From: Escherichia virus TH47
Sequence record: MT446416.1
Reading direction: 5' to 3' (one strand)
Length of the DNA stretch: 64,000 nucleotides
Part shown: positions 1 to 64,000 of the stretch, piece after piece
Numbering within the stretch: position 1 is the stretch's first letter
Layout of the letters: each line of letters starts with the position of its first letter
Program-made: the position numbers and the translations under genes
The notes under the pieces: model-generated
Told to the model about the DNA's origin: nothing
What the model saw: only the letters and a program-made list of their open reading frames with translations
Database searches by the model: none

Positions 1-123
1 ACTGAACTCGTCATATTGGAACATTCCACCAAAAGGTTTAGGACTTCTAAACTCCTTTGCAATGCGATGAATGTTAGATGCAAATTCTAAAACACCATCG
101 TAATCATATTCTGTTGTAATCAT
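1..123 (-). CDS. hypothetical protein, 3' end truncated by window edge
   Basis: ATG at 121-123 (minus) overlapping stop of upstream gene (ATGA); reading frame MITTEYDYDGVLEF... runs off window start. Confidence 0.3.
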   Translation of the reverse strand, partial: MITTEYDYDGVLEFASNIHRIAKEFRSPKPFGGMFQYDEFS

Positions 124-602
124 AGACCATTTTTCTCCATGTACTCAATGATTTCATCTACGAAGTTTAAATCCATATAGAATCTATCATCTGCGTTATT
201 GAGTTCATCTTTAAGTACTGTAAAAATTGTAGAACTAAACACGATTCTCTCATTGTACAAAGTACTGTACTGGAAGAATTCTTCTTCTGATCTAACATTA
301 AATGTGTCATATTCATATTCATCATCATTAAATCTAGGATGATAGTACTTAAAACTATCAGATGTATGGAAACAATATGAGATAAAATCCCCTGATGGTG
401 CATCGTCAAGTACACGAATACCACAGAAATTCTCATCTGTAGTATGCAACAAATTGCTATTCATTGACAAATAATTTTTGTACGCATAAAGTGTGCATCG
501 TGGGAGAATTATATTCTCTTTAACTGTTACAAAGAACTTATGAAGTTTAATGATATTTTGTGCGATTTTTTGTGCATTGCTAAATGATAGGTCTTTGGAC
601 AT
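120..602 (-). CDS. FamA paralog (C-terminal E-E-x-F-F-Q-x-S module), function unknown
   Basis: 160-aa ORF; motif SEEEFFQYSTLYNE near C-terminus. Confidence 0.6.
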   Translation of the reverse strand: MSKDLSFSNAQKIAQNIIKLHKFFVTVKENIILPRCTLYAYKNYLSMNSNLLHTTDENFCGIRVLDDAPSGDFISYCFHTSDSFKYYHPRFNDDEYEYDTFNVRSEEEFFQYSTLYNERIVFSSTIFTVLKDELNNADDRFYMDLNFVDEIIEYMEKNGL

Positions 603-661
603 AGTGATATAACCCTTTACAATTAATATAAAGAGATTATATCACAAAGATTTGGAGGGTG

Positions 662-1213
662 TCAAGAGTTCTCACGAAGTTCTACCATTTCTTTCCATAC
701 TAAATGGTAATCTTCTAAGTCCAGATAGAAGTCTTCATTTAAGTGCTCATATAAGTACTTGTACATGAATAGTACACCTAAATTGTATTCAGTAGTAAGC
801 AATGATTGTTGGAAGTAGTTTTCTGCATTTAGTTCTATATCCATGAACTCGAATCTACCTAGACCTTTTAATGTACGTATCTCAACATGTGAAGTATCTG
901 TTTTACTGAAGCACATAAATCCACCTCTAAATTCGGGATCATATTCACATTCATACTGTGCACTGTTATTATAGAAATCTCTATTACCATCCTTATCTTT
1001 TGGATTAACAACAGATACGTGAAGGTAGTCATCTTTGTACATTGTACGTTCGGGCGTTTTCACGCATTTTAACTTATTTTCTTTAATGTACTTGATAATA
1101 TCAATTATATCTTGTGCAGTACTGATTGCTGCCTCAAATGTATCCAACTTAAGATGATTGTATAGAGTTCCCTCGTTCTTTATTTTATCTAACATAAAAA
1201 CCTCATAGTTCAT
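662..1213 (-). CDS. FamA paralog, function unknown
   Basis: ORF 662-1252; motif AENYFQQSLL; start moved to internal ATG 1213 to avoid 50-nt overlap (alternative start 1252). Confidence 0.5.
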   Translation of the reverse strand: MNYEVFMLDKIKNEGTLYNHLKLDTFEAAISTAQDIIDIIKYIKENKLKCVKTPERTMYKDDYLHVSVVNPKDKDGNRDFYNNSAQYECEYDPEFRGGFMCFSKTDTSHVEIRTLKGLGRFEFMDIELNAENYFQQSLLTTEYNLGVLFMYKYLYEHLNEDFYLDLEDYHLVWKEMVELRENS

Positions 1214-1541
1214 ACATCTTTGATTTGAATTGCATTGTTCCACCAACTTCACATGGATAATTTTCCATAATACGATTCAAAAGTATCTGGTACTGTTGTA
1301 GTACTTCAATTTCCAAATGTATACTACTATCCAGTACTAATGACTCCTGGAACAATTCACCTGTATCTAAACATGAAAAATCATTTATAGTTAGCATTGG
1401 CTTATCATTGGTACGCAATGTAAATGATTCCTCATTTCGGATTAATGTACAGAATTCATTATGTTTTCTGTTATAATCCATTTTAACCAATAATAACTTG
1501 GTGTGAGTTGCGTACATTATTTTTACTAATTCAGTCTTCAT
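1203..1541 (-). CDS. FamA paralog, function unknown
   Basis: 112 aa; motif TGELFQESLVLD. Confidence 0.6.
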   Translation of the reverse strand: MKTELVKIMYATHTKLLLVKMDYNRKHNEFCTLIRNEESFTLRTNDKPMLTINDFSCLDTGELFQESLVLDSSIHLEIEVLQQYQILLNRIMENYPCEVGGTMQFKSKMYEL

Positions 1542-1890
1542 AACGGAATAAAATTCTCCTGTACTGCTCCGGCTTAGTACTCAATCTCTTCACCGGATAA
1601 TTGTCGAAGATCCTTTTCATTTCTTTCTGGATTAAACAAAGAAAATCAAAATTGCAATAGTATTTTTTATCCCATACTAAACTTTCTTGAAATAACTCAT
1701 CTTCTTGCATTAGCGTAGTATCAATTGTATCTTCACGTGTATTTGAGTACGCTTCATGACATTGAAAACCATCTTCTGATAATTCTAATGTATATGCCGC
1801 CATTTCAAACATATCATCATTTGTCTTTAACGAAAGTAAACAACAAACGTATTTTTTCGTTGTGTAGTACGTAATACTAATGGTATTCAT
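1531..1890 (-). CDS. FamA paralog, function unknown
   Basis: 119 aa; motif EDELFQESLVWD. Confidence 0.6.
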   Translation of the reverse strand: MNTISITYYTTKKYVCCLLSLKTNDDMFEMAAYTLELSEDGFQCHEAYSNTREDTIDTTLMQEDELFQESLVWDKKYYCNFDFLCLIQKEMKRIFDNYPVKRLSTKPEQYRRILFRYED

Positions 1891-1895
1891 GGCAT

Positions 1896-2498
1896 TTAAA
1901 CCTCAGTATAAAGCTTACAATAGCTTTCATCGAAATCAAAAATACTTCTCAAGAACTGACAAAGGTCAGTAAAAATATTTACATTTGCTATATACACATT
2001 ATCAAATTCTGTTCTTTCGAAGAATGTATGCATAGAATTTGTAATATATCTCATTGCAGATTCACGCTGCATTGTTATATCATTTGTGAACATTGCATCT
2101 TCATCAGTACTGACCAATTCAATATCAAATGATTTCATATATGGGATGGACCTCCCTAGTGCAAAACTATCACCATATGATGCTTCTACTGCACCTTTAG
2201 AATACACCAATTGATATAAGTCCGAAATAGGGTTATAAAAAGTACGACATATTGATGAACATAATTTATTATCTATCCAAAAGAAAACCCTATTTGAGTT
2301 TCTGTCAAATGCTATACGCAATCCATCACCATCTAACGATATATCACCATCGAGATAAAAAGAGAACTGAACTAATGCTTTTTCTAAGTCCATTCTTTTG
2401 TGATAAATGATTTCTTGCATATAGATAATATCATTTACTAATTTCTTAAAATACAAATGAACCTCAGTACTACAACATTTATTTGCATTTAATAACAT
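1896..2498 (-). CDS. hypothetical protein
   Basis: 200-aa ORF in same operon-like packing; no family motif recognised. Confidence 0.5.
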   Translation of the reverse strand: MLLNANKCCSTEVHLYFKKLVNDIIYMQEIIYHKRMDLEKALVQFSFYLDGDISLDGDGLRIAFDRNSNRVFFWIDNKLCSSICRTFYNPISDLYQLVYSKGAVEASYGDSFALGRSIPYMKSFDIELVSTDEDAMFTNDITMQRESAMRYITNSMHTFFERTEFDNVYIANVNIFTDLCQFLRSIFDFDESYCKLYTEV

Positions 2499-3043
2499 AG
2501 TAGATCCTTATACATTGCATGTATTCTTACAATGTCTCTGTAATAACTCATATCTTCACGATTATCATTAAAAACAGTAACACTGAATACAGCAGTACTA
2601 ATTGAACTATCAACAATGTACTCTTTTAATTTATTATAAAGATATATGCACTTGGCAGATGTATCATCCCACATAAGACTATTTTGAAAGATGTTTTCTT
2701 CTGTGTTAGGATATAAGTACTGCTCAATCTTGTACCCCAATGAACTATCACAGTTTTTATATACAGAAATAGATGGGACATTCATATTGCACATAATACT
2801 AATAACATTATCATTGTATGTAGAAATTAAACTGGTACTGGATGCTACACTTTCATCATAATTCAGTACTGAAATTCTTGCATTATCTGTGCAGTACAGA
2901 TGTTTCATTCCACCTCTCATAGCCATAGTAAGAAATTTATCAGTGAACCATATTCCTTTTGTTTTCAGTATAGTTTCATGCATAAGATAAGTTTCAATGA
3001 AGATTTTTACACGCTCAAATGCCAAGTCAAGTTCATTGTACAT
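2489..3043 (-). CDS. FamA paralog, function unknown
   Basis: motif EENIFQNSLMWDD; internal ATG 3041-3043 preceded by AAGGA chosen as start. Confidence 0.55.
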   Translation of the reverse strand: MYNELDLAFERVKIFIETYLMHETILKTKGIWFTDKFLTMAMRGGMKHLYCTDNARISVLNYDESVASSTSLISTYNDNVISIMCNMNVPSISVYKNCDSSLGYKIEQYLYPNTEENIFQNSLMWDDTSAKCIYLYNKLKEYIVDSSISTAVFSVTVFNDNREDMSYYRDIVRIHAMYKDLLCY

Positions 3044-3224
3044 AACGGATATCCTTCTGTAAAGAATCAATATATTCTTTAACAACTTGTTCCTGATACT
3101 GTGTGCCCAAATACATCAGTACTTTTAATTCTTTGAACTCAGTACTATATGAGTCGGTTTGCATCATTTTAGAAGAATATATATTGAATAGTTTAGCAAT
3201 ATCATCTTGGTCTATTATTTTCAT
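3033..3224 (-). CDS. FamB small protein (LGTxYQE family)
   Basis: 63 aa; motif MYLGTQYQEQ. Confidence 0.55.
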   Translation of the reverse strand: MKIIDQDDIAKLFNIYSSKMMQTDSYSTEFKELKVLMYLGTQYQEQVVKEYIDSLQKDIRYVQ

Positions 3225-3420
3225 ATATTCTCTTCTGGATTAGTTCCTGTAAGTGCTGAATATAACCCTTCATTGCAACATCCTGTTTGTTAGAGCCAAC
3301 GAAGAACAATAGCTTAAAGTCATGGTAATCCATTTTTGGTTTAGTAGTGAACCATATGTCCCACACTGCACTCACAGTTCTCATGTATTCAATTCGATTA
3401 AATGTTTTTGAATACTTCAT
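3202..3420 (-). CDS. FamB-like small protein
   Basis: 72 aa; degenerate motif FFVGSNKQDV, C-terminal YIQHLQELIQ. Confidence 0.45.
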   Translation of the reverse strand: MKYSKTFNRIEYMRTVSAVWDIWFTTKPKMDYHDFKLLFFVGSNKQDVAMKGYIQHLQELIQKRIYENNRPR

Positions 3421-3934
3421 CGATGTTCATCGCCAATAAGTTAATATACAAATTACTGTTAAATGCAATCTGCAATTCCATATAGAACTGAATGATAGCA
3501 TAGTCAGGGTCAGTACACGATAGTTGAAAACACTGTTCGTCAAATGCATTGTAATTGTACTTAGGGATGTGAATTTCACGCTTCAAATCAGGTTGACCCC
3601 ACTTCATCGCATACACACCAATGTTATTGTTCTTTTTCCTTTTCTTAAATGTTAATTGTTGAATATTTCCAGCGTTGTCTAGGAAAATAGTATTATTCGA
3701 CACAGGTGCACCAATAGAAAACAATGATGTATCAATGACGTGTTTCTCACGTATCTCACACTTCTGGAATGCACCATTCCCTTGTAACAGTTTATGGAAA
3801 TCGTACTTCTCACTAATAACTGTACTAGGAACAATTAATCCAGTACTGCATTTTTTCAGTACTGGTACGATAGTGCGAATCTTTTTTGATAAATCTTGTA
3901 ATGCATCATAATCATTAATGTTAATTTTTCTCAA
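3398..3934 (-). CDS. hypothetical protein
   Basis: 178-aa ORF, tight packing with neighbours. Confidence 0.5.
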   Translation of the reverse strand: MRKININDYDALQDLSKKIRTIVPVLKKCSTGLIVPSTVISEKYDFHKLLQGNGAFQKCEIREKHVIDTSLFSIGAPVSNNTIFLDNAGNIQQLTFKKRKKNNNIGVYAMKWGQPDLKREIHIPKYNYNAFDEQCFQLSCTDPDYAIIQFYMELQIAFNSNLYINLLAMNIDEVFKNI

Positions 3935-4377
3935 AAGGATGCCTCTTCTATAGTAACGAAATCAACTAACCTATCAAGTTTTTCAGTGTCTAGATAAAAT
4001 ATATCCAGTACTGACTTCTGATATAGTACACTAAATGTACATAGATTGTCAAGTGTTCCTTCATTATAAACAGTACTTCCCTGGAAGTACCCTTCTTCTG
4101 TACTCAGAGATAAAATATCAGAAATTTTAAAAGATTCTTCATACTCATGACGCTCTATCGTAACTTCATCATATTTTCTGTTCAATGAAATATAATCATA
4201 TGCTATCTCAATAGTACTACAATTATTGCCATCCGTATCAAATAAAGAATCAATTGTAATCTTCGTGCCATTAGAAACTTCTCTTAGTTCATCATCTACA
4301 TAATCAGGATAGTCCTTTAAGAACTGAACAACGCGTAGAATATCATTTGCTTTCTTGATTGCACTTTCGTAACTCAT
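3931..4377 (-). CDS. FamA paralog, function unknown
   Basis: motif EEGYFQGSTVYNE; ATGA overlap with neighbour. Confidence 0.6.
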   Translation of the reverse strand: MSYESAIKKANDILRVVQFLKDYPDYVDDELREVSNGTKITIDSLFDTDGNNCSTIEIAYDYISLNRKYDEVTIERHEYEESFKISDILSLSTEEGYFQGSTVYNEGTLDNLCTFSVLYQKSVLDIFYLDTEKLDRLVDFVTIEEASF

Positions 4378-4817
4378 TTTTTTCTGGACTCCATATATAT
4401 CACCTGATTTAGTTCATATACATAATTTAAATCAATGAATATAGAATTATTAAAGTTCTCTTTCAGAAATGCATTAAAAACTACTAAAGCTCTTAATGCA
4501 CTATTTGGGTATATAGTACTGTACTGGAAGTAAGCATCTTCTGAATTTAAGAATAGTACGTCTTCTTCGGTGAATTCAAAATATTTACCACTTTCATCGA
4601 TTGAATAGAAAGTTCCAGGATTCCATTCGAAGTACTTGAATTCCAAATCATAATCATGGGACTCGTACTTATATTCATTACCTAATCCTAGAATATCTGT
4701 ACCAACACTTATAGTACTAATATATGCCCCTTTGTCGTCTAAGTACTTTACATTATTTTGAAAGAACTTTACTATATTAACTAATTCCTCAGCGTGCTTA
4801 AGATCACTTTCGTACAT
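4374..4817 (-). CDS. FamA paralog, function unknown
   Basis: motif EDAYFQYSTIYP. Confidence 0.6.
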   Translation of the reverse strand: MYESDLKHAEELVNIVKFFQNNVKYLDDKGAYISTISVGTDILGLGNEYKYESHDYDLEFKYFEWNPGTFYSIDESGKYFEFTEEDVLFLNSEDAYFQYSTIYPNSALRALVVFNAFLKENFNNSIFIDLNYVYELNQVIYMESRKK

Positions 4818-5131
4818 TATATTTCAATCTCTATATATTCTTGGGTAATTAAGTAATCCCAGTAGTACTTCACTTGTTTTTGTATCTCAATTAAGGCATG
4901 AAAATTAATTCTCTTATCCCATATAAGTGATTCCTGAAAAAGAAATGTTTCATGATCATCTCTGTAATCACATTCAAGGAAGTCAGGAATATAATCACAA
5001 TCGTGAAGATATTCAATCATTAAAGATTCATTACATCTTCTAACGGCAAGGTGCTGGAAATTATCATGATCGAAGAAATACATTAAACTAATTATACCTG
5101 GAATGTACTGAATACTGTATAAGAATTTCAT
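4817..5131 (-). CDS. FamA paralog, function unknown
   Basis: motif ETFLFQESLIWD. Confidence 0.6.
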   Translation of the reverse strand: MKFLYSIQYIPGIISLMYFFDHDNFQHLAVRRCNESLMIEYLHDCDYIPDFLECDYRDDHETFLFQESLIWDKRINFHALIEIQKQVKYYWDYLITQEYIEIEI

Positions 5132-5571
5132 CGTTTACCCTTATATACTTCACATACATATTCATAATCCAAATAAAATCTTGTACTATCAATACTTTTA
5201 AAGTACCACATTATAACTAAAGTATCTAGTACTTCATCATCATACAAAGTACTATTCTGAAAGTAATACTCTTCACTATCCCACGGACCTTTCAGCACTT
5301 CAAAGTTCAATTTTAAAGGTCTGCTGCGATTATAAAAACGGATTTCACCACCATAAGCATAACTGATAAATTCTGCATCTGGATTGTATTGTGAAAAATC
5401 TGCGGGACTTTTGGAATTCAACCCAAGAATAACTGTAGTTGTAGCAAAATCACTATCCTTGTAGTAGTTACCATTCTCGGCTTTGTATACTTCTTCGAAC
5501 TTCCCAGCCTTGATATCTTCAATATATACCTGTAGTTCTTTTGCTTTATCCAGAGCACTTTGTAATGACAT
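5128..5571 (-). CDS. FamA paralog, function unknown
   Basis: N-term MSLQSALDKAKE shared with next two genes; motif EEYYFQNSTLYDD. Confidence 0.6.
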   Translation of the reverse strand: MSLQSALDKAKELQVYIEDIKAGKFEEVYKAENGNYYKDSDFATTTVILGLNSKSPADFSQYNPDAEFISYAYGGEIRFYNRSRPLKLNFEVLKGPWDSEEYYFQNSTLYDDEVLDTLVIMWYFKSIDSTRFYLDYEYVCEVYKGKR

Positions 5572-6037
5572 TATCTTCCCCTACAGTATTCTCTACGTAT
5601 TCATAATCGAAATAGAAACTACCAGAGCCAATACTTTTAAAGTACCACATAATTACAATAACATCTAATGCTTCTTCATTGTACACAGTACTTTGCTGGA
5701 AGTAATATTCTTCACTATCCCACGGGCCTTCCAGTACTGAATACGGAATGATTGTGTCATCATCATCGTAATCATGGCTGTAAATTATAATATCTTCATC
5801 GCTACAATAACTAATGTACTGATTGTACATATGATATTCACAGTCATCTGTATCACCCGTATCAGTGTGCAGTACTAACGTTTCTGCACATATCTCTGAC
5901 TCATCATAATCGTCACGATCTTTTACAAAAAATTCAGTATCAGATGTTTTATACACACCTGGAACTGAACCTTCTTGTACCATAATCATGTACTCATGAA
6001 TCTTCTTTGCTTCTTTCAATGCACTTTGTAACGACAT
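5546..6037 (-). CDS. FamA paralog, function unknown
   Basis: N-term MSLQSALKEAKK; motif EEYYFQQSTVYNEE; acidic insert. Confidence 0.6.
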   Translation of the reverse strand: MSLQSALKEAKKIHEYMIMVQEGSVPGVYKTSDTEFFVKDRDDYDESEICAETLVLHTDTGDTDDCEYHMYNQYISYCSDEDIIIYSHDYDDDDTIIPYSVLEGPWDSEEYYFQQSTVYNEEALDVIVIMWYFKSIGSGSFYFDYEYVENTVGEDNVITKCSG

Positions 6038-6480
6038 TACAAATCCCCTGTACTTAAATATTCACATGCTCCCCAGTCAAGAAAGAATGGATCGAAATTC
6101 AATTCCTTAAAGTACCACAACACAACCAAGGAATCAAGCATTTCTTGGTTAAAAATAAGACTCTGTTGGAAGTAATACTCTTCAGTACCCCACGGGCCGT
6201 CAAGTACCCCGAAGTCAATAGGTGTATTTGATGTGTCGAAAGTAATCTTAGTACCTGGAATATATACAAAAAAACTAGTATATTGACTACATGAAGAGTA
6301 CTGTATAGTATTGTCTTTATCATGGCCCATAAGTAAAATATCATCAGAGTATGTCTTTATACCTGATAGATAATACTCATTACCAAATGCACTTACTTTA
6401 TCACCATAGAAACCACTTTTTATGTTATCGTGGAAGTGATGTATTTTGTGGGCCAGTTTAAGTGCACTTGCTAAACTCAT
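6037..6480 (-). CDS. FamA paralog, function unknown
   Basis: N-term MSLASALKLAHK; motif EEYYFQQSLIFNQE. Confidence 0.6.
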   Translation of the reverse strand: MSLASALKLAHKIHHFHDNIKSGFYGDKVSAFGNEYYLSGIKTYSDDILLMGHDKDNTIQYSSCSQYTSFFVYIPGTKITFDTSNTPIDFGVLDGPWGTEEYYFQQSLIFNQEMLDSLVVLWYFKELNFDPFFLDWGACEYLSTGDL

Positions 6481-6947
6481 ATATCCTCTTTAATAACTCG
6501 TAGTAGATCCAAGTCCAGATAGAAGCTAGGACAATCGGTATTATTAAAGTACCACAGAATGACAAGCTTGTCAAGCACATATTCCTCGTAGATAGTATTC
6601 TGCTGGAAGTAGAACTCTTCACTTCCCCAGTCATTATCCAGTACTGAATACGGAAGATGTTTTTCTGCTGCACCAGTTATAATGTCAGTATATTGTATTA
6701 AAATATCAGCATCACGACAGAAGCACATGTAATTATCTTCCAGATTAACATCACACCCAGTGAGTGTTGTTTCAGAAGAATCTAAGTTTTCTTCGTACAT
6801 GTGAATGTACTCACTACTGTCATCGTATATCATTCGACAATAAGCTTTACCTTCCTTGAATAGATACCCATTGAGTCGATTGAGTACTATTTCCTTTTTA
6901 CATAAATCAATTAACTTAGCAATTTCTAATGCTCTTGCAAAACTCAT
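6477..6947 (-). CDS. FamA paralog, function unknown
   Basis: N-term MSFARALEIAKL; motif EEFYFQQNTIYEE. Confidence 0.6.
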   Translation of the reverse strand: MSFARALEIAKLIDLCKKEIVLNRLNGYLFKEGKAYCRMIYDDSSEYIHMYEENLDSSETTLTGCDVNLEDNYMCFCRDADILIQYTDIITGAAEKHLPYSVLDNDWGSEEFYFQQNTIYEEYVLDKLVILWYFNNTDCPSFYLDLDLLRVIKEDI

Positions 6948-6948
6948 A

Positions 6949-7134
6949 TCAACTCCTGTGTTGTGTCTTGATATAATCTCGGTACACCATGTGAATATTA
7001 GCTATATACAATTCACTAATATCATATGTACCGAAGTACATGTCATTCCTAATGCTGTTGTTATGTCTAATATCAATTACGAATCGTCGAAGTATTGTAT
7101 TCATGAATGATTCCATTTGTTCTTTTTTATTCAT
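6949..7134 (-). CDS. hypothetical small protein
   Basis: 61-aa ORF filling gap between FamA genes. Confidence 0.35.
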   Translation of the reverse strand: MNKKEQMESFMNTILRRFVIDIRHNNSIRNDMYFGTYDISELYIANIHMVYRDYIKTQHRS

Positions 7135-7475
7135 AGCTTAAAACAATACCTATCTTTGGAATCAGTCTCTATACAGATTCTTCTATATTCTTTCATCTTC
7201 TGTTGGAGTTCAATTACTTCCTCTAGTGTACACAAGTACTTCTTGTCAAATATTAATGACTCTTGAAATATTTCAGCCTCACCCTGTACTGTTGTATAGT
7301 CTTTCATATTTTCTACAACTGTTCCTTTGGTCTGATAATCAATGAAGCTAAAGTAAGAACCATTAAATTTAATGTACTGATCCATTTTGTGTTCATAATC
7401 ACCTTTGTTAAGATTGCAATACACTTCCAGTGAAGTACTAATCTTAGGTATAAACATAGAAAAATCAAATGTCAT
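7131..7475 (-). CDS. FamA paralog, function unknown
   Basis: motif AEIFQESLIFDKKYLCTLEEV. Confidence 0.6.
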   Translation of the reverse strand: MTFDFSMFIPKISTSLEVYCNLNKGDYEHKMDQYIKFNGSYFSFIDYQTKGTVVENMKDYTTVQGEAEIFQESLIFDKKYLCTLEEVIELQQKMKEYRRICIETDSKDRYCFKL

Positions 7476-7831
7476 TCTGGAATTCCTATATTGAATTTGT
7501 ATTCTTGATTAATACTGACATTGCCTTTATTCAAAGCAGCATACTCTTTTATTTCATTTTGTATAGCAATTACTTCTTCAAATGTACACAAGTACTTCTT
7601 ATCAAATACTAATGACTCCTGGAATAGTTCAGCGGCATCCAGTACTGTATAATCCGGCATATCCTGATGCGGATACTGTAATGAATTGTAATCAATGAAT
7701 GTAAATTTACCCTGAGTGTAATGAATGTACTCATTTGCACTGTGCATTAAATCACCTTTGTTTAAATTACAAAAGTACTGAAAACTGTTCTTAAAAGAAT
7801 GTACTGATATTACAAAATCAAATTCCATCAC
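7472..7831 (-). CDS. FamA paralog, function unknown
   Basis: motif AELFQESLVFDKKYLCTFEEV. Confidence 0.6.
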   Translation of the reverse strand: MMEFDFVISVHSFKNSFQYFCNLNKGDLMHSANEYIHYTQGKFTFIDYNSLQYPHQDMPDYTVLDAAELFQESLVFDKKYLCTFEEVIAIQNEIKEYAALNKGNVSINQEYKFNIGIPE

Positions 7832-8204
7832 TCTTCCCTAGATTGAAATGATTACTAAAATTAATTTCACCAGTTTTACACCATTTATCTATACATTCCC
7901 TGTGAATGCATTTAATTCTACGCTGGATTTCAACAATCTCTTCTAATGTACAGATGTACTTCTTGTCAAATACTAATGACTCCTGAAATAGTGCAGCATC
8001 ATCCATTAAGGTATAGTCCAGCATATCGGTTGCTTTACAACTAAATCCAGTGCCAAGATCCATTAAATAAAATTGTGAATTCCAGAACTTTATAACCTTG
8101 CCCCTTGTGTAGTTTAAATCACCTTTGTACAAATTACAACACGTAATCAACTCACCCGTGTACATCCATGTCCCTATACAAAATTCTTTATATTTTATTT
8201 CCAT
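7818..8204 (-). CDS. FamA paralog, function unknown
   Basis: motif AALFQESLVFDKKYICTLEEI; start placed at internal ATG 8202-8204 (MEIKYKEF); upstream extension looks non-coding. Confidence 0.5.
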   Translation of the reverse strand: MEIKYKEFCIGTWMYTGELITCCNLYKGDLNYTRGKVIKFWNSQFYLMDLGTGFSCKATDMLDYTLMDDAALFQESLVFDKKYICTLEEIVEIQRRIKCIHRECIDKWCKTGEINFSNHFNLGKSDGI

Positions 8205-8618
8205 AATAATCTCTACTGTAATTAATAAGGTAAACTCCAATATAAGGAGCACGTTCGCGGCGGGGTATTTTTTTTTGTTTAAGGAAACATGCCCTGTACT
8301 CTGAAAACACATTTTAAAACTTTATATTAAACATATACCTTAACATGTTTTTCAGCGAAAATTTTTTTACCCCCCCCTCCTGTGGCCTGTGAAAACGAAA
8401 CGTCTCTATTTATTCAGCCTAGAAAGCTTGATTTCTTCAATCCTTTTCATCGCACAAAGCCTTAGACTCGTCTTCTCGTATATATATTCAATACTCGTTG
8501 TACTGCATTATCTGTATTATCTGTAACTGCAATCTGAACCAAATATGTATCCTTCAAAATCGAATCCATCATGTATTCAAAACCTTTCACACTATAGCAA
8601 TACACCACTTCCGGCTCT

Positions 8619-8822
8619 TCAAACGTAATCATAATTCCAATCTCCTATCCCATCTAACCTTCTAATATATCTTGCGTAAATTATTTCGAAATATCTGTGC
8701 AACGAAATTACGGATTGCTCATAATCAGCATTCCTGTACATTGTGCATGTAAGAAAATCATTTAAACCGTAATCTAAACTGCACTCCAACTTCTCCTTTG
8801 CAACATCTCTAAAATTATTCAT
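8619..8822 (-). CDS. hypothetical small protein
   Basis: 67-aa ORF after a 300-bp intergenic region. Confidence 0.35.
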   Translation of the reverse strand: MNNFRDVAKEKLECSLDYGLNDFLTCTMYRNADYEQSVISLHRYFEIIYARYIRRLDGIGDWNYDYV

Positions 8823-8975
8823 AATATGTCCTCTGTACAGCGTAGGTGTACTGTGAACTCAGCACCGTTAATATGTAATTTATATTATAAGCACGATTTC
8901 CTCGTTGACTAGCATGACTGGAATAAAGAATATTGTCCACATATGCATCGAACTGTTCTTCAAATAGCTCTTTCA

Positions 8976-9530
8976 TCAGCACCCTTTAATAACTTTCGAA
9001 ATGTAATCTTCTAATACACCAATGTTCTTTGTATTCGTTCGAACTAAAAGATAATTTAAATCCTCGAACTCCTGTGCATAATGCTTAACAGCGTACATGC
9101 ATCGTATTTCAAAATCTGTATAGACCATTTTGTACTGAAATAACATCTCTTCTGAAGCCTCTAAAAGCTCCATAGCTTGTTCTGTATTAAACTTAAAGGG
9201 ATTCTGTACTGATGAACAAAAACACCTGTGTTCGTTCGTCAGTACACCCTGTGATAGATATAATCCTGTACTACCATCTTGTGTTGATACCGAATTAAAA
9301 CCATTACTTGAAACCATTAAATCTGAACTCAATACAAATAATAATTTATCTTCCTTATGAATTAATAAATCTGACTTCAGGGATTTTATTCCTGTACTGG
9401 TTATATCACCTATACTAAGATTGTCACTGAACTTCTCAGCGTTGTTCGCAATGCTCTGGACAAGATTTTTTAATCTCTTAATGGCACTTCTGTCTTTTTC
9501 TAATGTATCTAATAAACTCATTGAACTCAT
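8976..9530 (-). CDS. FamA-like protein
   Basis: motif SEEMLFQYKMVYTD; start at internal ATG 9528-9530 (MSSMSLLD). Confidence 0.5.
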   Translation of the reverse strand: MSSMSLLDTLEKDRSAIKRLKNLVQSIANNAEKFSDNLSIGDITSTGIKSLKSDLLIHKEDKLLFVLSSDLMVSSNGFNSVSTQDGSTGLYLSQGVLTNEHRCFCSSVQNPFKFNTEQAMELLEASEEMLFQYKMVYTDFEIRCMYAVKHYAQEFEDLNYLLVRTNTKNIGVLEDYISKVIKGC

Positions 9531-9540
9531 TGTACTTTCC

Positions 9541-9885
9541 TTACATATTTGTACCGAACAAAACGGAACTTTGAATGCCATTAATCGACACTTCATGTAC
9601 ATATATATTTTGTCTGAATACCTGAAGCAATTGAACTAAACTTTGTTGCATAATAATATGCATCGCTACATTATCAAAGGCCGTTTCGTATTGGAATCGT
9701 GCAGCTTCATCTTCTATGAAATTCGGAACTTGGACTGGATTCTCAAAATTTGTCCTTGTACTGAACTGCACATCATTGTCCTGTACCTTAATACCATATG
9801 CATTATCATTGTCATCAACTACATCAAATTCAATTAAACTACCATCACTTTTTATGTTTACCACACAAACCGAAAATCTACTCAT
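9541..9885 (-). CDS. FamA-like protein
   Basis: motif DEAARFQYETAFDN. Confidence 0.5.
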   Translation of the reverse strand: MSRFSVCVVNIKSDGSLIEFDVVDDNDNAYGIKVQDNDVQFSTRTNFENPVQVPNFIEDEAARFQYETAFDNVAMHIIMQQSLVQLLQVFRQNIYVHEVSINGIQSSVLFGTNM

Positions 9886-10397
9886 AATCCTATTTCCTTT
9901 AAATCTTCCAAAAATGTTTCATAATCACTTAAGGAAAAAAAGATATCCGTATCGATGTTCGCATCTAATACATTATACAAATTCTGCATCTGTAACACAT
10001 CAGGAGCATCAATCAAAGATTGCTGAAAATAGGCAGCTTCATCTTCCAATATATCTCTGAATGTTCTCTCTCGTACTCTGTGGTGTACTGAACCGAACAA
10101 TGTATTATCCTTGAGCATTGGTAGGTATCGGATGTACATGTGTTCTCTTAGCTCAGAACTGATGGAACCCCTGAACTGTAACACGTATTCGAAGCACATA
10201 GCCACATCTTGAAGATAATTAGCACTGTAATTATTGCTGTAAACAATCTTATGACTTCTGAACTCATCATCATTCCTGAACCAATTGTCACCTACTTTTG
10301 TGTACTTATGACTAAGCAATCCACCCTCTAACGCTTTGATGATCTTCAAAATGTTGTACCCATACTCATATGATGTATTGTACTTGTGCTGATACAT
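9882..10397 (-). CDS. FamA paralog, function unknown
   Basis: motif DEAAYFQQSLIDAPD; start at internal ATG 10395-10397 preceded by GAGG; track N-terminus is Cys-rich low complexity. Confidence 0.5.
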   Translation of the reverse strand: MYQHKYNTSYEYGYNILKIIKALEGGLLSHKYTKVGDNWFRNDDEFRSHKIVYSNNYSANYLQDVAMCFEYVLQFRGSISSELREHMYIRYLPMLKDNTLFGSVHHRVRERTFRDILEDEAAYFQQSLIDAPDVLQMQNLYNVLDANIDTDIFFSLSDYETFLEDLKEIGL

Positions 10398-10413
10398 ATG
10401 TGCCTCATCTACC

Positions 10414-10608
10414 TCATTTGGTGTTAAAATATTCACTGAAATGATTATAACACAAAAGCACCACGATGTTAAGCACTCTGTTGTCAAAATCATCTTGTGA
10501 TGCAGGATGCAATGACGCATTGATGTTAAAATTCACTATATCATTGTGGAATTGGTATGTGAACAAATCAAACTTCGTATGCCTTTGTTGGATATCATAA
10601 GCGTTCAT
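10414..10608 (-). CDS. hypothetical small protein
   Basis: 64-aa ORF starting 2 nt after stop of upstream gene. Confidence 0.35.
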   Translation of the reverse strand: MNAYDIQQRHTKFDLFTYQFHNDIVNFNINASLHPASQDDFDNRVLNIVVLLCYNHFSEYFNTK

Positions 10609-10609
10609 A

Positions 10610-11218
10610 TTATATATTCAACCCTTGAATGCAGGAAATAAATTCTTTGTATACATTTTCAGGTAAAGCTCTACTACCATAAAGAACACTAAATTCAGGT
10701 AACATATTCGAAATCTCTTTCGCTAAATTTATTTCATCCCTGAACATTTGCACAGGCATGATATCCTGTACCAATGATAACTGAAAGAAAAATGATTCAA
10801 TATCTTCATGTATCTCTGAATTTAAATAAATCTCTTCTGGAAACTCTTCTGTACTGTAATAATAAAATACGTCAATTCTTTTATCATTATTATTCACAAG
10901 AGGTAAATTTCTTTCGTCTCTCTTATTAATATTTGTTTTCCATGACTCAATGTTATTCGGAACCCAAAACTCATAAGGTGTCTTCTCTCCTGAAATATTA
11001 TCCAGCTTCAATCCATAATATTCACCTTCTCCGTACTTTTGCTTCAAAACAATACCTGCACTACTAATGTTTACAATGTACGGATCAACAATCCCCTCTG
11101 CGGTAAAAGGAATATTTAACTCTGAACCTTCAGGGTACTTAGCATTGAATGCATCTAATGCTTTACTTAGCACTGGAATTGCACTTGTACTGTACTTCAT
11201 TAATTGGTCTATGTTCAT
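10610..11218 (-). CDS. FamA paralog, function unknown
   Basis: motif ESFFFQLSLVQDIM. Confidence 0.6.
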   Translation of the reverse strand: MNIDQLMKYSTSAIPVLSKALDAFNAKYPEGSELNIPFTAEGIVDPYIVNISSAGIVLKQKYGEGEYYGLKLDNISGEKTPYEFWVPNNIESWKTNINKRDERNLPLVNNNDKRIDVFYYYSTEEFPEEIYLNSEIHEDIESFFFQLSLVQDIMPVQMFRDEINLAKEISNMLPEFSVLYGSRALPENVYKEFISCIQGLNI

Positions 11219-11781
11219 TTTAATTCCCCTGTAATCATACTGATATTTGAACGATACATATCGTACACTGTACTTTCTTTCTTGTGCACAATGAAATCAT
11301 AAAGATCAACGAATGCAGAAATAATAATCTTGAATGATTTATTTGGGTACGTCCCAAAATCAACTGTACTCAATTTTGCAACGAGCATAACAACAAAGAT
11401 TTCTTCTGGACTATGCAATGTACTGTACTGAAAATATTCCTCAGCACTCATGGCACTTATTGCATTTATATCTTGTGTTTGTAATGTAATATTAAGATAT
11501 TCAAAAATAGAATAAAACTCTGATTTTGTTTGTATTTTGTATTTTGTTTGTATTTTGTATTTGTCAATTGGGGTATCTCTCATGAACCATAAACGATCTT
11601 GTTCATAAAAAGGAATGATTGAATTTGGGGAAGCCAGAAATACTTCTTCTCTATCAATATCTTTTAACTCAATTTGCATACCGGATGAATTGGCAATAAT
11701 TAATTCATGAAAAATATAATGAACCTTATGTACCATCTCTTGTACTGAATTGAAATCATCTGGTATTTTAAAATTTTCCAT
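11215..11781 (-). CDS. FamA paralog, function unknown
   Basis: motif AEEYFQYSTLHSPEE. Confidence 0.6.
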   Translation of the reverse strand: MENFKIPDDFNSVQEMVHKVHYIFHELIIANSSGMQIELKDIDREEVFLASPNSIIPFYEQDRLWFMRDTPIDKYKIQTKYKIQTKSEFYSIFEYLNITLQTQDINAISAMSAEEYFQYSTLHSPEEIFVVMLVAKLSTVDFGTYPNKSFKIIISAFVDLYDFIVHKKESTVYDMYRSNISMITGELK

Positions 11782-11856
11782 AGGTATCTCCTTAAAAAAT
11801 GATTACATATTGTACCATGCATTTGTACTCGTGTCAAACGAAAAAAAGCCCATATC

Positions 11857-12354
11857 TTACGATACAGGCATGTTTATTTGAATTTCATTGTACAAATCAT
11901 CAATATATAGACATGAAAAAGATACACTATCTTTAACTATATTGTTGTGATAAAGCATTTTAAACACAATATAGAAAAATAAATCAATATCATCATGTAC
12001 TAAATTCTGCTGGAACCACCACTCTTCTGTTAAATCTTGTGCATTAAAATCATCAGGAACTTCAATGAACGACATATCACCATCTTCTTTGTACTCAAAC
12101 CACATGTCGTCATTCGGATAACGTTCATGCTTCTCTGGGTAACAATTGGTGGGATTAAATGCTAAAATATAAAACGCCGTCGAAGAATATTCTTTATTTA
12201 GAAATGAATTATTCCACACCTGATACCTTTCACCAACATCAAACTCTGGTGCTACTGATTTTATTGCACATAATGTACTGTATATTGTTTCTATCTTGTG
12301 AACAAATTTAAAGGCAGCATCTAAACTAAACTCTAAATCATACATGTACTGCAT
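11857..12354 (-). CDS. FamA paralog, function unknown
   Basis: motif EEWWFQQNLVHDDID. Confidence 0.55.
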   Translation of the reverse strand: MQYMYDLEFSLDAAFKFVHKIETIYSTLCAIKSVAPEFDVGERYQVWNNSFLNKEYSSTAFYILAFNPTNCYPEKHERYPNDDMWFEYKEDGDMSFIEVPDDFNAQDLTEEWWFQQNLVHDDIDLFFYIVFKMLYHNNIVKDSVSFSCLYIDDLYNEIQINMPVS

Positions 12355-12674
12355 AAAATTACCTCAACTAAAGCAAGGACTGTATTGAATTCCAAATTAC
12401 TTGTAATTCCTTGAAGGTACATGTACTTTGCTACTACATATTTCTGTACTAAATTATAATTTTTAAATTTCTCAAAATTGTAATTTAGAACAAAATCTGT
12501 ACTCAAAAATAACTTATGCATCTCTAATGCACTTTGATAATATTGGTACAACTCACTGATATCAATACTGGTTAAATTATATTGTTCATATCTATGATAC
12601 GGGATGGCTTCAATTTCAATACTATAAAACCATTCTCTTAACTTATTAATATCAAATGTATTATTCAGCTTCAT
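12333..12674 (-). CDS. hypothetical protein
   Basis: 113-aa ORF, no family motif seen. Confidence 0.45.
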   Translation of the reverse strand: MKLNNTFDINKLREWFYSIEIEAIPYHRYEQYNLTSIDISELYQYYQSALEMHKLFLSTDFVLNYNFEKFKNYNLVQKYVVAKYMYLQGITSNLEFNTVLALVEVILCSTCMI

Positions 12675-13245
12675 AACTCAATACCTCCATTAAGCACTCA
12701 TAAACACCATCAATCGCATAAGCACAAAAATTGAAATTAATTTTGTGATTCTTGTGTAATGGACTATTGTGTACTGTACTAATAAGGACATTATAAAACA
12801 ACAAACGCACTGGTACAAGCATTGAACCTTGGAAAAATTCTTCCTCTGATTTATATGTATTGTACTCTATTGCTTTGTTCGTTTCTTTATCATATTTTAC
12901 CATTACTAACGGGGTATTTTTATTATACCATGCGTACTCTAAATCATTATTTCCAATAACAGCACCAGGGGAGAAATCCAAAAGACCAATAACACTACTT
13001 GCATTTGGTGTATATGGTGTATTGAATCGTTTATCAAAATGACTCGTGCACGCAATATGTGAATTAAAATCAGATGGTTTAAACCCTATGCACGCGTTAA
13101 TTATTCTTGTATATGGTTTTTTATTATGTGCTGCTTTCTGGGCATTATATAAGGCTGCAACAATACAAGCTAACTTTTGCCCCATAAGGATTGCATTAGC
13201 GTAGGTGTACTGAATATCATTGCTGGTACGGTACTTCGAGGTCAT
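12661..13245 (-). CDS. FamA paralog, function unknown
   Basis: motif EEEFFQGSMLVP. Confidence 0.55.
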   Translation of the reverse strand: MTSKYRTSNDIQYTYANAILMGQKLACIVAALYNAQKAAHNKKPYTRIINACIGFKPSDFNSHIACTSHFDKRFNTPYTPNASSVIGLLDFSPGAVIGNNDLEYAWYNKNTPLVMVKYDKETNKAIEYNTYKSEEEFFQGSMLVPVRLLFYNVLISTVHNSPLHKNHKINFNFCAYAIDGVYECLMEVLSYEAE

Positions 13246-13528
13246 AATATTTCCTTTGCCATATCATGGGCTTAAAATCAATAACAGCTTTCTGTATCTT
13301 TTTTAATAATAAGACATCATAACCACCCGTGTCAATCACTAATTGCTGTTGGAACAATTCTTCATCGGATAATGTATTGAAATCTACAAAATAATCTGTA
13401 ACTATCGAATCATTTAAATGTGCCATGTACCAACCTGAACTTCTTGAATAAATCAAATTCCACCCATCGTCATCATCTTCTAATTCAACATAAATCATAT
13501 CTGGGGTATACATCATTTTATACTTCAT
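13217..13528 (-). CDS. FamA paralog, function unknown
   Basis: motif DEELFQQQLVIDTGG. Confidence 0.6.
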   Translation of the reverse strand: MKYKMMYTPDMIYVELEDDDDGWNLIYSRSSGWYMAHLNDSIVTDYFVDFNTLSDEELFQQQLVIDTGGYDVLLLKKIQKAVIDFKPMIWQRKYYDLEVPYQQ

Positions 13529-14024
13529 AACTATATCCTTGCATCAAAATATCATAAACGTTTGAAAGGTACGGAATTTTGATATAAAATTTAAAACCCT
13601 TAATTAAAGGATTCGCGTACAATGAACTGAATAACTTTAGATAATGTATTTGACGAGGACTGTATAATAACGATTTCTGAAATAATTCAGAACTACAATC
13701 TGAACTAATATCAATTAAATCAATTCGTGCTTCTACTTCATCATTTTGTTTCAAATCATAAAAGAAATAATCGTTTGTGTTGACCCACAAATACCCTTCA
13801 CTATTTTCGTATATAACAGGAGATGCTTGTTCTGGATTGCCTTGGGCAAATGCTGCAAAACAAACTTTTGCATTACTTTCATCTTTAAACAAAAACGATA
13901 ATTTATCATATCTATCTTCTATGCGTAAATCACCTATATAAATGTACTTATACATAGAATGATTATTCTTGAGCATAAGCATTACTGTACTAATCTTGTG
14001 TGCTAATAATTCTATCTCATTCAT
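13518..14024 (-). CDS. FamA paralog, function unknown
   Basis: motif SSELFQKSLLYSP; N-term MNEIELLAHKIST and C-term LMQGYSYEV identical to 14096-14650. Confidence 0.6.
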   Translation of the reverse strand: MNEIELLAHKISTVMLMLKNNHSMYKYIYIGDLRIEDRYDKLSFLFKDESNAKVCFAAFAQGNPEQASPVIYENSEGYLWVNTNDYFFYDLKQNDEVEARIDLIDISSDCSSELFQKSLLYSPRQIHYLKLFSSLYANPLIKGFKFYIKIPYLSNVYDILMQGYSYEV

Positions 14025-14039
14025 ATATTATTACCTATT

Positions 14040-14105
14040 GATGGATGCATCATCTTCTAATTCAACATAAATCATATCTTGGGGTATACATCATTTTATA
14101 CTTCA
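14040..14105 (-). pseudogene. duplicated fragment of the 5' end of gene 13217-13528
   Basis: ~65 nt near-identical to 13480-13545 with a 1-nt indel; part of a tandem duplication. Confidence 0.35.
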
Positions 14106-14650
14106 TAACTGTATCCTTGCATTAAAAGATCATAAACTACATGGACTAAATTTAATTGAATATAAAATTTTAAACCTTTAATTAATGGATTCAAATGCAT
14201 TGTACTGAATAACATTAGATACATCATCTCATGCGGTTTTGTGATTAATGATTTTTGAAATACTTCAGCTTCATCATAAGGGTCTATGAACTGAAATTTG
14301 TCTTCATCATAATTTGTATTGGAATGCTGATATATAAAATAATCATCATTGGTATTGTACCACAAATACCCTTCGAATCCTGTACTAACATCTTTGGTCA
14401 ATGGGGATGCTGATACTGGATTTGAACTGATTAATGCACCTACATCAACAATCCCCGTTGTATCATATTCGATTTCATCATCAATGTCAATATCAATGTA
14501 TTTCCTTGCGATATCTGCGTTTATGGACAAATATAAACTACCACCTGTCCTCTGACTCAGGATTCCATCTATCTGCGATATAGGATGGTTGTTATTGAGG
14601 ATAAGCATTATTGTACTAATCTTGTGTGCTAATAATTCTATCTCATTCAT
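14096..14650 (-). CDS. FamA paralog, function unknown (recent duplicate of 13518-14024)
   Basis: motif AEVFQKSLITKP; shared N- and C-termini with 13518-14024. Confidence 0.6.
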   Translation of the reverse strand: MNEIELLAHKISTIMLILNNNHPISQIDGILSQRTGGSLYLSINADIARKYIDIDIDDEIEYDTTGIVDVGALISSNPVSASPLTKDVSTGFEGYLWYNTNDDYFIYQHSNTNYDEDKFQFIDPYDEAEVFQKSLITKPHEMMYLMLFSTMHLNPLIKGLKFYIQLNLVHVVYDLLMQGYSYEV

Positions 14651-14658
14651 AATTTACC

Positions 14659-14835
14659 TTATGGATTCGGGTGCAATAAATGATCTTGATAATTTAAATG
14701 TTCTATTGTAACTAATGAAAGATAATAATTGTAATTATCTATACCACCCTTTAAATGTATATTGTAAAACATCTTGATACTTACTAATAAAGAATCATTT
14801 AAATCATTTATTGCTTTTGTATTAACGTCTTTCAT
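14659..14835 (-). CDS. hypothetical small protein (58 aa)
   Basis: manual translation MKDVNTKAINDLNDSLLVSIKMFYNIHLKGG...; below ORF-track length cutoff. Confidence 0.3.
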   Translation of the reverse strand: MKDVNTKAINDLNDSLLVSIKMFYNIHLKGGIDNYNYYLSLVTIEHLNYQDHLLHPNP

Positions 14836-15032
14836 TAATGTTCTTCTCTTAAAAAACGCTTAATGGCACAATCTAAATAAAAATCATAATACATCATATC
14901 TCGATTCTTAACCCATACACAATAATCTGCATTAATATTTCTTAATAATATATTCATATTATAATCTTCACTCCCTAATCGTGCCATTTGATAGGATACT
15001 CCTTCCCTTGCACTACATAAGATATAATCCAT
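14835..15032 (-). CDS. hypothetical small protein
   Basis: 65-aa ORF. Confidence 0.4.
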   Translation of the reverse strand: MDYILCSAREGVSYQMARLGSEDYNMNILLRNINADYCVWVKNRDMMYYDFYLDCAIKRFLREEH

Positions 15033-15364
15033 CCGTAATGAATAGGACTATTCTTGTCTCCTTTTGGAATAAAATATAAAGATGTACTGGAATTATAACT
15101 GAATAAATCATTATTGTCAAATGTAAAATGAGATAACGTTATCTTCCTTGAACTTGGACTAATAACATTCTTAACACCGAACACTGTATCTTGATATTTC
15201 TCTGAAAATTCAAACAATGCATCTGTAATTAAATCATTGAATTCTATATATAATGGTTTAAAAGAACCATCCTTATCTTGGAACTCCTTATATAAAGAAC
15301 TTCTGGTATTCAAAAGAAATATTACTTTTTTAAGATCCTGAACTATTTCTGGATTCATATTCAT
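14975..15364 (-). CDS. hypothetical protein
   Basis: 129-aa ORF; start uncertain. Confidence 0.45.
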   Translation of the reverse strand: MNMNPEIVQDLKKVIFLLNTRSSLYKEFQDKDGSFKPLYIEFNDLITDALFEFSEKYQDTVFGVKNVISPSSRKITLSHFTFDNNDLFSYNSSTSLYFIPKGDKNSPIHYGWIISYVVQGKEYPIKWHD

Positions 15365-15623
15365 TTATCTCATTCATCTCATTCTGTAACTTATGCATCA
15401 AAATTTGTATATTAATTTTTTTTCCAAGGTGATTGAGAAATTTCTGTACCATTTCTTCTTGTACTGATGTACCAAGATAAAATAACATATTAAATTCCGA
15501 TAATCTCAGAGCAAAATCTTCCTCTCCCCCTCGTAAACAAAAATCCCTGTACTTTGATGCATACAAATAACGGTTTATTTTTTTGTACATTTGGGTCTGC
15601 ATTGTATCTCCTTTTTCAAACAC
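15330..15623 (-). CDS. FamB-like small protein
   Basis: motif FYLGTSVQEE. Confidence 0.5.
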   Translation of the reverse strand: MFEKGDTMQTQMYKKINRYLYASKYRDFCLRGGEEDFALRLSEFNMLFYLGTSVQEEMVQKFLNHLGKKINIQILMHKLQNEMNEINEYESRNSSGS

Positions 15624-15787
15624 CTTATTAGATTATCAACGTATTGGTCCTGTACTATTGTCCCTAGATAAAATGATACTTCGAACTCTGCAAATTTGAT
15701 ATTAAAAGGATCTACATATACATCTTTAATAAACTCTTTGTACTTCAACAAATATTCATTAGGTAAATTCTTATATATCGATTTCAA
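15575..15787 (-). CDS. FamB-like small protein
   Basis: motif FYLGTIVQDQ. Confidence 0.5.
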   Translation of the reverse strand: MKSIYKNLPNEYLLKYKEFIKDVYVDPFNIKFAEFEVSFYLGTIVQDQYVDNLIRCLKKEIQCRPKCTKK

Positions 15788-16082
15788 TGATCCTCCCTGA
15801 CATACCTTGTATTAGCTTATCATACATATCGAGCATAACTTTTTGTATATTAATTAATACTGGCATCGTGCAAATATCAATGTCGTATATTAAGCTGTAC
15901 TGGAATAATTCCTCTTCCTGCATTTGTACTAAATTAGGTAAAAGATAATTGTCTGCCTCTTCATCCTGGTACTTGAAATGCATAACACCATTCGTTTTGT
16001 ACAATAGAATGTCAATATCACCCAATTCATAGGAATAACCAAAAATACATATACTCGATGTTTTTGCTATATTAAATTTCAT
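15771..16082 (-). CDS. FamA paralog, function unknown
   Basis: motif EEELFQYSLIYDID. Confidence 0.6.
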   Translation of the reverse strand: MKFNIAKTSSICIFGYSYELGDIDILLYKTNGVMHFKYQDEEADNYLLPNLVQMQEEELFQYSLIYDIDICTMPVLINIQKVMLDMYDKLIQGMSGRIIEIDI

Positions 16083-16091
16083 ATTATTCTC

Positions 16092-16415
16092 TTATATGTG
16101 GAATTCACATACGTGTTGAACAAAATTCTTTGGAAGATGACAATGTGATATCATCTGCTTTTGTACTTCCTTCATATCTTCGAATGTAAATCCTAAAGAA
16201 TCATCATGTACTAACAAGTACTGAAACTCTTCTTCTTCAGAGATAGAACATAAATTCGGTACTGAAATTGTTTTTGTTTTTCTTGCACCCAATTTCCAAT
16301 GAAAAGAATTATCACATTTTCTGTACTCAAATATCTTCAACCCAGAACCCGTATTAAAATCAGCTACTACAATGTAACAAGAATTCTTACGTACAATACA
16401 ATTGAACTTACGCAT
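16092..16415 (-). CDS. FamA paralog, function unknown
   Basis: motif EEEEFQYLLVHDD; start at ATG 16413-16415 preceded by GGAGA. Confidence 0.55.
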   Translation of the reverse strand: MRKFNCIVRKNSCYIVVADFNTGSGLKIFEYRKCDNSFHWKLGARKTKTISVPNLCSISEEEEFQYLLVHDDSLGFTFEDMKEVQKQMISHCHLPKNFVQHVCEFHI

Positions 16416-16719
16416 TATCTCCACCTCTCCCCGTCTGTACAAGAGTACTGGTACGTTGTCGTTATGGTAGGGACCATGTTTGTAATGGGCATATTATTAA
16501 CAATAACGGTAACAGGCATAAGAATCGTCTCTACTCTACTCTGTCCTGTCTTTGTGCAATTCATCTTCTGCATTTCATCTGAATCCATGAAATACAATAC
16601 AAATGGTGCAATCCCAAGAACAATACACAAGACGATAAGGAAATTTAAAAAATTTAACATAATTTTTACCCTATGATTAACGTTAGTGTACTATATCAGT
16701 AATGAAAAGTACTGTCAAG

Positions 16720-17115
16720 CTAGTATTGCACTGTTCTAATGAAAGTACCTTTACTCATGGATTTAAGCTTATGAACCTCTTCCTGTATACCCTTGAGCAA
16801 CCCTAAAGGTATAGGTACATCATGTACTAAGCTGTACTGAAAGTATTCTTCTTCAGATAAAGTACTAACATCTGGAACGCCAATTTTAGTTATATAATCT
16901 TGATGTGTTGACCAATAAATTATATCTTCAGTAGAATTGTACTCCCCATATACTGAACAATATTGATGAATATCTTTCCTGTACCCTTGAGCAATAAAGA
17001 ACTTATCTACTGCATTACCAGCATTAATAGAATTCACTTCGATTGTCACAGTACTTGAGCTTGTATAACTCTTAATATTATCAGTACTCAACTGTGTGTT
17101 CTTCATAATCACCAT
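16720..17115 (-). CDS. FamA paralog, function unknown
   Basis: motif EEEYFQYSLVHDV. Confidence 0.6.
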   Translation of the reverse strand: MVIMKNTQLSTDNIKSYTSSSTVTIEVNSINAGNAVDKFFIAQGYRKDIHQYCSVYGEYNSTEDIIYWSTHQDYITKIGVPDVSTLSEEEYFQYSLVHDVPIPLGLLKGIQEEVHKLKSMSKGTFIRTVQY

Positions 17116-17425
17116 TAGGCTCCTGTTTAGATTCTTTCATTAGTACTATCATCTTATGTACTAATGGCATAGGAAACTCTAAATCCCATACTAATGATTC
17201 CTGGAAGTATTCCTCTGGTGATAAAGTACTTAAATCTTTAATATCAACGTGCTTGTATATTTTATTTTCGTAATTAACAAATGATATATATAAATCACTA
17301 ACATAAGAATCATAGGTAATTGTGAATGGCTTACCCTTGTAATCCATTACATCTCTACATAGACTACTTTTGATATATGTATGTTCAAATGATTTATATA
17401 CCTTGAGTTTTATATTAGTTTTCAT
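17081..17425 (-). CDS. FamA paralog, function unknown
   Basis: motif PEEYFQESLVWDLE. Confidence 0.6.
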   Translation of the reverse strand: MKTNIKLKVYKSFEHTYIKSSLCRDVMDYKGKPFTITYDSYVSDLYISFVNYENKIYKHVDIKDLSTLSPEEYFQESLVWDLEFPMPLVHKMIVLMKESKQEPNGDYEEHTVEY

Positions 17426-17690
17426 ATTTCTCTTTATTAGCTTGTTTGGTTTTATAGTGAATGAAATCTATTAATGTAATCAAGTACAACGTCAAATAGT
17501 ACTCTTGTTGATCTGTACCTAATGATACAAAGAACTTGTGCTCATAGATTAAAACCTGTTTCTCTTCAAATGGACATTTAATCCTCTGTATAGGCTTAAG
17601 TAAATGATAGTACTTATTAAATCTATGATACATTTCTAGTTCTGTCAGTACTTTCATATTAAACACATACTCCATTAGCAGTAGCATCAC
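17415..17690 (-). CDS. FamB small protein
   Basis: motif VSLGTDQQEY. Confidence 0.55.
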   Translation of the reverse strand: MMLLLMEYVFNMKVLTELEMYHRFNKYYHLLKPIQRIKCPFEEKQVLIYEHKFFVSLGTDQQEYYLTLYLITLIDFIHYKTKQANKEKYEN

Positions 17691-17880
17691 GTAAAGCTGT
17701 CAAATACTTCTGTACGGCTTGCTCTTGCTTATTTGTACCTAAAAGTATATACATCCATAATTCACTGTAATGTACATCTTGTGTATAAGGGTTGTTGTAA
17801 CTTTTTGATACTATAACATCAAATTCAGATGCATGAACCCTTGTGAACTTAAGAATATCTTTTTGTGTTATGATTCTCAT
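17659..17880 (-). CDS. FamB small protein
   Basis: motif ILLGTNKQEQ. Confidence 0.55.
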   Translation of the reverse strand: MRIITQKDILKFTRVHASEFDVIVSKSYNNPYTQDVHYSELWMYILLGTNKQEQAVQKYLTALRDATANGVCV

Positions 17881-18092
17881 ATCTTTTCCTGTATAAGCTT
17901 CTTAAGAATCTCAATATGTGAATTAACAGTTCTTTATTGATGTTGTGTTCCTAAGAGTGTCAGTACTATCATCTCTGAACGCAAAAGATTTTTTTCAAGT
18001 TCACTGATATCAGTTCTTGTATCAAGTACTAAAAATTCTTGACTATTTTTTCTGAATAATGCCAAGTACTCTTGGTTTGATATTACCTTCAT
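17877..18092 (-). pseudogene. FamB member interrupted by in-frame ochre codon
   Basis: frame MKVISNQEYLALF...LLGTQHQ-TAA-RTVNSHIEILKKLIQEKI; TAA at 17934-17936; ATGA overlaps at both ends preserved. Confidence 0.45.
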
Positions 18093-18319
18093 AGTTTATC
18101 CCTGATGCCATTTAAAAGTGCTCTAATATGCTCATTGACAAAACGCTCTTGGGAATCTGTGTCTAGGGTGAGAAGCATTCTTAAATCTGAACTTTTGATA
18201 TGATATTCTAAATCATTATTTGATTCTTGCATCAGTTTCTGAAAGGATGAGAAGTTTGCTGCCATTAGTTCAATGTATTCTGCTGTTCCTAGGGGTTTGT
18301 GTATGTGCTGTCTGTGCAT
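18089..18319 (-). CDS. FamB small protein
   Basis: motif LTLDTDSQER. Confidence 0.5.
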   Translation of the reverse strand: MHRQHIHKPLGTAEYIELMAANFSSFQKLMQESNNDLEYHIKSSDLRMLLTLDTDSQERFVNEHIRALLNGIRDKL

Positions 18320-18531
18320 TTTAATTGTATTACCCTTTTGAGTGTATTAATGTAATTATACACATTGGCTTCTTGATAGTTAGTTCCTAGAGTAGCTTGA
18401 ACGTAGATTTCATTTAACTTAATAATTTTATCCGTATCTGGTAGTTTTGATGTGTTAATGGCAAATAACTTCAAAAACAGTCCATTTATGATTGTTCTGT
18501 ATTCTTCTCCGGTAATGATTCGCATTTGCAT
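18289..18531 (-). CDS. FamB small protein
   Basis: motif ATLGTNYQEA. Confidence 0.55.
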   Translation of the reverse strand: MQMRIITGEEYRTIINGLFLKLFAINTSKLPDTDKIIKLNEIYVQATLGTNYQEANVYNYINTLKRVIQLKCTDSTYTNP

Positions 18532-18737
18532 GTTCTCAGTACTGATTCTTTAAGTTCATTGATGTAGCACTCTACATATTCTTCTTGTAGGTTTGTTCCG
18601 ATATGTAACAGTACTCTTAAATCTGCTCTCAGTACTTCTTTGTCATCTTCATCTATATCAGACAGTGTTATGTTTAAGAATTTACTTGAACTCTCTATAA
18701 GTAATATTACTGAATCACCTTTGCTTAAAATTTTCAT
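18486..18737 (-). CDS. FamB small protein
   Basis: motif LHIGTNLQEE. Confidence 0.55.
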   Translation of the reverse strand: MKILSKGDSVILLIESSSKFLNITLSDIDEDDKEVLRADLRVLLHIGTNLQEEYVECYINELKESVLRTCKCESLPEKNTEQS

Positions 18738-18945
18738 AATCTCTTTTTGCTTTCCTCGCCAAAAGGTACATATACGATTCTTCGTATTGTGCTTGGTAGT
18801 TTGTGTTTAAGAGTCGAAACAACTTCTGTTCTGCTAGAACGAGTTGCTTATCTTCATAACAACGATAGCGTATCAACTTTTTGTATTCGATGTTGATTAC
18901 ATCCATTACTATAAGCCTATGTTCATCATCAGTCAAGTGTTTCAT
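18715..18945 (-). CDS. FamB small protein
   Basis: motif LLNTNYQAQ. Confidence 0.5.
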   Translation of the reverse strand: MKHLTDDEHRLIVMDVINIEYKKLIRYRCYEDKQLVLAEQKLFRLLNTNYQAQYEESYMYLLARKAKRDYENFKQR

Positions 18946-19183
18946 GCTTTTTTCTTTTCCTGATGTTCTTAGTTAAAAGGTATATTAGTTTTCTATTGTA
19001 TTCTTCCTGATAGTTTGTTCCTAATAGTGCAAGAAGTTTTGCTTCAACTAGAGCTAATTGACGTTCTTCAAATGTGTGTTCCAGTATATACTTTGGGTTT
19101 GATTTTTTAGCGTAAGCACTATTAGTTTTCATTACAATCTTATGATATTCATTAACTGTTAGGATTTTTAAATTCTTGAGCAT
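18929..19183 (-). CDS. FamB small protein
   Basis: motif LLGTNYQEE. Confidence 0.55.
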   Translation of the reverse strand: MLKNLKILTVNEYHKIVMKTNSAYAKKSNPKYILEHTFEERQLALVEAKLLALLGTNYQEEYNRKLIYLLTKNIRKRKKHETLD

Positions 19184-19409
19184 GTATCTTTTCCTTTATA
19201 GAGAATTTAAGATATCGAAGCATACTTTCAATGTAATACTCTTGTCTGTCAGTTCCAAGAAAGTACATGAGTTGAATGTATAAAACTTCTGCACTCCTTT
19301 CGGCATGTGACTTGTTTGTGTCGTTTGGAAGTTGATTTGTAAGTTTTCTGGATTTAATTAATCGTTCTTTTAACTCATCGTCTGTTAAGTATATCATTTC
19401 ACTTTTCAT
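19152..19409 (-). CDS. FamB small protein
   Basis: motif FLGTDRQEY; N-term MKSEMIYLTDDE shared with next two genes. Confidence 0.55.
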   Translation of the reverse strand: MKSEMIYLTDDELKERLIKSRKLTNQLPNDTNKSHAERSAEVLYIQLMYFLGTDRQEYYIESMLRYLKFSIKEKIHAQEFKNPNS

Positions 19410-19629
19410 TTACTTTTTCCTTAATACTCATTACAAGATGTTCAATCATATTTTGAACCATAAATTCTTGTTTATCAGTTCCAAGAACGTATGGTAGCTT
19501 CTGAAACAATACATTCGCAGACATTTCATATATTGATTGATTTGGAACGAACTTAAGAGTAATGTTATTGGCTTTTAACATCTTCTCTTGAAATTCTTCA
19601 TTCGTTAAGTATATCATTTCATTTTGCAT
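19399..19629 (-). CDS. FamB small protein
   Basis: motif VLGTDKQEF; N-term MQNEMIYLTNEE. Confidence 0.55.
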   Translation of the reverse strand: MQNEMIYLTNEEFQEKMLKANNITLKFVPNQSIYEMSANVLFQKLPYVLGTDKQEFMVQNMIEHLVMSIKEKVNEK

Positions 19630-19855
19630 TTACTTTTTCCTTAATAGTAATTTTGAGATATTTAATTATACGTTCAATGTGATACTCTTGTCTATCAGTT
19701 CCCAGAAGATATGGTAGTGATTGGAATAAAACTTCTGCACTCCTTTCTGCTGGGGTTTGGTTTGTGTTGTGAGGAAGTTTATTTGTAAGTCTTTTGGATT
19801 TAGATAGTCTTTCTGATAACTCATCATGTGTTAAGTATATCATTTCCTTTTGCAT
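19619..19855 (-). CDS. FamB small protein
   Basis: motif LLGTDRQEY; N-term MQKEMIYLTHDE. Confidence 0.55.
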   Translation of the reverse strand: MQKEMIYLTHDELSERLSKSKRLTNKLPHNTNQTPAERSAEVLFQSLPYLLGTDRQEYHIERIIKYLKITIKEKVNAK

Positions 19856-20083
19856 TTACATTCTCTCATGTGCATTTTGGGTTAAAAGATCAATCCAGAT
19901 TTCCACATATCGTTGTTGGTGTTGCGTCCCTAACAGTACACCTAACTTGGCTTCGGACTCTAATATCATTCTGGTTTTGAACGGTAGACTTTGAAATCCT
20001 ATTGTAGCATCTAATTTGGTAATTGCATATTTGATTCGGATGAATCTTTCTTGTAATGTGATGTTGATCATTTCACAGTACAC
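19856..20083 (-). CDS. FamB small protein
   Basis: motif LLGTQHQQR. Confidence 0.55.
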   Translation of the reverse strand: MYCEMINITLQERFIRIKYAITKLDATIGFQSLPFKTRMILESEAKLGVLLGTQHQQRYVEIWIDLLTQNAHERM

Positions 20084-20346
20084 CTTAGTGGTTGGGTCAT
20101 TTGATAAAAGTACAGCTTACCTTTGATTTCCATTAGTAATTCATTTAATACGCGTTGGACCTCTGGTTCTTGATAGTTTGTCCCTAACAATGCACCCATC
20201 TTTAGCTCACGATACATAATCATCTTCTTACGGTGTTGAATTTCTGGGTTGTGATAGATTTCATTTCGTTTAGTTGAGATTTTAGCCATGCGTTCATGAT
20301 ATTCATCTGAATTTAAATTAATCATTTTTATTCTCCAAAGCATCAC
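20068..20346 (-). CDS. FamB small protein
   Basis: motif LLGTNYQEP. Confidence 0.55.
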   Translation of the reverse strand: MMLWRIKMINLNSDEYHERMAKISTKRNEIYHNPEIQHRKKMIMYRELKMGALLGTNYQEPEVQRVLNELLMEIKGKLYFYQMTQPLRCTVK

Positions 20347-20563
20347 ATTTATTTTCGATACAATTCATGAGTTCTCTAAGATAGTTTTTTACCTTACCTG
20401 ACTGATAGTTCGTCCCTAGGAAGTTGCACAACACGGCTTCTATGATTTTGATTTTCCTGATATCAGGCTTCAATTTTTTGTTATTGAAGATTTGAATCCT
20501 TATATCTCTGGATGCATTTAAACGTTTTTGATATTCATGGTAAGTTAAATTAATCATTTTCAT
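20318..20563 (-). CDS. FamB small protein
   Basis: motif FLGTNYQSG. Confidence 0.55.
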   Translation of the reverse strand: MKMINLTYHEYQKRLNASRDIRIQIFNNKKLKPDIRKIKIIEAVLCNFLGTNYQSGKVKNYLRELMNCIENKCDALENKND

Positions 20564-20778
20564 TTACGTTTAACCTCTCGCTGGAGGGCATCAATTAACA
20601 TCAGTACAGCATTCTCTTGATAGTTTGTTCCTAAGAATGAAAGCATCTTTATATCAGACACTAAAATCAACTTCTTTGAGCGTTCAATAATGTTACTATT
20701 ATAAACGGCGTTACGTGCTGGATAAGTTTTTGCAAGACGAACATAATATTCATCTTTACTTAAATTAATCATTTGCAT
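20560..20778 (-). CDS. FamB small protein
   Basis: motif FLGTNYQEN; ATGA overlap. Confidence 0.55.
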   Translation of the reverse strand: MQMINLSKDEYYVRLAKTYPARNAVYNSNIIERSKKLILVSDIKMLSFLGTNYQENAVLMLIDALQREVKRK

Positions 20779-20987
20779 TTACTTTTAACCTCTTTAATTA
20801 GTGCATCAACCCATAGGTCTACATACATTTGTTGATAGTTTGTCCCCAATAGTGCACCTACATAGAGTTCAGCTTTCATTGCGTGCTTTAGGTCAATAGG
20901 GATGCTCTTATCGTTTGATATCATTCTCCTTCTGCTGCCACATGTTTTCAGAAGCTTAACATATTCGTAACCTATTAATTTTCTCAT
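20769..20987 (-). CDS. FamB small protein
   Basis: motif LLGTNYQQM. Confidence 0.55.
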   Translation of the reverse strand: MRKLIGYEYVKLLKTCGSRRRMISNDKSIPIDLKHAMKAELYVGALLGTNYQQMYVDLWVDALIKEVKSKCK

Positions 20988-21199
20988 TCTTTTGATATCA
21001 CCTTGTTGCGTAAGGCACTTAACAATACGTCAGTGTAGATGTTTTGATAGTTTGTTCCTACGAATACACCCAACTTCATTTCAGCTATTATAACACATTT
21101 GTCCTCTTGTGCAATAGACTTGTCTAAAGAAATACTAACAACTTTCCTTCTTATAGCTTGTAACCTCCAATGATACTGATACTCATTTAGGGTTATCAT
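20984..21199 (-). CDS. FamB small protein
   Basis: motif FVGTNYQNI; ATGA overlap. Confidence 0.55.
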   Translation of the reverse strand: MITLNEYQYHWRLQAIRRKVVSISLDKSIAQEDKCVIIAEMKLGVFVGTNYQNIYTDVLLSALRNKVISKE

Positions 21200-21434
21200 T
21201 CTCTCGTCTCCATATCTCGGTTCTAATGTGTTGGCATTGTGCTTCGATGAACATATCTATTGATTTGGCAATTGCTTTTTTATCAGTGCCTGTCATCAGT
21301 ACAAGCATCTCGGCCTCACAGTGAAGTAAACGCATGATATCATAGGGTAATATTTCAGATACCGTGTCATAGTGTTTCTGTGCCAGTGTCTGCAATAGTT
21401 TACAATACATTTTGTGGTTCATTCTTTGTCGCAT
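21183..21434 (-). CDS. FamB-like small protein
   Basis: divergent motif MTGTDKKAI. Confidence 0.45.
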   Translation of the reverse strand: MRQRMNHKMYCKLLQTLAQKHYDTVSEILPYDIMRLLHCEAEMLVLMTGTDKKAIAKSIDMFIEAQCQHIRTEIWRRENDNPK

Positions 21435-21691
21435 TGTTTATTCCATTCTTTTTTGGCCTTGGTGGTTTTATATTGGATTTGGTTTCTTAATGCTGATAAG
21501 TATCGTTGAATGAACAGATCTTGATAGTTTGTCCCAATGAATTTCATAAGATAAACATCACCGTTGATAACATCCACTTCAGGTACACCATGTAATGCAT
21601 TGTTATTTCTAAGGGTTCTAATAAGAGAGAACAGGGCAGTTTGATACTCAACTCCTGATAAAATCTTCATATTTTGCGTGGATGTATTCAT
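21419..21691 (-). CDS. FamB small protein
   Basis: motif FIGTNYQDL. Confidence 0.55.
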   Translation of the reverse strand: MNTSTQNMKILSGVEYQTALFSLIRTLRNNNALHGVPEVDVINGDVYLMKFIGTNYQDLFIQRYLSALRNQIQYKTTKAKKEWNKQCDKE

Positions 21692-21905
21692 CTAGTTTAT
21701 CCTGTATAACATTCGTTAATTGATCGATATATTCTGTGCAAAACTTATCTTGATATTGAGTCCCCATAAAGTACAGCAACCATAGCTCATCAACTTTAGC
21801 TCGCATTTGGTTCCATGTAAGGGTGGGGTCATCGTAGACTATCCTTGCGACTGGGGTTAGTTTACGAACTATAGTTTCATATTCATCTTGTGTTAAGCGT
21901 CTCAT
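21648..21905 (-). CDS. FamB small protein
   Basis: motif FMGTQYQDK. Confidence 0.55.
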   Translation of the reverse strand: MRRLTQDEYETIVRKLTPVARIVYDDPTLTWNQMRAKVDELWLLYFMGTQYQDKFCTEYIDQLTNVIQDKLDEYIHAKYEDFIRS

Positions 21906-22126
21906 TTACCTAAATCCCTGACATGACATTTTAAGGCCGTGATGTGGTTGTCTACCATAACCTCCTGATAGTTTGTCCCTACAAATGGTATTAATGTTGA
22001 GTCTGTTAGTATAACATACTTTTCATTGGATGTTAGTGATTCATCATCGTAAACTTGAAGTCTAAAGTTCTTCCCTTGTTCTAATCGTTTAAGATATTCT
22101 TGAGTGTTTATGTCTTTCATTTGCAT
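21902..22126 (-). CDS. FamB small protein
   Basis: motif FVGTNYQEV; ATGA overlap. Confidence 0.55.
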   Translation of the reverse strand: MQMKDINTQEYLKRLEQGKNFRLQVYDDESLTSNEKYVILTDSTLIPFVGTNYQEVMVDNHITALKCHVRDLGK

Positions 22127-22335
22127 TTGTCCATAATGTATTTCTTGAGTGCAACTATGTGCTCATGGACATAACTTTCCTGATAGTTTGTCCCCAGTAC
22201 AGCCATCATGCGTACATCGGTGGTGTTTATCTTGTGTTCAAATCGTGTTAAGCCTTTTTTTTGTAAAAGGGTATCGTATTTGTTTAATGCATCAATGATA
22301 ATTCTCATCTTCTCTATATTACTTAAATGTTTCAT
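22117..22335 (-). CDS. FamB small protein
   Basis: motif VLGTNYQES. Confidence 0.55.
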   Translation of the reverse strand: MKHLSNIEKMRIIIDALNKYDTLLQKKGLTRFEHKINTTDVRMMAVLGTNYQESYVHEHIVALKKYIMDKCK

Positions 22336-22547
22336 ATTTTGTTTCTATGGTGCTCCATGAGTGTTTCTGTGTAGTTCTTCATGAATTTATCTTGAAACTG
22401 TGTCCCGATGAATTGTAAGACCCATAGTGCATATATTCGTTCTTCCTTGTCCACCAAAGATAAATGTATATTATTATAAATCCTTTGTTCTTTATCTAGG
22501 GTAGACAGTACACGAGCCTCGTATTCACCTTGTGTTATTTTAATCAT
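22332..22547 (-). CDS. FamB small protein
   Basis: motif FIGTQFQDK; ATGA overlap. Confidence 0.55.
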   Translation of the reverse strand: MIKITQGEYEARVLSTLDKEQRIYNNIHLSLVDKEERIYALWVLQFIGTQFQDKFMKNYTETLMEHHRNKI

Positions 22548-22759
22548 AGTTTGCTCTTAATGTATTTCTTGAGTGCATTTATATACACATTCAAGAAATG
22601 CTCCTGATAGTCTGTTCCCAAGAATGCACCCAATAGTATATCATTTTCCAATACCTCGGCTAAGTTTAAATCAGAAGTCTCTTCATATACTATGAGGATT
22701 TCAAGTTGTCTGGCAGCAACGCGTTCGGTATATTGATGTGAGTTTGTAATGATATTCAT
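22544..22759 (-). CDS. FamB small protein
   Basis: motif FLGTDYQEH; ATGA overlap. Confidence 0.55.
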   Translation of the reverse strand: MNIITNSHQYTERVAARQLEILIVYEETSDLNLAEVLENDILLGAFLGTDYQEHFLNVYINALKKYIKSKL

Positions 22760-22967
22760 AGTTTACTCTTAATGTGGTTCTTGAGTGCAAATAAGTATTC
22801 CCCTACATAATACTCCTGAAAGTCTGTATCCAAAAATGCACCCATGAGTAAATCCTTCTCCATTGCCCTTGATAAGTTAAGGTCTACGCTTGAAAGGTAT
22901 ATCAGTAAGATTTCAGCCTGTGCCGAATTGAAACGTATCTTATATTCTTCTGGTGTTAAAAAATCAT
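22756..22967 (-). pseudogene. FamB member with frameshift after start codon (T6 homopolymer)
   Basis: ATG-ATT-TTT-TAA at 22956-22967 (minus); remaining frame ...ITPEEYKIRFNSAQAEILLIYLSSVDLNLSRAMEKDLLMGAFLDTDFQEYYVGEYLFALKNHIKSKL is a clear FamB protein without an in-frame start. Confidence 0.45.
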
Positions 22968-23170
22968 AGTTTACTCTTTATATCTTTTATTAAATGTAAA
23001 ATCCAATCATTAACAAAACTTTCTTGGAAGTTGGTTCCCAGTCCAGCCATCATCCACCACTCCGATAGAATAAACTTTTTTTCATCCCTAGATAACTCAT
23101 CTGGTATATATATATTCTTTCTATATTCGATCATAAGATTATATAGTTGAAATTGTGTGATAATTTTCAT
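22964..23170 (-). CDS. FamB small protein
   Basis: motif GLGTNFQES. Confidence 0.55.
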   Translation of the reverse strand: MKIITQFQLYNLMIEYRKNIYIPDELSRDEKKFILSEWWMMAGLGTNFQESFVNDWILHLIKDIKSKL

Positions 23171-23364
23171 AGTTTACCCGTTATATCTTCAATTAAATAT
23201 GAAATCCAATCCTTGACATACCTTTCCTGAAAGTTAGTTCCAATGAATAGTGCCATAACCAATTCACGCTTATAGGCCATACCACGTTCATGTGACTTAT
23301 ACATTATCATAGCCATGTTATTGATAAGTCTTTCGTGATGTTCTGCTTGAGTTAAAATACGCAT
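23167..23364 (-). CDS. FamB small protein (first gene of the array)
   Basis: motif FIGTNFQER; preceded by 250-bp intergenic region. Confidence 0.55.
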   Translation of the reverse strand: MRILTQAEHHERLINNMAMIMYKSHERGMAYKRELVMALFIGTNFQERYVKDWISYLIEDITGKL

Positions 23365-23613
23365 AGGGACTCCATTAAAAATAATATCAATCCTATAATA
23401 TACGATTCGTATAAAAAGTCAATAACATTTTATTAGTAATACCCCTTTATCGAAGTCGCTAAGGTTACCCGCAGTTTAGCCCCCTACGCATTTTGCCATA
23501 GTCCAATCCCTTTTTATTCATAAAAGTCAAGGGATTACCTATGCATTTTTTTAACGCTGAAGTTTAAAAATGCCTTGACTTTTTTATGATTCAGTACTAA
23601 ATCCTTTTACGCA

Positions 23614-23823
23614 TTAATCCTTCGTTACGCTTACGATTATCTGTGTATCCCCATAGTCCTGCCATACTTCCACGCCAGCCGCCGACCTGGTTAGTCGTGC
23701 TGTCATCTGCTTAATGGTCTTAGGCTTTAGTGGAACCTGTTGCAGTACTGTACGCATGGCACTATCGACGTTATCATGTACGCCTGCAATAGTACCTAGA
23801 ACGCTGTATACTGTATAGATCAT
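23614..23823 (-). CDS. hypothetical protein
   Basis: 69 aa; AGGAG 9 nt upstream of ATG. Confidence 0.5.
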   Translation of the reverse strand: MIYTVYSVLGTIAGVHDNVDSAMRTVLQQVPLKPKTIKQMTARLTRSAAGVEVWQDYGDTQIIVSVTKD

Positions 23824-23891
23824 GTGTATGTACTCCTGATATAGTTAAGGCCGCTACAAGGCGGCCTATGATGTTTGATGATGTGTAACGC

Positions 23892-24293
23892 TTACAACCC
23901 TAAGATAGTACGTGCTTCGTTACGTTCCTTAGTTTGCTGCATGATGTAAGCTAACTGGTCCTTGCTAATGTATCCCTTGTCCATAGCTTCACGGATAGAT
24001 ACATCATAAGCACCGAACCCCGTGCGAACGATACGCACATCATTCAGGTTAGTGTTATATATACCGCCGAGATCAACGGATTCGAATACTGCATCAACTG
24101 TATATTCGTTGTTACCGTCATTGAAGTTTTCAATCTCAATATTACGGGACACGGCCCAACGTTTACAGCTACCGATAATGCGGCAATATTCCGGTTGCAT
24201 ATGACCATTACTTACAGCGTGCTCAAGGCCAGCTTTACCAAAAGTCCGGGCCAGTACTAAAACGTCAGCGTAAGAAGTGATAGTGAAAGTCAT
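23892..24293 (-). CDS. hypothetical protein
   Basis: start MTFTITSYADV at 24291-24293 after AGGAG; track N-extension MYNVLHREG is translation of the promoter/stem-loop cassette. Confidence 0.55.
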   Translation of the reverse strand: MTFTITSYADVLVLARTFGKAGLEHAVSNGHMQPEYCRIIGSCKRWAVSRNIEIENFNDGNNEYTVDAVFESVDLGGIYNTNLNDVRIVRTGFGAYDVSIREAMDKGYISKDQLAYIMQQTKERNEARTILGL

Positions 24294-24382
24294 GATGATA
24301 CTCCTTAAGTTAGGAGGGAGAACCATTTCCCCCTCTCTATGTAAAACATTATACATGAATCTAAGTACTATGCAAGTACTTT

Positions 24383-24715
24383 TTACATTTTAATACCTGG
24401 ATTCAGGTAGCGGTGAGATCCATACTCTGGGTAGGTTTCAGTCCAGTACTGTAAATCTATAGTACCTTTAGCGTTAATCTTGTCTACCAGCTTATTCATC
24501 TTAGCGTATACTACATTAGCATCGATGCGTTTAAAGCCAGTGGCTTTAGTGAAGTAGTAGTGATTTGCTTCACTATCATTAAGGATATACCGAGCACCGT
24601 TTGCCGTTTGTGCAATAATGATTGAGTATTCTACTTCCCGATCCAGTCCGTCAATGAATACAGATGAAACATTAGTACGGATGAAAGCGTTTACGATAGC
24701 GATTGAAGTACTCAT
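24383..24715 (-). CDS. hypothetical protein
   Basis: 110 aa; AGGAG RBS. Confidence 0.55.
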   Translation of the reverse strand: MSTSIAIVNAFIRTNVSSVFIDGLDREVEYSIIIAQTANGARYILNDSEANHYYFTKATGFKRIDANVVYAKMNKLVDKINAKGTIDLQYWTETYPEYGSHRYLNPGIKM

Positions 24716-24860
24716 TTTGAATCTCCTAACTTTGTGGGCCGTCGCACCATTGCCGCCCTACGAGATACATTATTGCAGTACTGCTATACTTTGTCAATAG
24801 TTTTTTATTAATAGTTTTAGTACTGGCAGTACATCCACCAGCAGATAGTTACTCACCGTT

Positions 24861-24965
24861 ATTAACTATATATTTTAGATACACCTATGCACCCGGTGGG
24901 CTAGTTTTTGTCTATGCGTATATAATAGCAAAGGGACTTACCGGAGTCAATCCCTTTTTTATTCT
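24861..24965. repeat. ~100-nt conserved intergenic element, copy 1 (TATAAT...ATGCACCCGGTGGGCTAG...hairpin+T-run)
   Basis: near-identical copies at 25966-26066, 28698-28800, 32948-33055. Confidence 0.55.
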
Positions 24966-24967
24966 TT

Positions 24968-25225
24968 TTATGAAATATCTTCGATGTAGTCGGCCCATTT
25001 CATTTTTTCAGTACTGTCAATGGCTACCGGATTATTTGGATCAAACCATTCACCATTACCGCAATACATACCCACGGCTACGGTTTTATAGCCATCCTGT
25101 GCCGTATTCCATGACATTGCACGATAGATATGGCCTTTAATTGGTGTTAGTACTGGTAACGTTTTATGGTCTTCTACGTAGGCCATAGCTTGAGGATTTA
25201 CCCGATATTGTGTGAACTGTTCCAT
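24968..25225 (-). CDS. hypothetical protein
   Basis: 85 aa. Confidence 0.5.
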   Translation of the reverse strand: MEQFTQYRVNPQAMAYVEDHKTLPVLTPIKGHIYRAMSWNTAQDGYKTVAVGMYCGNGEWFDPNNPVAIDSTEKMKWADYIEDIS

Positions 25226-25301
25226 TATGTTTCCCCTTGTAGTTAGTAAAGTTATTACATCAGTACTATCAAGCTATGTCAATAGTACTGAAATAAAACT
25301 T

Positions 25302-25526
25302 TTAGATTAGATTATTGATACCTTCGATGGTAGACTCGCTTTCTTCTTTCTCCCATTGTCGGTAGTACTTCCATGTTTCATGATATGTGGCGATTAGTTC
25401 ATCTTTTTGATCCTGGTTACATGCCAGTACTGAATCACGGTGAGCGGTGTTATAGATAGAATCGAATGATTTCTTCTCTTCTGCCAGGTTAGCTACTTCC
25501 CGCATCAGTTCATCAAAGTTAGCCAT
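25302..25526 (-). CDS. hypothetical protein
   Basis: 74 aa; AAGGAG RBS. Confidence 0.5.
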   Translation of the reverse strand: MANFDELMREVANLAEEKKSFDSIYNTAHRDSVLACNQDQKDELIATYHETWKYYRQWEKEESESTIEGINNLI

Positions 25527-25593
25527 TTTAATACTCCTTTTAGTGGGGGAGGATATCTCCCCCTATGCAAAACATTATACGCTTTATTCAGTA

Positions 25594-25857
25594 CTATGCA
25601 AGTACTTTTTTCATATAAACATTAAATTCTACACCGCCGTAACCTTCCACGATGATATGTTTTGCGTTATCACGCTTGCACATAGTGAAACCGTTGTTGA
25701 TATGTTCTGCATTTTCCAGGGCTACATCACCGATAGCGGCACATACAGCACTAATAACAGTATTCCGCAAAGTACTGGTATCATTAGCGGTCATAGTAGT
25801 TTGCAGTACTACGTTGTCATATACGTGTGCATTGATAGTGATTTCAATAGCGTTCAT
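25594..25857 (-). CDS. hypothetical protein
   Basis: start MNAIEITINAH at 25855-25857 after CCAGGAGA; track extension is cassette read-through. Confidence 0.5.
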   Translation of the reverse strand: MNAIEITINAHVYDNVVLQTTMTANDTSTLRNTVISAVCAAIGDVALENAEHINNGFTMCKRDNAKHIIVEGYGGVEFNVYMKKVLA

Positions 25858-25865
25858 GGTGTATC

Positions 25866-25928
25866 TCCTGGACTTGAGGGGAAACCATTTCCCCCTCTCG
25901 ATGTAAAACATTATACGCGAATTGCGAT
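25866..25928 (-). promoter_or_regulatory. sigma70-like promoter (TTGCAT-16-TATAAT) followed by palindromic stem-loop GGGGAAAnnnTTTCCCC and RBS
   Basis: -35 at 25922-25927, -10 at 25900-25905, stem-loop ~25868-25885 (minus-strand sense). Confidence 0.55.
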
Positions 25929-26073
25929 AGTATGCAAGTACTTTTTTAAAATAGTTTTCAGTACTGAATACTTATATAATAGATACATTTATGCACCCGG
26001 TGGGTTAGATTGTTTTCATGCATATATAATAGCAAAGGGACTGACCTGAGTCAATCCATTTTTTTAATCTTTT

Positions 26074-26658
26074 TTATCGTGTTATAGTTACGGCTTTTAC
26101 ATCACGCTTTTTATAGTACTGATTCCAGATATTGCGGGTTAAACCGTAATCAAGTACTTTAATCAAGCCGTTACGATCCTGGCCGATATTCTGTTTTCTG
26201 ATATCTCTTATAGTTAGTGTTGATAAGGTATCATCAACGTGTTGTAGTGCATCAGCAAAGCGGTGCTGGCGTTCAATGGTATTACGTTTAATATTGCACT
26301 TTAATTCGTTGCACGCGTTAACGTGCTTTACGCTGCCTTTGCTTGCAGTACTCAAACGATCCATAACAATAAACATATTATCAGGATCGCTTAAATGCAT
26401 ATGCACCTTAGCAAAGTACTGTTTCATTTGAGGGCGGTCATAATCTAAAAAATTCCATACCTTACATTCAGTTTCATTTTGTTCTACACCCGCATCACAA
26501 TTCGCGACCTTGATCACTAACCGATCATTTAAAGCGAATACTATACGGGAAGAACCCGCACCGATGATCTCAAGACCAGCTAACCGACAAGCTGAAAGGA
26601 TCTCTTTGTTGGTTTCCATTTCTGACAGTGTACGGATAAATTTAGTATAATTACGCAT
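26074..26658 (-). CDS. protein-kinase-like protein (Ser/Thr kinase fold)
   Basis: Gly-rich loop IIGAGSSRIV, VIKV lysine, catalytic-loop-like IRDIRKQN, DFG-like LDYG; start MRNYTKF at 26656-26658 after AAGGAG. Confidence 0.5.
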   Translation of the reverse strand: MRNYTKFIRTLSEMETNKEILSACRLAGLEIIGAGSSRIVFALNDRLVIKVANCDAGVEQNETECKVWNFLDYDRPQMKQYFAKVHMHLSDPDNMFIVMDRLSTASKGSVKHVNACNELKCNIKRNTIERQHRFADALQHVDDTLSTLTIRDIRKQNIGQDRNGLIKVLDYGLTRNIWNQYYKKRDVKAVTITR

Positions 26659-26705
26659 TGCATTTACTCCTTGAATTGATGAAACTATATTACAGTACTT
26701 TACTA

Positions 26706-26933
26706 TCAATGGCAACTACTTTTTTTAACATTAACGGCGTGGATCACTTCCTTAGTGTTTTTAGTACTGAATACTTTTGCCGCTCCTTGTTCGACCGTGA
26801 TGCGATAGCGACCATTAACATCAACCATATTAATAAAGTCCGGCGTGCTGAATGGTGTTGTTTTACATTTCAGTACGGTTAACAGTTCCACCAGCGATGT
26901 AGTTTATTTGATACGTTTTTCTAAAGTAATCAT
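26706..26933 (-). pseudogene. small ORF with in-frame TAA at codon 10
   Basis: ATG 26931-26933 with RBS-like context; TAA at 26904-26906 in frame; downstream frame continues ...TTSLVELLTVLKCKTTPF (track ORF 26706-26891). Confidence 0.3.
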
Positions 26934-26987
26934 TTTGTTTTCCCCCGTGTTGGTATATATACATAGTACTAAAACATTTGAGTACTG

Positions 26988-27242
26988 TCAACGTGAAATT
27001 CTTTTAATAGCAGTATTATACTGCTGGTGCTCATACAAACTAATTTTACCAGTACTCTCGATAACGATTCTATTGTTAGTGTCTACATCGATAACACGCA
27101 GTTTACCGTTGCTTAACTTCCTAGGTAATATGTTACCATTAATAAACTCATTAGCAAGCTGTACGGCCTTTGTGATGATTCTCTGAGGGGCTTTATAGTG
27201 TACCCGCAAGATATTATCTTTAGATAGTTGTACCTTAATCAT
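26988..27242 (-). CDS. hypothetical protein
   Basis: 84 aa; AGGAT RBS. Confidence 0.5.
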   Translation of the reverse strand: MIKVQLSKDNILRVHYKAPQRIITKAVQLANEFINGNILPRKLSNGKLRVIDVDTNNRIVIESTGKISLYEHQQYNTAIKRISR

Positions 27243-27304
27243 TTTAGTTTATCCTATAAAAAAAGCGGGAACTGATCCCGCCGTGTTGTTAGTACTGCTA
27301 GGTA

Positions 27305-27700
27305 TTAGATAACCTGTCGGCGTTTACTGAATACAGTAACACTGTTTCCCTTGCGGTCGTGGCGGATCTCTCGTTGGTTGCGAATCAGTACACTTGGACG
27401 CTTCAAGTTAGCCAGATGATCCGCGTGAGTCCATGCATTCGAATTTACGGAAACTTTAATATCAGAACCCGCGACGAATTCATCTTGAGCGTTAAGAATT
27501 GCCGCCAGTTCTTCAGCTTGTTTTTGTTCTGCTGCTGTCAGTACTGGCTCAGGTGAATTCACAATATCAGAGATTTCTTTGAACTGTACGGCCCAGCGTT
27601 GGCCTTTCGGTGCATCTTTGCCCATGTCTTTAAATAGCTCACCTTCCTCGCGTGCAACAATACGGGCAGCTTCACGGGTAGCGTAGAATTTAGTAATCAT
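27305..27700 (-). CDS. hypothetical protein (paralog of 39218-39481)
   Basis: shared segments ATREAARIVA...FKDMG...RWAV...HDRKGN-VTV. Confidence 0.5.
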   Translation of the reverse strand: MITKFYATREAARIVAREEGELFKDMGKDAPKGQRWAVQFKEISDIVNSPEPVLTAAEQKQAEELAAILNAQDEFVAGSDIKVSVNSNAWTHADHLANLKRPSVLIRNQREIRHDRKGNSVTVFSKRRQVI

Positions 27701-27795
27701 GGTATACATCCTATTAGTTAAGTTAGTACTACAAGCGAGAGTCTATTATAAAGTACTATCTGTGTAATGTCAAATAGTACTTTAAATGGATTCTA

Positions 27796-28119
27796 TTACA
27801 TGTCTTTCTTACGTTTTACATCGTAGTAGCGAACTGTTATTTCTTTGTTAATCTCTTTTTCGATGCGGTGAATAACTTTTTCTTTCGGGTTGAAACCTAT
27901 AACGGTTTCTTTAATGATCTCCAAACCAGTGTATTCGCCTTGCGTACCGTAACCGTATGTAAAGGTTTCGTGTCCCAGGTCTTCCCAGCGGTCGCCAATT
28001 AACGCAGACACGTAGCAAGAGTGGTAAGTATTGCCGTTCCGATCAGTCCAGCGATTAACTTTAATGTCAAAGGAGGTTACAATTTTCAGTTCTACTTTCT
28101 GGGTAAGGATCATAGCCAT
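27796..28119 (-). CDS. hypothetical protein (paralog of 34364-34708)
   Basis: shared YGYG motif and C-terminal DVKRKKD[ML]. Confidence 0.5.
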   Translation of the reverse strand: MAMILTQKVELKIVTSFDIKVNRWTDRNGNTYHSCYVSALIGDRWEDLGHETFTYGYGTQGEYTGLEIIKETVIGFNPKEKVIHRIEKEINKEITVRYYDVKRKKDM

Positions 28120-28206
28120 TTTTATTTCTCTCTTTTAGTTAGGAGGGGAACCATTCCCCTCACTTGATGTAATCTATTATACAGTACTAAGATACTTTGT
28201 CAATAC

Positions 28207-28482
28207 TTAAGTATTGTAAATGTCGTGAATAGTGATAAAGTTTTTACGACCGTAAACCTGTAAATCGGTATCAATGTAGTGTTTATCTAGTACATCCTCG
28301 ACGCTTAACGCGGTGTCGTGGATATCTTCGTAGAATTGAGGATCTACAATCTTGCTTAAGTCATCCGGTGTTAACTTATCGTTAAGCCATTGCACCGCCT
28401 GGATATCTGCTTCACGTTTCCAGTCTTGCAGGTTAGTAGTCAGTACTTGCTCGATTTCGTTAGCTGTCAGTAGAATCCGCAT
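28207..28482 (-). CDS. hypothetical protein
   Basis: 91 aa; preceded by TTGACA-16-TATAAT. Confidence 0.5.
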   Translation of the reverse strand: MRILLTANEIEQVLTTNLQDWKREADIQAVQWLNDKLTPDDLSKIVDPQFYEDIHDTALSVEDVLDKHYIDTDLQVYGRKNFITIHDIYNT

Positions 28483-28536
28483 TTTAATGTTTCCTTATCA
28501 GTGGTTGATGTAAGTATTATACTCGTTTACTTTCTA

Positions 28537-28620
28537 TTGTCAATCTTTTTATCAGGGGAGTTTTTCGTATGTCTTACTCCTGGACTACTTAACGGGGTTA
28601 CTTGTTTCGTTCCCCCGTCC
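28537..28620. repeat. ~80-nt conserved element (ATCAGGGGAGTTTTTCGTATG...CCCCGTCCTGATG), copy 1 of 2
   Basis: second copy at 38537-38622; internal inverted repeats. Confidence 0.5.
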
Positions 28621-28942
28621 TGATGTAAAACATTATACTTGATTTTAAGTACAATGCAAGTACTTTTTAAAAATAGTTTTCAGTACTAGCCACCAGCAAA
28701 TAATAGATACATTTATGCACCCTGTGGGCTGATTTGTTTCTATGCGTATATAATAGCAAAGGGACTTACCGGAGTCAATCCCTTTTTTAATTATTTTTAA
28801 ACTTGTTTTGGGTTGCGATATGTGATAGCGTTCGGGTACATTTGTTTAATGTTATTCCATGCCTGGTTAACATTATAACCACTTGAGCGAATCAGTTGGT
28901 TACTACCGACACCTTGAAACACTACTTCGAATAAGAATTCTT

Positions 28943-29116
28943 TCATGCTTTCACCTCGCGATCTGCTTTACCTTTACGCCACGCTGTTGCTAATTGTTCG
29001 CGTTGCCATAAGTCGAGTGATACGTAAAGTTTTGCATTATCACCCTTCGGATATTCGCCAGTAGTACCAATCCGATAAAACAGATCTTTCAGTACTGTCA
29101 ATTCTACCTGGATCAT
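28943..29116 (-). CDS. hypothetical small protein
   Basis: start MIQVELTVLK at 29114-29116; track N-extension is cassette. Confidence 0.45.
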   Translation of the reverse strand: MIQVELTVLKDLFYRIGTTGEYPKGDNAKLYVSLDLWQREQLATAWRKGKADREVKA

Positions 29117-29134
29117 TATACTTTCCTCTTTGTT

Positions 29135-29195
29135 AGGAGGGGAACTATTCCCCTCTCGATATAAAACATTATACACTTTATTCAGTACTGTGCAA
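29135..29195 (-). promoter_or_regulatory. sigma70-like promoter (TTGCAC-16-TATAAT) plus stem-loop AGGGGAAnnnTTCCCCT
   Basis: -35 29190-29195, -10 29168-29173, stem-loop 29135-29156. Confidence 0.55.
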
Positions 29196-29202
29196 GTACT
29201 TT

Positions 29203-29415
29203 TTAATCTTTCAGCCAATGATCCTGAATGAATTTTTCACCAAATCCCTGTTTCATGGATTCTAACAGGCGTTCACGGTGAGCGTTGGCGAATTGCTCCG
29301 TACTATGCGTTACACCTGGTTGATATCTGGATTCACCATTGGGGGCGATGTATTGCACATCCCACGGTTTAGCGTTAGTATCAGACCATTTACGAACGAT
29401 TAGTTGACCTTGCAT
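29203..29415 (-). CDS. hypothetical protein
   Basis: 70 aa; GAGGAAAG RBS. Confidence 0.5.
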   Translation of the reverse strand: MQGQLIVRKWSDTNAKPWDVQYIAPNGESRYQPGVTHSTEQFANAHRERLLESMKQGFGEKFIQDHWLKD

Positions 29416-29501
29416 TTTTCTTTCCTCTTAGTGGGGAGAATCATTTCTCCCCTTCATGTAAACTATTATACAGTACTATAATCTATTGTCCAGTACTTTT
29501 T

Positions 29502-29690
29502 TTACAGTTTATGAATCAATTCTTTATCTAAGCGATAGCGTACATTATTAATAGTAACGGCATTGTTTTTAATGCTACGCTGTACTGGTCCACCAGCAAT
29601 AACAAACGTTGCCTTATTACCCCGAACAATGATAGCACTTCCTGGATTGCTGTATTCATCTTGTACTAAAATACTTGATAAGTTTTCCAT
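29502..29690 (-). CDS. hypothetical small protein
   Basis: 62 aa. Confidence 0.45.
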   Translation of the reverse strand: MENLSSILVQDEYSNPGSAIIVRGNKATFVIAGGPVQRSIKNNAVTINNVRYRLDKELIHKL

Positions 29691-29777
29691 TTTTATTTCC
29701 TCTTAGTAGGGGAAGATGTTTCCCCTTGATGTAATACAGTATACACTATCTTTCAGTACTGTCAATACTTTTTAGTA

Positions 29778-30134
29778 TTACGATAAAATCATGATAGGAT
29801 ATTCACTATCGATCAGTACTTCGAATCCAAAACCTTCGTACCATTCTTTAAGATTAAAGGCGTTATCTTCTCCCGTATCGCATTCTAAAATGATACAATC
29901 GGAATCATCAGCGGCATCAATAAAGGCATTCATTAATTCGTTACCTTCACCATTGCCCCGACTATCAGGATCAACATAAAGAGAATCAATAAACGCTACA
30001 CGGTCATAATCAAGATCCGGTGCAATGATTCCACGTTTTTCAAACCAGTACTGCAATTGTGCTACTTTGCCCTGTACTTGATAGCCAGTGATCTCGCCAT
30101 TGTCAGTAGTACGCGTGATATGTTGTATTCCCAT
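29778..30134 (-). CDS. possible GNAT-type N-acetyltransferase
   Basis: 118 aa; segment VDPDSRGNGEGNELMNAFIDAA resembles acetyl-CoA-binding motif A; weak. Confidence 0.35.
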   Translation of the reverse strand: MGIQHITRTTDNGEITGYQVQGKVAQLQYWFEKRGIIAPDLDYDRVAFIDSLYVDPDSRGNGEGNELMNAFIDAADDSDCIILECDTGEDNAFNLKEWYEGFGFEVLIDSEYPIMILS

Positions 30135-30197
30135 GATTTCTATCCTCAGTTAAGATATAAAATATTATACACTATCTTTCAGTACTGTCAATACTTT

Positions 30198-30455
30198 TTA
30201 TCTCATAGATCTATGCCAACAATTACGCGGGGGACGTTTAAAAGTACTATCATGATCCTCCTGGCAAGTTATGCAGTACATGCACCCTACAACGGCCTGG
30301 CGTCGATTCTCAGGGATTAAATCACCGCAATCATGACAATGTGTTAGTGATTCTCTTTGTGCGTTAATTTGCTTTCTAGCGTGGTTTACGGCGGCCTGAA
30401 TCACTGCGTTAATCTCGTCTTGTTCGGCCCCGTCTTTCGCGAATCCTACTGCCAT
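30198..30455 (-). CDS. TraR/DksA-family C4 zinc-finger protein
   Basis: CHDCGDLIPENRRQAVVGCMYCITCQ closely parallels TraR CEACGNPIPEARRKIFPGVTLCVECQ. Confidence 0.75.
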   Translation of the reverse strand: MAVGFAKDGAEQDEINAVIQAAVNHARKQINAQRESLTHCHDCGDLIPENRRQAVVGCMYCITCQEDHDSTFKRPPRNCWHRSMR

Positions 30456-30783
30456 TATTTTAACCTCATTATAAAAATACTATATTACTGTAATGCTACA
30501 ATAATACTACTAGTACTAATCTTATTCAAACCACATGATACTACATATCCACCAGCATTACCACGGATAGTAACGCCTTTGTACTGTCTATATAAATTCA
30601 ACTGCGTTTATTGCCTTTGATCAAGAATTGATCAGAATTATACGCCTTATGCTAAATTGATCCAGTACTTTTTGATCATTTATTGATCAATATTATACAG
30701 TTACATTTGTGCACCCTATGGGTTGGTGACGTTCTCGTCTTGATGTAAGTATTATGCCAGTACTGGATGATATTGTCAATAGA

Positions 30784-30981
30784 TTATTTTAACTTTTTTC
30801 TGTCATTGATTAATGCTTTCAGTACTATACTAATGATTTGCAATGATTCATCAATGACTATAAAATTATTATCTTTCATTAGATGATAGTTACCATTGAT
30901 ATTATATTCTAATGAGTACTGTTTACGTTTAATTTTTGATAATGTTTCTATTTGTTTTTGTACTGATTTCATGCTAATCAT
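30784..30981 (-). CDS. hypothetical small protein
   Basis: 65-aa ORF. Confidence 0.35.
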   Translation of the reverse strand: MISMKSVQKQIETLSKIKRKQYSLEYNINGNYHLMKDNNFIVIDESLQIISIVLKALINDRKKLK

Positions 30982-31087
30982 TGTTAAACGTCCTGTAACG
31001 CATTCTAACGATATAAACGGTTTAGTACTGGCATTGTATAGGGTAAATGATTAAAGCCCACCAGCGTTAACTAGTGGGCTATAATCT

Positions 31088-31237
31088 TACATCTTGCGGA
31101 TAATCTTAACAGTATCTTTCACCGATTTACCGTCTTGCTGGCATTGCTCGATCATCGCGTATTGTTCTGCGGTCAGATCCTCGCCAGTTTTTGCCAGTAC
31201 TGCATCGATGAATGAATCCAGTGCGATCATTTTATTT
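31088..31237 (-). CDS. hypothetical small protein (49 aa)
   Basis: manual translation MIALDSFIDAVLAKTGEDLTAEQYAMIEQCQQDGKSVKDTVKIIRKM; GAGAGAAATAAA upstream. Confidence 0.4.
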
Positions 31238-31320
31238 CTCTCTTAGGTTAAGTTAACTACTGTTTATAAAACTTATTATACAGTACTATCAATCTATGTC
31301 AATAGTACTGGTAATATATT

Positions 31321-31572
31321 TTATACGGGCTGTACCGCCAGTGTATTATCTGTTATAACCTGGTACATAACTTTTACAGTACTGTATGCTTCTTTGATGC
31401 TTAGCCCTTGAACTACAGGGACTTCATCAGCACCACCAGGAAGGGTACGCGAGATAACCAGTTTATCATTTTCTGAATGTACACAGTAACGATAGGTCAT
31501 CTGGCGACGGGCTAACGCATCATTCAAGTACTGTAAGTGGCGTTCTACGTTCTCGCGAGTAATACGGGTCAT
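31321..31572 (-). CDS. hypothetical protein
   Basis: start MTRITRENVERH at 31570-31572. Confidence 0.45.
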   Translation of the reverse strand: MTRITRENVERHLQYLNDALARRQMTYRYCVHSENDKLVISRTLPGGADEVPVVQGLSIKEAYSTVKVMYQVITDNTLAVQPV

Positions 31573-31608
31573 GATTGTTTCCTTAATAGTGTGGACTTGA
31601 TAAAACTT

Positions 31609-31636
31609 ATTATACAGTACTATCAATCTTTGTCAA
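31609..31636 (-). promoter_or_regulatory. consensus sigma70 promoter TTGACA-16-TATAAT
   Basis: -35 31631-31636, -10 31609-31614 on minus strand, upstream of 31321-31572. Confidence 0.55.
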
Positions 31637-31655
31637 TAGTACTGTGATAATATTT

Positions 31656-31868
31656 TTAGTTAATGATAGTCAGTGTAAAATTGTAATCCCCTGCCTGGTA
31701 TAGTACTTTGTCGCCGAACGTACCAACACGTTTCATATTGCAATAGATACCCATAACACTTTTTACATCTTTGATATTCCGAACGCCTGTGATATCCTTG
31801 TTGAAATTTTCATGATCAGAAAATAAAACTTGTTTTGCATTTTTCAGTACAGTGCAGATATTAGCCAT
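31656..31868 (-). CDS. hypothetical protein
   Basis: 70 aa. Confidence 0.5.
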   Translation of the reverse strand: MANICTVLKNAKQVLFSDHENFNKDITGVRNIKDVKSVMGIYCNMKRVGTFGDKVLYQAGDYNFTLTIIN

Positions 31869-31962
31869 TTTGTTTTCTCTTTGTTAGTGGGGAGAATCAT
31901 TTCTCCCCTTGATGTAACTTATTATACAGTACTATAATCTATTGTCAAACTATTTTTTAATA

Positions 31963-32301
31963 TTATTCGAAATCTTCTGGACCGGACTGATAATCATCTT
32001 CACCGTATGCACTTTCTAACTTCTCGCCAGTGTGATCATCAGTTAGTGAGTCATCCTCATAGTTCACGTCTACGCCCGTGATGTAAAACTGGCTATCGTC
32101 TGGATCATTGAAATTAATTTTCTGAATGTTTACAATAACTGTATTGATTCCCAGGACACCGCCATCAGCCGTTACAAAGTACTGATAGTTTTCACAACCG
32201 CCTGAATTGAAACCGTAATTAATTTCGGCCCGACCATCATTTAAACGCAGTGCCTGGGCGATGATTTCGTTTTCAAAGTTAGATTGAGCGATTGAGATCA
32301 T
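31963..32301 (-). CDS. hypothetical acidic protein
   Basis: 112 aa, D/E-rich C-terminus. Confidence 0.5.
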   Translation of the reverse strand: MISIAQSNFENEIIAQALRLNDGRAEINYGFNSGGCENYQYFVTADGGVLGINTVIVNIQKINFNDPDDSQFYITGVDVNYEDDSLTDDHTGEKLESAYGEDDYQSGPEDFE

Positions 32302-32365
32302 TTTGTAGTTCCTTGTTTGCTTAAGATGGGACTATTATATAATAGCCCCGTTGTGTTGTCTAGTA

Positions 32366-32833
32366 CTATTTCACGTTAATTTCAAAGTACTGCTCTTTGA
32401 TGTTTTCCTGTTGGTAAATCTCGTTTAATGCTTTAAGATCTAACACCTGTTTACCTGCGGCCCGAATATACTTGTTAAGAGTCGCTAACAGCTTCTCAGG
32501 CGTGTTTGTAGTCTTACGTGTTGGGATCTTATCGTGTCCCATAGCGTAGTACTGTTTACGTGGAATAGTACTGATAACGCTGCGGTACGGTTCCATGATC
32601 AGCTTGTCTGTGTATTCGTCGCTATCCCCGAACTTCATACCGTGGATCGCAAAGGTCATCATCATGCGGTCGTTATCGCGGATATTGTGGGGGCAATCGG
32701 CAAGCTCGCGAGTCAGTGACATAGTGATCCCCACGTCGCCACCCAGCGGTAAAGGTCGGGCGATAAAGAAACCGTTAGGGAATACTTTCAGGAAGTTTTC
32801 TTGTACTGCTGCGACGAATTCGATGCTATTCAT
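32366..32833 (-). CDS. hypothetical protein
   Basis: 155 aa; AAGGAAATG context. Confidence 0.55.
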   Translation of the reverse strand: MNSIEFVAAVQENFLKVFPNGFFIARPLPLGGDVGITMSLTRELADCPHNIRDNDRMMMTFAIHGMKFGDSDEYTDKLIMEPYRSVISTIPRKQYYAMGHDKIPTRKTTNTPEKLLATLNKYIRAAGKQVLDLKALNEIYQQENIKEQYFEINVK

Positions 32834-33499
32834 AATTCATTTCCTTAATTAGTGGGGGAAGTTGTTTCCCCTCTCGATGAAAAACATTATACGCCAATTG
32901 AGATAGTTTGCAAGTACTTTTTAAAAATAGTTTTCAGTACTCAATACTTATATAATAGATACACTTATGCACCCGGTGGGCTAGTGAGCTATCTCTCAAT
33001 GAATATATAATAGCAAAATGGCTGACCGAAGTCAACCACTTTTTTCATTTATTTTTTAGCTTTTAGAATCGCCGCCTTTCGCGTCATGCCTTGCTTAATG
33101 TACTCCTTTACTTTCGCTTTACGTGCTTTCGCTTTATTTGCTTTCGTAAATGCCGAACAACTTTTATAGTTTAAACCTGTTGGATTCATTTAAATCACCA
33201 TAAAGAATAGATAGGTTACTAACAACGCCGCGATCAATGCACCGATCACCGCCGAACTGTAATAAGCAAATGATTTCATTTTTTAGCCTGGAAGTAATGT
33301 TTAATTTGTGCGGCGGTCAGTGCACAATTTCGCAGGAAGTTTTCTGTATAACTGCGGCGAGTACTGAAAGAAAATTGACCTTTGCCGTTGCCGATAGTAA
33401 CATCAAACCGAGCGTTGTATTGTTTCATTTTGATTCTCCTTGTATCAGGGAGGAACCATTTCCCCCCCCTCTATGTAAAACATTATACAGTACTGAAAA

Positions 33500-33709
33500 C
33501 TAATTGCAAGTATTATTTTCTAAAAAATGATTGTATGCTGAATCAACCACTCTTTCGATAACATACGCCAACGGCCCGTATCCAACTACATGACTACAAT
33601 AGAAAGGACTACGATTAGAATCATCGTATGCAAATACTTTTTCAGGATCTGCATCAATCACATACATATTAACCTCTAAGATGTCGATCTTATCCTGTAC
33701 AGTAAGCAT
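33500..33709 (-). CDS. hypothetical small protein
   Basis: start MLTVQDKIDIL at 33707-33709, abutting stop of 33711-33962. Confidence 0.4.
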   Translation of the reverse strand: MLTVQDKIDILEVNMYVIDADPEKVFAYDDSNRSPFYCSHVVGYGPLAYVIERVVDSAYNHFLENNTCN

Positions 33710-33710
33710 A

Positions 33711-33962
33711 TTAATTACCTTTTTCAATGTTTGATAATTCTTCCCAAAAACTTCCCGGATCAATATTATCATAATCCCCTGTAACGTCCTGTAACGCATT
33801 CTCAGGCTGTTTAACGGCTGGGGTAGCCATAGCCATTGCCTGGACTTGTTCGACGCTATAACGCTCATATAGGCGGCATTCTTCCGGTGTTAACATAGCA
33901 TCAATGCGTTTCATTGGTTTAATGATGCTTTCAACTTCATTCAGTACTTGATTAACGTTCAT
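33711..33962 (-). CDS. hypothetical protein
   Basis: 83 aa; GAGGAT RBS. Confidence 0.5.
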   Translation of the reverse strand: MNVNQVLNEVESIIKPMKRIDAMLTPEECRLYERYSVEQVQAMAMATPAVKQPENALQDVTGDYDNIDPGSFWEELSNIEKGN

Positions 33963-34013
33963 GGTATAATCCTCAATATAAGCGGCCTAAATCGACCGCT
34001 AACGATGTTTTGA

Positions 34014-34283
34014 TTAATAGGTGTATGGTTGACGCTCAAACAATGATTGCACGTTGTACGCCCCGCTAATGGGCTTCGCTGGTATGTCGATCTTATATTT
34101 CTCACGCTTAAAGATAATAAAACGGCAATTGTTCTTAACATCAAAATTGATTGAACGTTCCAGGAGTTTTCCATCGTGCACAAATACAAGATAACCGCTC
34201 GCTACTTGTTTTGTAGTACTGGTTGCAACCATTGACCGCCTAACATGCGTACCTGCATCGATTAAAGTACTGATATTTTTCAT
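34014..34283 (-). CDS. hypothetical protein
   Basis: 89 aa; GAGGATAG RBS. Confidence 0.5.
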   Translation of the reverse strand: MKNISTLIDAGTHVRRSMVATSTTKQVASGYLVFVHDGKLLERSINFDVKNNCRFIIFKREKYKIDIPAKPISGAYNVQSLFERQPYTY

Positions 34284-34363
34284 TTTACTATCCTCTTAAT
34301 TTGATTTAATTTCTTTCCCCTATGCAGACACTATATCAAAGTATCTGCATAAAGTAAAGCTAA

Positions 34364-34708
34364 TTAAAGATCTTTTTTGCGTTTAACATCAGTTACCGAA
34401 CTGTAAACAGTGATATTATTGTCACGGCAAAAACGGGAAAGATAAGAACCGCGTAAAAACTCTTTACCTTCCATATTAATAACCTTGCTAAATTCTTCCA
34501 TTGCTACAGTGTCAAAGTGATCCCCATAGCCATATTGGAACGGCACGTTTACTACTTCAATAAATTCGCCATTGATTTCAACATCTACCGTTAAAGAGAA
34601 ATAAGTATTACCATAAGACGCCTGGAACCAACGCCGGGCTGCAATATGTACAACTTCAACAGAAGACAGGTTGATGTTTTGTGCTGTGATAGTGTTGATG
34701 ATAGCCAT
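34364..34708 (-). CDS. hypothetical protein (paralog of 27796-28119)
   Basis: 114 aa; YGYG motif, C-term DVKRKKDL. Confidence 0.5.
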   Translation of the reverse strand: MAIINTITAQNINLSSVEVVHIAARRWFQASYGNTYFSLTVDVEINGEFIEVVNVPFQYGYGDHFDTVAMEEFSKVINMEGKEFLRGSYLSRFCRDNNITVYSSVTDVKRKKDL

Positions 34709-34790
34709 TTTTTGTTTCCTCTTAGTGGGGGAACCATTCCCCTTGATGTAATGTATTATACTTTATCTGATTTACTTTGCAAGTACTTTT

Positions 34791-35018
34791 TTAATTTAAT
34801 TCATCCAGGCAAAGGATACGTTCTACACCTAAATCAGTTAAACTAATAGACGGCACTTGATAGGTTTCAATGTATGCTACACTTGCCCACTGACCGAACT
34901 CATTAACGGCCCAGGTATCCATTGCAAAATGCAATTCCGCACCTGCCTTGTTGGTAATGACTGCAACTACTTGTTCGTTGCCAGTAGTACCAGATACGCG
35001 AGTAATGATAATAGCCAT
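34791..35018 (-). CDS. hypothetical small protein
   Basis: start MAIIITRVSG at 35016-35018; track extension is cassette. Confidence 0.45.
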   Translation of the reverse strand: MAIIITRVSGTTGNEQVVAVITNKAGAELHFAMDTWAVNEFGQWASVAYIETYQVPSISLTDLGVERILCLDELN

Positions 35019-35305
35019 TGTTTTGATTCCTTTTATTTGGAGGGGAAACTGTTTCCCCCCCTCTCGATGTAAAACATTATACGCTAATCTCTTTATAGTG
35101 CAAGTACTTTTTATTACTTTTTGCAAAATACTTTAAACGCTCTCAATCGCTCTATAACAACATTAACGCCACCAGCTAGGGAAATGCATCAGATATTCAG
35201 TTTAATGCGTTAGAATCGTTTCTAGGCGGTGCTGGTGGCCTGGTAAACGGTAAACACAAAAAATCCCACTGTTTAAGGTGGGCTAGTGATTCAGTACTTT
35301 AATTG

Positions 35306-35788
35306 TTATGCTTCAACTTTGCGATGAGCTTCGATCCATTCCTCGCGAGTCAATCCGCTTTCTTTGATAGCATCCAGTACTACCGAAATGCAGTTACCAC
35401 GCACCGGAATCAGATATTCTTCCCCGTTATCAAGTACTACCGCTACACGTTCTTGAATCCATTTTTTAGGCTTAGACTCCGGCTTATCTTCCCCATACTT
35501 AACCGCCAGGGCTTTTTGTGCCATCTCGGTAACTACTTCCATATCCAGCCCATCTACTACCGCCTGGATACTTTCAATTGTTGCTTGTAGTTCTGCTTCA
35601 CGGGCCGCCTTCGCTGCTTCAATCTCTGCCGCTTTATTTGCTTGTAGTTCTTTCGCAGTACTGTAAGCGATGTTAAAATTATTGCGAACCGCTTTCATGG
35701 TATCGTTATCCAGTTCAGCCAGGATCTCTGCCGCTACGTTAGTTTCATTTGCTACCAGTGCTTTGATGAATGATTTGATGTTAGCCAT
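35306..35788 (-). CDS. hypothetical protein, Ala/Glu-rich (coiled-coil-like)
   Basis: start MANIKSFIKAL after GAGGAT; followed by hairpin terminator CCCAC-N-GTGGG + T-run (~35245-35280). Confidence 0.5.
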   Translation of the reverse strand: MANIKSFIKALVANETNVAAEILAELDNDTMKAVRNNFNIAYSTAKELQANKAAEIEAAKAAREAELQATIESIQAVVDGLDMEVVTEMAQKALAVKYGEDKPESKPKKWIQERVAVVLDNGEEYLIPVRGNCISVVLDAIKESGLTREEWIEAHRKVEA

Positions 35789-35939
35789 TAGATAAATCCT
35801 CAATTAAAGTTTAGTTTACGTTCATTAGTGTATCAAAGTTTAATCGACGTGTCCAGTTTTTCGTTCGACTTACTGGCGGTCTACTTAGTGTTCCCCGTCT
35901 TGATGTAATACATTCTACGCCTTTTTGCGGTAATGTCAA

Positions 35940-36500
35940 CTATCTTTTTGAATATTTTTTAATGTATCTCATAATCGCTGGCGGTGTAGTATTATACCTT
36001 TCAGCTAGTATAATTGAGTTAGCATCATGTGAATATGGTTTATACAGTTGTATAACTTCGTTAATCTCTTTTTCAGTTAGTTTTGTCCTAACATGCCTTA
36101 TACCTTCACTCTCATACTTCACTATTTTTTTAATAGGCGTTGCGTCGTCATGTATTCCGGTATCGTGTGCGTGTATTATGTTTTCCTTTCCGGTTGACCA
36201 TTCCAAATTACTGTAATGATTATTACTTTTATTTCTATCCTTATGATTAACCTGGACTTTCTTTCTTTTTGTTTTTTGTGCCCATTCTATTTGTGCAGGT
36301 GTCGGAGGGGGTAGATAGTTGGATGCAACCAATCTTTGAACATACTCAAAATGTTTTGATTTGTCTTCTCTTACAAGCGTTAATCTATGATACCCATCAG
36401 GGCGAATTGTTGGAGAAAGAATATTACTACCATAACGCCTAACATCCCCATACTCACTAATTTCATAAAGGGGATTCTCTTTTAATTGTTTCCATTCCAT
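35940..36500 (-). CDS. HNH-family homing endonuclease
   Basis: N-terminal YEISEYGDVRR...GYHRLTL and LEW-like pattern typical of phage HNH homing endonucleases. Confidence 0.65.
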   Translation of the reverse strand: MEWKQLKENPLYEISEYGDVRRYGSNILSPTIRPDGYHRLTLVREDKSKHFEYVQRLVASNYLPPPTPAQIEWAQKTKRKKVQVNHKDRNKSNNHYSNLEWSTGKENIIHAHDTGIHDDATPIKKIVKYESEGIRHVRTKLTEKEINEVIQLYKPYSHDANSIILAERYNTTPPAIMRYIKKYSKR

Positions 36501-36581
36501 TGATTTGATCCTTTTAGTTTCTCCTTTGTATTATATCACACAAAAACAAAAAAAGCCCACTGTTTAAGGTGGGCTAGTGAT

Positions 36582-36881
36582 TTATAAACAGTTAATTACT
36601 CCTGTGTGCGTTACTTTCTCAGTATCCATTACAGTGACCGAACCGCGTTTAGTACTGGCATCATAATAAATTGTTGTGCTACCTTTCGCATCTTCTTCAT
36701 GGAACGGGCCGTTTTTAAATGCTTCTGGCTGGATCTCTAGATCCTTTAAAACAATATCGCCAGTTCTTTCTTCGGTCATTGCAACAGTGCACTGAATGAA
36801 TTTTTCACTACTTACATCTAACGACGCATTAACAGCGAAAGAGGAAACAGATAAAGCCAGGGAGATGATTGCTACTTTCAT
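36582..36881 (-). CDS. small secreted/periplasmic protein (signal peptide)
   Basis: start MKVAIISLALSVSSFAVNA; hydrophobic core + AxA-like site. Confidence 0.5.
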   Translation of the reverse strand: MKVAIISLALSVSSFAVNASLDVSSEKFIQCTVAMTEERTGDIVLKDLEIQPEAFKNGPFHEEDAKGSTTIYYDASTKRGSVTVMDTEKVTHTGVINCL

Positions 36882-37122
36882 TTGATTATCCTTAGTTACC
36901 AGGGGAACCGTTCCCCCTATGTAAAACATTATACGCGTTTAAAAACTATTATCAAGTACTTTAATATAAAAGTATTTGAAAAATAATTGTTGACAACTGC
37001 ATCCAGTACTGGCATAATACCTACATAAAGACAAAACAGTCTCCAACCCACCGGGTGCATAGATCCGTCTATTAAATGATTCAGTACTGCAAAATAAAGG
37101 GGATCAATTGATCCCCTCTGTA

Positions 37123-37344
37123 TTACTTAGTAAGGTATAAACAGAAGTCACCTTTATTTGCTACGCCGCCAGTGTAACGCGATGAATAGTTAGAAATATC
37201 TTGTACTTCTGCTATTACCAGTGTATCATCATTCATTTCGTCGCAGAAGCAAACGGCTGGATCTTTTACGCCGATATTGTCGGCATGTTCCCGCATAGAT
37301 TTAACCAGTGCTTCCAGTTGAGAAAGAGTAGTGATATTAGCCAT
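37123..37344 (-). CDS. hypothetical small protein
   Basis: start MANITTLSQLEAL at 37342-37344. Confidence 0.45.
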   Translation of the reverse strand: MANITTLSQLEALVKSMREHADNIGVKDPAVCFCDEMNDDTLVIAEVQDISNYSSRYTGGVANKGDFCLYLTK

Positions 37345-37534
37345 TGTATTTTCCTCATTACCAGGGAGAACCATTTCTCCCCTCTATGTAAACTATTATA
37401 CAGTACTGGAAACTAATTGCAAGTACTTAATGGTAAGATCCGCAACGGTTGCAGTAGTTTTATTTGTTCGATCATGATGCTTACTCCTGGTTAAAGGCGG
37501 GAACCATTCCCCGCCATTGTCACAGTACTGAATA

Positions 37535-37774
37535 TTACATTCCAACCATTGCAGCACGGATCGCAGTAGTGCTATACTTGAATCCGTCCGGCGTTGTAGT
37601 AGTACCGTTGGCTTTTAATCTGCGGTACATACATTCCGCTGCAATATCTTTCGTTTTACTTTGAGCGATGCAATTTTGAGCAATCCGGTACAATGATTCA
37701 TCGTTATTGATCCAAAGGCTTACATTCCAATGAGTTTTGTTTTTGTGTCCGTTGTAAGTTTTAGTACTAGCCAT
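37535..37774 (-). CDS. hypothetical protein (paralog of 39563-39790)
   Basis: shared NGHKN-HWNVSLWINNDESLY...AAMVGM. Confidence 0.5.
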   Translation of the reverse strand: MASTKTYNGHKNKTHWNVSLWINNDESLYRIAQNCIAQSKTKDIAAECMYRRLKANGTTTTPDGFKYSTTAIRAAMVGM

Positions 37775-37863
37775 TTTTTAATCCTCTTATATAGTGGGGA
37801 ACTATTCCCCACCTGATGTAAAGTATTATACGCTTTTAAACTTAGTTTGCAAGTACTTTTTAA

Positions 37864-38475
37864 TTAATATGCGATTGATTCTACTACGCCATCAATAACA
37901 TTGAATTGATATTCGTTACCCTCAATCAGTGCCGTAATGTTTTCAGTAGTGAATTGATCCTTATATGCATTCTCTAAATCACGGTAAAACTTGCGTGACA
38001 ATTCACGAATAGTATCAGTTAGTAGTTTCTCAAGCTCATTAACTAACGTTTCTTGTTTTGAGGTTAAATCAGTGTAAGCCGATTCAATGTACCCGCTTAC
38101 AGTGTTCTCATGCGAGTAATGGGAGTGAGATCGCTTTACACTCATCGCCAAATCATCTTCATTCAGCAGGTGACGGATTGAGCGATACTTAGTTAATGCT
38201 CTTACCTTGCGTAAAAACTTCACTGCGTCAACGTGGTCAGTACTGATTGATGCACCGTCACCCTGGGACCAAAAACCACTGAATTGTATTTCAGCGTCAT
38301 TAATGCCATATTCTGGTAGTACTGTTTCTTTATAGTATTCAATTTCACTTTCAGAAAAATAATCGTCGTTTGTGTTTTTTTCACGTTCCCGAACCAGTTC
38401 GATAGCTGACGTTTTTTGTTCTGCGTTCAATTCAGAAAAATCCATAACATAAGTAGTAGTAGTGATAGTTTTCAT
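37864..38475 (-). CDS. hypothetical protein
   Basis: 203 aa; GAGGG RBS. Confidence 0.55.
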   Translation of the reverse strand: MKTITTTTYVMDFSELNAEQKTSAIELVREREKNTNDDYFSESEIEYYKETVLPEYGINDAEIQFSGFWSQGDGASISTDHVDAVKFLRKVRALTKYRSIRHLLNEDDLAMSVKRSHSHYSHENTVSGYIESAYTDLTSKQETLVNELEKLLTDTIRELSRKFYRDLENAYKDQFTTENITALIEGNEYQFNVIDGVVESIAY

Positions 38476-38899
38476 TTTGTAACCCTCATTCAGTAGTTGA
38501 TGTAAGTATTATACGCTTTTAAAAACAATTGTCAAACTATTTTATCAGGGGAGTTTTTCGTATGCCTTACTCCTGGGCTACTCAACGGGGAGTTACTTAT
38601 TTCGTTCCCCGTCCTGATGTAATACATTATACGCCGTTAAACATAGTATGCAAGTACTTTTTAAAATAGTTTTCAGTACTGAATAGTAAAAAGGTATTGA
38701 CAGCACTATCCAGTACTGGCATAATATACCCCATGACAACAGCTAACCCACCGGGTGCACAATTGTAACTGTACTAAACTACTTTTTCTATAGATACACT
38801 CCCGCACCCCGTGGGCCAAATTGTTCGTTTCAATAGATACATTATGCCAGTACTGACAAAATAAGTCAATACTGGCAATTGTAAAGATTTGTAAACTAC

Positions 38900-39130
38900 T
38901 TATACTGCAATCGCGTCCAGGCTATAATAATAATAAGTGCCGTATTGGTGTACTTTATTACCTTTTATTTCAGTACTGAATGAATCCGAACGATTAGCAT
39001 ATGATGTTAATTTAAAGTACTTTGCTTTACTAATACGTTGCCATACACCGCAGATCCGCTGTAAGTAAGTAGTTTTATTAGTGGTAGTATCTTTTACGGT
39101 TTTAACTTCGGTCATATACATATTAGCCAT
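38900..39130 (-). CDS. hypothetical protein
   Basis: start MANMYMTEV at 39128-39130. Confidence 0.45.
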   Translation of the reverse strand: MANMYMTEVKTVKDTTTNKTTYLQRICGVWQRISKAKYFKLTSYANRSDSFSTEIKGNKVHQYGTYYYYSLDAIAV

Positions 39131-39217
39131 TTTTTTAATCCTCTTATGTAGTGGGGAAGTATTCCCCATCTGATATAAAGTATTATACGCTTTTAAACTT
39201 AGTATGCAAGTACTTTT

Positions 39218-39481
39218 TTATAGTACTGCAATCTTTTTAGTACGGTACACGGTAACGCGATTGCCCTTGCGGTCGTGCTTTATTTCTACTACTCGCCGCG
39301 ATACACTATCAGGACTTTTTAACGCCGCCAACCAGTACTGTAAAGATCTGGCTTTACTTTGCTTTACTACCGCCCAACGTTTACCACGTTCCGATTGTCC
39401 GCCCATATCTTTAAACGTCGCCCCGTCCAGACGTGCGGCGATCCGTGCTTGTTCACGCGTCACAAAGTACATAATATTCAT
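39218..39481 (-). CDS. hypothetical protein (paralog of 27305-27700)
   Basis: 87 aa. Confidence 0.5.
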   Translation of the reverse strand: MNIMYFVTREQARIAARLDGATFKDMGGQSERGKRWAVVKQSKARSLQYWLAALKSPDSVSRRVVEIKHDRKGNRVTVYRTKKIAVL

Positions 39482-39562
39482 GCTGTTACCCCATCGTTGA
39501 CGTATAAAAGAAATCTATTATAAAGTACTATCACCGTGCAATAGTACTTTAAATATATTCTA

Positions 39563-39790
39563 TTACATTCCAACCATCGCCGCACGCACGCTTGATTTGC
39601 TATAACGTGCCCCATCAGGCGTGTGAGTACCTAAAAGGCGTAACATCCGCTCAACCGCTTTATCTCGCGTGTTGGTGCTTTTAATACTTTCCAGGGCCAA
39701 TTGGTACAGTGATTCATCGTTATTGATCCAAAGGCTTACATTCCAATGGTTGTAGTTTTTATGGCCGTTGAAAGTTTTAGTAGTAGTCAT
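39563..39790 (-). CDS. hypothetical protein (paralog of 37535-37774)
   Basis: 75 aa. Confidence 0.5.
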   Translation of the reverse strand: MTTTKTFNGHKNYNHWNVSLWINNDESLYQLALESIKSTNTRDKAVERMLRLLGTHTPDGARYSKSSVRAAMVGM

Positions 39791-39883
39791 TTTTAATTCC
39801 TCTTAAGTGCAGCGGGAACCATTCCCGCTCTCGATGTAATACATTATACGCTATTTGATAGTACTGTCAAACTAATTTTTAAC

Positions 39884-40246
39884 TTATTCGTAAATTTTGC
39901 CACTGTCAGCCCATACCAGGAAACGAGGCATATTATCCCATGCATCTTGTTTTAAATTTAAACCGTGTAATACTTCTGTACTTTCCATTCCTGGTACTGG
40001 TTTACTATACACCGCGAACATTTCACCCATATACTGATAAGCCATCGTTAAATCACTGGCGATCATCTTATGGATCATCGCATCAAGCATCACGGTAGCG
40101 GCGTATTGTTCACGCTTAAGCGGCAACATTGCAATAAGTCCACGATAAGCTGAAATGTGAATTTTTACCGTTTCTGCCGGAAGATCTTTCATCTCGTCGC
40201 GGAAGTTAACCAGGTTAGCAATAATTTTATTGATTTGTGTCGCCAT
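39884..40246 (-). CDS. hypothetical protein (first gene downstream of the 2-kb control region)
   Basis: 120 aa; preceded by TTGCAT-N16-TATAAT and stem-loop. Confidence 0.55.
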   Translation of the reverse strand: MATQINKIIANLVNFRDEMKDLPAETVKIHISAYRGLIAMLPLKREQYAATVMLDAMIHKMIASDLTMAYQYMGEMFAVYSKPVPGMESTEVLHGLNLKQDAWDNMPRFLVWADSGKIYE

Positions 40247-40380
40247 CGTTTTTAATCTCTCTTAAAGTGCAGCGGGAACCATTCCCGCTCTCGATGTAAT
40301 ACATTATACGCCGTTAAACATAGTATGCAAGTACTTTCTACAAATACTTTTAAAATAGTTTTCTTTCTATATAGGGGAAC

Positions 40381-40436
40381 TATCTTTCAGTACTATCTTT
40401 CAGTACTATCATTCAGTACTATCATTCAGTACTGAA
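40381..40436. repeat. four tandem 12-13-bp repeats (TTCAGTACTATCWT)
   Basis: ctttcagtactat x2, cattcagtactat x2 read directly. Confidence 0.7.
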
Positions 40437-40596
40437 TCAATCCACTAAATCATCCCTATACCCCGTAAAACGGCCTCAGACGCATTCTAACGCATTAATA
40501 CACCTAAGCTATACATTTGCACCATTCCAATCATTCCAGGGCTTTACGGGCCGTTGAAACGCGTTAAATTATTTTCAATTATTTTGTTTTTAGGTA

Positions 40597-40624
40597 TTGA
40601 CTTGATCCTGAAAAAGCGTATAAT
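40597..40624 (+). promoter_or_regulatory. plus-strand sigma70-like promoter TTGACT-16-TATAAT
   Basis: -35 40597-40602, -10 40619-40624; no convincing ORF downstream. Confidence 0.5.
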
Positions 40625-40937
40625 TACTACATAAGCCGGACACAAGGCACTAACCCACAGGGTGCGGAATTACGCCCAAAATTCAAGATATAAAAAAAGG
40701 ATACACTCCCGCACCCTAGCAGGTCAACGCACTTTCTCAGTACTGAAATATAGTACCATAGTACTTGCCAGGATAGCAAGCAAATTAATTAAAACTTTTT
40801 TGCTTCCAGGGTATTGCTTTATTTTTTCAGTACTGTATAATAGTTTCATCAAGTCGAGAAAGACTCAAGCCCACCGGGTGCATAGTTACGCCCAAAATTC
40901 AGTACTGAAAAAATTTTTAAAATATCTGTCCAGGCCG

Positions 40938-40966
40938 TTGACATTGCCCCCAGTTTATAAGATAAT
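40938..40966 (+). promoter_or_regulatory. plus-strand sigma70-like promoter TTGACA-17-GATAAT
   Basis: -35 40938-40943, -10 40961-40966; followed by palindromic GGGGAAnnnTCCCC hairpins and iteron-like repeats. Confidence 0.5.
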
Positions 40967-41060
40967 GATTCCAGATTCAGAAAAATCTAACTCCAGATAC
41001 TGCGGGGAAACTATCCCCACGCGGTAGGGGAACTATTGGAAAAAACAAAATAAAATTTTG

Positions 41061-41175
41061 ATTTAGCCGTCTATACTTCCAGACGTGTAACCATCTAGCC
41101 GTTTAGCCGTCCAAACGTCTAGCCATCCAGCCATCCAGAAATCTAGCCGTTTAGCCGTCTAGATGGATAGCCATC
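41061..41175. repeat. iteron-like direct repeats (TAGCCGT / TAGCCAT / CCAGCCAT)
   Basis: at least 8 copies of 7-8-bp units within ~115 bp, locally GC-richer. Confidence 0.6.
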
Positions 41176-42109
41176 TTTACTTCCATACTTCTGGAGGTCT
41201 AGACATATCTACGTCCAAAATCCACCCAGGGTTACTACACCCAAAATCCGTCAGTACTATACCATAGATCTATCTTTTGAAAGGGAGTATTCAGTACTGC
41301 CATCATAGCCCTCACTATGTTACCCTAGGAGGATGAAGACTATCATGTAGTACTGAATACTGTTAGAGGGAATCCACCAGCTTGTGCTGGTGGCATAATG
41401 CTTTAGATTAAAATCAGTACTGACACCATTCTGTTAATATCAGTACTGTTATTACGATTTTCATATGAGGTTCAAAAAGATGTACCACCACAGGAGGAAC
41501 TATCTTTTCTGTACTGTCTCACGACAGGAGGTAGAGTAAATGAATTGTTCGCAGCAACTCATCTCTCTATGTAGAACATTATACAGTACTGAATCATAAT
41601 GTCAATAACTTTCTTTCACCATTCAGTACTGATATTCTTGAGAACTACCCGTCTACAAACATCATTATATCCCACAAATCATAAACGTCCCAACGTAAAT
41701 TTCAACTTTCGAAGATCCAACTTTTATTTCATAGGTACTCCAAAATTTTTAGGATCGAGATTTAGGATGGAGTACTAACCAACTTTTTGCTGGAGCCTCA
41801 AGGGGTAATTGAATTTTACCCCGAAGGGTAAAAGGGTAATTGAAATTAAGGTGAAAGTAATAATTCAGTACTAATCATTGCGTGATTACTTTTGATTACA
41901 TTTGATGTAATTTGCAAAATGGAAAAGGAGCTTGGAAACTAAAAAGTACGGTAGACTTCCTCTGCCTACTTAGTGGGATATCGACACCTTCAGTACTGAA
42001 TACTTTTGGGGCAGTACTGCTACGTTCTTGATTAAACGTGCACATTCCTGTACTCTATTACACTCTAGTACTCACTACTGATCAGTACTGATCACTACAG
42101 TGATTATAA

Positions 42110-42157
42110 ATGATTACTTAAATGTTTATATATGATTACTTATGATTACTTATGACA
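42110..42157. repeat. tandem ATGATTACTT repeats
   Basis: three to four copies read directly. Confidence 0.6.
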
Positions 42158-42312
42158 AAGAGAAGCCAAAAGCTTCTCTGTAGAGTTACGGGGTTTAGCC
42201 TGGAGAGAATCCTAGTGATCGCATTTGTCCAGGCTGAATTTTAACAATTCGCCTGTACATAAAGGTTGTTCACTAGGAGCTTCCCCAGTCTCTATGTGCT
42301 CTATATGTTGAA

Positions 42313-42522
42313 TTACTTCCTATATATAAGTATTAACATATAGTAGTACTGATTATGCTGTACATTCTCTTTAATATTATAAGGGTCTATAGCAATCTCG
42401 GTACATCTGTTAAATGCATATCTATTAAATGCCAGTACTATTAGATTGTTAACCCATGCTTGTTCGTTTTCTTTTAGTTTACTTATATAGTACTCTTTAT
42501 ACTCTTTATACTCTTTATGCAT
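42313..42522 (-). CDS. FamC small protein
   Basis: N-term MHKEYKEYKEYYISKL, C-term LILIYRK. Confidence 0.5.
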   Translation of the reverse strand: MHKEYKEYKEYYISKLKENEQAWVNNLIVLAFNRYAFNRCTEIAIDPYNIKENVQHNQYYYMLILIYRK

Positions 42523-42535
42523 AGTATTATCTCTA

Positions 42536-42718
42536 TTAATATGATAGTACTAGTGTTAGTACTGAGCACAATTGTTCTTTATAGTTCTTAGGGTATATAG
42601 AATCTTTTATGCACTCATTGAAGTGCCATAGGTATAATCTTGGGTCGCATTCTTTATATATTTTTACGGGGACGAATGTTAGTTTTCTTATATAGAAGTC
42701 TTTATGTTCTTTATTCAT
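42536..42718 (-). CDS. FamC small protein
   Basis: N-term MNKEHKDFYIRKL. Confidence 0.5.
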   Translation of the reverse strand: MNKEHKDFYIRKLTFVPVKIYKECDPRLYLWHFNECIKDSIYPKNYKEQLCSVLTLVLSY

Positions 42719-42920
42719 ATAGGAATAGTATACCTATGATGCCTGAGTACAGGTTAGTACTGTTATTATTGTCGTTTGCGTTTAAAGTCATTTGAATACA
42801 ATTATTGTAGCATAATCTGCCGAAATATGTATCAGTACTTAAAGGTGGTGTAGTTCTTAGAAACATTTGTTCTGATGTACTGAGGTGTTTGGAGTAGTAT
42901 TCTTTATGTTCTTTATTCAT
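42711..42920 (-). CDS. FamC small protein
   Basis: N-term MNKEHKEYYSKHL. Confidence 0.5.
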   Translation of the reverse strand: MNKEHKEYYSKHLSTSEQMFLRTTPPLSTDTYFGRLCYNNCIQMTLNANDNNNSTNLYSGIIGILFLYE

Positions 42921-42925
42921 ATTAG

Positions 42926-43111
42926 TTAGTGTCTGTATATAAGTAATAGTAAGAATACGTACTGCACCTGTTCATCTTTAGTATTGAGTACTGTACGTAT
43001 TGCGTCATGGAACAAGAATATAGTACTTGGGTCATTAGAATTTAAGGGGTTTACGGGGACGGCGTGTTTGTAGTTCCCTTTAACAAATTGTATATAGTAT
43101 TCTTTATACAT
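42926..43111 (-). CDS. FamC small protein
   Basis: N-term MYKEYYIQFV, C-term LLLLIYRH. Confidence 0.5.
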   Translation of the reverse strand: MYKEYYIQFVKGNYKHAVPVNPLNSNDPSTIFLFHDAIRTVLNTKDEQVQYVFLLLLIYRH

Positions 43112-43112
43112 A

Positions 43113-43292
43113 TTAGTACCTGAATATTAGGGCGAGAATGTAGTACATATAATTTTGGTTCACAGCACAGTCAGTATGGTCAATGAATTGTTGGGTCTTT
43201 TTCTTATCCTTGAAATCTATTGGGTTTAGTAGTATAAGCATTTGGGAGTTTATATCCAGATGGCTTACGTAGAATTCTTTATAGTTATTCAT
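43113..43292 (-). CDS. FamC small protein (59 aa)
   Basis: manual translation MNNYKEFYVSHLDINSQMLILLNPIDF...ILALIFRY; below track cutoff. Confidence 0.45.
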   Translation of the reverse strand: MNNYKEFYVSHLDINSQMLILLNPIDFKDKKKTQQFIDHTDCAVNQNYMYYILALIFRY

Positions 43293-43491
43293 AGAAGAAT
43301 ATTAGTCCTATTACACCTGAGTACATAATATTTTTGTTATTGTATTCTAATGCGTCTAGAGTACTACGTATACAATTATTAAAGCAATCTCTGGCGTGTT
43401 GTGTATCTAAACGTAAAGGTGATACACTCCTTAGAAACATTTGTTCTTCGTTGCTGAGGTATTTGGTGTAGAATTCTTTCTGTTCGTTCAT
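43285..43491 (-). CDS. FamC small protein
   Basis: N-term MNEQKEFYTKYL. Confidence 0.5.
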   Translation of the reverse strand: MNEQKEFYTKYLSNEEQMFLRSVSPLRLDTQHARDCFNNCIRSTLDALEYNNKNIMYSGVIGLIFFYE

Positions 43492-43501
43492 ATTGGCCTC
43501 T

Positions 43502-43690
43502 TTAGTACACGAAAGCTAGGTACAGTACATGATACAGTACTTGATTATAGTTGTAATAATTTATCACGCATTTAGTGCACGTAATGAAGTAGTCTTTTTC
43601 GTAGTTTATTTCTATACCGCGAGGTTCATCTTCTAACAGATTACCTTGAAGGTGCGGTGGTAAATCTTTTATGTAGTATTCTTTATACAT
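43502..43690 (-). CDS. FamC small protein
   Basis: start MYKEYYIKDL at 43688-43690. Confidence 0.5.
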   Translation of the reverse strand: MYKEYYIKDLPPHLQGNLLEDEPRGIEINYEKDYFITCTKCVINYYNYNQVLYHVLYLAFVY

Positions 43691-43691
43691 A

Positions 43692-43882
43692 TTAGTACCT
43701 GAATATAAGTAGGATAGTGTTATATAGTTGGTCATAACTACTACTATTTTCTATACTGCGTTCTATGCAGTTATTGAATCCCAGTACTGCCAAATCGTTA
43801 TCCAGGGGGGGACTTTATATCTGGCGTAGTATTCAAAAATGCTGGGGAGAAATTGTGTGTAGTATTCTTTGTGGTTGTTCAT
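43692..43882 (-). pseudogene. FamC member with frameshift at a C7/G7 homopolymer
   Basis: MNNHKEYYTQFLPSIFEYYARYKVPP... then second frame ...FNNCIERSIENSSSYDQLYNTILLIFRY; shift at run ~43803-43812. Confidence 0.4.
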
Positions 43883-43892
43883 ATTGTTCTCT

Positions 43893-44075
43893 TTAGTACT
43901 TATATATTAGGGCGAGGATGTAGTACAGTTTATATATTCTATCCTCGTACATTAGGGTGTACTTAGTACATTCTTGAAACATTGTTTTTGCGTCATCTTT
44001 TATGCCCAATGCAACGTTTGGTATATGGCTCTGTAGATGCATTGGAAGTTTCTCTATGTAGTATTCTTTATACAT
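43893..44075 (-). CDS. FamC small protein
   Basis: start MYKEYYIEKLPMHLQ at 44073-44075. Confidence 0.5.
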   Translation of the reverse strand: MYKEYYIEKLPMHLQSHIPNVALGIKDDAKTMFQECTKYTLMYEDRIYKLYYILALIYKY

Positions 44076-44739
44076 AGTTTGAAATATACGTAATGAGGTG
44101 ATGAATTTTCTTATCAGTACTGATAAGTTCCTGTACATGTTTTGTTAGTTTGTACGCGTTTTTATAGAGTCCTGGATTATCGATTACAGTACTGTACATG
44201 AATTCTTCTTCTGGTGTTAATTCTTTGTTTTGTAGTTCTTTTAGGAATTGCAGTACTGTAATAGTTTCTTCTGTACGTTGCTGTTGGAAGAAATGCATGT
44301 TATCGTGTACTTTTTCTGAACCAATGCAGTACATATCGCCGATTTGGAATTGTGCTGTACGGATATCATGGGTGCTATTACAATTCCCGAAGAAGTATAC
44401 ATTCCCGAAAGATAGAATTATAGTGCACGGGATATTATCCAGGTGCATATAGATATAGATAGATGCGTCCTCTAGTGCTTTTGTGCTGGTATTAGTACTC
44501 AATACTTTTAAATCAGTATTATAGATATTCATATAATGAACAGCTATATTATTTTTCTTCATGTACAATTCAAGGTTCTTTGATACGTTAACTCCATTTG
44601 TACTGGTTTTTTTACTTTTCTTTAGGTTCTTTAGTACATTAGGGTGATAAGTATATGCATTAGTAATAGATTCAGCCTGGATGGATTGCAAGTACTTAAA
44701 GTGCTGTAGGTATCGTTTACTTTGTGGATTGAGTTTCAT
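44068..44739 (-). CDS. hypothetical protein, paralog of 53657-54307, with FamA-like C-terminal segment
   Basis: 223 aa; shared KKNNIAVHYMN/CNST segments; C-terminal EEEFMYSTVIDNPG. Confidence 0.5.
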   Translation of the reverse strand: MKLNPQSKRYLQHFKYLQSIQAESITNAYTYHPNVLKNLKKSKKTSTNGVNVSKNLELYMKKNNIAVHYMNIYNTDLKVLSTNTSTKALEDASIYIYMHLDNIPCTIILSFGNVYFFGNCNSTHDIRTAQFQIGDMYCIGSEKVHDNMHFFQQQRTEETITVLQFLKELQNKELTPEEEFMYSTVIDNPGLYKNAYKLTKHVQELISTDKKIHHLITYISNYV

Positions 44740-44750
44740 ATTGGTTTCCT

Positions 44751-44930
44751 TTATATAGATGCGAGTGCGAGGATTTCCCTGTAGGGATTATCTTGTGTTA
44801 GTGCGTGATGAATGCAGCTATTGAGATTAATATTTTTAGTACTGTTAGTTGCTAGGTTGTAGTACTTCACGAAGGTGTCGTACATGAAACGGTCTTTAAT
44901 GCTTATGTGTTCTATATAGTATTCTTGCAT
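44751..44930 (-). CDS. FamC small protein
   Basis: start MQEYYIEHISIKDRF at 44928-44930. Confidence 0.45.
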   Translation of the reverse strand: MQEYYIEHISIKDRFMYDTFVKYYNLATNSTKNINLNSCIHHALTQDNPYREILALASI

Positions 44931-44994
44931 ATTATTCCTTAGATTTAGATTAGTTTTAGTACTTCTCTGTACGTGTACTTTTCGTTTTGTGCTT

Positions 44995-45117
44995 CTACTG
45001 TACATGATAGAAAGTATCGTTTTTATCTCTTTTGTTCCCGACTGTGTAGTACCTTTGGAATTGATTATAAATGTATCTATCTTTGTGCTGAAGTTTATAG
45101 ATATAGAATTCTTGCAT
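44995..45117 (-). pseudogene. truncated FamC remnant (40 codons)
   Basis: MQEFYIYKLQHKDRYIYNQFQRYYTVGNKRDKNDTFYHVQ then stop. Confidence 0.3.
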
Positions 45118-45125
45118 AGAGTACC

Positions 45126-45311
45126 TTAGATAGAGATTAGTTTTAGTACTTCAATATATGTGCGGTACTCTGCTTTAATTAAATTTGTACACACTGTAAG
45201 GGAACTTCTTTGTATAAGTTTATTGCCGCTTTTATACGCATTTCTCCACACATAGAGATGAGATCTTTCTGGCATAGATAGTTTATTTGTATAGTACTCA
45301 AATGTATTCAT
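45126..45311 (-). CDS. FamC small protein
   Basis: start MNTFEYYTNKLSMPE at 45309-45311. Confidence 0.45.
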   Translation of the reverse strand: MNTFEYYTNKLSMPERSHLYVWRNAYKSGNKLIQRSSLTVCTNLIKAEYRTYIEVLKLISI

Positions 45312-45321
45312 AGTATTCTCT

Positions 45322-45507
45322 TTACATATCAATAAGTTTCAGTACTGCTCTGTACGTGTACTTAGTTGTTAGTGTTTCTTTTATAGCAGTACAGAAGTAA
45401 TGTTGTTTGTCTCTAGTACTGACGCGTTTGTAGTACCATACATGGGAGTTGTGGCTGTACTTGTCCCTGTCGGATAGTTTTTGGTAATAGTAGCTTTTAT
45501 GATTCAT
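45322..45507 (-). CDS. FamC small protein
   Basis: N-term MNHKSYYYQKL. Confidence 0.45.
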   Translation of the reverse strand: MNHKSYYYQKLSDRDKYSHNSHVWYYKRVSTRDKQHYFCTAIKETLTTKYTYRAVLKLIDM

Positions 45508-45728
45508 TGTAATGTAATTAGCCTTATTATGTTAAAGTACTCGGTCCCTGGTACACCTTGTAGAATATTATCAACTACATTTATTTGGTGCAGGATGAGT
45601 ACATTCGGTGCGGATCTTTTAAGGTTTTTTTAAAGTACTGAATTCTTGTTTAAGGATGTTCTGCACATCTTTAGGGAGAATATCTAAGTAGTACTGATGA
45701 ATGTTCATAGTTTTCATATAGTACTCTT

Positions 45729-45914
45729 TTAGAACTTAAAGATGAGGTTCATGATAGATAAGTACTTAGTTTCAGGAAATTGATGTTCTATTGCATAACG
45801 TGTCGCCAGTCTGAAGTCAAATTTATAAAAGGGAGTATTCATATCCAGAGGTTCATTGGGGAATGAATCTCGGTATTGCTTGTGCAGCTTACTACAGTAG
45901 AATTCTTTATACAT
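45729..45914 (-). CDS. FamC small protein
   Basis: N-term MYKEFYCSKL. Confidence 0.45.
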   Translation of the reverse strand: MYKEFYCSKLHKQYRDSFPNEPLDMNTPFYKFDFRLATRYAIEHQFPETKYLSIMNLIFKF

Positions 45915-45915
45915 A

Positions 45916-46128
45916 TTAGTGCTCGATTAATAGGGTAAGGATGTAATAGTATTGCATACTTTCTACCCCTTGTAAAGCATTTCTTATTTTATTATTCCTG
46001 TACGAGTTCAAGAGTTTAGGACAATGTTTGAGGTTTATATAATTATTTTGTGTATACAGTAGGCTTTCTCGTAGACCTTTTGTTGGTAGTGCATCGATGT
46101 AGTACTGTTCAATGTTCATAGTGTTCAT
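45916..46128 (-). CDS. FamC-like small protein
   Basis: N-term MNTMNIEQYYIDAL. Confidence 0.45.
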   Translation of the reverse strand: MNTMNIEQYYIDALPTKGLRESLLYTQNNYINLKHCPKLLNSYRNNKIRNALQGVESMQYYYILTLLIEH

Positions 46129-46352
46129 AGAGCTACCAGTACTAAGATTTTTGATAATTGTTTATTGCTATCCCCGCAGATGTTGCTGTGTAAAATACTC
46201 GCGGTGAGGGTATCAAGTGCACTGTTCAGCATAAGGTTACATCCAGTACTGTTATGTGTTTTTAGCTCTATCAGCCACGAACTATCCGCGAGAAACTTCG
46301 CGTACTCTAGTTCAGTTAGAGTATTGATGTAGTACTTAAGTGTAGTTGTCAT
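46125..46352 (-). CDS. FamC-like small protein (first gene of the array)
   Basis: N-term MTTTLKYYINTL. Confidence 0.45.
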   Translation of the reverse strand: MTTTLKYYINTLTELEYAKFLADSSWLIELKTHNSTGCNLMLNSALDTLTASILHSNICGDSNKQLSKILVLVAL

Positions 46353-46455
46353 GTACAGTTCTCCTTATATTCCTTCTATAGTACACCAGTACTGAAAGGA
46401 TGTCAAGGGTTTTGTTTATGGGGTAAATATGATATAATGAATAAAGGAGGGAAAT

Positions 46456-47577
46456 ATGTTACCTTTTGTTAGAATGTTTGATTATGGAAATGAAGCACCT
46501 GATCCTAGTTCGGGATTTCGAATAATAAGTACAGGAGACGCATTACTATTAATTACTGAGAGTGGTGATTTGTGGGTGCGTGGTTATAACCGTTATGGCA
46601 AGTTAGGTATAGGTAATAACACCACTACCTATGTACTTGATTGGACGAAGGTTAGAAGTGATGTGAAGTTTGCGTGTGGTAGTGGATTGGTAACAGTTAT
46701 CTTTACTAAGGATAATCGTATATTGTACTGTGGTGACAAATGGTTTGAAACGGGTGGTGTTGGTAGTGCACAGATTTTCACATGGACAGATGTTACGCAC
46801 CAATTTGGGGTAGTAGATTTGAGTACAGTAAGGGATATGAAAATGTCTTATTACACGATTGGATTATTGACTACTAATAATCAATTATACGCTAAGGGAT
46901 TTGATAATAACCTATCATTTGGTGGGGTTACTAATAAGGCGACTGCTGTGTTTATTGCGAATAATGTACAAGAGTTGTATACGAGTTTAGTTAGTACTAT
47001 CTACGTTGATACAAGTGGTATATTACATCGTTGTGGCATGAGTGATAACGGTTCGTTGGGTAATAATGGTAGTTTAACTTCGTATCTAAGTTATTCACAG
47101 CCTGGTATGACGATTAAGGACATTGGAATGATGACTACGAACACTGGGTTATTATATACTGATTCTAGTGCACGCACGAGATATTTTATTGCTGGACAGA
47201 ACTTGAATAAACAGATGGGTAATGCGGCGTCTGCGAGTGCCATTACGAGTACTTACACAGAGCTTTCTGGTAGTGTTGATAAGTTTTCTTCTTTATGGGA
47301 GAATGATGGGATATTGATGACATTTGCTGTGGGTAAGAACACTAATCAGTTATTTTATGCTGGGACGAATACTTTTCATGCGAGTGGTGGTGAATCTTCA
47401 TATGCGGATACATATGAGTTAGTCCCGATGGTGTTTAATGACATACAGGAAGTGTTATGTGCACAGCGTTTATCGGTGGTACATGATTCTACGAAGTGGT
47501 ATTACTGTGGTGATGCTAATTCAATGTATGGTTTACCGGACGTAAGTACTTTTACTGAGTTACCGTTGCCCTTTTAA
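46456..47577 (+). CDS. RCC1-like repeat (beta-propeller) protein, FamD copy 1
   Basis: N-term MLPFVRMFDYGN; repeats GYNRYGKLGIGN etc.; AGGAGGG RBS; TATAAT 46434-46439. Confidence 0.8.
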   Translation: MLPFVRMFDYGNEAPDPSSGFRIISTGDALLLITESGDLWVRGYNRYGKLGIGNNTTTYVLDWTKVRSDVKFACGSGLVTVIFTKDNRILYCGDKWFETGGVGSAQIFTWTDVTHQFGVVDLSTVRDMKMSYYTIGLLTTNNQLYAKGFDNNLSFGGVTNKATAVFIANNVQELYTSLVSTIYVDTSGILHRCGMSDNGSLGNNGSLTSYLSYSQPGMTIKDIGMMTTNTGLLYTDSSARTRYFIAGQNLNKQMGNAASASAITSTYTELSGSVDKFSSLWENDGILMTFAVGKNTNQLFYAGTNTFHASGGESSYADTYELVPMVFNDIQEVLCAQRLSVVHDSTKWYYCGDANSMYGLPDVSTFTELPLPF

Positions 47578-47585
47578 TAATAGGT

Positions 47586-47615
47586 CAGTACTGAAATATG
47601 TACTGGTATTTTTTG
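47586..47615 (+). terminator. intrinsic terminator hairpin + T-run
   Basis: CAGTAC-N8-GTACTG followed by TTTTTTG. Confidence 0.55.
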
Positions 47616-47654
47616 TAAATACTATATAATTATTTTAATTTTGGAGATTTAATC

Positions 47655-48824
47655 ATGTTACCTTTTGTTAGAATGTTTGATTATGGGAATGTAGCACCTG
47701 CACCACCGAAATTTAAAAAAATACTCACCAATAACTACAACGTTGCAGTTTTAACAAGCAGTGGGGATTTATATGTACGTGGGAATAATCAAAACGGTCA
47801 ATTGGGTTTAGGTCACAAAGAAAAAGTTACTACATGGACGTTTAGTACTTCTGGTGTTCAAGATTTTTGGTTTGGTAGTTCAACACTAGTGGTTAAAAAA
47901 ACCGATGATGAAATATGGTACAGTGGACAGTCAACCTCTGTTGGTATGCCAGGGGCATCTGTATCGGGGTGGACTTCTGCCATGCCGACATTCAATACAT
48001 TAACATTACCAATATTAGATATGGCAGTTAGTAATCAGACTACAAGTGTATTACTATCAGACCGAACAATATGGAGTACTGGGGTAGGAAGTAATGGTCA
48101 ATTGGGTAATGGAACTGCGACGAACAACATTTCAGGTAAATTCGTCAAAAGTACTGTTTCGACAGAAGAAGAACAATTACCAGTTAAATTGTTTGCCAGT
48201 AATTTAATGCATGGATATGTTACCGAGAACGGCTGGTTATACTACACTGGGCAACCCAATGCAGTTAGCACTAATGGCAGTGCGGTATATAGTGTTTATA
48301 CTAGTGCTCCTATTAGTCTAAGGAATACCATTAATATCAAGTACTATACAAATAATGGAACTTCGATGGCGATGGCTATTGGTACAGATCCAAATGGTAA
48401 GACCGTACTTGCTAATGGTGGCCCTAGGATATTTGGTGCACAGGCTGACGGAGTAAATGGTCAACTAAGTAATATTAGGCCATTTGCTGTTCAAACCGAA
48501 TCATTGATGCCTCCTGGGGATTTGGTAAGTATTGCTCATAATACTTCATATTATAACCAAGTTATTGCTACAACAGATGGTATATATTGTTGCGGCTACA
48601 ACCAATCTACACACGCTGGTATGTTAGGCATTGGTACATCTACTAACGCATTAGTATATACCAAAGCAATCGTACCTGATGGTTTTGATTATAGTAAATC
48701 GCAAATGGCAGGTGAGTATAACCGTACTTATATAACTGATGGTAATTTTGTATATAGTACAGGGACAGATGTCACATATGGTGGCATTAATAGCTTAGAA
48801 TTTGTAATAGATTCACCATTATAA
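47655..48824 (+). CDS. RCC1-like repeat protein, FamD copy 2
   Basis: N-term MLPFVRMFDYGN; GNNQNGQLGLGH, GSNGQLGNG. Confidence 0.8.
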   Translation: MLPFVRMFDYGNVAPAPPKFKKILTNNYNVAVLTSSGDLYVRGNNQNGQLGLGHKEKVTTWTFSTSGVQDFWFGSSTLVVKKTDDEIWYSGQSTSVGMPGASVSGWTSAMPTFNTLTLPILDMAVSNQTTSVLLSDRTIWSTGVGSNGQLGNGTATNNISGKFVKSTVSTEEEQLPVKLFASNLMHGYVTENGWLYYTGQPNAVSTNGSAVYSVYTSAPISLRNTINIKYYTNNGTSMAMAIGTDPNGKTVLANGGPRIFGAQADGVNGQLSNIRPFAVQTESLMPPGDLVSIAHNTSYYNQVIATTDGIYCCGYNQSTHAGMLGIGTSTNALVYTKAIVPDGFDYSKSQMAGEYNRTYITDGNFVYSTGTDVTYGGINSLEFVIDSPL

Positions 48825-48830
48825 AAAGAA

Positions 48831-48861
48831 AAGCCAGTACTTGATACTGGCTTTTCTTTTT
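48831..48861 (+). terminator. intrinsic terminator (AGCCAGTAC-TTGA-TACTGGCT + T-run)
   Basis: hairpin read directly; same element after copies 3 and 6. Confidence 0.6.
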
Positions 48862-48868
48862 GTATTAA

Positions 48869-48884
48869 ATATAGTATAATGAAT
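48869..48884 (+). promoter_or_regulatory. -10-only promoter-like motif TATAATGAATA (T4-late-like?)
   Basis: TATAAT 48875-48880, ~17 nt upstream of ATG, RBS AAGGAGGG; no good -35. Confidence 0.4.
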
Positions 48885-48897
48885 AAAGGAGGGAATT

Positions 48898-50007
48898 ATG
48901 TTACCTTTTGTTAGAATGTTTGATTACGGGAATATTGCACCTGAAGCTCCAAAGATAAAGAAAGTACTGTGCGGTCGTGATAATTTGTACGTCCTCTATG
49001 GCGATGGCTCACTTTATGGTTGTGGGGATAATGCGTATTTTCAGTTAAACGTTAAAAATGCAGCAACAAGAAATACTTGGATATTAATTTCAGAAGGTGT
49101 TACTGATGTATGGGCTGGGGCGTACAATATTCTTTATCTCAAGGGTGAAGAATTCATAATGCATGGAGTTACCACACAATTAGGCACAGGAGATACTATG
49201 ATTCCGTTGGGTGGTTTGAATGTTACTTCTTCATTTCCACATATATCTAATATTAAAATGATATCAATTGGTGCAGATACAATGCACTACGTTGATGCTA
49301 GTGGTTCGATTGTTTATGGTAGAGGCATGAATGGTAACTATTCACTCGGTGGTGGGTATTCCACGGCTCAGAGTACTTTTGTTTCAGTTATTAATACCGG
49401 AGCTAATACAGTCCTTGATATATTGGGTACACAGAATAACACATTAATATTAACATCAAATGGTGAACTTCTCGGTTGTGGGAGTAGTGGGTATGGTTCA
49501 CTTGGCGTAAGTCCAGGACAGTATACTACACTAGTAAGCAGGTTAACCAGTGTTAAACTGTTTGGTGGTAACAGTACTGGTACTCTTGCTTATTCAGCCA
49601 GCAATATATACAACGCAGGTTGGCAGTATGTTGGTCAACTTGGTAACGGTATTACAACGAACACACTACTATATCCATTTGCATTAAACTCCACTACTAT
49701 TGATAGTAAGATACATAAAATATCAAAATCAAGTACAACTTCACGTGTTAATATGTACGCAACAACCGAAGGAAAGATATATAGTACTGGTGAATTTGGT
49801 AGAAATGGTTCTGGTGGTAGTTTGAGTAGATTCACCAATACACTAACTTTAGATAATTACAACCCAGAAAAATCAGCATTATACACATGTGCAAATTTTA
49901 GTATAGTATTTGATGGTAATAATCAAATTTATGCTTGTGGTTCTTTTTTGTATGTGCCAGGTCCTATTACCACGAACTCATGGTCTGCAATTACAATGCC
50001 GAAATGA
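48898..50007 (+). CDS. RCC1-like repeat protein, FamD copy 3
   Basis: N-term MLPFVRMFDYGN. Confidence 0.8.
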   Translation: MLPFVRMFDYGNIAPEAPKIKKVLCGRDNLYVLYGDGSLYGCGDNAYFQLNVKNAATRNTWILISEGVTDVWAGAYNILYLKGEEFIMHGVTTQLGTGDTMIPLGGLNVTSSFPHISNIKMISIGADTMHYVDASGSIVYGRGMNGNYSLGGGYSTAQSTFVSVINTGANTVLDILGTQNNTLILTSNGELLGCGSSGYGSLGVSPGQYTTLVSRLTSVKLFGGNSTGTLAYSASNIYNAGWQYVGQLGNGITTNTLLYPFALNSTTIDSKIHKISKSSTTSRVNMYATTEGKIYSTGEFGRNGSGGSLSRFTNTLTLDNYNPEKSALYTCANFSIVFDGNNQIYACGSFLYVPGPITTNSWSAITMPK

Positions 50008-50021
50008 TACTATAAAACTAT

Positions 50022-50050
50022 GCCAGTACTTGATACTGGCTTTTCTTTTT
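50022..50050 (+). terminator. intrinsic terminator (GCCAGTAC-TTGA-TACTGGC + T-run)
   Basis: read directly. Confidence 0.6.
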
Positions 50051-50085
50051 GATTAAATATAGTATAAAGAATAAAGGAGGGAATT

Positions 50086-51243
50086 ATGTTACCTTTTGCT
50101 AGAATGGTTAAGTACGGAAATAGAGTTCCAGTACCTGTTGGGATTAAGAAGATAAACTCTGTCGGTACTAGTCAGATGATATTGACGAATACAGGCGACG
50201 TGTATGCATATGGTCAAAACACCAACTGGAGATTTGGTAGTGGTAGTTCTAGTGAGATTAGTGGGGGAGTTCCACAGATGGTAATGCAGGGTGTATCGGA
50301 TATGATATGTCATCCCAGATGTACATTATTAATAATGTCTGATGGACGTTATCTTGCTGCTGGGAACTCTACAGTACTGGGAGGTAGTTCAGGATTGAAT
50401 TATGTAGATGTTAGTTCTAAGTTCGCTACATTAGGAACTATCAAGAAAATTGATTTTACCCGAAGGAACAGTACTTCGTATACAGTATATGCATTAAACA
50501 CTGATGGTGATTTATATGGTATTGGATATGGAAACCGTGGTCAATTGGGGTTAGGTAAAAATAATAGTTTAGGTGCATTTACGAAGATAAACACCAATTG
50601 CAGGAATTTTGTAAGTTGTTCTTATGAGACGATAGTGGCTCTTAAGAATGATAATACTGCGTGGTTCTGTGGAAATTATTCGTTTATTAGTGGTAATACT
50701 GATGTTACTACATTTACTAACCTTGGTGATACTGCAATACTTAATATCTACGGTAATGGTTTAAATGGTGAGTTGTTATACACAAAAAGTGATGGTTTAT
50801 ATTTCCGTGGTTTAGCGTCGAACCGATATGGTTATTCATTCAGTTTAGAACAGCGTGCAATTAATAGCAAGATTACATTGCCGTTTGCTTATGATGTAAG
50901 TACGTTTAAGATTCTCACAGATGAACAGACAACAACCGTCAGTGTGTGGATTTCCAATTCAGACGTTCATTATGGGGTTGGTGCAAATAGCAGTAACACT
51001 AACAGAATGGGATTCACCAACCCAACTATGCCAGGTGCTGGTTCAAACTTTACATTACAGGATTTCAGTTCAGTGCAGGGCACTATTGAGACTGTTGTTA
51101 GTGCAAGTTATTATACAACTCTTATAAACTCTAATGGGAAAGTATTTGGCAGTGGGCCTTTTGATGATGATTCTTTAACTTATTTTCCTGGGAATAATCC
51201 AAAACTGATGAACTACACAGAAATTAAATTGAATATAAATTAG
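50086..51243 (+). CDS. RCC1-like repeat protein, FamD copy 4
   Basis: N-term MLPFARMVKYGN; GYGNRGQLGLGK. Confidence 0.8.
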   Translation: MLPFARMVKYGNRVPVPVGIKKINSVGTSQMILTNTGDVYAYGQNTNWRFGSGSSSEISGGVPQMVMQGVSDMICHPRCTLLIMSDGRYLAAGNSTVLGGSSGLNYVDVSSKFATLGTIKKIDFTRRNSTSYTVYALNTDGDLYGIGYGNRGQLGLGKNNSLGAFTKINTNCRNFVSCSYETIVALKNDNTAWFCGNYSFISGNTDVTTFTNLGDTAILNIYGNGLNGELLYTKSDGLYFRGLASNRYGYSFSLEQRAINSKITLPFAYDVSTFKILTDEQTTTVSVWISNSDVHYGVGANSSNTNRMGFTNPTMPGAGSNFTLQDFSSVQGTIETVVSASYYTTLINSNGKVFGSGPFDDDSLTYFPGNNPKLMNYTEIKLNIN

Positions 51244-51255
51244 GAGAGAATAATT

Positions 51256-52416
51256 ATGTTACCTTTTGCTAGAATGGTTAAGTACGGAAACATTGCACCA
51301 TCCCCTGCTGCCATTAAAAAATTAGTTACCGGATATAACTGGGTTATGGTATTGGGTAGTAATGGTAAATTATATACCCGTGGTGCCAATTCAAGTGGTC
51401 AGTTGGGTTTAGGAGACAATACAGCCAGAACATCATGGACATTAACTGCATCGGATGTCATTGATGTATGGTGTGGTCAGTATGCCACAATGATTCACAA
51501 ATCAGATGGTACATATCAATACACAGGGAAACAATACAATGTGTGTATGGGTACATCATCTGTTAATGCATGGACTTCTATGCAAACTCTTATTAATCAA
51601 GTTAATTCTCAAGGAACAATTACAGAAATATCACTAGGAAATAACTTCATTTCAATACTTATGAGTAATGGGACCATTTGGTGTGGTGGTTATAACACAG
51701 GAGGACAGCTTGGCAATGCTTCTTATTCTAACAGTTTTACTACATTAGTAAAATCAATTATACCAAGTGGTGCGGTTCCGAAAAGGATTATTGCAGGTAT
51801 AAACATGTGTTCATTTATTGCCGAAAGTGGTAGATTATATTACACAGGTGAAGTTAATGGTGATACTAACAGTACTTCAACCGTGAGTTTTTATAATGTA
51901 TTCACATTGTCAGATAGATTACCAGCAACTGTTAGTACTATAGCATTTATAAGTACTGTTAATGATATGGTGCAAGGTATTGCAAGAAACAAAAGCACGT
52001 CAGTTGTTTCAGTGTACACAGGTGGTGATCAATTATATGGACAGGCTGCTACTGGTACTGATACTACAACAAAAATATTGACAACTGTTGTGGCAAATCA
52101 ACCACAAGGAAATATATTAGATATAGGATATGGGTACGGATATTACTCTAACTTTGTTATTACTGACACAGGTGTATACGTTGCTGGTAATAACTCAGCG
52201 ACTTCATACTATGGACAATTAAGTACAGGTTCAACTACTAACGTATTAACTTACACTAAGTCTATTACTCCTGATTTAAATTTCAATGATGTTAAAATCC
52301 AAAGTTGCTATGGTAAAACATATATGACAGATGGAAACAAAATATATTCAAGTGGTACTAACCTAGTATCTGGTGGTACTGCTAGTACTATATTTGTTGA
52401 AGATTCACCAATTTAA
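51256..52416 (+). CDS. RCC1-like repeat protein, FamD copy 5
   Basis: N-term MLPFARMVKYGN; GANSSGQLGLGD, GYNTGGQLGNAS; no terminator between copies 4 and 5. Confidence 0.8.
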   Translation: MLPFARMVKYGNIAPSPAAIKKLVTGYNWVMVLGSNGKLYTRGANSSGQLGLGDNTARTSWTLTASDVIDVWCGQYATMIHKSDGTYQYTGKQYNVCMGTSSVNAWTSMQTLINQVNSQGTITEISLGNNFISILMSNGTIWCGGYNTGGQLGNASYSNSFTTLVKSIIPSGAVPKRIIAGINMCSFIAESGRLYYTGEVNGDTNSTSTVSFYNVFTLSDRLPATVSTIAFISTVNDMVQGIARNKSTSVVSVYTGGDQLYGQAATGTDTTTKILTTVVANQPQGNILDIGYGYGYYSNFVITDTGVYVAGNNSATSYYGQLSTGSTTNVLTYTKSITPDLNFNDVKIQSCYGKTYMTDGNKIYSSGTNLVSGGTASTIFVEDSPI

Positions 52417-52422
52417 AATAAT

Positions 52423-52450
52423 GCCAGTACTCTGTACTGGTATTCTTATT
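52423..52450 (+). terminator. intrinsic terminator hairpin
   Basis: GCCAGTAC-TCT-GTACTGG followed by T-rich tract. Confidence 0.5.
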
Positions 52451-52486
52451 TGTATTAAATATAGTATAATGAATAAAGGAGGAATT

Positions 52487-53623
52487 ATGTTACCTTTTGC
52501 AAGAATGGTTAAGTACGGGAATATAAAAGTAAAGAGTACTATCCAAAAAGTTATCCTTGGTGGTGGTGGTCAATGTGTGGTAACATTACTCAGTGATGGT
52601 AGAGTGTATGGACGTGGTTACAACACTACACATGGGTTAGGTACTGGTACAACAACATTCGTAAGTGATTGGGTATTAATGGGCGATAATATTGTTGATA
52701 TCCATTCAAATGGTGTTCCTGGCACATTCCTTATCACCAAAGAAAATAGAATTTTGTATTCTGGTTGGGCGACACCAATCAATGGTACAACTGCACATTA
52801 TACACGTTTCACTGATTTAACATCAACTGTATTTGCTGCGGTGGATGTTAGTAATATTAAAACAATTACTGGAAATATTAATGCTACAATGGTCCTGTTG
52901 AATGATGGTTCTCTTTATGGTAGTGGTGCAAATACAGGTGTTATTGGTAATGGTAGAAATGTTGCATTATCAACACAAACATATGTAACTAATGATGTGA
53001 GAGAAGTAAAAACATATGGATCCATGACTACTATAACAAAAAATAACAATCAAATACTGGGTAGTGGTCTTTTATACCACGGCGTGAACGGTACAAATTC
53101 AATAATAAACACGTCTTCATATACATTACTGTACACATTACCGAGTTCTGATTGTTTTCAATTTGCATTTGATGAATATACATTTGGATATGTTGACCCT
53201 AGCACTAATACTTCTTATATAAGAGGTATACCAATAAATGGTTCATTGGGTAATGGTGTTACTAATAATACAGCAGTTACAACATGGGTTACTAAAGTTT
53301 GGAATACACCAATTGATAGTTCTATACCTAATAAATCACATACACTTAACCATGTCTCCTTGTTCAATGATGGAAACTTATGGACAACTGGTGCATCTAA
53401 TGTCGGTTATTCCAATGGTACAAATAGCACAACAGCTAATACTTGGACCAGTTCATCTAATTTACCATTCAACACCAATAACATCACAGACTATGCGTTG
53501 GGTAGTAATATTACTGTGGTGGTAATCGACTACAGGTCTATGTACATACTAGCTAACAACTTAATTGCTGGAACTACATCAACCACTTACAAATTTGAGC
53601 CATATAATTCTCCACCAGTTTAA
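52487..53623 (+). CDS. RCC1-like repeat protein, FamD copy 6
   Basis: start MLPFARMVKYGN at 52487 after AAGGAGG; track N-extension from 52373 rejected. Confidence 0.75.
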   Translation: MLPFARMVKYGNIKVKSTIQKVILGGGGQCVVTLLSDGRVYGRGYNTTHGLGTGTTTFVSDWVLMGDNIVDIHSNGVPGTFLITKENRILYSGWATPINGTTAHYTRFTDLTSTVFAAVDVSNIKTITGNINATMVLLNDGSLYGSGANTGVIGNGRNVALSTQTYVTNDVREVKTYGSMTTITKNNNQILGSGLLYHGVNGTNSIINTSSYTLLYTLPSSDCFQFAFDEYTFGYVDPSTNTSYIRGIPINGSLGNGVTNNTAVTTWVTKVWNTPIDSSIPNKSHTLNHVSLFNDGNLWTTGASNVGYSNGTNSTTANTWTSSSNLPFNTNNITDYALGSNITVVVIDYRSMYILANNLIAGTTSTTYKFEPYNSPPV

Positions 53624-53629
53624 TATAAT

Positions 53630-53659
53630 GCCAGTACTTGAGTACTGGCTTTTCTTTTA
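53630..53659. terminator. bidirectional hairpin terminator between convergent genes
   Basis: GCCAGTACTTGAGTACTGGC + TTTTCTTTT. Confidence 0.55.
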
Positions 53660-54307
53660 CATATTATATAATGTGAATGCAGTCACTTTACCAGTTGTTG
53701 TTAGTTCATTATAAAGATACTCCAAGATTCTCGCACACTCTAAGTATATCTCGATATCATCATGAATAAGTGAGTACTGGAATAGCTGTTCTTCAGATAA
53801 TTTGTATTGACTCCCTCTTAATGAATTGAGAATATCTTTCACATCATCAAGTACTGGGTAAAGTACGAAATCTTCATCATATTTTGAAGCAATAAATTCA
53901 AATCCACCACCATCAGTACTAGATATACCAATCAGTACTTTATCAATCAAGTTAATGTTTATATAACGGTTGTGATTTGGGTGAATTGAAATCTCAAACA
54001 TACGAGTACTGTTACAATCAACATCAATATACAAATATACATCATTGAATTTATAAGTTAAGCAACCATACTCAATGTAATCAGAGCAAATAATTGATGA
54101 ATTTTTTCTCGTCTCTGCGTAATGCATATTGATATTCTTTTTACGCATAAGTAATTCGAACTTTGCACTAAACTTACCACCAGTAAGATAATTAGTATTA
54201 GGACGTTTGTAACTGGCAACTGGCCTATGGGATGATGAAAAGTATCTTTTTGTGAATCGTTTCTGTTTAGTGAAATATTCTTGATAGAACTTATTTCTTT
54301 TATTCAT
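53657..54307 (-). CDS. hypothetical protein, paralog of 44068-44739, with FamA C-terminal module
   Basis: motif SEEQLFQYSLIHDDIEIY; start MNKRNKFYQEYF at 54305-54307 after GAGG. Confidence 0.5.
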   Translation of the reverse strand: MNKRNKFYQEYFTKQKRFTKRYFSSSHRPVASYKRPNTNYLTGGKFSAKFELLMRKKNINMHYAETRKNSSIICSDYIEYGCLTYKFNDVYLYIDVDCNSTRMFEISIHPNHNRYININLIDKVLIGISSTDGGGFEFIASKYDEDFVLYPVLDDVKDILNSLRGSQYKLSEEQLFQYSLIHDDIEIYLECARILEYLYNELTTTGKVTAFTLYNM

Positions 54308-54385
54308 GAGTGCCTCAATTAAATTGCTGTAAAATTGTACGTTATAAAATGAGTAAATAAAGTATAACACAAGGAGATTTTTATT

Positions 54386-55510
54386 ATGTTACCTTTCGTA
54401 TTGTTATTTGATTATGGGAACGAAAAACAAGAAAGTTCTTATGATGTTAGTGTATATGGAAACAATAACTACATTTTAAATAAACAAACTGGAAACCTTT
54501 TTGCATCTGGTGCTGCGGCATTTATGGGTGATAACACCGTTAAGTATTATATTACCCAAATCGAATCAAATGTTCATAGCTGTGAGATAGGCTTCCTATC
54601 ATCATGGATAATTAAGAAGGACAAAACTGTTTTCATTTTAGGAAACAAAAGTTCAATTGGTCTAACCGATTCGACCACATCATGGTTTGAAATTACAAAT
54701 TTATTTTCTGCTGTTCCTGAAATATGGGACAACCTATTTGAATGTAAAGTTCAATTGGGATATAACTGCATACGTGTTATGACACCACTAGGTTCAATCT
54801 ATGCGATTGGCACAAACACTTATGGTGCATTGGGTACTGGTACTACATCCTCATCAACTTCGTTCGTTAAAAGTGGTGCTGTGGATGCTGTACGCATGGA
54901 ATCAACTGAACGTTCAGTTTTCTATCAAAACAGTTCTGGAAAATGGTTTGGATGTGGTGATAACACATATGGTATACTAGGTCTAGGAACTACCGCCAGT
55001 CGTGTAAACTCATACACCGCACCAGTATGGACTAATGCAGAAGCTGTTAGCTTCTCTAACCGTGGTATCATATACAGCCTCAATGGTACTCTATACTCAT
55101 GTGGTGACAAAGTTAATGGTCAGCTAGGGGATGGATATACACAAAGCATAGACGCTGCCAGGAGCACACCATACACCATAGGAACCGCATTCCAAATTGG
55201 TAAGGCAATAACATCAGCTACACAAGCATCAGCCAACGTATTCATTGGTAAAGATAATAAGTTCTATGGTACTGGTAGTATTGCTGCTGGTATAAATGGT
55301 AGTGCTAGTGCTACATTAAGTAAAGTTACTGCGTTATCAGCATCACTACCACCTGACATTACATACAATGATATTATAACATTTAATACAGGGACCGTAA
55401 CTTTTATTCAAGCAAAAGGACAACTATATTATGTTGGTAGAAGAACTTACATAGATAATAGTTCAGACGTTACCACACAGTTCAGTTTAATTGGTGGCTT
55501 AGATAATTAA
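54386..55510 (+). CDS. RCC1-like repeat protein, FamD copy 7 (most divergent)
   Basis: N-term MLPFVLLFDYGN; GTNTYGALGTGT, GDNTYGILGLGT, GDKVNGQLGDGY. Confidence 0.8.
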   Translation: MLPFVLLFDYGNEKQESSYDVSVYGNNNYILNKQTGNLFASGAAAFMGDNTVKYYITQIESNVHSCEIGFLSSWIIKKDKTVFILGNKSSIGLTDSTTSWFEITNLFSAVPEIWDNLFECKVQLGYNCIRVMTPLGSIYAIGTNTYGALGTGTTSSSTSFVKSGAVDAVRMESTERSVFYQNSSGKWFGCGDNTYGILGLGTTASRVNSYTAPVWTNAEAVSFSNRGIIYSLNGTLYSCGDKVNGQLGDGYTQSIDAARSTPYTIGTAFQIGKAITSATQASANVFIGKDNKFYGTGSIAAGINGSASATLSKVTALSASLPPDITYNDIITFNTGTVTFIQAKGQLYYVGRRTYIDNSSDVTTQFSLIGGLDN

Positions 55511-55515
55511 AATTA

Positions 55516-55547
55516 ATCCAGTACTATAATAGTACTGGATTTTTTAT
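55516..55547. terminator. bidirectional hairpin terminator
   Basis: ATCCAGTACTATAATAGTACTGGAT + TTTTTT between convergent genes. Confidence 0.6.
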
Positions 55548-55918
55548 TATAACATACGTTTTTTACGAATAGTATTGTGGATATTTTTTAAGTAGTTCAC
55601 ACCTTTACACAACCCATAAAATACACCAGCACATACACCAAATACAGGTATCATACATGCAAACATCGTTATCAATTCCCACATCTCCATGCCATCTTGA
55701 TTCGGTCCAAGGTCAAAGATAACAACCGAAACCAAACCTGTGATACTTAGCATATAATATGCCATGAAGATAAAAAAAGAAACAATACCAACATCAGAGC
55801 GAACTGAATTTAGCATATTATATACTGGGGTTACACAGAAGTAATACAATAACCAAACCAAAGAGCCTAAACTAAACACAATAATAGTAATGATCGAAAA
55901 TATTTCACGATAACTCAT
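55547..55918 (-). CDS. FamE small multi-TM membrane protein
   Basis: 123 aa, several hydrophobic helices; last of seven tandem paralogs. Confidence 0.6.
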   Translation of the reverse strand: MSYREIFSIITIIVFSLGSLVWLLYYFCVTPVYNMLNSVRSDVGIVSFFIFMAYYMLSITGLVSVVIFDLGPNQDGMEMWELITMFACMIPVFGVCAGVFYGLCKGVNYLKNIHNTIRKKRML

Positions 55919-55919
55919 T

Positions 55920-56282
55920 TTAGTTCCTCTTACCTAAACGCTCATGGATTTCGGAAATCTTATTATACATCCACGCCATCAACTCAACGGATGCACAGAG
56001 AATAACCACACACAGTGTTAGTGAACATACCATAATACCAAATGTTATAAAATTCAAACTCGATGTTAATAATGCAACCAGCATTAGAATAAAACCAAAA
56101 TTGAATGCTGTACTCAACACAGTATATGCTGGACTATATCTCCTTTGTATTACATCATATATATTTGATAATGGTCGCTTATGGAAGTACTTCCCAATGC
56201 ACACGAATGCATTCAGTGAGAAGATAAATGTATACGCCATTACCATTAATTGACCAATAAAAGATAATTCAATATTATTCAT
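55920..56282 (-). CDS. FamE small membrane protein
   Basis: 120 aa, hydrophobic. Confidence 0.6.
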   Translation of the reverse strand: MNNIELSFIGQLMVMAYTFIFSLNAFVCIGKYFHKRPLSNIYDVIQRRYSPAYTVLSTAFNFGFILMLVALLTSSLNFITFGIMVCSLTLCVVILCASVELMAWMYNKISEIHERLGKRN

Positions 56283-56283
56283 G

Positions 56284-56655
56284 TTATCCTCGTTTGCGGT
56301 ATTTGATGCTTTGGTGCATTCTCTGAAAATGTGGAACTAATACATATTGTACGGTTTGCCAAATTACCATCAGATTATGGACAGCACCACCGAGTAGACC
56401 AAACATTAGACAGATAATTACCAGTACTGGATCACCATCTACCATACCCCATTTGAATATATGTAAAATCCATACAGTGATAAGTAGTAATAAACTAATC
56501 CAATACGTAGTAAAAAATCCCGCATGTAATTCATAATCATCAGCAATTTCATCGTATACGGTTTCCAAGAAGGATACACAGAAGAACTTGCCAATAATAA
56601 CAATTGTACTAATAAACAACATAGCAGTTAATATAATAAGTGCAATTTCCATCAC
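56284..56655 (-). CDS. FamE small membrane protein
   Basis: 123 aa, hydrophobic. Confidence 0.6.
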   Translation of the reverse strand: MMEIALIILTAMLFISTIVIIGKFFCVSFLETVYDEIADDYELHAGFFTTYWISLLLLITVWILHIFKWGMVDGDPVLVIICLMFGLLGGAVHNLMVIWQTVQYVLVPHFQRMHQSIKYRKRG

Positions 56656-56966
56656 ATCCCTCGTTTACGCTTTTGATTGCGTCTAAATTCGGTTAGCCCA
56701 CGAATAATCGGTGGCATCAGACTACATAAAAAAATAACAGTTGTTGGCAATAACATGAAGTCAATCATTGCTGTATTAACAGGTGGATCACATACCAAAT
56801 AATACAAACACGTAATACTAATTATGGTTGACCCAATAAAAAGAATACAAAATTCTTTTATCTGTTTTTCAACATAATCAAACATCTTCAATACAAATAA
56901 AAATCCAACCCAACACATAATAAAATAGAATGAATACAACGTGTAAATCAATGTTACGATATCCAT
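56652..56966 (-). CDS. FamE small membrane protein
   Basis: 104 aa; ATGA overlap. Confidence 0.6.
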   Translation of the reverse strand: MDIVTLIYTLYSFYFIMCWVGFLFVLKMFDYVEKQIKEFCILFIGSTIISITCLYYLVCDPPVNTAMIDFMLLPTTVIFLCSLMPPIIRGLTEFRRNQKRKRGM

Positions 56967-57304
56967 TAGTACCTCGCATCAGGAACTTTAGAACGCAATT
57001 TATGAACGGCTGGGATCAACAACAAACTTACATATGCAATAGTTGAACCCCAATAGAATACTAATATAATTGGTTCACCATTAGAACGTAAACCTCTACT
57101 AATCATTGAGTAGTGAATAATAGGCATAAACATCGCCATAAAAAACCATGCGTGTAATTTTAATTGCAGCATGTTATCAGAGATGAATACTGAAATTGGT
57201 CGTTTAAAGAACCACATCAGAAAGTAGAACCCAGCACTAACAATATAGTACATAGTACTAACTTTCATATACCACGGCATTAAGTGTAAAAAATATTCCA
57301 TCAT
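56966..57304 (-). CDS. FamE small membrane protein
   Basis: 112 aa. Confidence 0.6.
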   Translation of the reverse strand: MMEYFLHLMPWYMKVSTMYYIVSAGFYFLMWFFKRPISVFISDNMLQLKLHAWFFMAMFMPIIHYSMISRGLRSNGEPIILVFYWGSTIAYVSLLLIPAVHKLRSKVPDARY

Positions 57305-57648
57305 TCCTCCGGTATCTTGTTTCGAAGTTCAATCATAACACAACAAAGTTTAATGAACAAGTAAAAAACTACACATATCATACCTATGGTTCCATAAACG
57401 ACTGAAAAAGCTGGTAGTGCTTTTCCGGCGAGAACAGCCACAACACATGCTATAAATGTTGATGCAAACAATGATTGATTAATGAAAGAATTCATAAAAT
57501 CTTCACCATTACGCTTATAGAATTGTCGTTTAAAATACCATCCTAGAAACATAACTACCCAAAATGTTACATAACCTGTTAGAATAATCCCTGCAATTGA
57601 ATGTGCAACAGAACTACTCTTTAAAAACTCAAGATAAGATTCAAACAT
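57301..57648 (-). CDS. FamE small membrane protein
   Basis: 115 aa; ATGA overlap. Confidence 0.6.
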   Translation of the reverse strand: MFESYLEFLKSSSVAHSIAGIILTGYVTFWVVMFLGWYFKRQFYKRNGEDFMNSFINQSLFASTFIACVVAVLAGKALPAFSVVYGTIGMICVVFYLFIKLCCVMIELRNKIPEE

Positions 57649-57986
57649 TAGAAGTCCCCACGAATTTTTGCTCTACCATTAATGATGAGATTAAACAAGT
57701 ATATCAGCACCCAAATTAGTAATCCAAGGAATACAATATATTGTGATATTGAGTTCAACTGTGGATTAGCACAATAAATTAAGTGTGCGATAAGACCAAC
57801 AATTGCAAACATACCTTGGATAATAGTGAAAAGAAGTAGTGAAATGTTTCCATCAGGATACAGTTTGAAAACGATTTTCTTTTTAAAATACCATAGTACT
57901 ACAACTAGTGCATGATAAAAGAAAAAACCAAACAGATAAATCAAAGTAATACTAAGCATTGTATCTGAATTAAAAAACTCAAGCAT
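57648..57986 (-). CDS. FamE small membrane protein
   Basis: 112 aa; first of seven. Confidence 0.6.
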   Translation of the reverse strand: MLEFFNSDTMLSITLIYLFGFFFYHALVVVLWYFKKKIVFKLYPDGNISLLLFTIIQGMFAIVGLIAHLIYCANPQLNSISQYIVFLGLLIWVLIYLFNLIINGRAKIRGDF

Positions 57987-58053
57987 ATCGTATCTCCGGT
58001 GGTGAATATTAAGTTATAGTACTACACTATGGTAGTACTGTCAATACATGTAA

Positions 58054-58824
58054 TTAAATTTTCTCAAGGAACAAGTTTTCGCACTGCTCTTCCCAATCAT
58101 ACGGGTTGTTGTTGTATACTGCTGAAATCAACAGAGGCATACGCAGTGAAGGAGCACGAAGTGCATCTTCATGTTTCAGCATCCAATTCAGGATTGCTTT
58201 GCTACCATTACTATTAACACCTTTAGTTGACAGGATGTTGGTCTTGTTCATTACGTTTTCAATGTGAATCATGATATCGCTTTTAGTCTGGATCTGTAAG
58301 TCAACATACACAGAGCGAGACATAAGAGCAGCATAGTGAGCAGACATTTTGGTTTTAGCTTTAGCATTCAGTGCTAAATCTTTGTTAGTAATGAATACGA
58401 TACGACCGTTAAAATCAAAGCTGTTAGGGATACCGTTGGTAGTTAAGTACTTAGAGCTAGTCATGTAAGACACAGTACGTTTACCGCTGTCCAGTACTGC
58501 TTTGAGCAGGTTCATACCGTCTTCTGAATCAAAGATGCTGTCCATATCATCCAGTACTAATACGTTAGTGCTGTGACGATTCTTGTACAGAACTTCATAC
58601 AGAGCAAGAGTAGTCATCTTACCACTGATAGTAACTACGTTCCATTCTGCTGCGTCATGAGCTTTCTGGAGGCGTTGTGACAGGGTGTAAGTCTTACCAA
58701 CACCAGGTGCACCGCTGACAACCATACTTTTTACAGTACTGCTATCATCGAGCAAACACTCAAGAGCAACCATCATGGAGTTGAAGTTTTTCTGGATTTG
58801 AATGCTACGTGCTTCTCTGGTCAT
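58054..58824 (-). CDS. P-loop NTPase (AAA-type ATPase-like)
   Basis: Walker A VVSGAPGVGKTYT, Walker B-like VLVLDDMD. Confidence 0.65.
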   Translation of the reverse strand: MTREARSIQIQKNFNSMMVALECLLDDSSTVKSMVVSGAPGVGKTYTLSQRLQKAHDAAEWNVVTISGKMTTLALYEVLYKNRHSTNVLVLDDMDSIFDSEDGMNLLKAVLDSGKRTVSYMTSSKYLTTNGIPNSFDFNGRIVFITNKDLALNAKAKTKMSAHYAALMSRSVYVDLQIQTKSDIMIHIENVMNKTNILSTKGVNSNGSKAILNWMLKHEDALRAPSLRMPLLISAVYNNNPYDWEEQCENLFLEKI

Positions 58825-58865
58825 TTCGTTATCCTCATCAGTTGATGAAATAATTATAGCAAAAA

Positions 58866-58885
58866 GGGCTGACCGAAGTCAACCC
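58866..58885 (-). terminator. terminator-promoter cassette: UUCG-tetraloop hairpin + T-run with -35 (TTGAC) inside the stem and TGcTATAAT -10
   Basis: minus strand reads GGGTTGACTTCGGTCAGCCCTTTTTGCTATAAT; repeated at 60313-60331, 61118-61137, 61701-61719, 63286-63305, 33019-33040. Confidence 0.6.
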
Positions 58886-58895
58886 TTTTGTATTG

Positions 58896-60044
58896 TTATT
58901 TCTTGTCTAAGATTTGTACTTCACCATAAATCTGTACGATTTGCTTTTCTGGATTACCTTCGATAAGTTTTAGAAAAGATTTCAGTACTGCAACGTGGTC
59001 TTCATAGTATGCAATCCTAATGAAGTTGTAACCGTTGTTGATGGCGTACTCAGTTTTTATTGCGTCTTTTATCTTTCTTTGTTCAAAAGCACTTTTGCCG
59101 CCCCATAATTTGATTGATTGAAAATGTTGTACTCCATCATATTCCAGAAGGATTCGTTTACTTTCAATAAATCGATCAAAAGGTAATGGCTTTTTGAACT
59201 TACAATCAATGAAGCGTTTCTCTTTTATGGTATCATCTTCTAACATACCATCAATATCAACTAAATTCTTACTCTCACCTGATGAACAGGTAGGACATGA
59301 AGACTCAGATGATATATAGTTATGATATGATGGATAAAATGGGTTATTACAATCATTACACTGTAAATGTAATTTTGTTTTTGATGTTTCATAAACACCT
59401 CCCACAAATCCAATAAAGGTATTATTACAAACTGCGTTTCTTTTATCTATTTCATATTTGACTACTAGAATATTCAAACGAATCTTTTTTGCCGAGCTGT
59501 AATCACGACATTCAACACAATTATGACCATTAAGAAAATCATAAATGTTCTCACATAAACGAGTATGGTTGTTTTTACATTTGTACCAAAATTTAGATTT
59601 GAATTTTGTAGTAAATTCACCTTCAAATTTGATAAATGTAATAGATTCACGTTTACACTCTTTTTGTATTTCTTTTAATGCATCAGATTCAGATATTTTG
59701 ATAGTGTTTTGGTACTCTTTTCTTTTCTTCTTACCACATATCTGACATCCACCAGAGATAAGATAACTTTTCAGTGAACTTGTACATAAAGTGCTGCATG
59801 TTCCACATCTAAACAGAACTTTATTCTTTTCTAGTCCAAAAAATTGATTACTGTTTGATATCTGTAAGCCAAAAATAGTATCTTCTTTTTCAATGGCTTT
59901 TAGTTTAATTTCATCAATTCTAACGATAGTTTTTTTATTTTTTACAGGAACATTTTCTATTTTCATGTACTCAAATTTAGTACATAATTCTTCAATAATA
60001 TAAACTTTCTCACCATCTTCATTTAAATAGTACTTTTCAAACAT
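58896..60044 (-). CDS. zinc-ribbon repeat protein with C-terminal endonuclease-like domain (homing-endonuclease-like)
   Basis: three Cx2C...Cx2C repeats; C-terminal EYDGVQHF...IRIAY resembles PD-(D/E)xK / Vsr-like endonuclease. Confidence 0.5.
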   Translation of the reverse strand: MFEKYYLNEDGEKVYIIEELCTKFEYMKIENVPVKNKKTIVRIDEIKLKAIEKEDTIFGLQISNSNQFFGLEKNKVLFRCGTCSTLCTSSLKSYLISGGCQICGKKKRKEYQNTIKISESDALKEIQKECKRESITFIKFEGEFTTKFKSKFWYKCKNNHTRLCENIYDFLNGHNCVECRDYSSAKKIRLNILVVKYEIDKRNAVCNNTFIGFVGGVYETSKTKLHLQCNDCNNPFYPSYHNYISSESSCPTCSSGESKNLVDIDGMLEDDTIKEKRFIDCKFKKPLPFDRFIESKRILLEYDGVQHFQSIKLWGGKSAFEQRKIKDAIKTEYAINNGYNFIRIAYYEDHVAVLKSFLKLIEGNPEKQIVQIYGEVQILDKK

Positions 60045-60060
60045 TACTCAATACTCCTTT

Positions 60061-60273
60061 TCAGTACTGAACCCGTCCAGCACCATTAATCTTAGCCTGA
60101 ATCTTATCTTTTTCGACAAGACCTTCTTTGTAATCGATGGACGTATTATCGCACTGAATTACATCTAAGTCAAGTACTTCTTGTGTACTTAATGAAGTAT
60201 TGTCTGCAATTTGTTGTAAAGTAATGATATCAGTACCGAAGAATTCTGCTAAACGTATAAAAGATAATTTCAT
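60061..60273 (-). CDS. hypothetical small protein
   Basis: 70 aa; AAGAGG RBS. Confidence 0.45.
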   Translation of the reverse strand: MKLSFIRLAEFFGTDIITLQQIADNTSLSTQEVLDLDVIQCDNTSIDYKEGLVEKDKIQAKINGAGRVQY

Positions 60274-60325
60274 GTGTTACCTCTTAAGTTGATGAAATAA
60301 TTATAGCAAAAAGGGCCGACCGAAG

Positions 60326-60595
60326 TCAACCATGTTTGAAAGGATTTTTTAATGGTTTTAGTACTGTATGTATTCTGCTGTGTAGTTCTTCTTCCCACAA
60401 AACATTTACATTATAAACTAAATCATTGTAATCACTGTACTCAAATATAAAATCATACTTTTCATCAAAAGTATGAGAAATCAATTTCATTTTCATCAGT
60501 ACAATAGAACTTTTAAATTTATATGTTTCTTTTTCTTCTCCGGTTTTTGAGATTGGTATATTTTTTACAAATTCTTTGAATTCATCATCAGTCAT
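60326..60595 (-). CDS. hypothetical protein
   Basis: 89 aa. Confidence 0.4.
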   Translation of the reverse strand: MTDDEFKEFVKNIPISKTGEEKETYKFKSSIVLMKMKLISHTFDEKYDFIFEYSDYNDLVYNVNVLWEEELHSRIHTVLKPLKNPFKHG

Positions 60596-60613
60596 AGTTT
60601 AACCATATATTAT

Positions 60614-60835
60614 TTAACCAGTATTAGTCCCAATATAGTCACTCCATAAATTATATATATTGTTTTCAACACAATCATCATCGCTTAATTCTATCATTGA
60701 TGATATAAGTACTGATACGGTTTGTGTGTTCAAATCGGTATCGCGATGTTTCAACCACCATTTCAGGGTGAGGGTGAGTGTTCGTGCTGTGTTTGGATTA
60801 TTTGTAAATTTATATCTGGTGGTATCGAGAATCAT
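60614..60835 (-). CDS. hypothetical small protein
   Basis: 73 aa. Confidence 0.4.
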   Translation of the reverse strand: MILDTTRYKFTNNPNTARTLTLTLKWWLKHRDTDLNTQTVSVLISSMIELSDDDCVENNIYNLWSDYIGTNTG

Positions 60836-60883
60836 TTTAAATCTTCTTTCATTTAATTATATAAACAAAGTACTCATGTAATT

Positions 60884-61081
60884 TTAATTACTTTTGTATA
60901 TTGAATCACATTGTCTACTCAATAGTTTATAGTATGCTTTACCACGAGGAAATAGTTTACGTGTATGTTCTCCTTTTCCCCACGGTCCTAAATATGTTTT
61001 ACGCGTGTCATGATTATTAAAGTTCTTTGATACAGTTGATTTTGTACCAATAGGATCTTTCTTACTAAAATAGATAGACAT
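60884..61081 (-). CDS. hypothetical small protein
   Basis: 65 aa. Confidence 0.4.
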   Translation of the reverse strand: MSIYFSKKDPIGTKSTVSKNFNNHDTRKTYLGPWGKGEHTRKLFPRGKAYYKLLSRQCDSIYKSN

Positions 61082-61143
61082 TATAAAGTTTTCTCTTTAC
61101 TAAGTTTATGTATTAACGGACTGACCGAAGTCAACCCTTTCCT

Positions 61144-61659
61144 TTAATAATTATTCATTTCATCTTTGATTTGTTCTTCAATTTCGTCGAACATATCAGT
61201 ACTAGATTCTATATTACTACTTACGTCCTGCATATCTTTAACGTACTGTGGGCGTTCAACGTCAGTAAATTTATACCACTTAGGCTTCATCTGGAGCTTC
61301 TCAATCAAACGCTCACGAGACATTTTAATCTCTGACTCCGATGGTACGTAGTCATTACAAAACTCAGCAGGGAAGCCGCTAATGTCGTTTACTTCAGTGT
61401 TTTGAATCTTCATACCACGACGCAAACATTCATTAACAATATCAATATGACGCTTCTGTAAGTACAATAACTTGTTGTAGAAGAATGTTACATGACCTGA
61501 ACCTAACAGGTAAGTACTGTTAATTTTGAAATCACGGACTCGCTTACGTGCTTGAACATGTTTTTGTACAGCACCAAACACACGTGGGAGTTCACGATAT
61601 TCAGCCATCAGATGTTGGTCAGCAAGTTCTTTAACGTGTACTAAGTTAATGCGTGTCAT
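61144..61659 (-). CDS. denV: pyrimidine-dimer DNA glycosylase / endonuclease V
   Basis: [30 protein letters not shown]...KRVRDFKI...GHVTFFY closely matches phage T4 endonuclease V as recalled; longer C-terminal acidic tail. Confidence 0.85.
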
Positions 61660-61728
61660 GTATTCATCCTCTCGTTTCGATGAAATGATTATAGCAAAAA
61701 GGGCTGACCGAAGTCAACCTTTTTCTTA

Positions 61729-63243
61729 TTATTGTTTTACCCCGCCCCACTTTTCATAGATTGCAATAATCTTATACAAGTTTGTGATGTTAGTTGTTTC
61801 CGTGTAACCATCTTTCATTTCATTTTTGGTAAGTACACCTTTACCAAAAATCCTCTTACACTCCTGTTCTGCTGACCTACAACTTTTGGGAGTGCTGAAA
61901 TGATAATACAACATTGAAGAAACTTTATATATACATTTATTGTCTTGGTGCTTCTGGCGGCGACCATGAACCTTTTCAATTCCATATTTCAATGCAATAG
62001 GTAACTCACCATCATAGATCACATGAATGTATGCAAATTGTTGATTATGATTAGAACATTCGGGGCAACCGGAACCACCAAGGTGAGCATTTGGAGTTAT
62101 TTTGAACTCACCATGTTCGCTACATTCAACCTTAACTAATTTATGTGCATTCACATAATTCGTTTTAGGATATGTGTACTTCCCATTATGTACTTTAGAT
62201 GCCTTTTCAATAAATTCAGGTGTACTAGAACGTTCACATCCTGAACATTTAGAACAACCATTTTTTTCATGTAGATGGTGTGTTGGTTGCTGCGTGAACA
62301 CACCATGTTCTTTACAAACAATCGATACTTTAGTTTTTAAGTTTTTATATTTAACTAAAGAATAATCATATTTGTCTCCATGTATTTCATGTGCTTTTTT
62401 GATGAACGTTTCGGTAGTTAACGCCATCTTTCCACTACACTCTAAACAACCATTGCCAGCCACATGTTTACTGGCAAGTTGCTCAAAATCACCATGTTCT
62501 GGACATGTAATTATAACTTTTCCACGTCCATTTATATAGATAGTTTTATCATATGAATATTTGTCACCGTGAACTTCTTTACATTTTTTGATGAAATCCG
62601 GGGTGTCTTTATATCTATACGTACCACTACATTTAGCACATTTAAAACCACTTAGGTGGTTTGCTGGGGTTTGTTCAAAATCACCATGTTCTTTGCATGT
62701 TATTGTAACTTTGGTTTTTGAGTTGATGTACACAACTTTATCGTATGTGTACTCAAAATTATGTTTAACATTTGCCTTCATGATAAAGTGCTCATTCGTA
62801 GAAACTCTTCCCAAGTGTACAATTGAACCGTCTTTATTCATCTTAGTGCATAAATTACATCCACGTTTTTTTCTTAAATGATCACTAACTCTTTTCTCAA
62901 AATCACCATGTTCTGGACATGTTATAATTACTCTAGAAGAATTAGAAACATCATCTTGTACCTTATCATAAAGGTACACATCACCAAAAATAGCACGAGA
63001 CTGTTCGATGAATTTAGCTTTACCCTTTCGAAAGTGTAGTCCATTTTTTGTATATCTACATTTTTTGCAGCCAGATGACCGTAAATGAGTTCCAGCAATT
63101 TGTTCGAACTCACCATGTTCTGGACATGTAATAATCACTGAGGTTCTTGAATTAACATAAACCACTTTAGTATAATCGTACTTAAAATTATGCAATTTAT
63201 TCGCTTGTTTTACAAACTCTTCTTTATTCATTGCGACTGGCAT
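61729..63243 (-). CDS. multi-zinc-ribbon protein (6-7 tandem CxEHGxF...HL...GCxxC repeats), possible nuclease
   Basis: repeats ITCPEHGEFEQ...; C-terminal VIY-N9-YGI...RR loosely GIY-YIG-like (weak); start MPVAMNKEE with same upstream context as denV. Confidence 0.5.
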   Translation of the reverse strand: MPVAMNKEEFVKQANKLHNFKYDYTKVVYVNSRTSVIITCPEHGEFEQIAGTHLRSSGCKKCRYTKNGLHFRKGKAKFIEQSRAIFGDVYLYDKVQDDVSNSSRVIITCPEHGDFEKRVSDHLRKKRGCNLCTKMNKDGSIVHLGRVSTNEHFIMKANVKHNFEYTYDKVVYINSKTKVTITCKEHGDFEQTPANHLSGFKCAKCSGTYRYKDTPDFIKKCKEVHGDKYSYDKTIYINGRGKVIITCPEHGDFEQLASKHVAGNGCLECSGKMALTTETFIKKAHEIHGDKYDYSLVKYKNLKTKVSIVCKEHGVFTQQPTHHLHEKNGCSKCSGCERSSTPEFIEKASKVHNGKYTYPKTNYVNAHKLVKVECSEHGEFKITPNAHLGGSGCPECSNHNQQFAYIHVIYDGELPIALKYGIEKVHGRRQKHQDNKCIYKVSSMLYYHFSTPKSCRSAEQECKRIFGKGVLTKNEMKDGYTETTNITNLYKIIAIYEKWGGVKQ

Positions 63244-63298
63244 TGTATTCATCCTCTCGTCTTGATGAAATAATTATAGCAAAAAGGGCTGACCGAAG

Positions 63299-63712
63299 TC
63301 AACCCTTTTTTCTTTCAATCAAACATAGTCTACCAGAATGTACCATGCGATGGTGATTAGAACAAAGAATCATACACTTTCGAATTTCATCTTTGATAGA
63401 TTCTCGACTTTTACTGAACATAGAACTTGGTGTATGTTCTTTGGTATTAGGATCAAGATGGTGAAAGTCTAAACATTCTGGATACTTCATCATACAAATA
63501 CTACAACCATAAAATGATTTAACTCTGGTCATGAAATCTTTATTTTTTCTTTTGATTTCTTCAAGTTTTTTGACCTCAGTTTTTTTATTTCTGGTTTTCT
63601 TACTGGTAATATTTCTACAATCGTTGCATGTATTTCTATGTTTCCCAGTATCACTTCTTATACCAAATTCACTAATGTTTTTTTCAATATTACATGTAAT
63701 ACACTTCTTCAT
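63299..63712 (-). CDS. HNH endonuclease
   Basis: Cys pairs plus DFHHLDPNTKEH...CSNHHRMVH HNH motif. Confidence 0.65.
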   Translation of the reverse strand: MKKCITCNIEKNISEFGIRSDTGKHRNTCNDCRNITSKKTRNKKTEVKKLEEIKRKNKDFMTRVKSFYGCSICMMKYPECLDFHHLDPNTKEHTPSSMFSKSRESIKDEIRKCMILCSNHHRMVHSGRLCLIERKKG

Positions 63713-63724
63713 TGTTTAATCCAT

Positions 63725-63994
63725 TTATTCAACAATACCCAACTTCACAATCTCATACCCGTCCAGATAGCCGTAGTAACACTCAGGTGTTTCATAAGAT
63801 GAACCATCATGGATGCCCTGGCATTGACTTTTGGAATTCTCAAGCAATCGTTGCAGTACTGATACGTCATCATGAACGTAATACAAGTTAGCATATAGGT
63901 CAGTTACAATACAGTACTCCAACATGTCAAATGTATCAATCGAAATTTCAACCTTAGCAAATCGTTTCTTTTCTTTATTACACAATGCGTACAT
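63725..63994 (-). CDS. hypothetical protein
   Basis: 89-aa ORF near window end. Confidence 0.4.
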   Translation of the reverse strand: MYALCNKEKKRFAKVEISIDTFDMLEYCIVTDLYANLYYVHDDVSVLQRLLENSKSQCQGIHDGSSYETPECYYGYLDGYEIVKLGIVE

Positions 63995-64000
63995 ATTAAT

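Follow-up and report, generated by a model that had tools for sequence, protein, structure and literature searches.

What are the nuclease genes that lie between accessory genes of Escherichia virus TH47, and how did they come to be there? We address this in a stretch of 64,000 nucleotides from sequence record MT446416.1 (the window). The closest genomes place TH47 in Asteriusvirus, among the Rak2-like jumbo phages of E. coli (121Q/PBECO4 group, 350 kb), and the window comes from the early, hyperplastic part of the genome of this jumbo coliphage. It holds four homing-endonuclease-type genes, all intact and on the minus strand, that belong to three nuclease superfamilies. Comparison of their sequences suggests that these are free-standing genes, each joining a DNA-binding module to a nuclease, which have probably spread by homing, with repeat-bounded slots near denV.

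Nuclease domains of the four proteins

The four open reading frames and denV, with their domains, are as follows.

35940-36500, minus: HNH#1, free-standing I-HmuI-like gene, 186 aa, with NUMOD4, HNH_3 and a C-terminal helical region (Pfam, PDB 1u3e)
58896-60044, minus: 382-aa nuclease gene, in which a 'MFEKYYLNEDGEKVY' module at the N-terminus precedes three Zn ribbons of CapR/DUF4379 type and the C-terminus is a Vsr-like PD-(D/E)XK domain
about 59286-59807, minus: the three Zn ribbons of the 382-aa gene (Zn-knuckle pairs at aa 80, 156 and 229)
58899-59270, minus: its Vsr-like PD-(D/E)XK domain (C-terminal 124 aa)
61144-61659, minus: denV, T4 endonuclease V, pyrimidine-dimer glycosylase (Pfam Pyr_excise, 9e-15; phrog_1183, 5.5e-59)
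61729-63243, minus: 504-aa nuclease gene, with six tandem DUF723/CapR/DUF4379 Zn-ribbon repeats and a C-terminal T5orf172-like GIY-YIG-fold domain
about 62044-63234, minus: the six repeats of the 504-aa gene (C-x-EHG-x-F...H...C-x2-C)
61732-62070, minus: its T5orf172-like domain (homologue profiles, GIY-YIG fold)
63299-63712, minus: HNH#2, zinc-finger HNH endonuclease gene, 137 aa (phrog_2255, sequence motif)

All four frames lie where an initial annotation had placed them, and its start for the 504-aa gene, 63243 rather than the mechanical 63252, is right because this ATG is properly spaced from a GAGAGG ribosome-binding site. Domain searches assign none of the proteins to a non-nuclease family and place nuclease domains in 4/4: two HNH, one Vsr-like PD-(D/E)XK and one of T5orf172/GIY-YIG fold. 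With their own sequences, neither HNH#2 nor the two C-terminal nuclease domains reach the Pfam threshold; their assignment comes from PHROGs, homologues and predicted folds.

The initial annotation had named two HNH endonucleases, and both hold up. HNH#1 passes the Pfam cutoffs for NUMOD4 (residues 1-42; 27.4 bits against 23.4) and HNH_3 (30.4 bits against 24.8), carries a beta-beta-alpha-Me HNH motif, and is recognized by phrog_59 'HNH endonuclease' (2.4e-29) and by PADLOC as 'HEase' (2.3e-16). Residues 1-116 align with I-HmuI of Bacillus phage SPO1 (PDB 1u3e, E = 9.5e-9), which likewise begins with a NUMOD4-type module and has the catalytic H...N...N; the alignment preserves VNHKD..NN..NLEW..KEN, including the catalytic His and the conserved Asn residues. 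I-HmuI is intron-encoded, whereas HNH#1 stands alone, with a terminator on one side and a promoter on the other. The closest homologue in the phage collection is only 38.5% identical, and HNH#1 is the sole sequence in its 90%-identity cluster. HNH#2 matches phrog_2255 'HNH endonuclease' (7e-32), and CSIC...FHHLDP...LCSNHHRMVH is legible in its sequence. It reaches no Pfam family at threshold; the best, HNH_2 (E = 0.03, 14.6 bits, cutoff 21), covers model positions 1-64 of 66. Its homologues span 284 phage records, most with an HNH annotation, and 16 are at least 80% identical.

An endonuclease-like C-terminus had also been noted in the 382-aa protein, and we find there a restriction-endonuclease-like fold of the Vsr-like PD-(D/E)XK type, in which D32/E43/D45/H49/D69/K72 are conserved among homologues. 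E43, D45, H49 and D69 are invariant across 29 of these, candidate counterparts of Vsr D51/H69/D97. Among its closest relatives are the EDxHD Vsr-like homing endonucleases (I-Bth0305I, PDB 3r3p; phage Hef enzymes) and Vsr/DUF559; the EDxHD enzymes form a Vsr-like family (PMC3239194). These bind DNA through NUMOD/HTH modules and are encoded in an intron or intein, whereas the 382-aa protein has three Zn ribbons in that place and is encoded by a free-standing gene that has a small ORF and an ATPase gene as neighbours. Homologues of the 382-aa protein are often labelled 'HNH endonuclease' in databases.

In the 504-aa protein we count six zinc-ribbon repeats, not the seven first proposed, at aa 43, 112, 186, 250, 313 and 377 of the 507-aa frame, and the C-terminal nuclease domain had been overlooked. 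The protein scores above the Pfam cutoffs for DUF4379, DUF723 and Zn_ribbon_HMPTM. Its own C-terminal domain finds nothing in Pfam T5orf172 or MUG113 even at E = 5; among 37 aligned sequences of that domain, T5orf172 is reached by 9/37 (best 1.2e-4) and MUG113 by 6/37 (best 3.1e-5). The domain has a GIY-YIG fold, and Y14/K28/G30/R38/E68/E91 are conserved among its homologues. The initial annotation held that the two zinc-ribbon proteins share one unusual repeat. This stands at the family level, as both pass DUF4379 (26.2 bits for the 382-aa protein, cutoff 24.5) and both match phrog_559/681, and goes no further: BLASTP finds no similarity between them, and a profile-profile comparison of the repeats gives only E = 2.6e-4 with a probability of 42%.

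T5orf172 nucleases with repeated CapR/DUF723/DUF4379 fingers are known, and nuclease genes lie at exchange boundaries (PMC10448857, PMC8096241). Like Gp121/130/165/174 of vibriophage ICP1 and T5 Orf141, the 504-aa protein is a string of Zn-finger 'beads' followed by a T5orf172-type domain (PMC8096241, PMC10448857), and it shows the same signs of changing repeat number and domain swapping. It differs in residing in a jumbo Asteriusvirus, beside an accessory repair gene and not an essential one, and in a nuclease domain too divergent for a direct Pfam T5orf172 match. The ICP1 T5orf172 proteins lack a canonical GIY-YIG motif (Netter et al., PMC8096241), and activity is therefore not guaranteed.

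Presence and absence among relatives

The proposed comparison with relatives lacking the genes yields clean boundaries for every insert, each gene being a presence/absence polymorphism in an intergenic slot with neighbours without known function.

35968-36542: HNH#1 insert, 575 bp, absent from slurp01 and 121Q
58889-61114: insert A, 2226-bp composite relative to EC.P1 (record L002), with the 382-aa gene and four small ORFs (60061-60273, 60326-60595, 60614-60835, 60884-61081)
61728-63243: insert B, 1516-bp gene-plus-repeat cassette relative to EC.P1, bounded by direct repeat copies 3 and 4
63320-63723: HNH#2 insert, 404 bp, absent from 121Q and PBECO4 (alignment to record L007)

The HNH#1 insert runs from the terminator of the upstream gene to the -35 box of the downstream promoter, is covered by 0/36 related phage records, and is flanked by sequence matching record L004 (window 34711-35967 to 2667-3925; 36543-36963 to 3936-4371). 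The HNH#2 insert runs from the stop codon of an upstream 89-aa gene to a 66-nt repeat (window 63244-63319 matching L007 3838-3762; 63724-64000 matching 3771-3495), and no gradient of flank co-conversion is seen in the short flanking sequence available; the gene is present in about 16 records. At insert A, the window up to 58888 corresponds to L002 up to 5889 and from 61115 to L002 from 5864, an overlap of 26 bp that is the hairpin of the repeat; at insert B, 61115-61727 corresponds to L002 5864-6478 and 63244-64000 to 6408-7166, an overlap of 71 bp. Insert A is a mosaic of pieces common to different relatives, including 121Q gp220 (95%) and WPEC3 CDS124/126 (81-90%); of its four small ORFs, two find matches only among functionally uncharacterized PHROG families, and the other two match no PHROG. 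Module swaps are evident for both zinc-ribbon genes: in PBECO4 gp306 the N-terminal part of the 382-aa protein is joined to a T5orf172 domain at the C-terminus, and the insert B slot, empty in record L014, holds in L015 a 304-aa allele that shares the nuclease domain of the 504-aa protein and carries three repeats without cysteines.

The conserved denV gene stands between two variable slots, X and Y, in the order ATPase, X, denV, Y.

EC.P1: X empty; Y, HNH
121Q: X, 487-aa endonuclease; Y empty
PBECO4: X, 379-aa endonuclease; Y empty
WPEC3: X, 516-aa endonuclease; Y, HNH
ph0011: X empty; Y, Dam methylase, 3 ORFs and HNH

The term recombination hot spot, used from the start, is justified since the slots on each side of denV differ in cargo among nearly all relatives examined.

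A promoter-like hairpin repeat at the slot borders

A 66-nt repeat recurs around the slots in four full copies and one partial, against 0.01 expected by chance.

58824-58889, minus: copy 1, upstream of the ATPase gene (promoter scan 11/12, extended -10)
60271-60336, minus: copy 2, upstream of the 70-aa ORF preceding the 382-aa gene (repeat and promoter scans)
61115-61144, minus: remnant, hairpin only, directly 3' of the denV stop codon, at the right junction of insert A
61659-61724, minus: copy 3, upstream of denV (repeat, promoter and fold scans)
63244-63309, minus: copy 4, ending at the start codon (ATG) of the 504-aa gene (repeat, promoter and fold scans)

In copy 1, a hairpin (GGGTTGAC-TTCG-GTCAGCCC) with a T-run encloses the -35 box TTGACT in its stem. 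After another 18 nt come TGcTATAAT, a ribosome-binding site and the start codon (ATG) of the ATPase gene; the RNA fold is -23 kcal/mol (z = -5.4). The full copies are the top four promoter-like sites in the 9-kb region scanned, and three of the four form clearly stable hairpins. A 30-mer of the repeat also occurs at cassette borders of 121Q, PBECO4, EC.P1 and WPEC3 and, in IMG/VR, only on contigs of 348-366 kb.

This layout closely resembles PeSL, an intergenic repeat of about 66 nt in the T4-type phages RB49 and phi1 that combines a sigma-70-like promoter, stem-loop, ribosome-binding site and ATG (PMC2839356, PMC4122927). In both, a G+C-rich stem-loop overlaps the -35 box (of a predicted promoter in TH47), the flanking genes are of unknown function, and indel junctions fall inside the element. 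Unlike PeSL of RB49, the TH47 repeat is found in an Asteriusvirus and not in a T4-like phage (Tevenvirinae), the sequences are unrelated, and the cargo includes nuclease genes.

Competing explanations

The junctions of both zinc-ribbon genes lie within this repeated promoter-like hairpin element, and recombination between repeats could therefore move the genes without nuclease activity; for inserts A and B, plain homologous recombination fits equally well. Repeat recombination might on this account shuffle the zinc-ribbon genes, and perhaps HNH#2, as cassettes, with the nucleases as passengers or domesticated, either for transcription control like CapR or, like ICP1 Odn, to attack phages or satellites that co-infect the cell. 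Copies 3 and 4 around insert B are 94% identical, the same slots hold non-nuclease cargo in relatives (Dam methylase, small ORFs), excision and mini-circles mediated by PeSL have been demonstrated experimentally in T4-type phages (PMC2839356), and the domesticated relative CapR binds a -35 promoter element (PMC8096241). We nevertheless consider shuffling alone unlikely: HNH#1 and HNH#2 are single-gene indels without repeat copies on both sides, slot X or Y repeatedly holds nuclease genes in almost every relative examined, and catalytic-type residues are invariant among homologues.

It is improbable that the genes are decaying relics, inactive remnants of past invasions kept only through neutrality. 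HNH#2 is cut down to its last 28 aa in phages E9.1 and WPEC5, and some repeat-array alleles have lost all zinc ligands, which speaks for decay; against this, 4/4 ORFs are full-length with a promoter and/or ribosome-binding site each, no motif residue is lost, a protein identical to the 382-aa one occurs on 13 contigs, and the HNH#2 cluster at 90% identity has 35 members. That the AAA-type ATPase (58054-58824) and the adjoining 382-aa nuclease act together as a defence or counter-defence module is very improbable. Their adjacency and weak matches of the ATPase to STAND/AAA families speak for it; against it, PADLOC finds nothing for the three proteins besides HNH#1 and gives the ATPase marginal hits only, EC.P1 and ph0011 carry the ATPase without an adjacent nuclease, and between the two genes lies a repeat that has features of a terminator and a promoter.

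Discussion

Spread by homing remains our preferred reading; cutting by the enzymes, their target sites, the homing process and the way each event ran are inferred. When the phage shares a cell with a relative lacking the gene, the enzyme would cut or nick the empty allele near the slot, and the recombination-dependent repair of the phage would then fill the break with a copy of the nuclease gene together with some of the DNA beside it. The 66-nt repeats around denV would supply homology for exchange as well as transcription signals, and whole gene cassettes could thus be gained, lost or swapped with neighbouring genes undamaged. Homologues of UvsX and gp46/47 are present in Rak2-like phages (PMC5259590).

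The genes had initially been described as typical of T4-type phages; the homing-endonuclease reading is supported, while the phage, an Asteriusvirus, is not strictly T4-type. In T4, the free-standing homing endonucleases are the GIY-YIG Seg and HNH Mob enzymes, whose genes are associated with localized gene conversion. Like them, the TH47 genes are free-standing between other genes and vary in presence among close relatives. We know of no enzyme in T4 that combines Zn ribbons with a Vsr-like nuclease. T4 itself has no T5orf172-type nucleases (PMC10448857).

The four proteins are new members within known homing-endonuclease families, and their genes are an ordinary, well-documented case of selfish nuclease genes at recombination hot spots.

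Four nuclease genes of the homing-endonuclease type

We find all four open reading frames (ORFs) of the initial annotation present where it placed them:

35940-36500, minus strand: HNH#1, 186 aa
58896-60044, minus strand: 382-aa protein, Zn ribbons and a Vsr-like PD-(D/E)XK domain
61729-63243, minus strand: 504-aa protein, Zn-ribbon repeat array and a T5orf172-like GIY-YIG-fold domain
63299-63712, minus strand: HNH#2, 137 aa

Nearly all genes across this region lie on the minus strand, those around the four being short ORFs with no assigned function. Within the window, BLASTP detects no other paralogue of any of these proteins, and NCBIfam matches none of the four (0/4). Rfam and tRNA scans of the whole window return zero matches, so neither group I introns nor tRNA-linked insertion is indicated.

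HNH#1 scores above the Pfam thresholds for NUMOD4 and HNH_3, matches the solved homing endonuclease I-HmuI (E = 9.5e-9) with its catalytic motif intact, and has 'HEase' as its sole PADLOC match. The 575-bp insert that carries it (35968-36542) is absent in slurp01 and 121Q and fits exactly between the upstream gene's terminator and the -35 box of the promoter that comes next; the final nine codons of the ORF extend into host sequence beyond the insert. The gene is carried by 0 of 36 related phage records; its cluster at 90% has one member, and the phage collection's nearest homologue shares 38.5% identity. HNH#2 reaches the threshold of no Pfam model; it matches phrog_2255, 'HNH endonuclease' (7e-32), shows a readable CxxC...HH...N...HH...H pattern, and has homologues in 284 phage records, mostly annotated as HNH. 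It corresponds to a 404-bp indel (63320-63723), the segment being absent in 121Q and PBECO4. The gene is present in ~16 records, and two hold its last 28 codons alone at ~90% identity (PP886230.1, 320820-320903; PV654397.1, 52656-52739), apparently remnants of a lost copy.

Zn-ribbon arrays with two different catalytic domains

The 382-aa protein has three Zn-knuckle pairs and passes the DUF4379 threshold; a homologue at 73% identity scores above threshold for CapR as well. Residues D32, E43, D45, H49, D69 and K72 of its C-terminal domain are invariant, and further matches are to Hjc, VRR-NUC, TnsA and restriction enzymes. The fold is that of the 'EDxHD' homing family (PMC3239194), in which the fusion partners are NUMOD/HTH motifs, whereas here they are Zn ribbons. 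Databases frequently give homologues of this Vsr-like enzyme the label 'HNH endonuclease'.

The 504-aa protein, initially credited with seven repeats, has six in tandem (~64-74 aa each, with F, Y, Y, V, C, E, H, G, F, H, C and C invariant), which match DUF723, DUF4379 and Zn_ribbon_HMPTM; a seventh was searched for and ruled out, since the six motifs are spaced such that none would fit. The two proteins had also been thought to share one repeat. They share a repeat family, detectable profile against profile (E = 2.6e-4), and not the repeat itself, BLASTP finding no similarity between them. PDB sequence searches with both proteins and with homologue profiles returned nothing useful on the nuclease domains. 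With the 110-aa C-terminal domain as query, a word-indexed search gave one match and an exhaustive HMMER search was required.

Two variable slots flank denV

Relative to EC.P1, the window carries insert A (58889-61114; the 382-aa gene and four small ORFs) and insert B (61728-63243; the 504-aa gene). In the order ATPase gene, X slot, denV, Y slot, next gene, slot content differs in nearly every genome.

Content of the slots on either side of denV in relatives
EC.P1: X empty; Y, HNH
WPEC3: X, 516-aa endonuclease; Y, HNH
121Q: X, 487-aa endonuclease; Y empty
PBECO4: X, 379-aa endonuclease; Y empty
ph0011: X empty; Y, Dam methylase, three ORFs and HNH

The exact 382-aa protein occurs on 13 contigs. 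Among the five listed, a 70-aa ORF lies directly upstream in 5/5, the ATPase gene comes next downstream wherever the contig is long enough, and the Y slot either stands empty or contains a 304-aa allele, in which the nuclease domain of the 504-aa protein is combined with three repeats lacking cysteines. In PBECO4 gp306, an N-terminal module as in the 382-aa protein is joined to a T5orf172 C-terminus; from these mixes, module swapping among the genes is evident.

Alleles of the repeat-array nuclease whose repeats no longer have any of the four zinc-binding cysteines are found in WPEC3 (CDS125; L001 5247-6797) and in the relative with the 304-aa allele (L015 3207-4121); they read ..IIDPxxGEF....FL.G.GHP.R and retain the repeat scaffold and T5orf172-type domain. 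The AAA-type ATPase gene adjoining the X slot (58054-58824) is 99% identical to that of EC.P1, 91% to that of 121Q and just 68% to that of WPEC3 (L001 4001-4949), while on the far side of the slot WPEC3 denV and HNH#2 are 96-97% identical to the window; this looks like allele replacement beside a nuclease slot.

A PeSL-like repeat bounds the cassettes

A repeat search of the window gave 6 matches against 0.01 expected by chance.

Copies of the 66-nt repeat, a putative promoter with a hairpin
58824-58889, full
60271-60336, full
61115-61144, hairpin-only remnant
61659-61724, full
63244-63309, full

On the coding strand the hairpin, GGGTTGAC-TTCG-GTCAGCCC, precedes a T-run. TTGACT, a putative -35 box, lies within the stem and is followed by 18 nt, TGcTATAAT, a ribosome-binding site and ATG. 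Both EC.P1 junctions fall inside the repeat: that of insert A spans 26 bp of the hairpin, that of insert B 71 bp. Its 30-mer lies at cassette borders of 121Q, PBECO4, EC.P1 and WPEC3, and in IMG/VR is confined to contigs of 348-366 kb. In anatomy and behaviour, known here from sequence, it resembles the PeSL elements of T4-type phages (PMC2839356, PMC4122927).

A second class of putative promoter/hairpin repeat has 16 copies of 63-91 nt at 24300-40350 (-35 TTGCAT, -10 TATAAT, GGGGAA..TTCCCC hairpin, ribosome-binding site), which set apart most small ORFs there; four further copies of the hairpin-in-the-35-box type lie at 24914, 26018, 28742 and 32999.

Genome setting

DNA searches with the window place it among Asteriusvirus, ~350-kb jumbo coliphages (121Q, PBECO4, slurp01, EC.P1, WPEC3 and others), at 88-97% identity and just 40-85% coverage, the latter because the region is mosaic. 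Replication and recombination genes of the T4 type are common to these Rak2-like phages (PMC5259590), which nevertheless fall outside the T4-type group in the strict sense.

Elsewhere, the 18-42 kb stretch shows GC content climbing from 0.32 to 0.36-0.40. Several diverged tandem-repeat families spaced 200-450 bp apart at 18000-24000 suggest an array of small paralogous genes. The ORF-poor stretch 40250-42310 may be an origin or genome-end region: it contains the cumulative GC-skew minimum, an AT-skew sign change and the arrays below, and nearby the annotation of one relative reads 'Direct Terminal Repeats'.

Tandem arrays
40379-40433, 13 bp x4
41064-41162, 8-bp period, TAGCCGTC, ~12 copies
42052-42155, AT-rich, 10 bp

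Eight paralogous genes (369-416 aa) stand in tandem at 46456-55510 (plus strand); the scan covered two of them (46456-47577, 54386-55510), whose products are RCC1-like beta-propeller proteins (Pfam RCC1/WD40_RLD; phrog_4219). Seven small ORFs lie back to back at 55547-57986 (minus strand; 104-123 aa), with hydrophobic products resembling membrane proteins, and appear to be paralogues of one another; the set is kept in relatives at differing copy number, 121Q and ph0011 having one more.

Interpretation

The initial reading, homing-endonuclease-type genes at recombination hot spots, is borne out: the domains are identified, the genes intact, the polymorphisms precise, the slots variable in content and the junctions bounded by repeats. 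We infer from sequence that the four enzymes probably cleave and home. Its main competitor is that cassette shuffling through the repeats was by itself enough to move the Zn-ribbon genes; the nucleases would then be passengers, or would have some other role such as regulation or inter-phage competition. An ATPase-nuclease defence operon was rejected as unlikely: apart from 'HEase' for HNH#1, PADLOC returned nothing pointing to a defence system, and EC.P1 and ph0011 have the ATPase gene with no adjacent nuclease. Decay of the four genes to inactive relics is unlikely because ORFs and motifs are intact.

CapR, a relative of the Zn-ribbon nucleases, binds a -35 promoter element (PMC8096241), and the putative -35 box here lies within the hairpin stem, so these nucleases might conceivably recognise the conserved repeat itself, a proposal we regard as a long shot. 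If true, each copy of the repeat, once nicked or cut, could serve as a landing pad. The locus would then be a case of nuclease-assisted, integron-like cassette exchange in jumbo phages, and the 'helper protein' on which Arbiol et al. speculated for PeSLs would be found in these Zn-ribbon nucleases.

The cassette principle and all three enzyme architectures are already published. New are the host lineage, the finding of three nuclease superfamilies together within two adjacent slots, the joining of a Zn-ribbon array to a Vsr-like domain, a pairing that we did not find discussed in the literature cited here, and a PeSL-like element beyond T4-like phages. The significance is modest, and current understanding is not overturned. 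The locus corrects the annotation of the Vsr-like enzymes, flags the likeliest gene-exchange sites in therapeutic jumbo coliphages, and offers modular Zn-ribbon arrays that might find use as programmable DNA binders. It is a compact natural case in which nucleases from three superfamilies, their DNA-binding and catalytic modules interchangeable, are rivals for two intergenic slots of one jumbo phage, and extends to the Asteriusvirus/Rak2-like group both the promoter/hairpin cassette idea from T4-type phages and the concept of nuclease genes at genetic-exchange boundaries.

Follow-up and report, generated by a model that had tools for sequence, protein, structure and literature searches.

The non-coding region at 40250-42310 of the 64,000-nucleotide stretch of phage DNA analysed here (the window) is probably the end module of a long direct terminal repeat (DTR), in which packaging, promoter/RNA, Chi and repeat-array roles would be combined. 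An earlier note on this DNA had described it as a non-coding control region. That description is borne out, as no fully conserved ORF is present and promoters, repeats and palindromes are confirmed, with minor corrections. What the note overlooked is the identity of the region as the end of the DTR, and so as the physical end of the virion chromosome, which follows from mapping of the repeat of phage G17 and from published work (PMC13070987).

A long terminal repeat ends within the region

Judged by its sequence, the window comes from an Asteriusvirus jumbo phage of the 121Q/PBECO4/G17 group; a megablast search with the region matched 42 phage records, most of them from Asteriusvirus coliphages, and at least 80 % of it is covered in 34. 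The G17 record carries an exact terminal duplication of 20,668 bp, both ends of which map to the window, at 23462 and 41970. In G17, BF17 and fEgEco12 the DTR is ~20.6-21.0 kb long and ends at the nucleotide homologous to window position 41970, which aligns with position 1 of BF17 and fEgEco12 and with the last base of G17. The records of CRJP21, ELP-22 and E9.1 start in the same register as those of BF17 and fEgEco12, the vB_Ec-M-J record has an annotated "Direct Terminal Repeats" feature, and the Muenster record has an annotated PhageTerm repeat at 1-20030 with a gene-free leader of 1.3 kb. Published estimates comprise a redundancy of ~20 kb in G17, judged from coverage (PMC6563267), a DTR of 20,993 bp in fEgEco12, determined by PhageTerm and confirmed by digests (PMC13070987), and a terminal repeat of 22.5 kb in CBB (PMC5259590). 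An 8.3-kb DTR published for UE-S1 (PMC12805682) was disregarded, since a later study regards it as a wrong assignment (PMC13070987).

The virion DNA of the window phage would carry a repeat of ~18.5 kb at both ends (20.6-21.0 kb in relatives), its termini being carried over from relatives by homology across terminal sequence that is 83-100 % conserved. Since the right boundary of the DTR, at 41970/41971, falls in a gene-free stretch, one physical chromosome end should lie there. With the repeat ending at 41970, the region, which forms its right-hand tip, divides into a DTR-internal non-coding leader of 1.72 kb and a unique-side flank of 0.34 kb, and 40250-41970 would represent the final 1.72 kb of the chromosome. 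The same segment should also be present as an internal copy, at the junction of the left repeat and unique DNA, and 41971-42310 is unique DNA adjoining the DTR, downstream of the FamC operon. The ~20-kb DTRs of the Rak2-like jumbo phages (G17, fEgEco12, CBB and Muenster) have the same repeat and terminus, and the region corresponds to the gene-free leader at the start or end of their records; the literature searched on these four repeats gives the repeat and its length only, with no leader promoters, RNAs, array, Chi sites or cut-site sequence. The features of the region are collected in Table 1.

Table 1. Features of the region and of the terminal repeat that it closes (window coordinates).
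Feature	Position	Strand	Basis or remark
Inferred DTR, 18,509 bp	23462..41970	none	G17 repeat ends mapped; holds minus-strand small early genes
Further RNA1-like unit with own promoter, TTGACA-17-CATAAT	38697..38843	+	RNA1 model 25 bits, E 3e-4
Promoter and leader of first early gene (39884-40246)	40247..40335	-	Read from sequence
Tandem array of 13-bp unit, x4.2	40379..40433	none	TRF, 97 % matches; AGTACT site in each unit
Promoter P1, TTGACT-16-TATAAT	40597..40624	+	11/12 consensus match
RNA1, predicted structured transcript	40626..40738	+	5' hairpin, then long helix GGGUGCGG/CCGCACCC extended by ACC/GGU
Probable promoter P2, TTGCTT-16-TATAAT	40814..40841	+	Sequence
P2 and truncated RNA1-like unit (RNA2)	40814..40925	+	76 % direct repeat of RNA1 5' half
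Promoter P3, TTGACA-17-GATAAT	40938..40966	+	11/12 consensus match
P3 and its leader	40938..41046	+	Hairpin 1 at 40973-40988; hairpin 2 GGGGAaactaTCCCC at 41004-41018
8-bp-period array, consensus TCYAGNCN / TAGCCGTC, ~20 units	41054..41221	+	Register scan
Inverted E. coli Chi pair, CCACCAGC-ttgt-GCTGGTGG	41374..41393	none	Hairpin z-score -3.24
Perfect consensus sigma-70 promoter, TTGACA-16-TATAAT	41578..41605	-	12/12 match; points inward from genome end
Conserved terminal block, candidate terminase recognition region	41640..41970	none	Conservation 0.8-0.98 up to 41970
Inferred chromosome end and packaging cut (...CTCTGCCTACT / TAGTGGG...)	41970..41971	none	Relatives' record ends align here
Unique-side flank, DTR to stop codon of last FamC gene	41971..42312	none	Variable among relatives

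The genome end and its candidate packaging site

Among 11 Asteriusvirus genomes, conservation stays at 0.85-1.0 up to 41970 (column identity of 0.83-0.98 up to 41970-41983) and is 0.5-0.7 beyond, with many indels, so that a comparative sequence discontinuity is present at the DTR boundary. The terminal block has TGATTAC repeats at 41883-41906 and closes with GACTTC (41954-41959) plus 11 nt. GACTTC-N11 followed by a record end or junction is also found in Serratia BF, in XbC2 and in the UViGs L025, L028 and L029, and the GACTTC-N11/TAG junction recurs at record ends or junctions in three other lineages. Eneladusvirus and Mimasvirus phages, and in part Alcyoneusvirus phages, have the leader's blocks in unchanged order at their genome ends, with the cut at GACTTC-N11/TAG; read inward, both DTR boundaries show CTA/AG. 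The packaging enzyme would recognise the terminal block and cut concatemers at GACTTC-N11/TAG, with TGATTAC repeats on both sides. On the unique side, ATGATTACTT/TGATTAC repeats lie at 42101-42155; the ATGATTACTT repeats previously placed at 42110-42157 were recovered at 42110-42155 (period 10, 4.4 copies), outside the terminal repeat. The flank further holds a hairpin insertion common only to the window phage and UE-S1 (42157-42186) and a conserved inverted repeat, AGCCTGGA...TCCAGGCT, at 42197-42243.

Two other candidates at the boundary were discarded. A symmetric motif, TATCGA-N8/DTR/N8-TATCGA, seen at both boundaries in the window, was dropped because TATCGA is deleted in several relatives, and a terminator-like hairpin at the extreme end (41951-41969) is as stable as shuffled sequence (z -0.19).

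Chi sites are confined to the inferred terminal repeat

Exact Chi (GCTGGTGG) occurs 10 times in the window against 0.59 expected, with all 10 copies inside the DTR, and G17 shows the same pattern. The inverted pair in the leader, which the earlier note had missed, is found in most Asteriusvirus relatives; leader Chi sites are absent in A4, and none occurs in Eneladusvirus leaders. The orientation rule of Chi belongs to established RecBCD biology. The plus-strand site of the pair, at 41386, faces the end at 41970 from 577 bp inside it, the orientation that RecBCD entering at that end would be expected to read, and eight minus-strand sites face the end at 23462; the orientation bias of 8:2 is on its own not significant. 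Exact sequence, over-representation and orientation toward a DNA end, the hallmarks of a Chi hotspot, are all found here. The inverted pair, in combination with the eight further Chi sites of the repeat, may tame RecBCD entering at free ends, and these ends would then be channelled into recombination between the repeat copies, with formation of circles or concatemers.

In phage P1, Chi sites cluster at the terminal redundancy (PMC12315714). The window phage resembles P1 and Chi-rich lambdoid phages in that exact GCTGGTGG is strongly over-represented and concentrated in terminally repeated DNA, and in the presumed effect, by which RecBCD would aid recombination instead of destroying DNA (PMC12315714). 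However, P1 is a headful (pac) phage with ~50 Chi sites, whereas the window phage has 10, all of them in an exact DTR, with an inverted pair 577 bp from the end.

Conserved promoters and predicted structured RNAs

Two near-consensus plus-strand promoters had been proposed at 40597-40624 and 40938-40966; both (P1 and P3) stand, each matching the consensus at 11 of 12 positions, and a perfect 12/12 promoter on the minus strand (41605->41578) had escaped notice. Sites with at least 11/12 matches number three in the region against 0.12 in shuffles, and promoter-like sites in total show no excess (13 against 17.4 by chance). P1 and P3 have retained their -35 and -10 hexamers in four genera, with spacers that vary; P1 hexamers, again with variable spacers, are conserved in Eneladusvirus, Mimasvirus and metagenomic relatives, and the A/T-rich DNA upstream of P1 (40560-40596) is 97-100 % conserved. 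CAGTACTG abuts the -10 element of the inward promoter, for which equivalents (TTGACG-16/17-TATGAT/TAAGAT) are readable in the sequences of pEa_SNUABM_12 and UViG L025. The promoter of the first early gene consists of a -35 TTGCAT (40325-40330, abutted by AGTACT) and a -10 TATAAT (40303-40308), followed in the leader by a hairpin, AGCGGGAACCATTCCCGCT (40271-40289), and an RBS; a 62-nt cassette of this promoter and leader is repeated at 39790-39851 with 89 % identity.

Downstream of P1, RNAalifold predicts a fold for RNA1 across 10 sequences with 17 pairs, 8 of them with compensatory changes. In this fold 92.9 % of cells are paired, compared with 83.6 % in shuffles (0/500), the covariation score is 0.328 compared with 0.166 (0/500; slid controls <=0.10), and the MFE z-score is -3.89. 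The plus strand is favoured both by the G-U pairs and by the covariance model, which scores 93 bits there and 41 bits on the minus strand. The RNA1 model also matches RNA2 (26 bits, E 1.4e-4), whose own fold is weak (z -1.38). In the P3 leader both hairpins are 100 % paired in 9 sequences, 7 of 8 pairs show changes in both partners, the covariation score is 0.708, compared with 0.205 in shuffles (0/500), and the MFE z-score is -3.50; an invariant block, ACGCGGTAGGGGAACTATTGGAAAA, follows at 41019-41043. The second of these hairpins (41004-41018) is the one true case among the GGGGAAnnnTCCCC hairpins reported earlier, the other GGGGAAC occurrences not being hairpins. Covariation in these RNAs draws on ~5-6 independent lineages, and perfect palindromes could instead be protein-binding sites on DNA.

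Matches to the covariance model of the P3 leader are limited to Rak2-like jumbo phages, and neither this model nor that of RNA1 found a match in the T5-like and T7-like loci fetched. Rfam 15 returned no known RNA at gathering score in the window and only chance-level matches at E<=5 in the region, a tRNA/tmRNA search found nothing, and a terminator scan of the plus strand gave no clear intrinsic terminator for RNA1 or the P3 leader. P1/RNA1 and the P3 leader each combine a promoter of their own with conserved secondary structure that shows compensatory changes. The suggestion that the promoters drive non-coding RNAs is thus supported at the level of prediction, since the P1 and P3 hexamers are conserved across four genera and the helices of the predicted downstream transcripts covary. 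On entry, host sigma-70 RNA polymerase would fire from these strong leader promoters, P1-P3 pointing outward and yielding small structured RNAs, the P3 transcript reading into the 8-nt-period array, and the one perfect promoter pointing inward from the genome end. Elsewhere in the DTR, beyond the region under study, an intergenic gap holds a further RNA1-like unit.

An array shared among unrelated terminal-repeat phages

The TCTAGCCN array, first recorded as at least eight TAGCCGT-like direct repeats at 41061-41175, is larger than claimed: TRF gives 12.4 copies and the register scan ~20 units, and no other such array occurs in the 64 kb. The leaders at the genome ends of Eneladusvirus and Mimasvirus phages contain homologous arrays. 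Others were found in Vibrio and Aeromonas phages of the T5-like type, in T7-like phages of 42.6 kb, where they lie close to or inside the genome ends, and in further viral contigs. In the T7-like phage PGT2 (Ermolevavirus) a TCYAGNCN array sits inside the terminal copies, 40-120 nt from the end. A scan of T5 found no 8-bp array, its repeats being different. In IMG/VR the three-unit pattern occurs in 16 stretches, near the chance expectation by our own estimate, so each new locus was re-scanned, and 9 of 14 further loci have arrays of >=8 units.

Across families only the array is shared, not the RNA1 or P3-leader models. It appears to be a cassette common to unrelated terminal-repeat phages, and its presence in T5-like, T7-like and jumbo phages suggests that a common player may act through it at phage genome ends. 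The factor bound by the array would most likely be one that works on genome ends as DNA enters the cell or is packaged, and not a replication initiator specific to the phage. In T7-like phages, short direct-repeat arrays (SRL/SRR) adjoin the terminal repeat. The window resembles them in having short direct-repeat arrays near the genome ends of a terminal-repeat phage, but the T7 repeats differ in sequence and spacing.

Comparison with T5 and alternative readings

The closest analogue of the region, by layout, appears to be the untranslated repeat region (iss) of the phage T5 terminal repeat. The T5 LTR (1-10219) has mostly leftward pre-early genes and the untranslated iss (9140-10149) at its inner end, and Repeat Region 3 of T5, 1.2 kb long, reaches 270 bp beyond the repeat (bioRxiv 10.1101/866236). 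Both phages have a gene-free segment of 1-2 kb, rich in repeats and palindromes, at the inner end of a long DTR full of small host-takeover genes; both segments overrun the repeat boundary by a few hundred bp and are highly conserved among relatives (bioRxiv 10.1101/866236). Unlike the iss, the region lacks DnaA-box pairs and GTGCAAATCCGACA (DRD) repeats; it has no sequence homology to T5, which lacks the TCTAGCCN array, and it carries conserved outward promoters, predicted structured RNAs and a Chi pair. This analogy raises the possibility, on the unlikely side in our view, that the terminal repeat is first-step-transfer DNA whose repeat-rich untranslated far end would hold up entry pending synthesis of early proteins, like the iss in T5. 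The matching layout (1.72 kb with a 340-bp overrun here, 1.2 kb and 270 bp in T5), the conservation of the region in both phages at or above the level of the repeat's ORFs, the occurrence of the TCTAGCCN array in T5-like Aeromonas and Vibrio phages, where it lies in untranslated DNA close to the A1/A2 homologues, and the position of 8 of the 10 Chi sites, which would protect the end that leads in T5-like entry, are consistent with such a stop. However, the DnaA-box pairs of the Davison model for the T5 iss are absent (no TTWTNCACA on either strand of 40250-42310), the array is missing from T5 itself, its location in a T7-like phage, 40-120 nt from the end, fits poorly with a stop after 5 % of the genome, and two-step transfer is unreported for this phage group in the literature searched.

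A purely sRNA locus, in which regulatory RNAs (RNA1-3 and an inward antisense RNA of ~0.9 kb) are the function and the position at the repeat end is incidental, is unlikely: it would explain the conserved promoters, the covarying helices and the RNA1-like units with promoters elsewhere in the repeat (38697-38843; strong copies number two in EJP2 and three in Muenster), but no RNA signal accompanies the cross-genus conservation of the terminal 330 bp and the cut site, the array is also found in phages with neither RNA1 nor the P3 leader, and the Chi pair would be an element acting at the DNA level. The earlier note had preferred an iteron-type origin of replication. For a promoter-primed or iteron-type origin, the array would provide initiator-binding sites and the A-rich tract at 41040-41060 the unwinding element; P3, this tract and the array do stand in series, the cumulative GC skew has its minimum at ~41-42 kb, and if Chi-processed ends started recombination-dependent replication, the repeat would be origin-like. 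We nevertheless regard this reading as very unlikely, and an origin in the region is neither shown nor favoured by our analysis, since DnaA boxes are absent, the units are 8 bp long, contiguous and out of helical phase, unlike spaced iterons of 17-22 bp, the array recurs in phages of other families, and no initiator gene is adjacent, the flanking genes being small early ORFs. The skew switch is not diagnostic, because the DTR meets unique DNA and the gene family changes at the same place; in T5, origins are reported near the genome centre (bioRxiv 10.1101/866236). Finally, missed small protein genes are scarcely credible. Short ORFs are annotated in some records, e.g. JP4 ("hypothetical protein x7") and fEgEco12 (g614), but these vary from record to record; no ORF of >=30 aa in 40250-42310 is kept in all 11 aligned Asteriusvirus genomes, which upholds the earlier statement that there is no convincing ORF, and the stretch is left unannotated in curated relatives. 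The sole recurrent ORF, a minus-strand frame of 33-44 aa that ends at 40544, is shared by 10 of the 11 genomes, but its persistence is uninformative because it sits under P1 in DNA that is 97-100 % conserved.

Implications of an end module

Reading the region as the end module of the DTR has consequences for the genus. The positions of the chromosome ends would be established throughout Asteriusvirus, for which many records (121Q, PBECO4, SP27 and others) were deposited with a collapsed repeat and an arbitrary start, and the 2-kb annotation "gap", which pipelines leave blank or fill with spurious ORFs, would be explained. The gap thereby yields testable hypotheses on giant-phage survival in the opening minutes of infection: whether Chi sites in the repeat tame RecBCD, whether host-polymerase promoters at the end of the DNA yield conserved RNAs, whether packaging cuts at the conserved end sequence, and which factor the array binds. 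A bolder version, which we put forward as speculative and rather doubtful, holds that the leader is a conserved Rak2-like genome-end module made up of immediate-early structured RNAs confined to the supergroup (RNA1-like and P3 RNA) and an exchanged TCTAGCCN cassette that docks a conserved gamma-proteobacterial entry or end-processing factor. The exchange would extend over jumbo myoviruses, T5-like siphoviruses and T7-like podoviruses, which are unrelated terminal-repeat phages. If this were so, Asteriusvirus would deliver its ~20-kb repeat first, T5-style and Chi-protected.

Other repeats and palindromes

The four tandem 12-bp repeats described at 40381-40436 are real, although their period is 13 (40379-40433, 4.2 copies). 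Copy number and organisation of this zone vary among the 11 genomes, so the fourfold array is specific to the window. Neither DnaA nor LexA boxes turned up when the region was searched, and its one IHF-like match is within chance. The CAGTACTG palindromes pointed out earlier do occur 12 times in the region, but the motif is genome-wide rather than region-specific (65 in the window against 0.9 expected). AGTACT is likewise frequent in the window (269 observed, 21 expected), and its density in the region, 10.7 per kb, is ~2.5x the window average of 4.2 per kb.

The non-coding region spans a predicted chromosome end

The region at 40250-42310 is the non-coding end module of a terminal repeat, and the chromosome end predicted by homology falls inside it, at 41970. 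The earlier note had described a non-coding control region with no convincing ORF, a description that our ORF check upheld: in an alignment of 11 Asteriusvirus genomes no ORF of at least 30 aa is common to all, the single 33-44-aa ORF present in 10 of them overlaps promoter P1, where the DNA is nearly invariant, and curated relatives carry no annotation here. Forty-two phage records, mostly of Asteriusvirus jumbo coliphages (121Q, PBECO4, G17, BF17 and others), show similarity to the region, with identities of up to ~96%. The linear record of G17 holds an exact 20,668-bp duplication, one copy per end, whose first and last bases align with window 23462 and 41970; its redundancy of ~20 kb was detected as doubled coverage (PMC6563267). 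The repeat measures 20,590 bp in BF17 and 20,993 bp in fEgEco12, whose termini, assigned with PhageTerm, were borne out by restriction digests (PMC13070987). Both records begin with identical nucleotides (AGTAGGCAGAGGAAGTCT..., the window minus strand from 41970) and finish in ...GGGCGGGTAACCT, at window 23462. The same start register is found in the CRJP21, BAU.Micro_ELP-22 and E9.1 records, and the vB_Ec-M-J record labels the stretch "Direct Terminal Repeats". In the Klebsiella phage Muenster record a PhageTerm repeat is annotated at 1-20030, its first 1.3 kb gene-free. The CBB repeat is 22.5 kb (PMC5259590), and that of UE-S1 was published as 8.3 kb (PMC12805682), a value probably mis-assigned according to PMC13070987. 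Since the relatives' repeat ends map to these two positions, the window consists of unique DNA, repeat and unique DNA, and the region comprises a 1.72-kb leader within the repeat and a 0.34-kb unique flank downstream of the operon of FamC, an array of small minus-strand genes.

Arrangement of the window predicted from the repeat ends of relatives
Segment	Position	Content	Basis
Unique DNA, end	to 23461		
Terminal repeat	23462-41970 (18.5 kb)	small early genes on minus strand	homology to G17, BF17, fEgEco12
Unique DNA, start	from 41971		

Conservation of the boundary and the cut site

Across the 11 genomes, leader identity is 0.85-1.0 per 20-nt bin, on par with adjacent coding DNA, and drops to 0.5-0.7 with many indels ~12 nt beyond 41970. 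A gene-free stretch of 1.7-1.8 kb also opens the records of Serratia phage BF, Erwinia phage pEa_SNUABM_12 (Eneladusvirus) and Xanthomonas phage XbC2 (Mimasvirus), in which the first genes beyond the leader are transcribed away from the end; in Yersinia phage fHe-Yen9-04 the gene-free leader is 1.07 kb and the record begins further in. All four leaders have the same block order as the window. With a caret marking the end, the termini read ...GACTTCAGGAGAAGATA^ in BF, ...GACTTCAGGAACAGATA^ in XbC2 and ...GACTTCCTCTGCCTACT^ in the window repeat, while three metagenomic relatives with a collapsed repeat carry GACTTC-N11^TAGCGG and the window GACTTC-N11^TAGTGG. Because these termini correspond, the predicted cut site is homologous across genera. 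Read inward, both window repeat boundaries show CTA^AG. TGATTAC repeats lie on either side of the cut (inside at 41883-41906, outside at 42101-42155), and half of the plus-strand copies in the window (5/10) fall within this 260-bp zone, which we infer to be a candidate region for terminase recognition and cleavage. The ATGATTACTT repeats noted earlier are present at 42110-42155.

A 30-nt perfect hairpin at 42157-42186 (AGAGAAGC-caaa-aGCTTCTCT) is an insertion limited to this phage and UE-S1; on the minus strand it resembles an intrinsic terminator of the FamC operon. The tandem repeat previously given a 12-bp period is real but has a period of 13 bp (40379-40433, 4.2 copies). Its core, AGTACTATC, is the reverse complement of GGATAGTACT, of which a 371-kb IMG/VR UViG (L029) has 11 tandem copies directly past the conserved terminus, +830 to +940 after the P3 block.

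Conserved promoters and predicted structured RNAs

Both plus-strand promoters proposed earlier, P1 (40597-40624) and P3 (40938-40966), match the sigma-70 consensus at 11 of 12 positions, and a perfect (12/12) minus-strand promoter at 41605->41578 had been overlooked. Sites of at least 11/12 number three in the region against 0.12 expected from shuffles; the total count of promoter-like sites there shows no excess over chance. Although their spacers vary, P1 and P3 have retained their -35 and -10 hexamers in Asteriusvirus, Eneladusvirus, Mimasvirus and three IMG/VR contigs.

The consensus fold of the predicted RNA1 (40626-40738), obtained by aligning 10 sequences of the DNA that follows P1, combines a small 5' hairpin, whose loop is of the GAGAAA type, with a long helix, GGGUGCGG paired with CCGCACCC, lengthened by ACC/GGU. 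Both sides have changed in 8 of its 17 pairs; paired cells reach 92.9% against 83.6% in shuffles (0/500), and covariation 0.328 against 0.166 (0/500; slid controls at most 0.10). Its G-U pairs, together with a covariance-model score of 93 bits for the plus strand against 41 for the minus, favour a plus-strand transcript. In the P3 leader, two hairpins have stems that differ wholly among lineages (GGGGA/TCCCC, CTAGA/TCTAG, CTAGT/ACTAG, CTGGT/ACCAG) while pairing is always retained (100%, both sides changed in 7 of 8 pairs); covariation is 0.708 against 0.205, a value that, like that of RNA1, rests on few independent lineages. The hairpins are followed by an invariant block, ACGCGGwAGGGGArCTAwTGGAAAA, and then by an array of 8-bp repeats. 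The MFE z-score of RNA1 is -3.9 and that of the P3 leader -3.5; read as RNA, the array scores -4.6. Promoters kept across genera and covarying helices thus support the suggestion that the promoters may drive non-coding RNAs. Among the GGGGAAnnnTCCCC hairpins claimed, a single one is real (41004-41018).

With the RNA1 model, a weak paralogue is detected at 40843-40969, after the probable promoter P2 (40814-40841), along with several copies in EJP2 and Muenster. Neither this model nor that of the P3 leader matches the T5-like and T7-like loci fetched, no Rfam family matches the region's predicted RNAs, and the predicted RNA1 and P3 transcripts have no clear terminators. A further RNA1-like unit, at 38697-38843, has a plus-strand promoter of its own and lies within a 425-bp intergenic gap among minus-strand early genes; its presence suggests that a family of small RNAs in antisense orientation may be scattered through the repeat. 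An early-gene cassette of -10 TATAAT, hairpin AGCGGGAACCATTCCCGCT and RBS recurs on the minus strand upstream of successive small genes, at 39790-39851 and 40250-40311, with a D2 copy also at 41563-41605.

More probably a T5-type end module than a replication origin

The TAGCCGT-like repeats, taken earlier for iterons of a replication origin, are real and form an array of ~20 units with an 8-bp period (41054-41221), the only such array in the 64-kb window. Its units (TCTAGCCG, TTTAGCCG, TCCAGCCA and others) recur, in the same 8-bp register, in end leaders of other jumbo genera, in the T5-like Vibrio phage Pontus (18 units) and Aeromonas phage AhSzq-1 (32 units, in untranslated DNA near A1/A2 homologues), and in the T7-like phage PGT2, 40-120 nt from the end. 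IMG/VR was searched with a three-unit pattern and the hits were re-scanned for register, which confirmed arrays in contigs of 42.6, 63.6, 66.4, 89.9, 111.5 and 115.7 kb as well as two of ~371 kb; T5 itself, when scanned, has none. The occurrence of contiguous 8-bp units in phages with unrelated replication systems argues against initiator iterons, and the distribution suggests a function linked to genome ends. A GC-skew minimum at ~42 kb, as an origin would have, is present but coincides with the repeat boundary. The FamC array (42313-46128, ~60-70-aa genes) has positive skew (+0.07 to +0.19), opposite in sign to other minus-strand gene blocks in the window, so the skew switch at ~42 kb does not simply follow transcription direction. 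With its specific predictions failing, an origin is unlikely.

The closest analogue of the end module is found in T5, whose 10.2-kb repeat holds the pre-early genes and finishes in iss, a highly conserved, repeat-rich untranslated stretch of 1.2 kb that extends 270 bp past the repeat. The predicted layout matches, but the contents differ: the region lacks DnaA boxes, has repeats of another kind, and carries a Chi pair as well as outward promoters with predicted structured RNAs downstream. The end module is a variant T5-type terminal untranslated region, and its putative conserved RNA family, cross-family 8-bp array and repeat-confined Chi sites are not described in the literature searched.

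Perfect DnaA boxes (TTATCCACA) and palindromes resembling SOS boxes (CTGTATATTTATACAG) come after the TCTAGCCN array in Pontus (L022, 700-810) and AhSzq-1 (L023, 3870-3925); the Asteriusvirus leader has neither. Muenster (L010, 6391-6510) lacks the TCTAGCCN array and has about six Fur-box-like repeats (AATGAGAATCATTATCATT) in its position; this motif is also repeated in T5 iss (L009, 9574-9722), and the Eneladusvirus RNA1 loop (L017/L018) has a single copy.

In the window, Chi sites are confined to the repeat

A strong hairpin at 41374-41393, CCACCAGC-ttgt-GCTGGTGG, contains the E. coli Chi octamer once in each orientation; its equivalent is named a terminator in the G17 annotation. Ten Chi sites occur in the window where 0.59 are expected (0/100 shuffles); all lie at 24835-41393, within the repeat, and the remaining 45 kb has none. 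G17 likewise has 10 in its repeat, and 24 kb of its flanking unique DNA is free of them. Many window sites are intergenic, and a second close pair in opposite orientation lies at 35169/35231. Chi orientation decides from which end RecBCD reads a site. By this rule, the plus-strand site at 41386 would be read from the 41970 end after 577 bp. The eight minus-strand sites (of 8 minus, 2 plus) would be read from the opposite end, at 23462, from which the nearest lies 1.4 kb away. Such sites may let the repeat withstand RecBCD and recombine its two copies, and the imbalance of 8:2 is a weak hint that the end at 23462 is more exposed than the other. Clustering of Chi at a terminal redundancy has a precedent in phage P1 (PMC12315714).

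A window-wide palindrome and other features

The CAGTACTG palindromes reported for the region are present, yet they are a genome-wide oddity, the region standing only ~2.5-fold above the window average. AGTACT occurs 269 times in the window against 21 expected (a 13-fold excess) and favours C/G flanks, that is CAGTACTG, found 65 times against 0.9; the stretches 7800-16200 and 18650-23590 are free of it. It often adjoins early promoters (AGTACTTGACA at -35 in 16 cases, CAGTACTGTATAAT at -10 in 12), 16 of 18 leader sites are kept in at least 8 of 10 relatives, and it is equally prominent in Eneladusvirus and Mimasvirus leaders and near the AhSzq-1 array. AGTACT is probably the site of some DNA-binding or modifying factor. 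At 46456-55510, seven paralogous plus-strand genes (~370-416 aa), annotated in relatives as RCC1-like or "chromosome condensation regulator", follow one another in a run and contain numerous Chi-like octamers with one mismatch.

Follow-up and report, generated by a model that had tools for sequence, protein, structure and literature searches.

Genes for phage tail-fibre and virion-protein assembly chaperones are usually co-directional with those of their clients, and are co-expressed with them late. A second set of comparable systems is found in the Rak2-like jumbo phages CBB and GAP32, whose early arrays of short hypothetical genes lie near the terminal repeat and are presumed to act in host takeover (PMC5259590). 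In CBB, sigma-70-like promoters are characteristic of the presumed early region, and in related phages an ATAAATA motif is associated with late genes (PMC5259590). The virion protein list of phAPEC6 comprises 62 proteins, eight of which are RCC1-like (PMC7247149).

The window analysed here is a 64,000-nucleotide stretch of Escherichia virus TH47 (MT446416.1), an Asteriusvirus (121Q/PBECO4-like E. coli jumbo phage, about 350 kb). It contains an array of RCC1-like genes bracketed by two genes of the opposite strand, here called A and B, for which the PHROGs collection keeps two separate families without assigned function, phrog_29152 and phrog_34359. A literature search found no Asteriusvirus transcriptome and no description of the families to which these genes belong.

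Genes A and B

A and B are real genes, each present as a single copy in 34-35 Asteriusvirus genomes, with orthologs of A in 35 phage genomes. The phrog_29152 HMM matches A over its full length (398 bits over residues 1-223, E 2e-119), and the phrog_34359 HMM matches B with 191 bits (E 4e-56), at residues 23-237 of the ORF read from an upstream GTG. Two observations led to rejection of this longer start (ORF to 54370): the PHROG match begins at the internal ATG, and this ATG has its own ribosome-binding site, GAGG, 5 nt to the 5′ side. An AGGAA ribosome-binding site precedes the ATG of A. At its other end, A and the small gene after it overlap by 8 nt (stop of A, ATG of the latter), indicating tight operon coupling around A. 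Searches of Pfam, NCBIfam and PDB sequences with A, B, distant A/B members and ten members of the superfamily described below returned no match above noise, and no IMG/VR relatives of P0036 or P0033 were found.

Judged by their sequences, A and B are true but distant paralogs, as the initial annotation had proposed, and profile, hhalign and BLASTP comparisons agree on this point. The two proteins share 22% identity by BLASTP (E 5e-4), and hhalign of their ortholog alignments gives a probability of 74% (E 2.8e-5) over 140 collinear columns. The A-family profile scores the B protein of the window at 17.0 bits (E 1.9e-7), a value reached by none of 2000 shuffles (shuffle maximum 8.1). The match is collinear along the full length and distant family members bridge the two proteins. 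The internal segments that had been singled out as common do align, KKNNIAVHYM of A with RKKNINMHYA of B, and CNST with CNST. The A/B subfamily is defined in the present analysis by collinear full-length similarity, and both proteins carry its features: an N-terminal MK..K.Y...F, a K-rich linker, KKNNI..HY, a conserved Cys and an FQ/MYS motif. Complete A/B genes score at least 24 bits against the AB5 profile, versus at most 18 bits for other ORFs of the window. The subfamily is small, with only 13 proteins recovered from 1.84 billion representatives by exhaustive profile search.

The polypeptides are of uneven charge. The N-terminal 60-65 residues of A have a pI of about 10 and the remainder 5.7-6.0; the corresponding values for B are 10.5-10.7 and about 4.5. 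Wherever the N-terminus of an A/B member is intact, it is basic and is followed by an acidic core. For A, the AF2 model (pLDDT 72.8, pTM 0.65) places a helix at residues 5-22, with pLDDT below 50 at residues 20-48, and Foldseek comparison of this model to BFVD and PDB gave no informative match. The model of B, built from a 19-sequence A+B alignment, is unusable (pLDDT 38.9). The architecture comprises a basic arm (a helix and a flexible Lys/Arg-rich linker), an acidic alpha/beta domain, and a helical C-terminal module that opens with an acidic-FQxS motif.

The FQxS superfamily

This motif, TPEEEFMYSTVIDNP in A and LSEEQLFQYSLIHDD in B, is positioned 41-44 residues from the C-terminus in both proteins. 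Its shared form is acidic–F-Q/M-x-S-[LT]-[IVL], about 40 residues before the C-terminus, and has some likeness to a TEV-type protease site (ExxYxQ|G/S). A motif identical in kind and position is found in a further 30 ORFs of the minus strand, at 120-17425. A strict regular expression ([DE][DE]x0-3 F[QM]xS[LT][IVL], 34-66 residues from the C-terminus) picks out 16 of 143 ORFs, A and B included, where 0.003 are expected from shuffles. A module profile built solely from the 30 members at 120-17425 matches B at residues 168-201 with 22.9 bits (0 of 2000 shuffles) and most of the distant A/B members with 15-22 bits, the A protein of the window alone scoring a weak 4.9 bits. By hhalign, the superfamily module matches the A/B alignment with a probability of 88% (E 3e-6), and of 93.6% in the other comparison. 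On this profile evidence, the A/B subfamily belongs to a large paralogous superfamily, termed FQxS here, with about 32 members in the window. Its members fall into many mutually cross-matching PHROGs without assigned function, have no Pfam match, and were observed here solely in Asteriusvirus-like jumbo phages.

The initial annotation had ascribed a "FamA-type" C-terminus to A and B. This holds with respect to the FQxS superfamily, and the group at 120-17425 is probably what was meant by FamA. It does not hold for the 60-residue proteins encoded beside A (phrog_11711), which were considered as the source of the module and rejected (hmmsearch about 0 bits; hhalign probability 0.1%), and which profile comparison finds to be unrelated to A and B.

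Association with the RCC1-like array

The features of the locus are collected in Table 1. The RCC1-like copies share 24-37% pairwise identity and have only their N-terminal 12 residues in common. That A and B bracket this array, as first annotated, is borne out, and the arrangement is conserved in 121Q, JNE01 and EJP2, each with A/B-family genes on both sides. Two details need correction. A does not lie just before RCC1-like copy 1, as six small genes and 1.7 kb intervene, and B is divergent from copy 7, as stated, but convergent with copy 6.

Table 1. Coordinates of genes, motifs and regulatory elements in the window
Feature	Position	Strand	Remarks
FQxS superfamily, 30 further genes	120..17425	-	100-212 aa, mostly acidic; median pI 4.8
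60-aa family (phrog_11711), eight genes	42313..44138	-	downstream of A, same operon
Gene A	44068..44739	-	223 aa; ORF and phrog_29152 match; A/B subfamily of FQxS superfamily
FQxS-type motif of A	44161..44226	-	residues 172-193, KELTPEEEFMYSTVIDNPGLYK; exactly these residues aligned by hhalign; regex match
Basic N-terminal arm of A	44590..44739	-	helix (MKLNxxSKxYLxHFKYL), then Lys-rich low-confidence linker
60-aa family, six to seven genes	44751..46352	-	between A and RCC1-like copy 1
Sigma-70-consensus promoter TTGACA-N17-TACTAT	46378..46406	-	heads operon of small genes and A
RCC1-like copies 1-6, whole span	46456..53623	+	
RCC1-like copy 1	46456-47577	+	Pfam WD40_RLD/RCC1, phrog_4219
RCC1-like copy 2	47655-48824	+	Pfam WD40_RLD/RCC1, phrog_4219
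RCC1-like copy 3	48898-50007	+	Pfam WD40_RLD/RCC1, phrog_4219
RCC1-like copy 4	50086-51243	+	Pfam WD40_RLD/RCC1, phrog_4219
RCC1-like copy 5	51256-52416	+	Pfam WD40_RLD/RCC1, phrog_4219
RCC1-like copy 6	52487-53623	+	Pfam WD40_RLD/RCC1, phrog_4219
Bidirectional terminator-like hairpin	53630..53649	.	GCCAGTACT..AGTACTGGC; between RCC1-like copy 6 and B
Gene B	53657..54307	-	216 aa; phrog_34359; distant paralog of A by sequence
FQxS-type motif of B	53741..53806	-	residues 168-189, ...KLSEEQLFQYSLIHDD...; superfamily module profile match
Basic N-terminal arm of B	54158..54307	-	pI 10.5-10.7; 16 K+R in first 65
RCC1-like copy 7	54386..55510	+	divergent from B; confined to sub-clade with window-type B allele
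Seven small membrane-protein paralogs	55547..57986	-	array; directly before B-type genes in 121Q, JNE01, EJP2
Sigma-70-consensus promoter TTGACA-N17-TACTAT	58016..58044	-	heads membrane-protein array; operon ancestrally included B

The link between the FQxS module and the RCC1-like locus that had been drawn from this window alone recurs across distant relatives. A/B-family genes also flank RCC1-like arrays in Erwinia phage Hallingskeid and in the metagenome contigs L006, L012/13 and L016; in these and in 121Q, JNE01 and EJP2 they lie no more than two genes from an RCC1-like gene. Beside such arrays, A/B genes occur as one to four tandem copies in all informative lineages but one. The exception is L017, in which a Laminin_G_3 gene occupies the expected RCC1-like position. 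Tandem arrays of two to four A/B genes are present in L006, L007, L012/13, L015, L016/17 and EJP2. The adjacency is kept even where protein identity has fallen to 13-30% and the other neighbours differ, outlasting what simple inertia would predict, and favours a functional link. Additionally, B alleles are sharply split between sub-clades (45% versus at least 90% identity), and the RCC1-like genes likewise diverge sharply between sub-clades (PMC13070987), a parallel that could reflect co-evolution. RCC1-like copy 7 is missing at the corresponding position in 121Q, phAPEC6 and JNE01.

A and B are encoded on the strand opposite to the RCC1-like genes, within operons led by TTGACA-N17-TACTAT promoters. 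This sequence occurs four times where 0.15 are expected, and 28 of 29 sites of the looser form TTGAC[AT]-N16-18-TAnnnT are on the minus strand. Every RCC1-like gene has its own hairpin and an upstream TAAATA/TATAAT late-like element, matching the ATAAATA late motif of related phages (PMC5259590). In the clade of the window, copy 7 and the terminator separate B from the promoter of the membrane-protein array, and a search of the 78 nt upstream of B for a promoter gave no convincing candidate. The promoter consensus suggests early expression of A and B. Promoter-like motifs, which were the data examined for co-expression, differ between the A/B operons and the RCC1-like genes, and this indirect evidence leans against co-expression of the two. 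The phAPEC6 orthologs of A (gp544c) and B (gp011c) are missing from the virion list (PMC7247149) and are thus undetected in particles, unlike what would be expected of virion structural proteins.

Possible roles of A and B

Read together with the homology, architecture, synteny and promoter-like motifs described above, A and B would be accessory proteins, made early and non-structural, that have survived in diverged form from a small tandem family. Their conserved core may bind a protein partner, and the basic arm may anchor them to a polyanion (nucleic acid or membrane). The late, virion-associated RCC1-like array would sit inverted inside the former tandem A/B array, and the bracketing would therefore reflect shared history, perhaps with local function, as opposed to a co-expressed chaperone role. 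Indeed, a tandem array split by an island of RCC1-like genes can by itself suffice to explain the bracketing. We favour this explanation tentatively, at a probability of roughly 0.45 for the whole.

Were A and B instead devoted to the RCC1-like proteins as partners, chaperones or assembly factors, for example by binding the shared N-terminal MLPF[VA]RM..YGN and aiding folding or virion entry, the conserved gene neighbourhood would be accounted for, and the restriction of likeness among RCC1-like copies to 12 N-terminal residues would fit a common binding partner. The window-type B allele also always accompanies copy 7, but physical linkage explains this co-travel equally well. The opposite strand and different promoter class of A/B, their orthologs' absence from the phAPEC6 particle and the substitution in L017 all speak against such a role, as does the disproportion between two to four A/B genes and 7-14 RCC1-like genes, and we regard it as unlikely.

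Still less probable is that A and B are early local regulators whose basic arm binds DNA or RNA and switches the late RCC1-like genes on or off. The pI of the arm (10-11) would suit this function, B and copy 7 form a divergent pair with a short (78 nt) intergenic region, as do A/B genes and the first RCC1-like gene, likewise over a short interval, in EJP2, Hallingskeid and L006, and the identical upstream element and hairpin on every RCC1-like gene could in principle be recognised. However, the Pfam, NCBIfam and PDB sequence searches returned no known DNA-binding domain, no repeated operator was identified beyond the promoter-like motifs, and A of the window is set apart from the array by six small genes unrelated to it.

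B-type genes end the membrane-protein operon in 121Q, JNE01, EJP2 and L012/13, from which it might be supposed that they act with that upstream array and not with the RCC1-like genes, the arm binding membrane or membrane proteins; this is improbable, considering that A-type members have no membrane-protein neighbours and that an RCC1-like gene and a terminator intervene between B and the array in the clade of the window. Finally, chance or composition in AT-rich phage proteins rich in Lys and Asn can hardly have produced the A-B likeness and C-terminal motif in unrelated genes: low A-B identity, a modest hhalign probability and the module score of A alone (16 of 2000 shuffles reach 4.9 bits) are outweighed by the 17-bit cross-family match, full-length collinearity, bridging members, and enrichment of the motif at a fixed distance from the C-terminus.

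A bolder proposition, which we consider doubtful, is that the membrane-protein array, A/B, the inverted RCC1-like array and A/B constitute a conserved functional module of Asteriusvirus-like jumbo phages in which early A/B proteins specifically control or handle hypervariable virion-associated RCC1-like proteins. If true, it would provide the first functional handle on phage RCC1-like arrays as well as on the FQxS superfamily with its roughly 30 members. Unexplained paralog arrays make up a large share of the roughly 600 genes of Asteriusvirus, and a single superfamily with a sharp signature motif now unites at least ten separate function-unassigned PHROGs with A and B. Because the A/B subfamily is kept beside the RCC1-like array in very distant relatives, it offers a concrete, testable entry point to the role of FQxS proteins and to the reason why each phage has 7-14 RCC1-like genes.

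Comparison with known systems

Like phage assembly chaperones, A and B are small proteins encoded beside variable virion-protein genes; they differ in their opposite strand, early-type promoters and lack of homology to these chaperones. Their sigma-70-like promoters, short hypothetical neighbours and setting resemble the early arrays of CBB and GAP32 (PMC5259590), although the conserved RCC1-like link is specific to A/B and comparison with characterised takeover proteins revealed no homology. For the FQxS core, RWD and UBC-like alpha+beta domains (the RWD domains of Knl1, Csm1, GCN2 and RNF25, and the bacterial E2 BilB) are a candidate fold comparison. Relatives of A and B are the early-region FQxS PHROGs (phrog_12674, 9317, 13866, 15629, 19795, 28680, 30978 and others), in which, as in A/B, an acidic-FQxS-[LT][IVL]xD motif is followed by helices. 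A and B depart from these in an extra N-terminal arm, basic and about 60 residues long, in a whole-protein pI of 8.75 (A) and 8.19 (B) against the acidic superfamily median, and in their location beside the RCC1-like array, outside the main cluster. phrog_29152 and phrog_34359, until now separate, are by these comparisons paralogous to one another and joined to the other PHROGs of the superfamily.

Gene models and setting of A and B

The window is composed of paralog arrays and shares, regionally, 84-96% nucleotide identity with Asteriusvirus genomes (121Q/PBECO4/phAPEC6-like jumbo phages of E. coli and Salmonella, ~350 kb). The genes designated A and B are genuine, as indicated by single orthologs per genome in 34-35 phages, full-length matches of each to its own PHROG, and the Shine-Dalgarno sequences that precede both. 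A protein identical to A is encoded by a 352,450-bp NCBI contig. The ATG start originally given for B is correct, and a longer, mechanically called GTG ORF reaching 54370 was rejected as unsupported. In vB_Ec-M-J (OQ718158.1), a B ortholog of 96% identity (L001:11565-12215) was left unannotated in the GenBank record, leaving a 760-bp gap between two RCC1-like genes.

Gene A shares its operon with 60-aa genes, of which six to seven lie upstream and eight downstream; the operon is headed by TTGACA-N17-TACTAT at 46406-46378, and the stop codon of A overlaps the ATG of the next gene (8 nt). The initial annotation placed A just before the first RCC1-like (propeller-protein) gene and B, divergently transcribed, between copies 6 and 7. 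Gene A does flank the array, but lies 1.7 kb from copy 1 and is not immediately adjacent; B is situated between copies 6 and 7 and is divergent from copy 7 over a 78-nt gap, but is convergent with copy 6, with which it has a common bidirectional hairpin (53630-53649). A mechanical start for copy 6 at GTG 52373 was rejected, the real start being 52487 on account of the conserved MLPFARMVKYGN start, its RBS and its promoter element.

Features of the window and of the AlphaFold2 model of A
Feature	Position	Strand	Details
FQxS array	120-17425	-	~30 genes of 100-212 aa
[FL]xLGTxxQ family genes	3033-3420, 15330-15787, 17415-17880	-	
~60-aa gene array	42313-46352	-	~15 genes
A	44068-44739	-	223 aa
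RCC1-like array	46456-55510	+	seven genes
B	53657-54307	-	216 aa
Small membrane-protein array	55547-57986	-	seven tandem paralogs
TTGACTTCGGTCAGCCCTTTTTGCTATAAT unit	58853-58882, 60300-60329, 61688-61717, 63273-63302	-	
TTGACTTCGGTCAGCCCTTTTTGCTATAAT unit, variants	24922, 26026, 28750, 33007	-	
A model, N-terminal helix	residues 5-22		
A model, linker	residues 20-48		low confidence
A model, alpha/beta domain	residues 54-151		
A model, four C-terminal helices	residues 157-222		motif on second helix

A stretch of ~2 kb (~40250-42310) lacks any convincing gene on the minus strand. Besides a perfect TTGACA-16-TATAAT promoter (41605-41578), it holds two further 10/12 matches; it is matched by an unannotated gap in 121Q (L003:25195-27162), and may be a regulatory region or a terminal-repeat boundary.

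Paralogy and the FQxS superfamily

By BLASTP, A and B share 22% identity (E 5e-4), and the match is collinear over the whole length; the segments KKNNI..HY and CNST, previously noted as shared, are present in both and aligned. The ortholog alignments match by hhalign (E 2.8e-5), and B reaches 17.0 bits (E 1.9e-7) against the A-family HMM, compared with a maximum of 8.1 bits among 2000 shuffles. When 1.84 billion representative proteins were searched exhaustively by profile, only 13 members of the A/B family were recovered, several of which bridge A and B. Taken together, these sequence comparisons show A and B to be genuine but distant paralogs.

The A/B profile also matches two other window ORFs via LSEEExFQYSLxxD. 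The corresponding motif, acidic-F-Q-x-S-[LT]-[IVL]-x-[DN], defines the FQxS superfamily and is found 40-72 residues from the C-terminus in 30 minus-strand ORFs of the FQxS array; A carries EEEFMYSTV and B carries EEQLFQYSLI, 44 and 41 residues from the C-terminus, respectively. A strict regular expression matches 16 of 143 minus-strand ORFs, A and B included, against 0.003 in shuffles. A profile built from the 30 ORFs alone scores B at 22.9 bits (reached by 0/2000 shuffles) and the majority of the distant A/B members at 15-22 bits, and gives a weak 4.9 bits for window A by itself. In profile-profile comparison of A/B with FQxS, the module reaches 88% and the 100-130-aa subgroup 93.6% (E 2e-7), a link as strong as that among the superfamily's own subgroups (79%). 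The superfamily spreads over many PHROGs of unknown function, and a Pfam search of it returned no match. It is most likely the FamA of the initial annotation, in which case the FamA-type C-terminus ascribed to A and B holds; the 60-aa genes around A (phrog_11711) were rejected as relatives of A and B (hmmsearch ~0 bits, hhalign 0.1%).

Some motif instances (EEGYFQGS and EEYYFQQS, in 3931-4377 (-) and other FQxS genes) resemble the TEV-type protease site, ExxYxQ↓G/S, which is probably a coincidence. Interspersed with the FQxS genes are those of a separate small-protein family with the motif [FL]xLGTxxQ[ED]xxVxx[YF]Lxx (e.g. FYLGTSVQEEMVQKFLNHL), to which a 70-90-aa array extending to ~23400 (-) probably also belongs.

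FQxS proteins are acidic (median pI 4.8), whereas members of the A/B family possess in addition a conserved basic N-terminal arm, with a pI of 10-11 over the first 60 residues and 4.5-6.5 for the remainder. AlphaFold2 modelling of A from the diverse 13-sequence alignment gave pLDDT 72.8 and pTM 0.65.

Association with RCC1-like arrays

In 121Q, phAPEC6 and JNE01, the gene immediately after the membrane-protein array is B, which ends the region with no RCC1 gene beyond it, and copy 7 is confined to genomes with the window-type B allele (≥71% identical), the allele of the remaining Asteriusviruses being only 45% identical. Interruption of the array by B is therefore a derived, clade-specific state. 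The membrane-protein array is conserved in 121Q, JNE01 and EJP2, where it lies upstream of the B-type genes; its window paralogs (104-123 aa, the first being phrog_27618) appear to be multi-pass membrane proteins.

The proposed link between the FamA module and the RCC1-like locus is borne out by distant relatives. EJP2 has 14 RCC1-like genes, with three tandem A/B genes after the membrane array on one side and one on the other, while Erwinia phage Hallingskeid has an eight-gene RCC1 array divergent from two tandem A/B genes. Among metagenome contigs, three A/B genes adjoin four RCC1 genes (L006), three are convergent with an RCC1 gene (L012/13), and two lie two genes away from one (L016); a 2.2-kb contig (L015) is filled with four tandem A/B genes, and in L017 a Laminin_G_3 gene stands in place of an RCC1-like one. 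EJP2, Hallingskeid and the examined contigs (L006-L008, L012-L018) all lack the 60-aa family, which is thus a later insertion around A.

Expression, virion content and interpretation

Sites of the form TTGAC[AT]-N16-18-TAnnnT lie on the minus strand in 28 of 29 cases. Exact TTGACA-N16-18-TACTAT occurs four times (0.15 expected); two of these sites directly precede the A operon and the membrane array, respectively. In related phages, sigma-70-like promoters are a hallmark of the presumed early region (PMC5259590). Every RCC1-like gene is instead preceded by a CCAGTACT..AGTACTGG hairpin and then [GT]TAAATA..TATAAT..AAAGGAGG, an element resembling the ATAAATA/TATAAATA late motif of those phages (PMC5259590). 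A literature search found no transcriptome for the genus Asteriusvirus. Terminator-like hairpins at 47584-47607, 50022-50040, 52420-52444, 53630-53649, 55515-55541 and 41415-41448 have the common CCAGTACT...AGTACTGG core, and its AGTACT word appears again in many sigma-70-like promoters, within the spacer or flanking the -10 (e.g. TTGACAGTACT...AGTACTAT). A promoter-like unit of 30 nt, TTGACTTCGGTCAGCCCTTTTTGCTATAAT, recurs in nearly identical form on the minus strand, in at least eight copies.

Mass spectrometry of phAPEC6 virions detected eight RCC1-like proteins, and did not detect the A and B orthologs gp544c and gp011c (PMC7247149); RCC1-like gp001 of GAP32 is also a virion protein (PMC5259590). 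The seven RCC1-like proteins of the window are 24-37% identical pairwise and have a common N-terminus, MLPF[VA]RM[FV][DK]YGN (MLPFVLLFDYGN in copy 7), which suggests a shared anchoring or targeting peptide of virion-associated RCC1-like proteins on otherwise diverged bodies.

It had been proposed that A and B are partners or chaperones of the propeller proteins. A role as co-expressed assembly factors is opposed by their strand, by a promoter class differing from that of the RCC1 genes, and by their absence from virions, although a local function, whether regulatory or handling, is plausible because the neighbourhood persists down to 13-30% identity. With moderate confidence, A and B are instead read as FQxS-superfamily members with an early, accessory and non-structural role, set apart from the other members by a basic tethering arm. 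The simplest history would be an ancestral tandem array of A/B genes on the early strand that encloses an RCC1 array of opposite orientation, such that the bracketing would be at least partly historical.

A and B had already been catalogued as hypothetical PHROGs, and the expansion of paralogs is a known phenomenon in the early regions of jumbo phages. New here are the A/B subfamily as defined above, the conserved association of that subfamily with RCC1-like arrays, and the joining of A, B and many PHROGs in one motif-defined superfamily.
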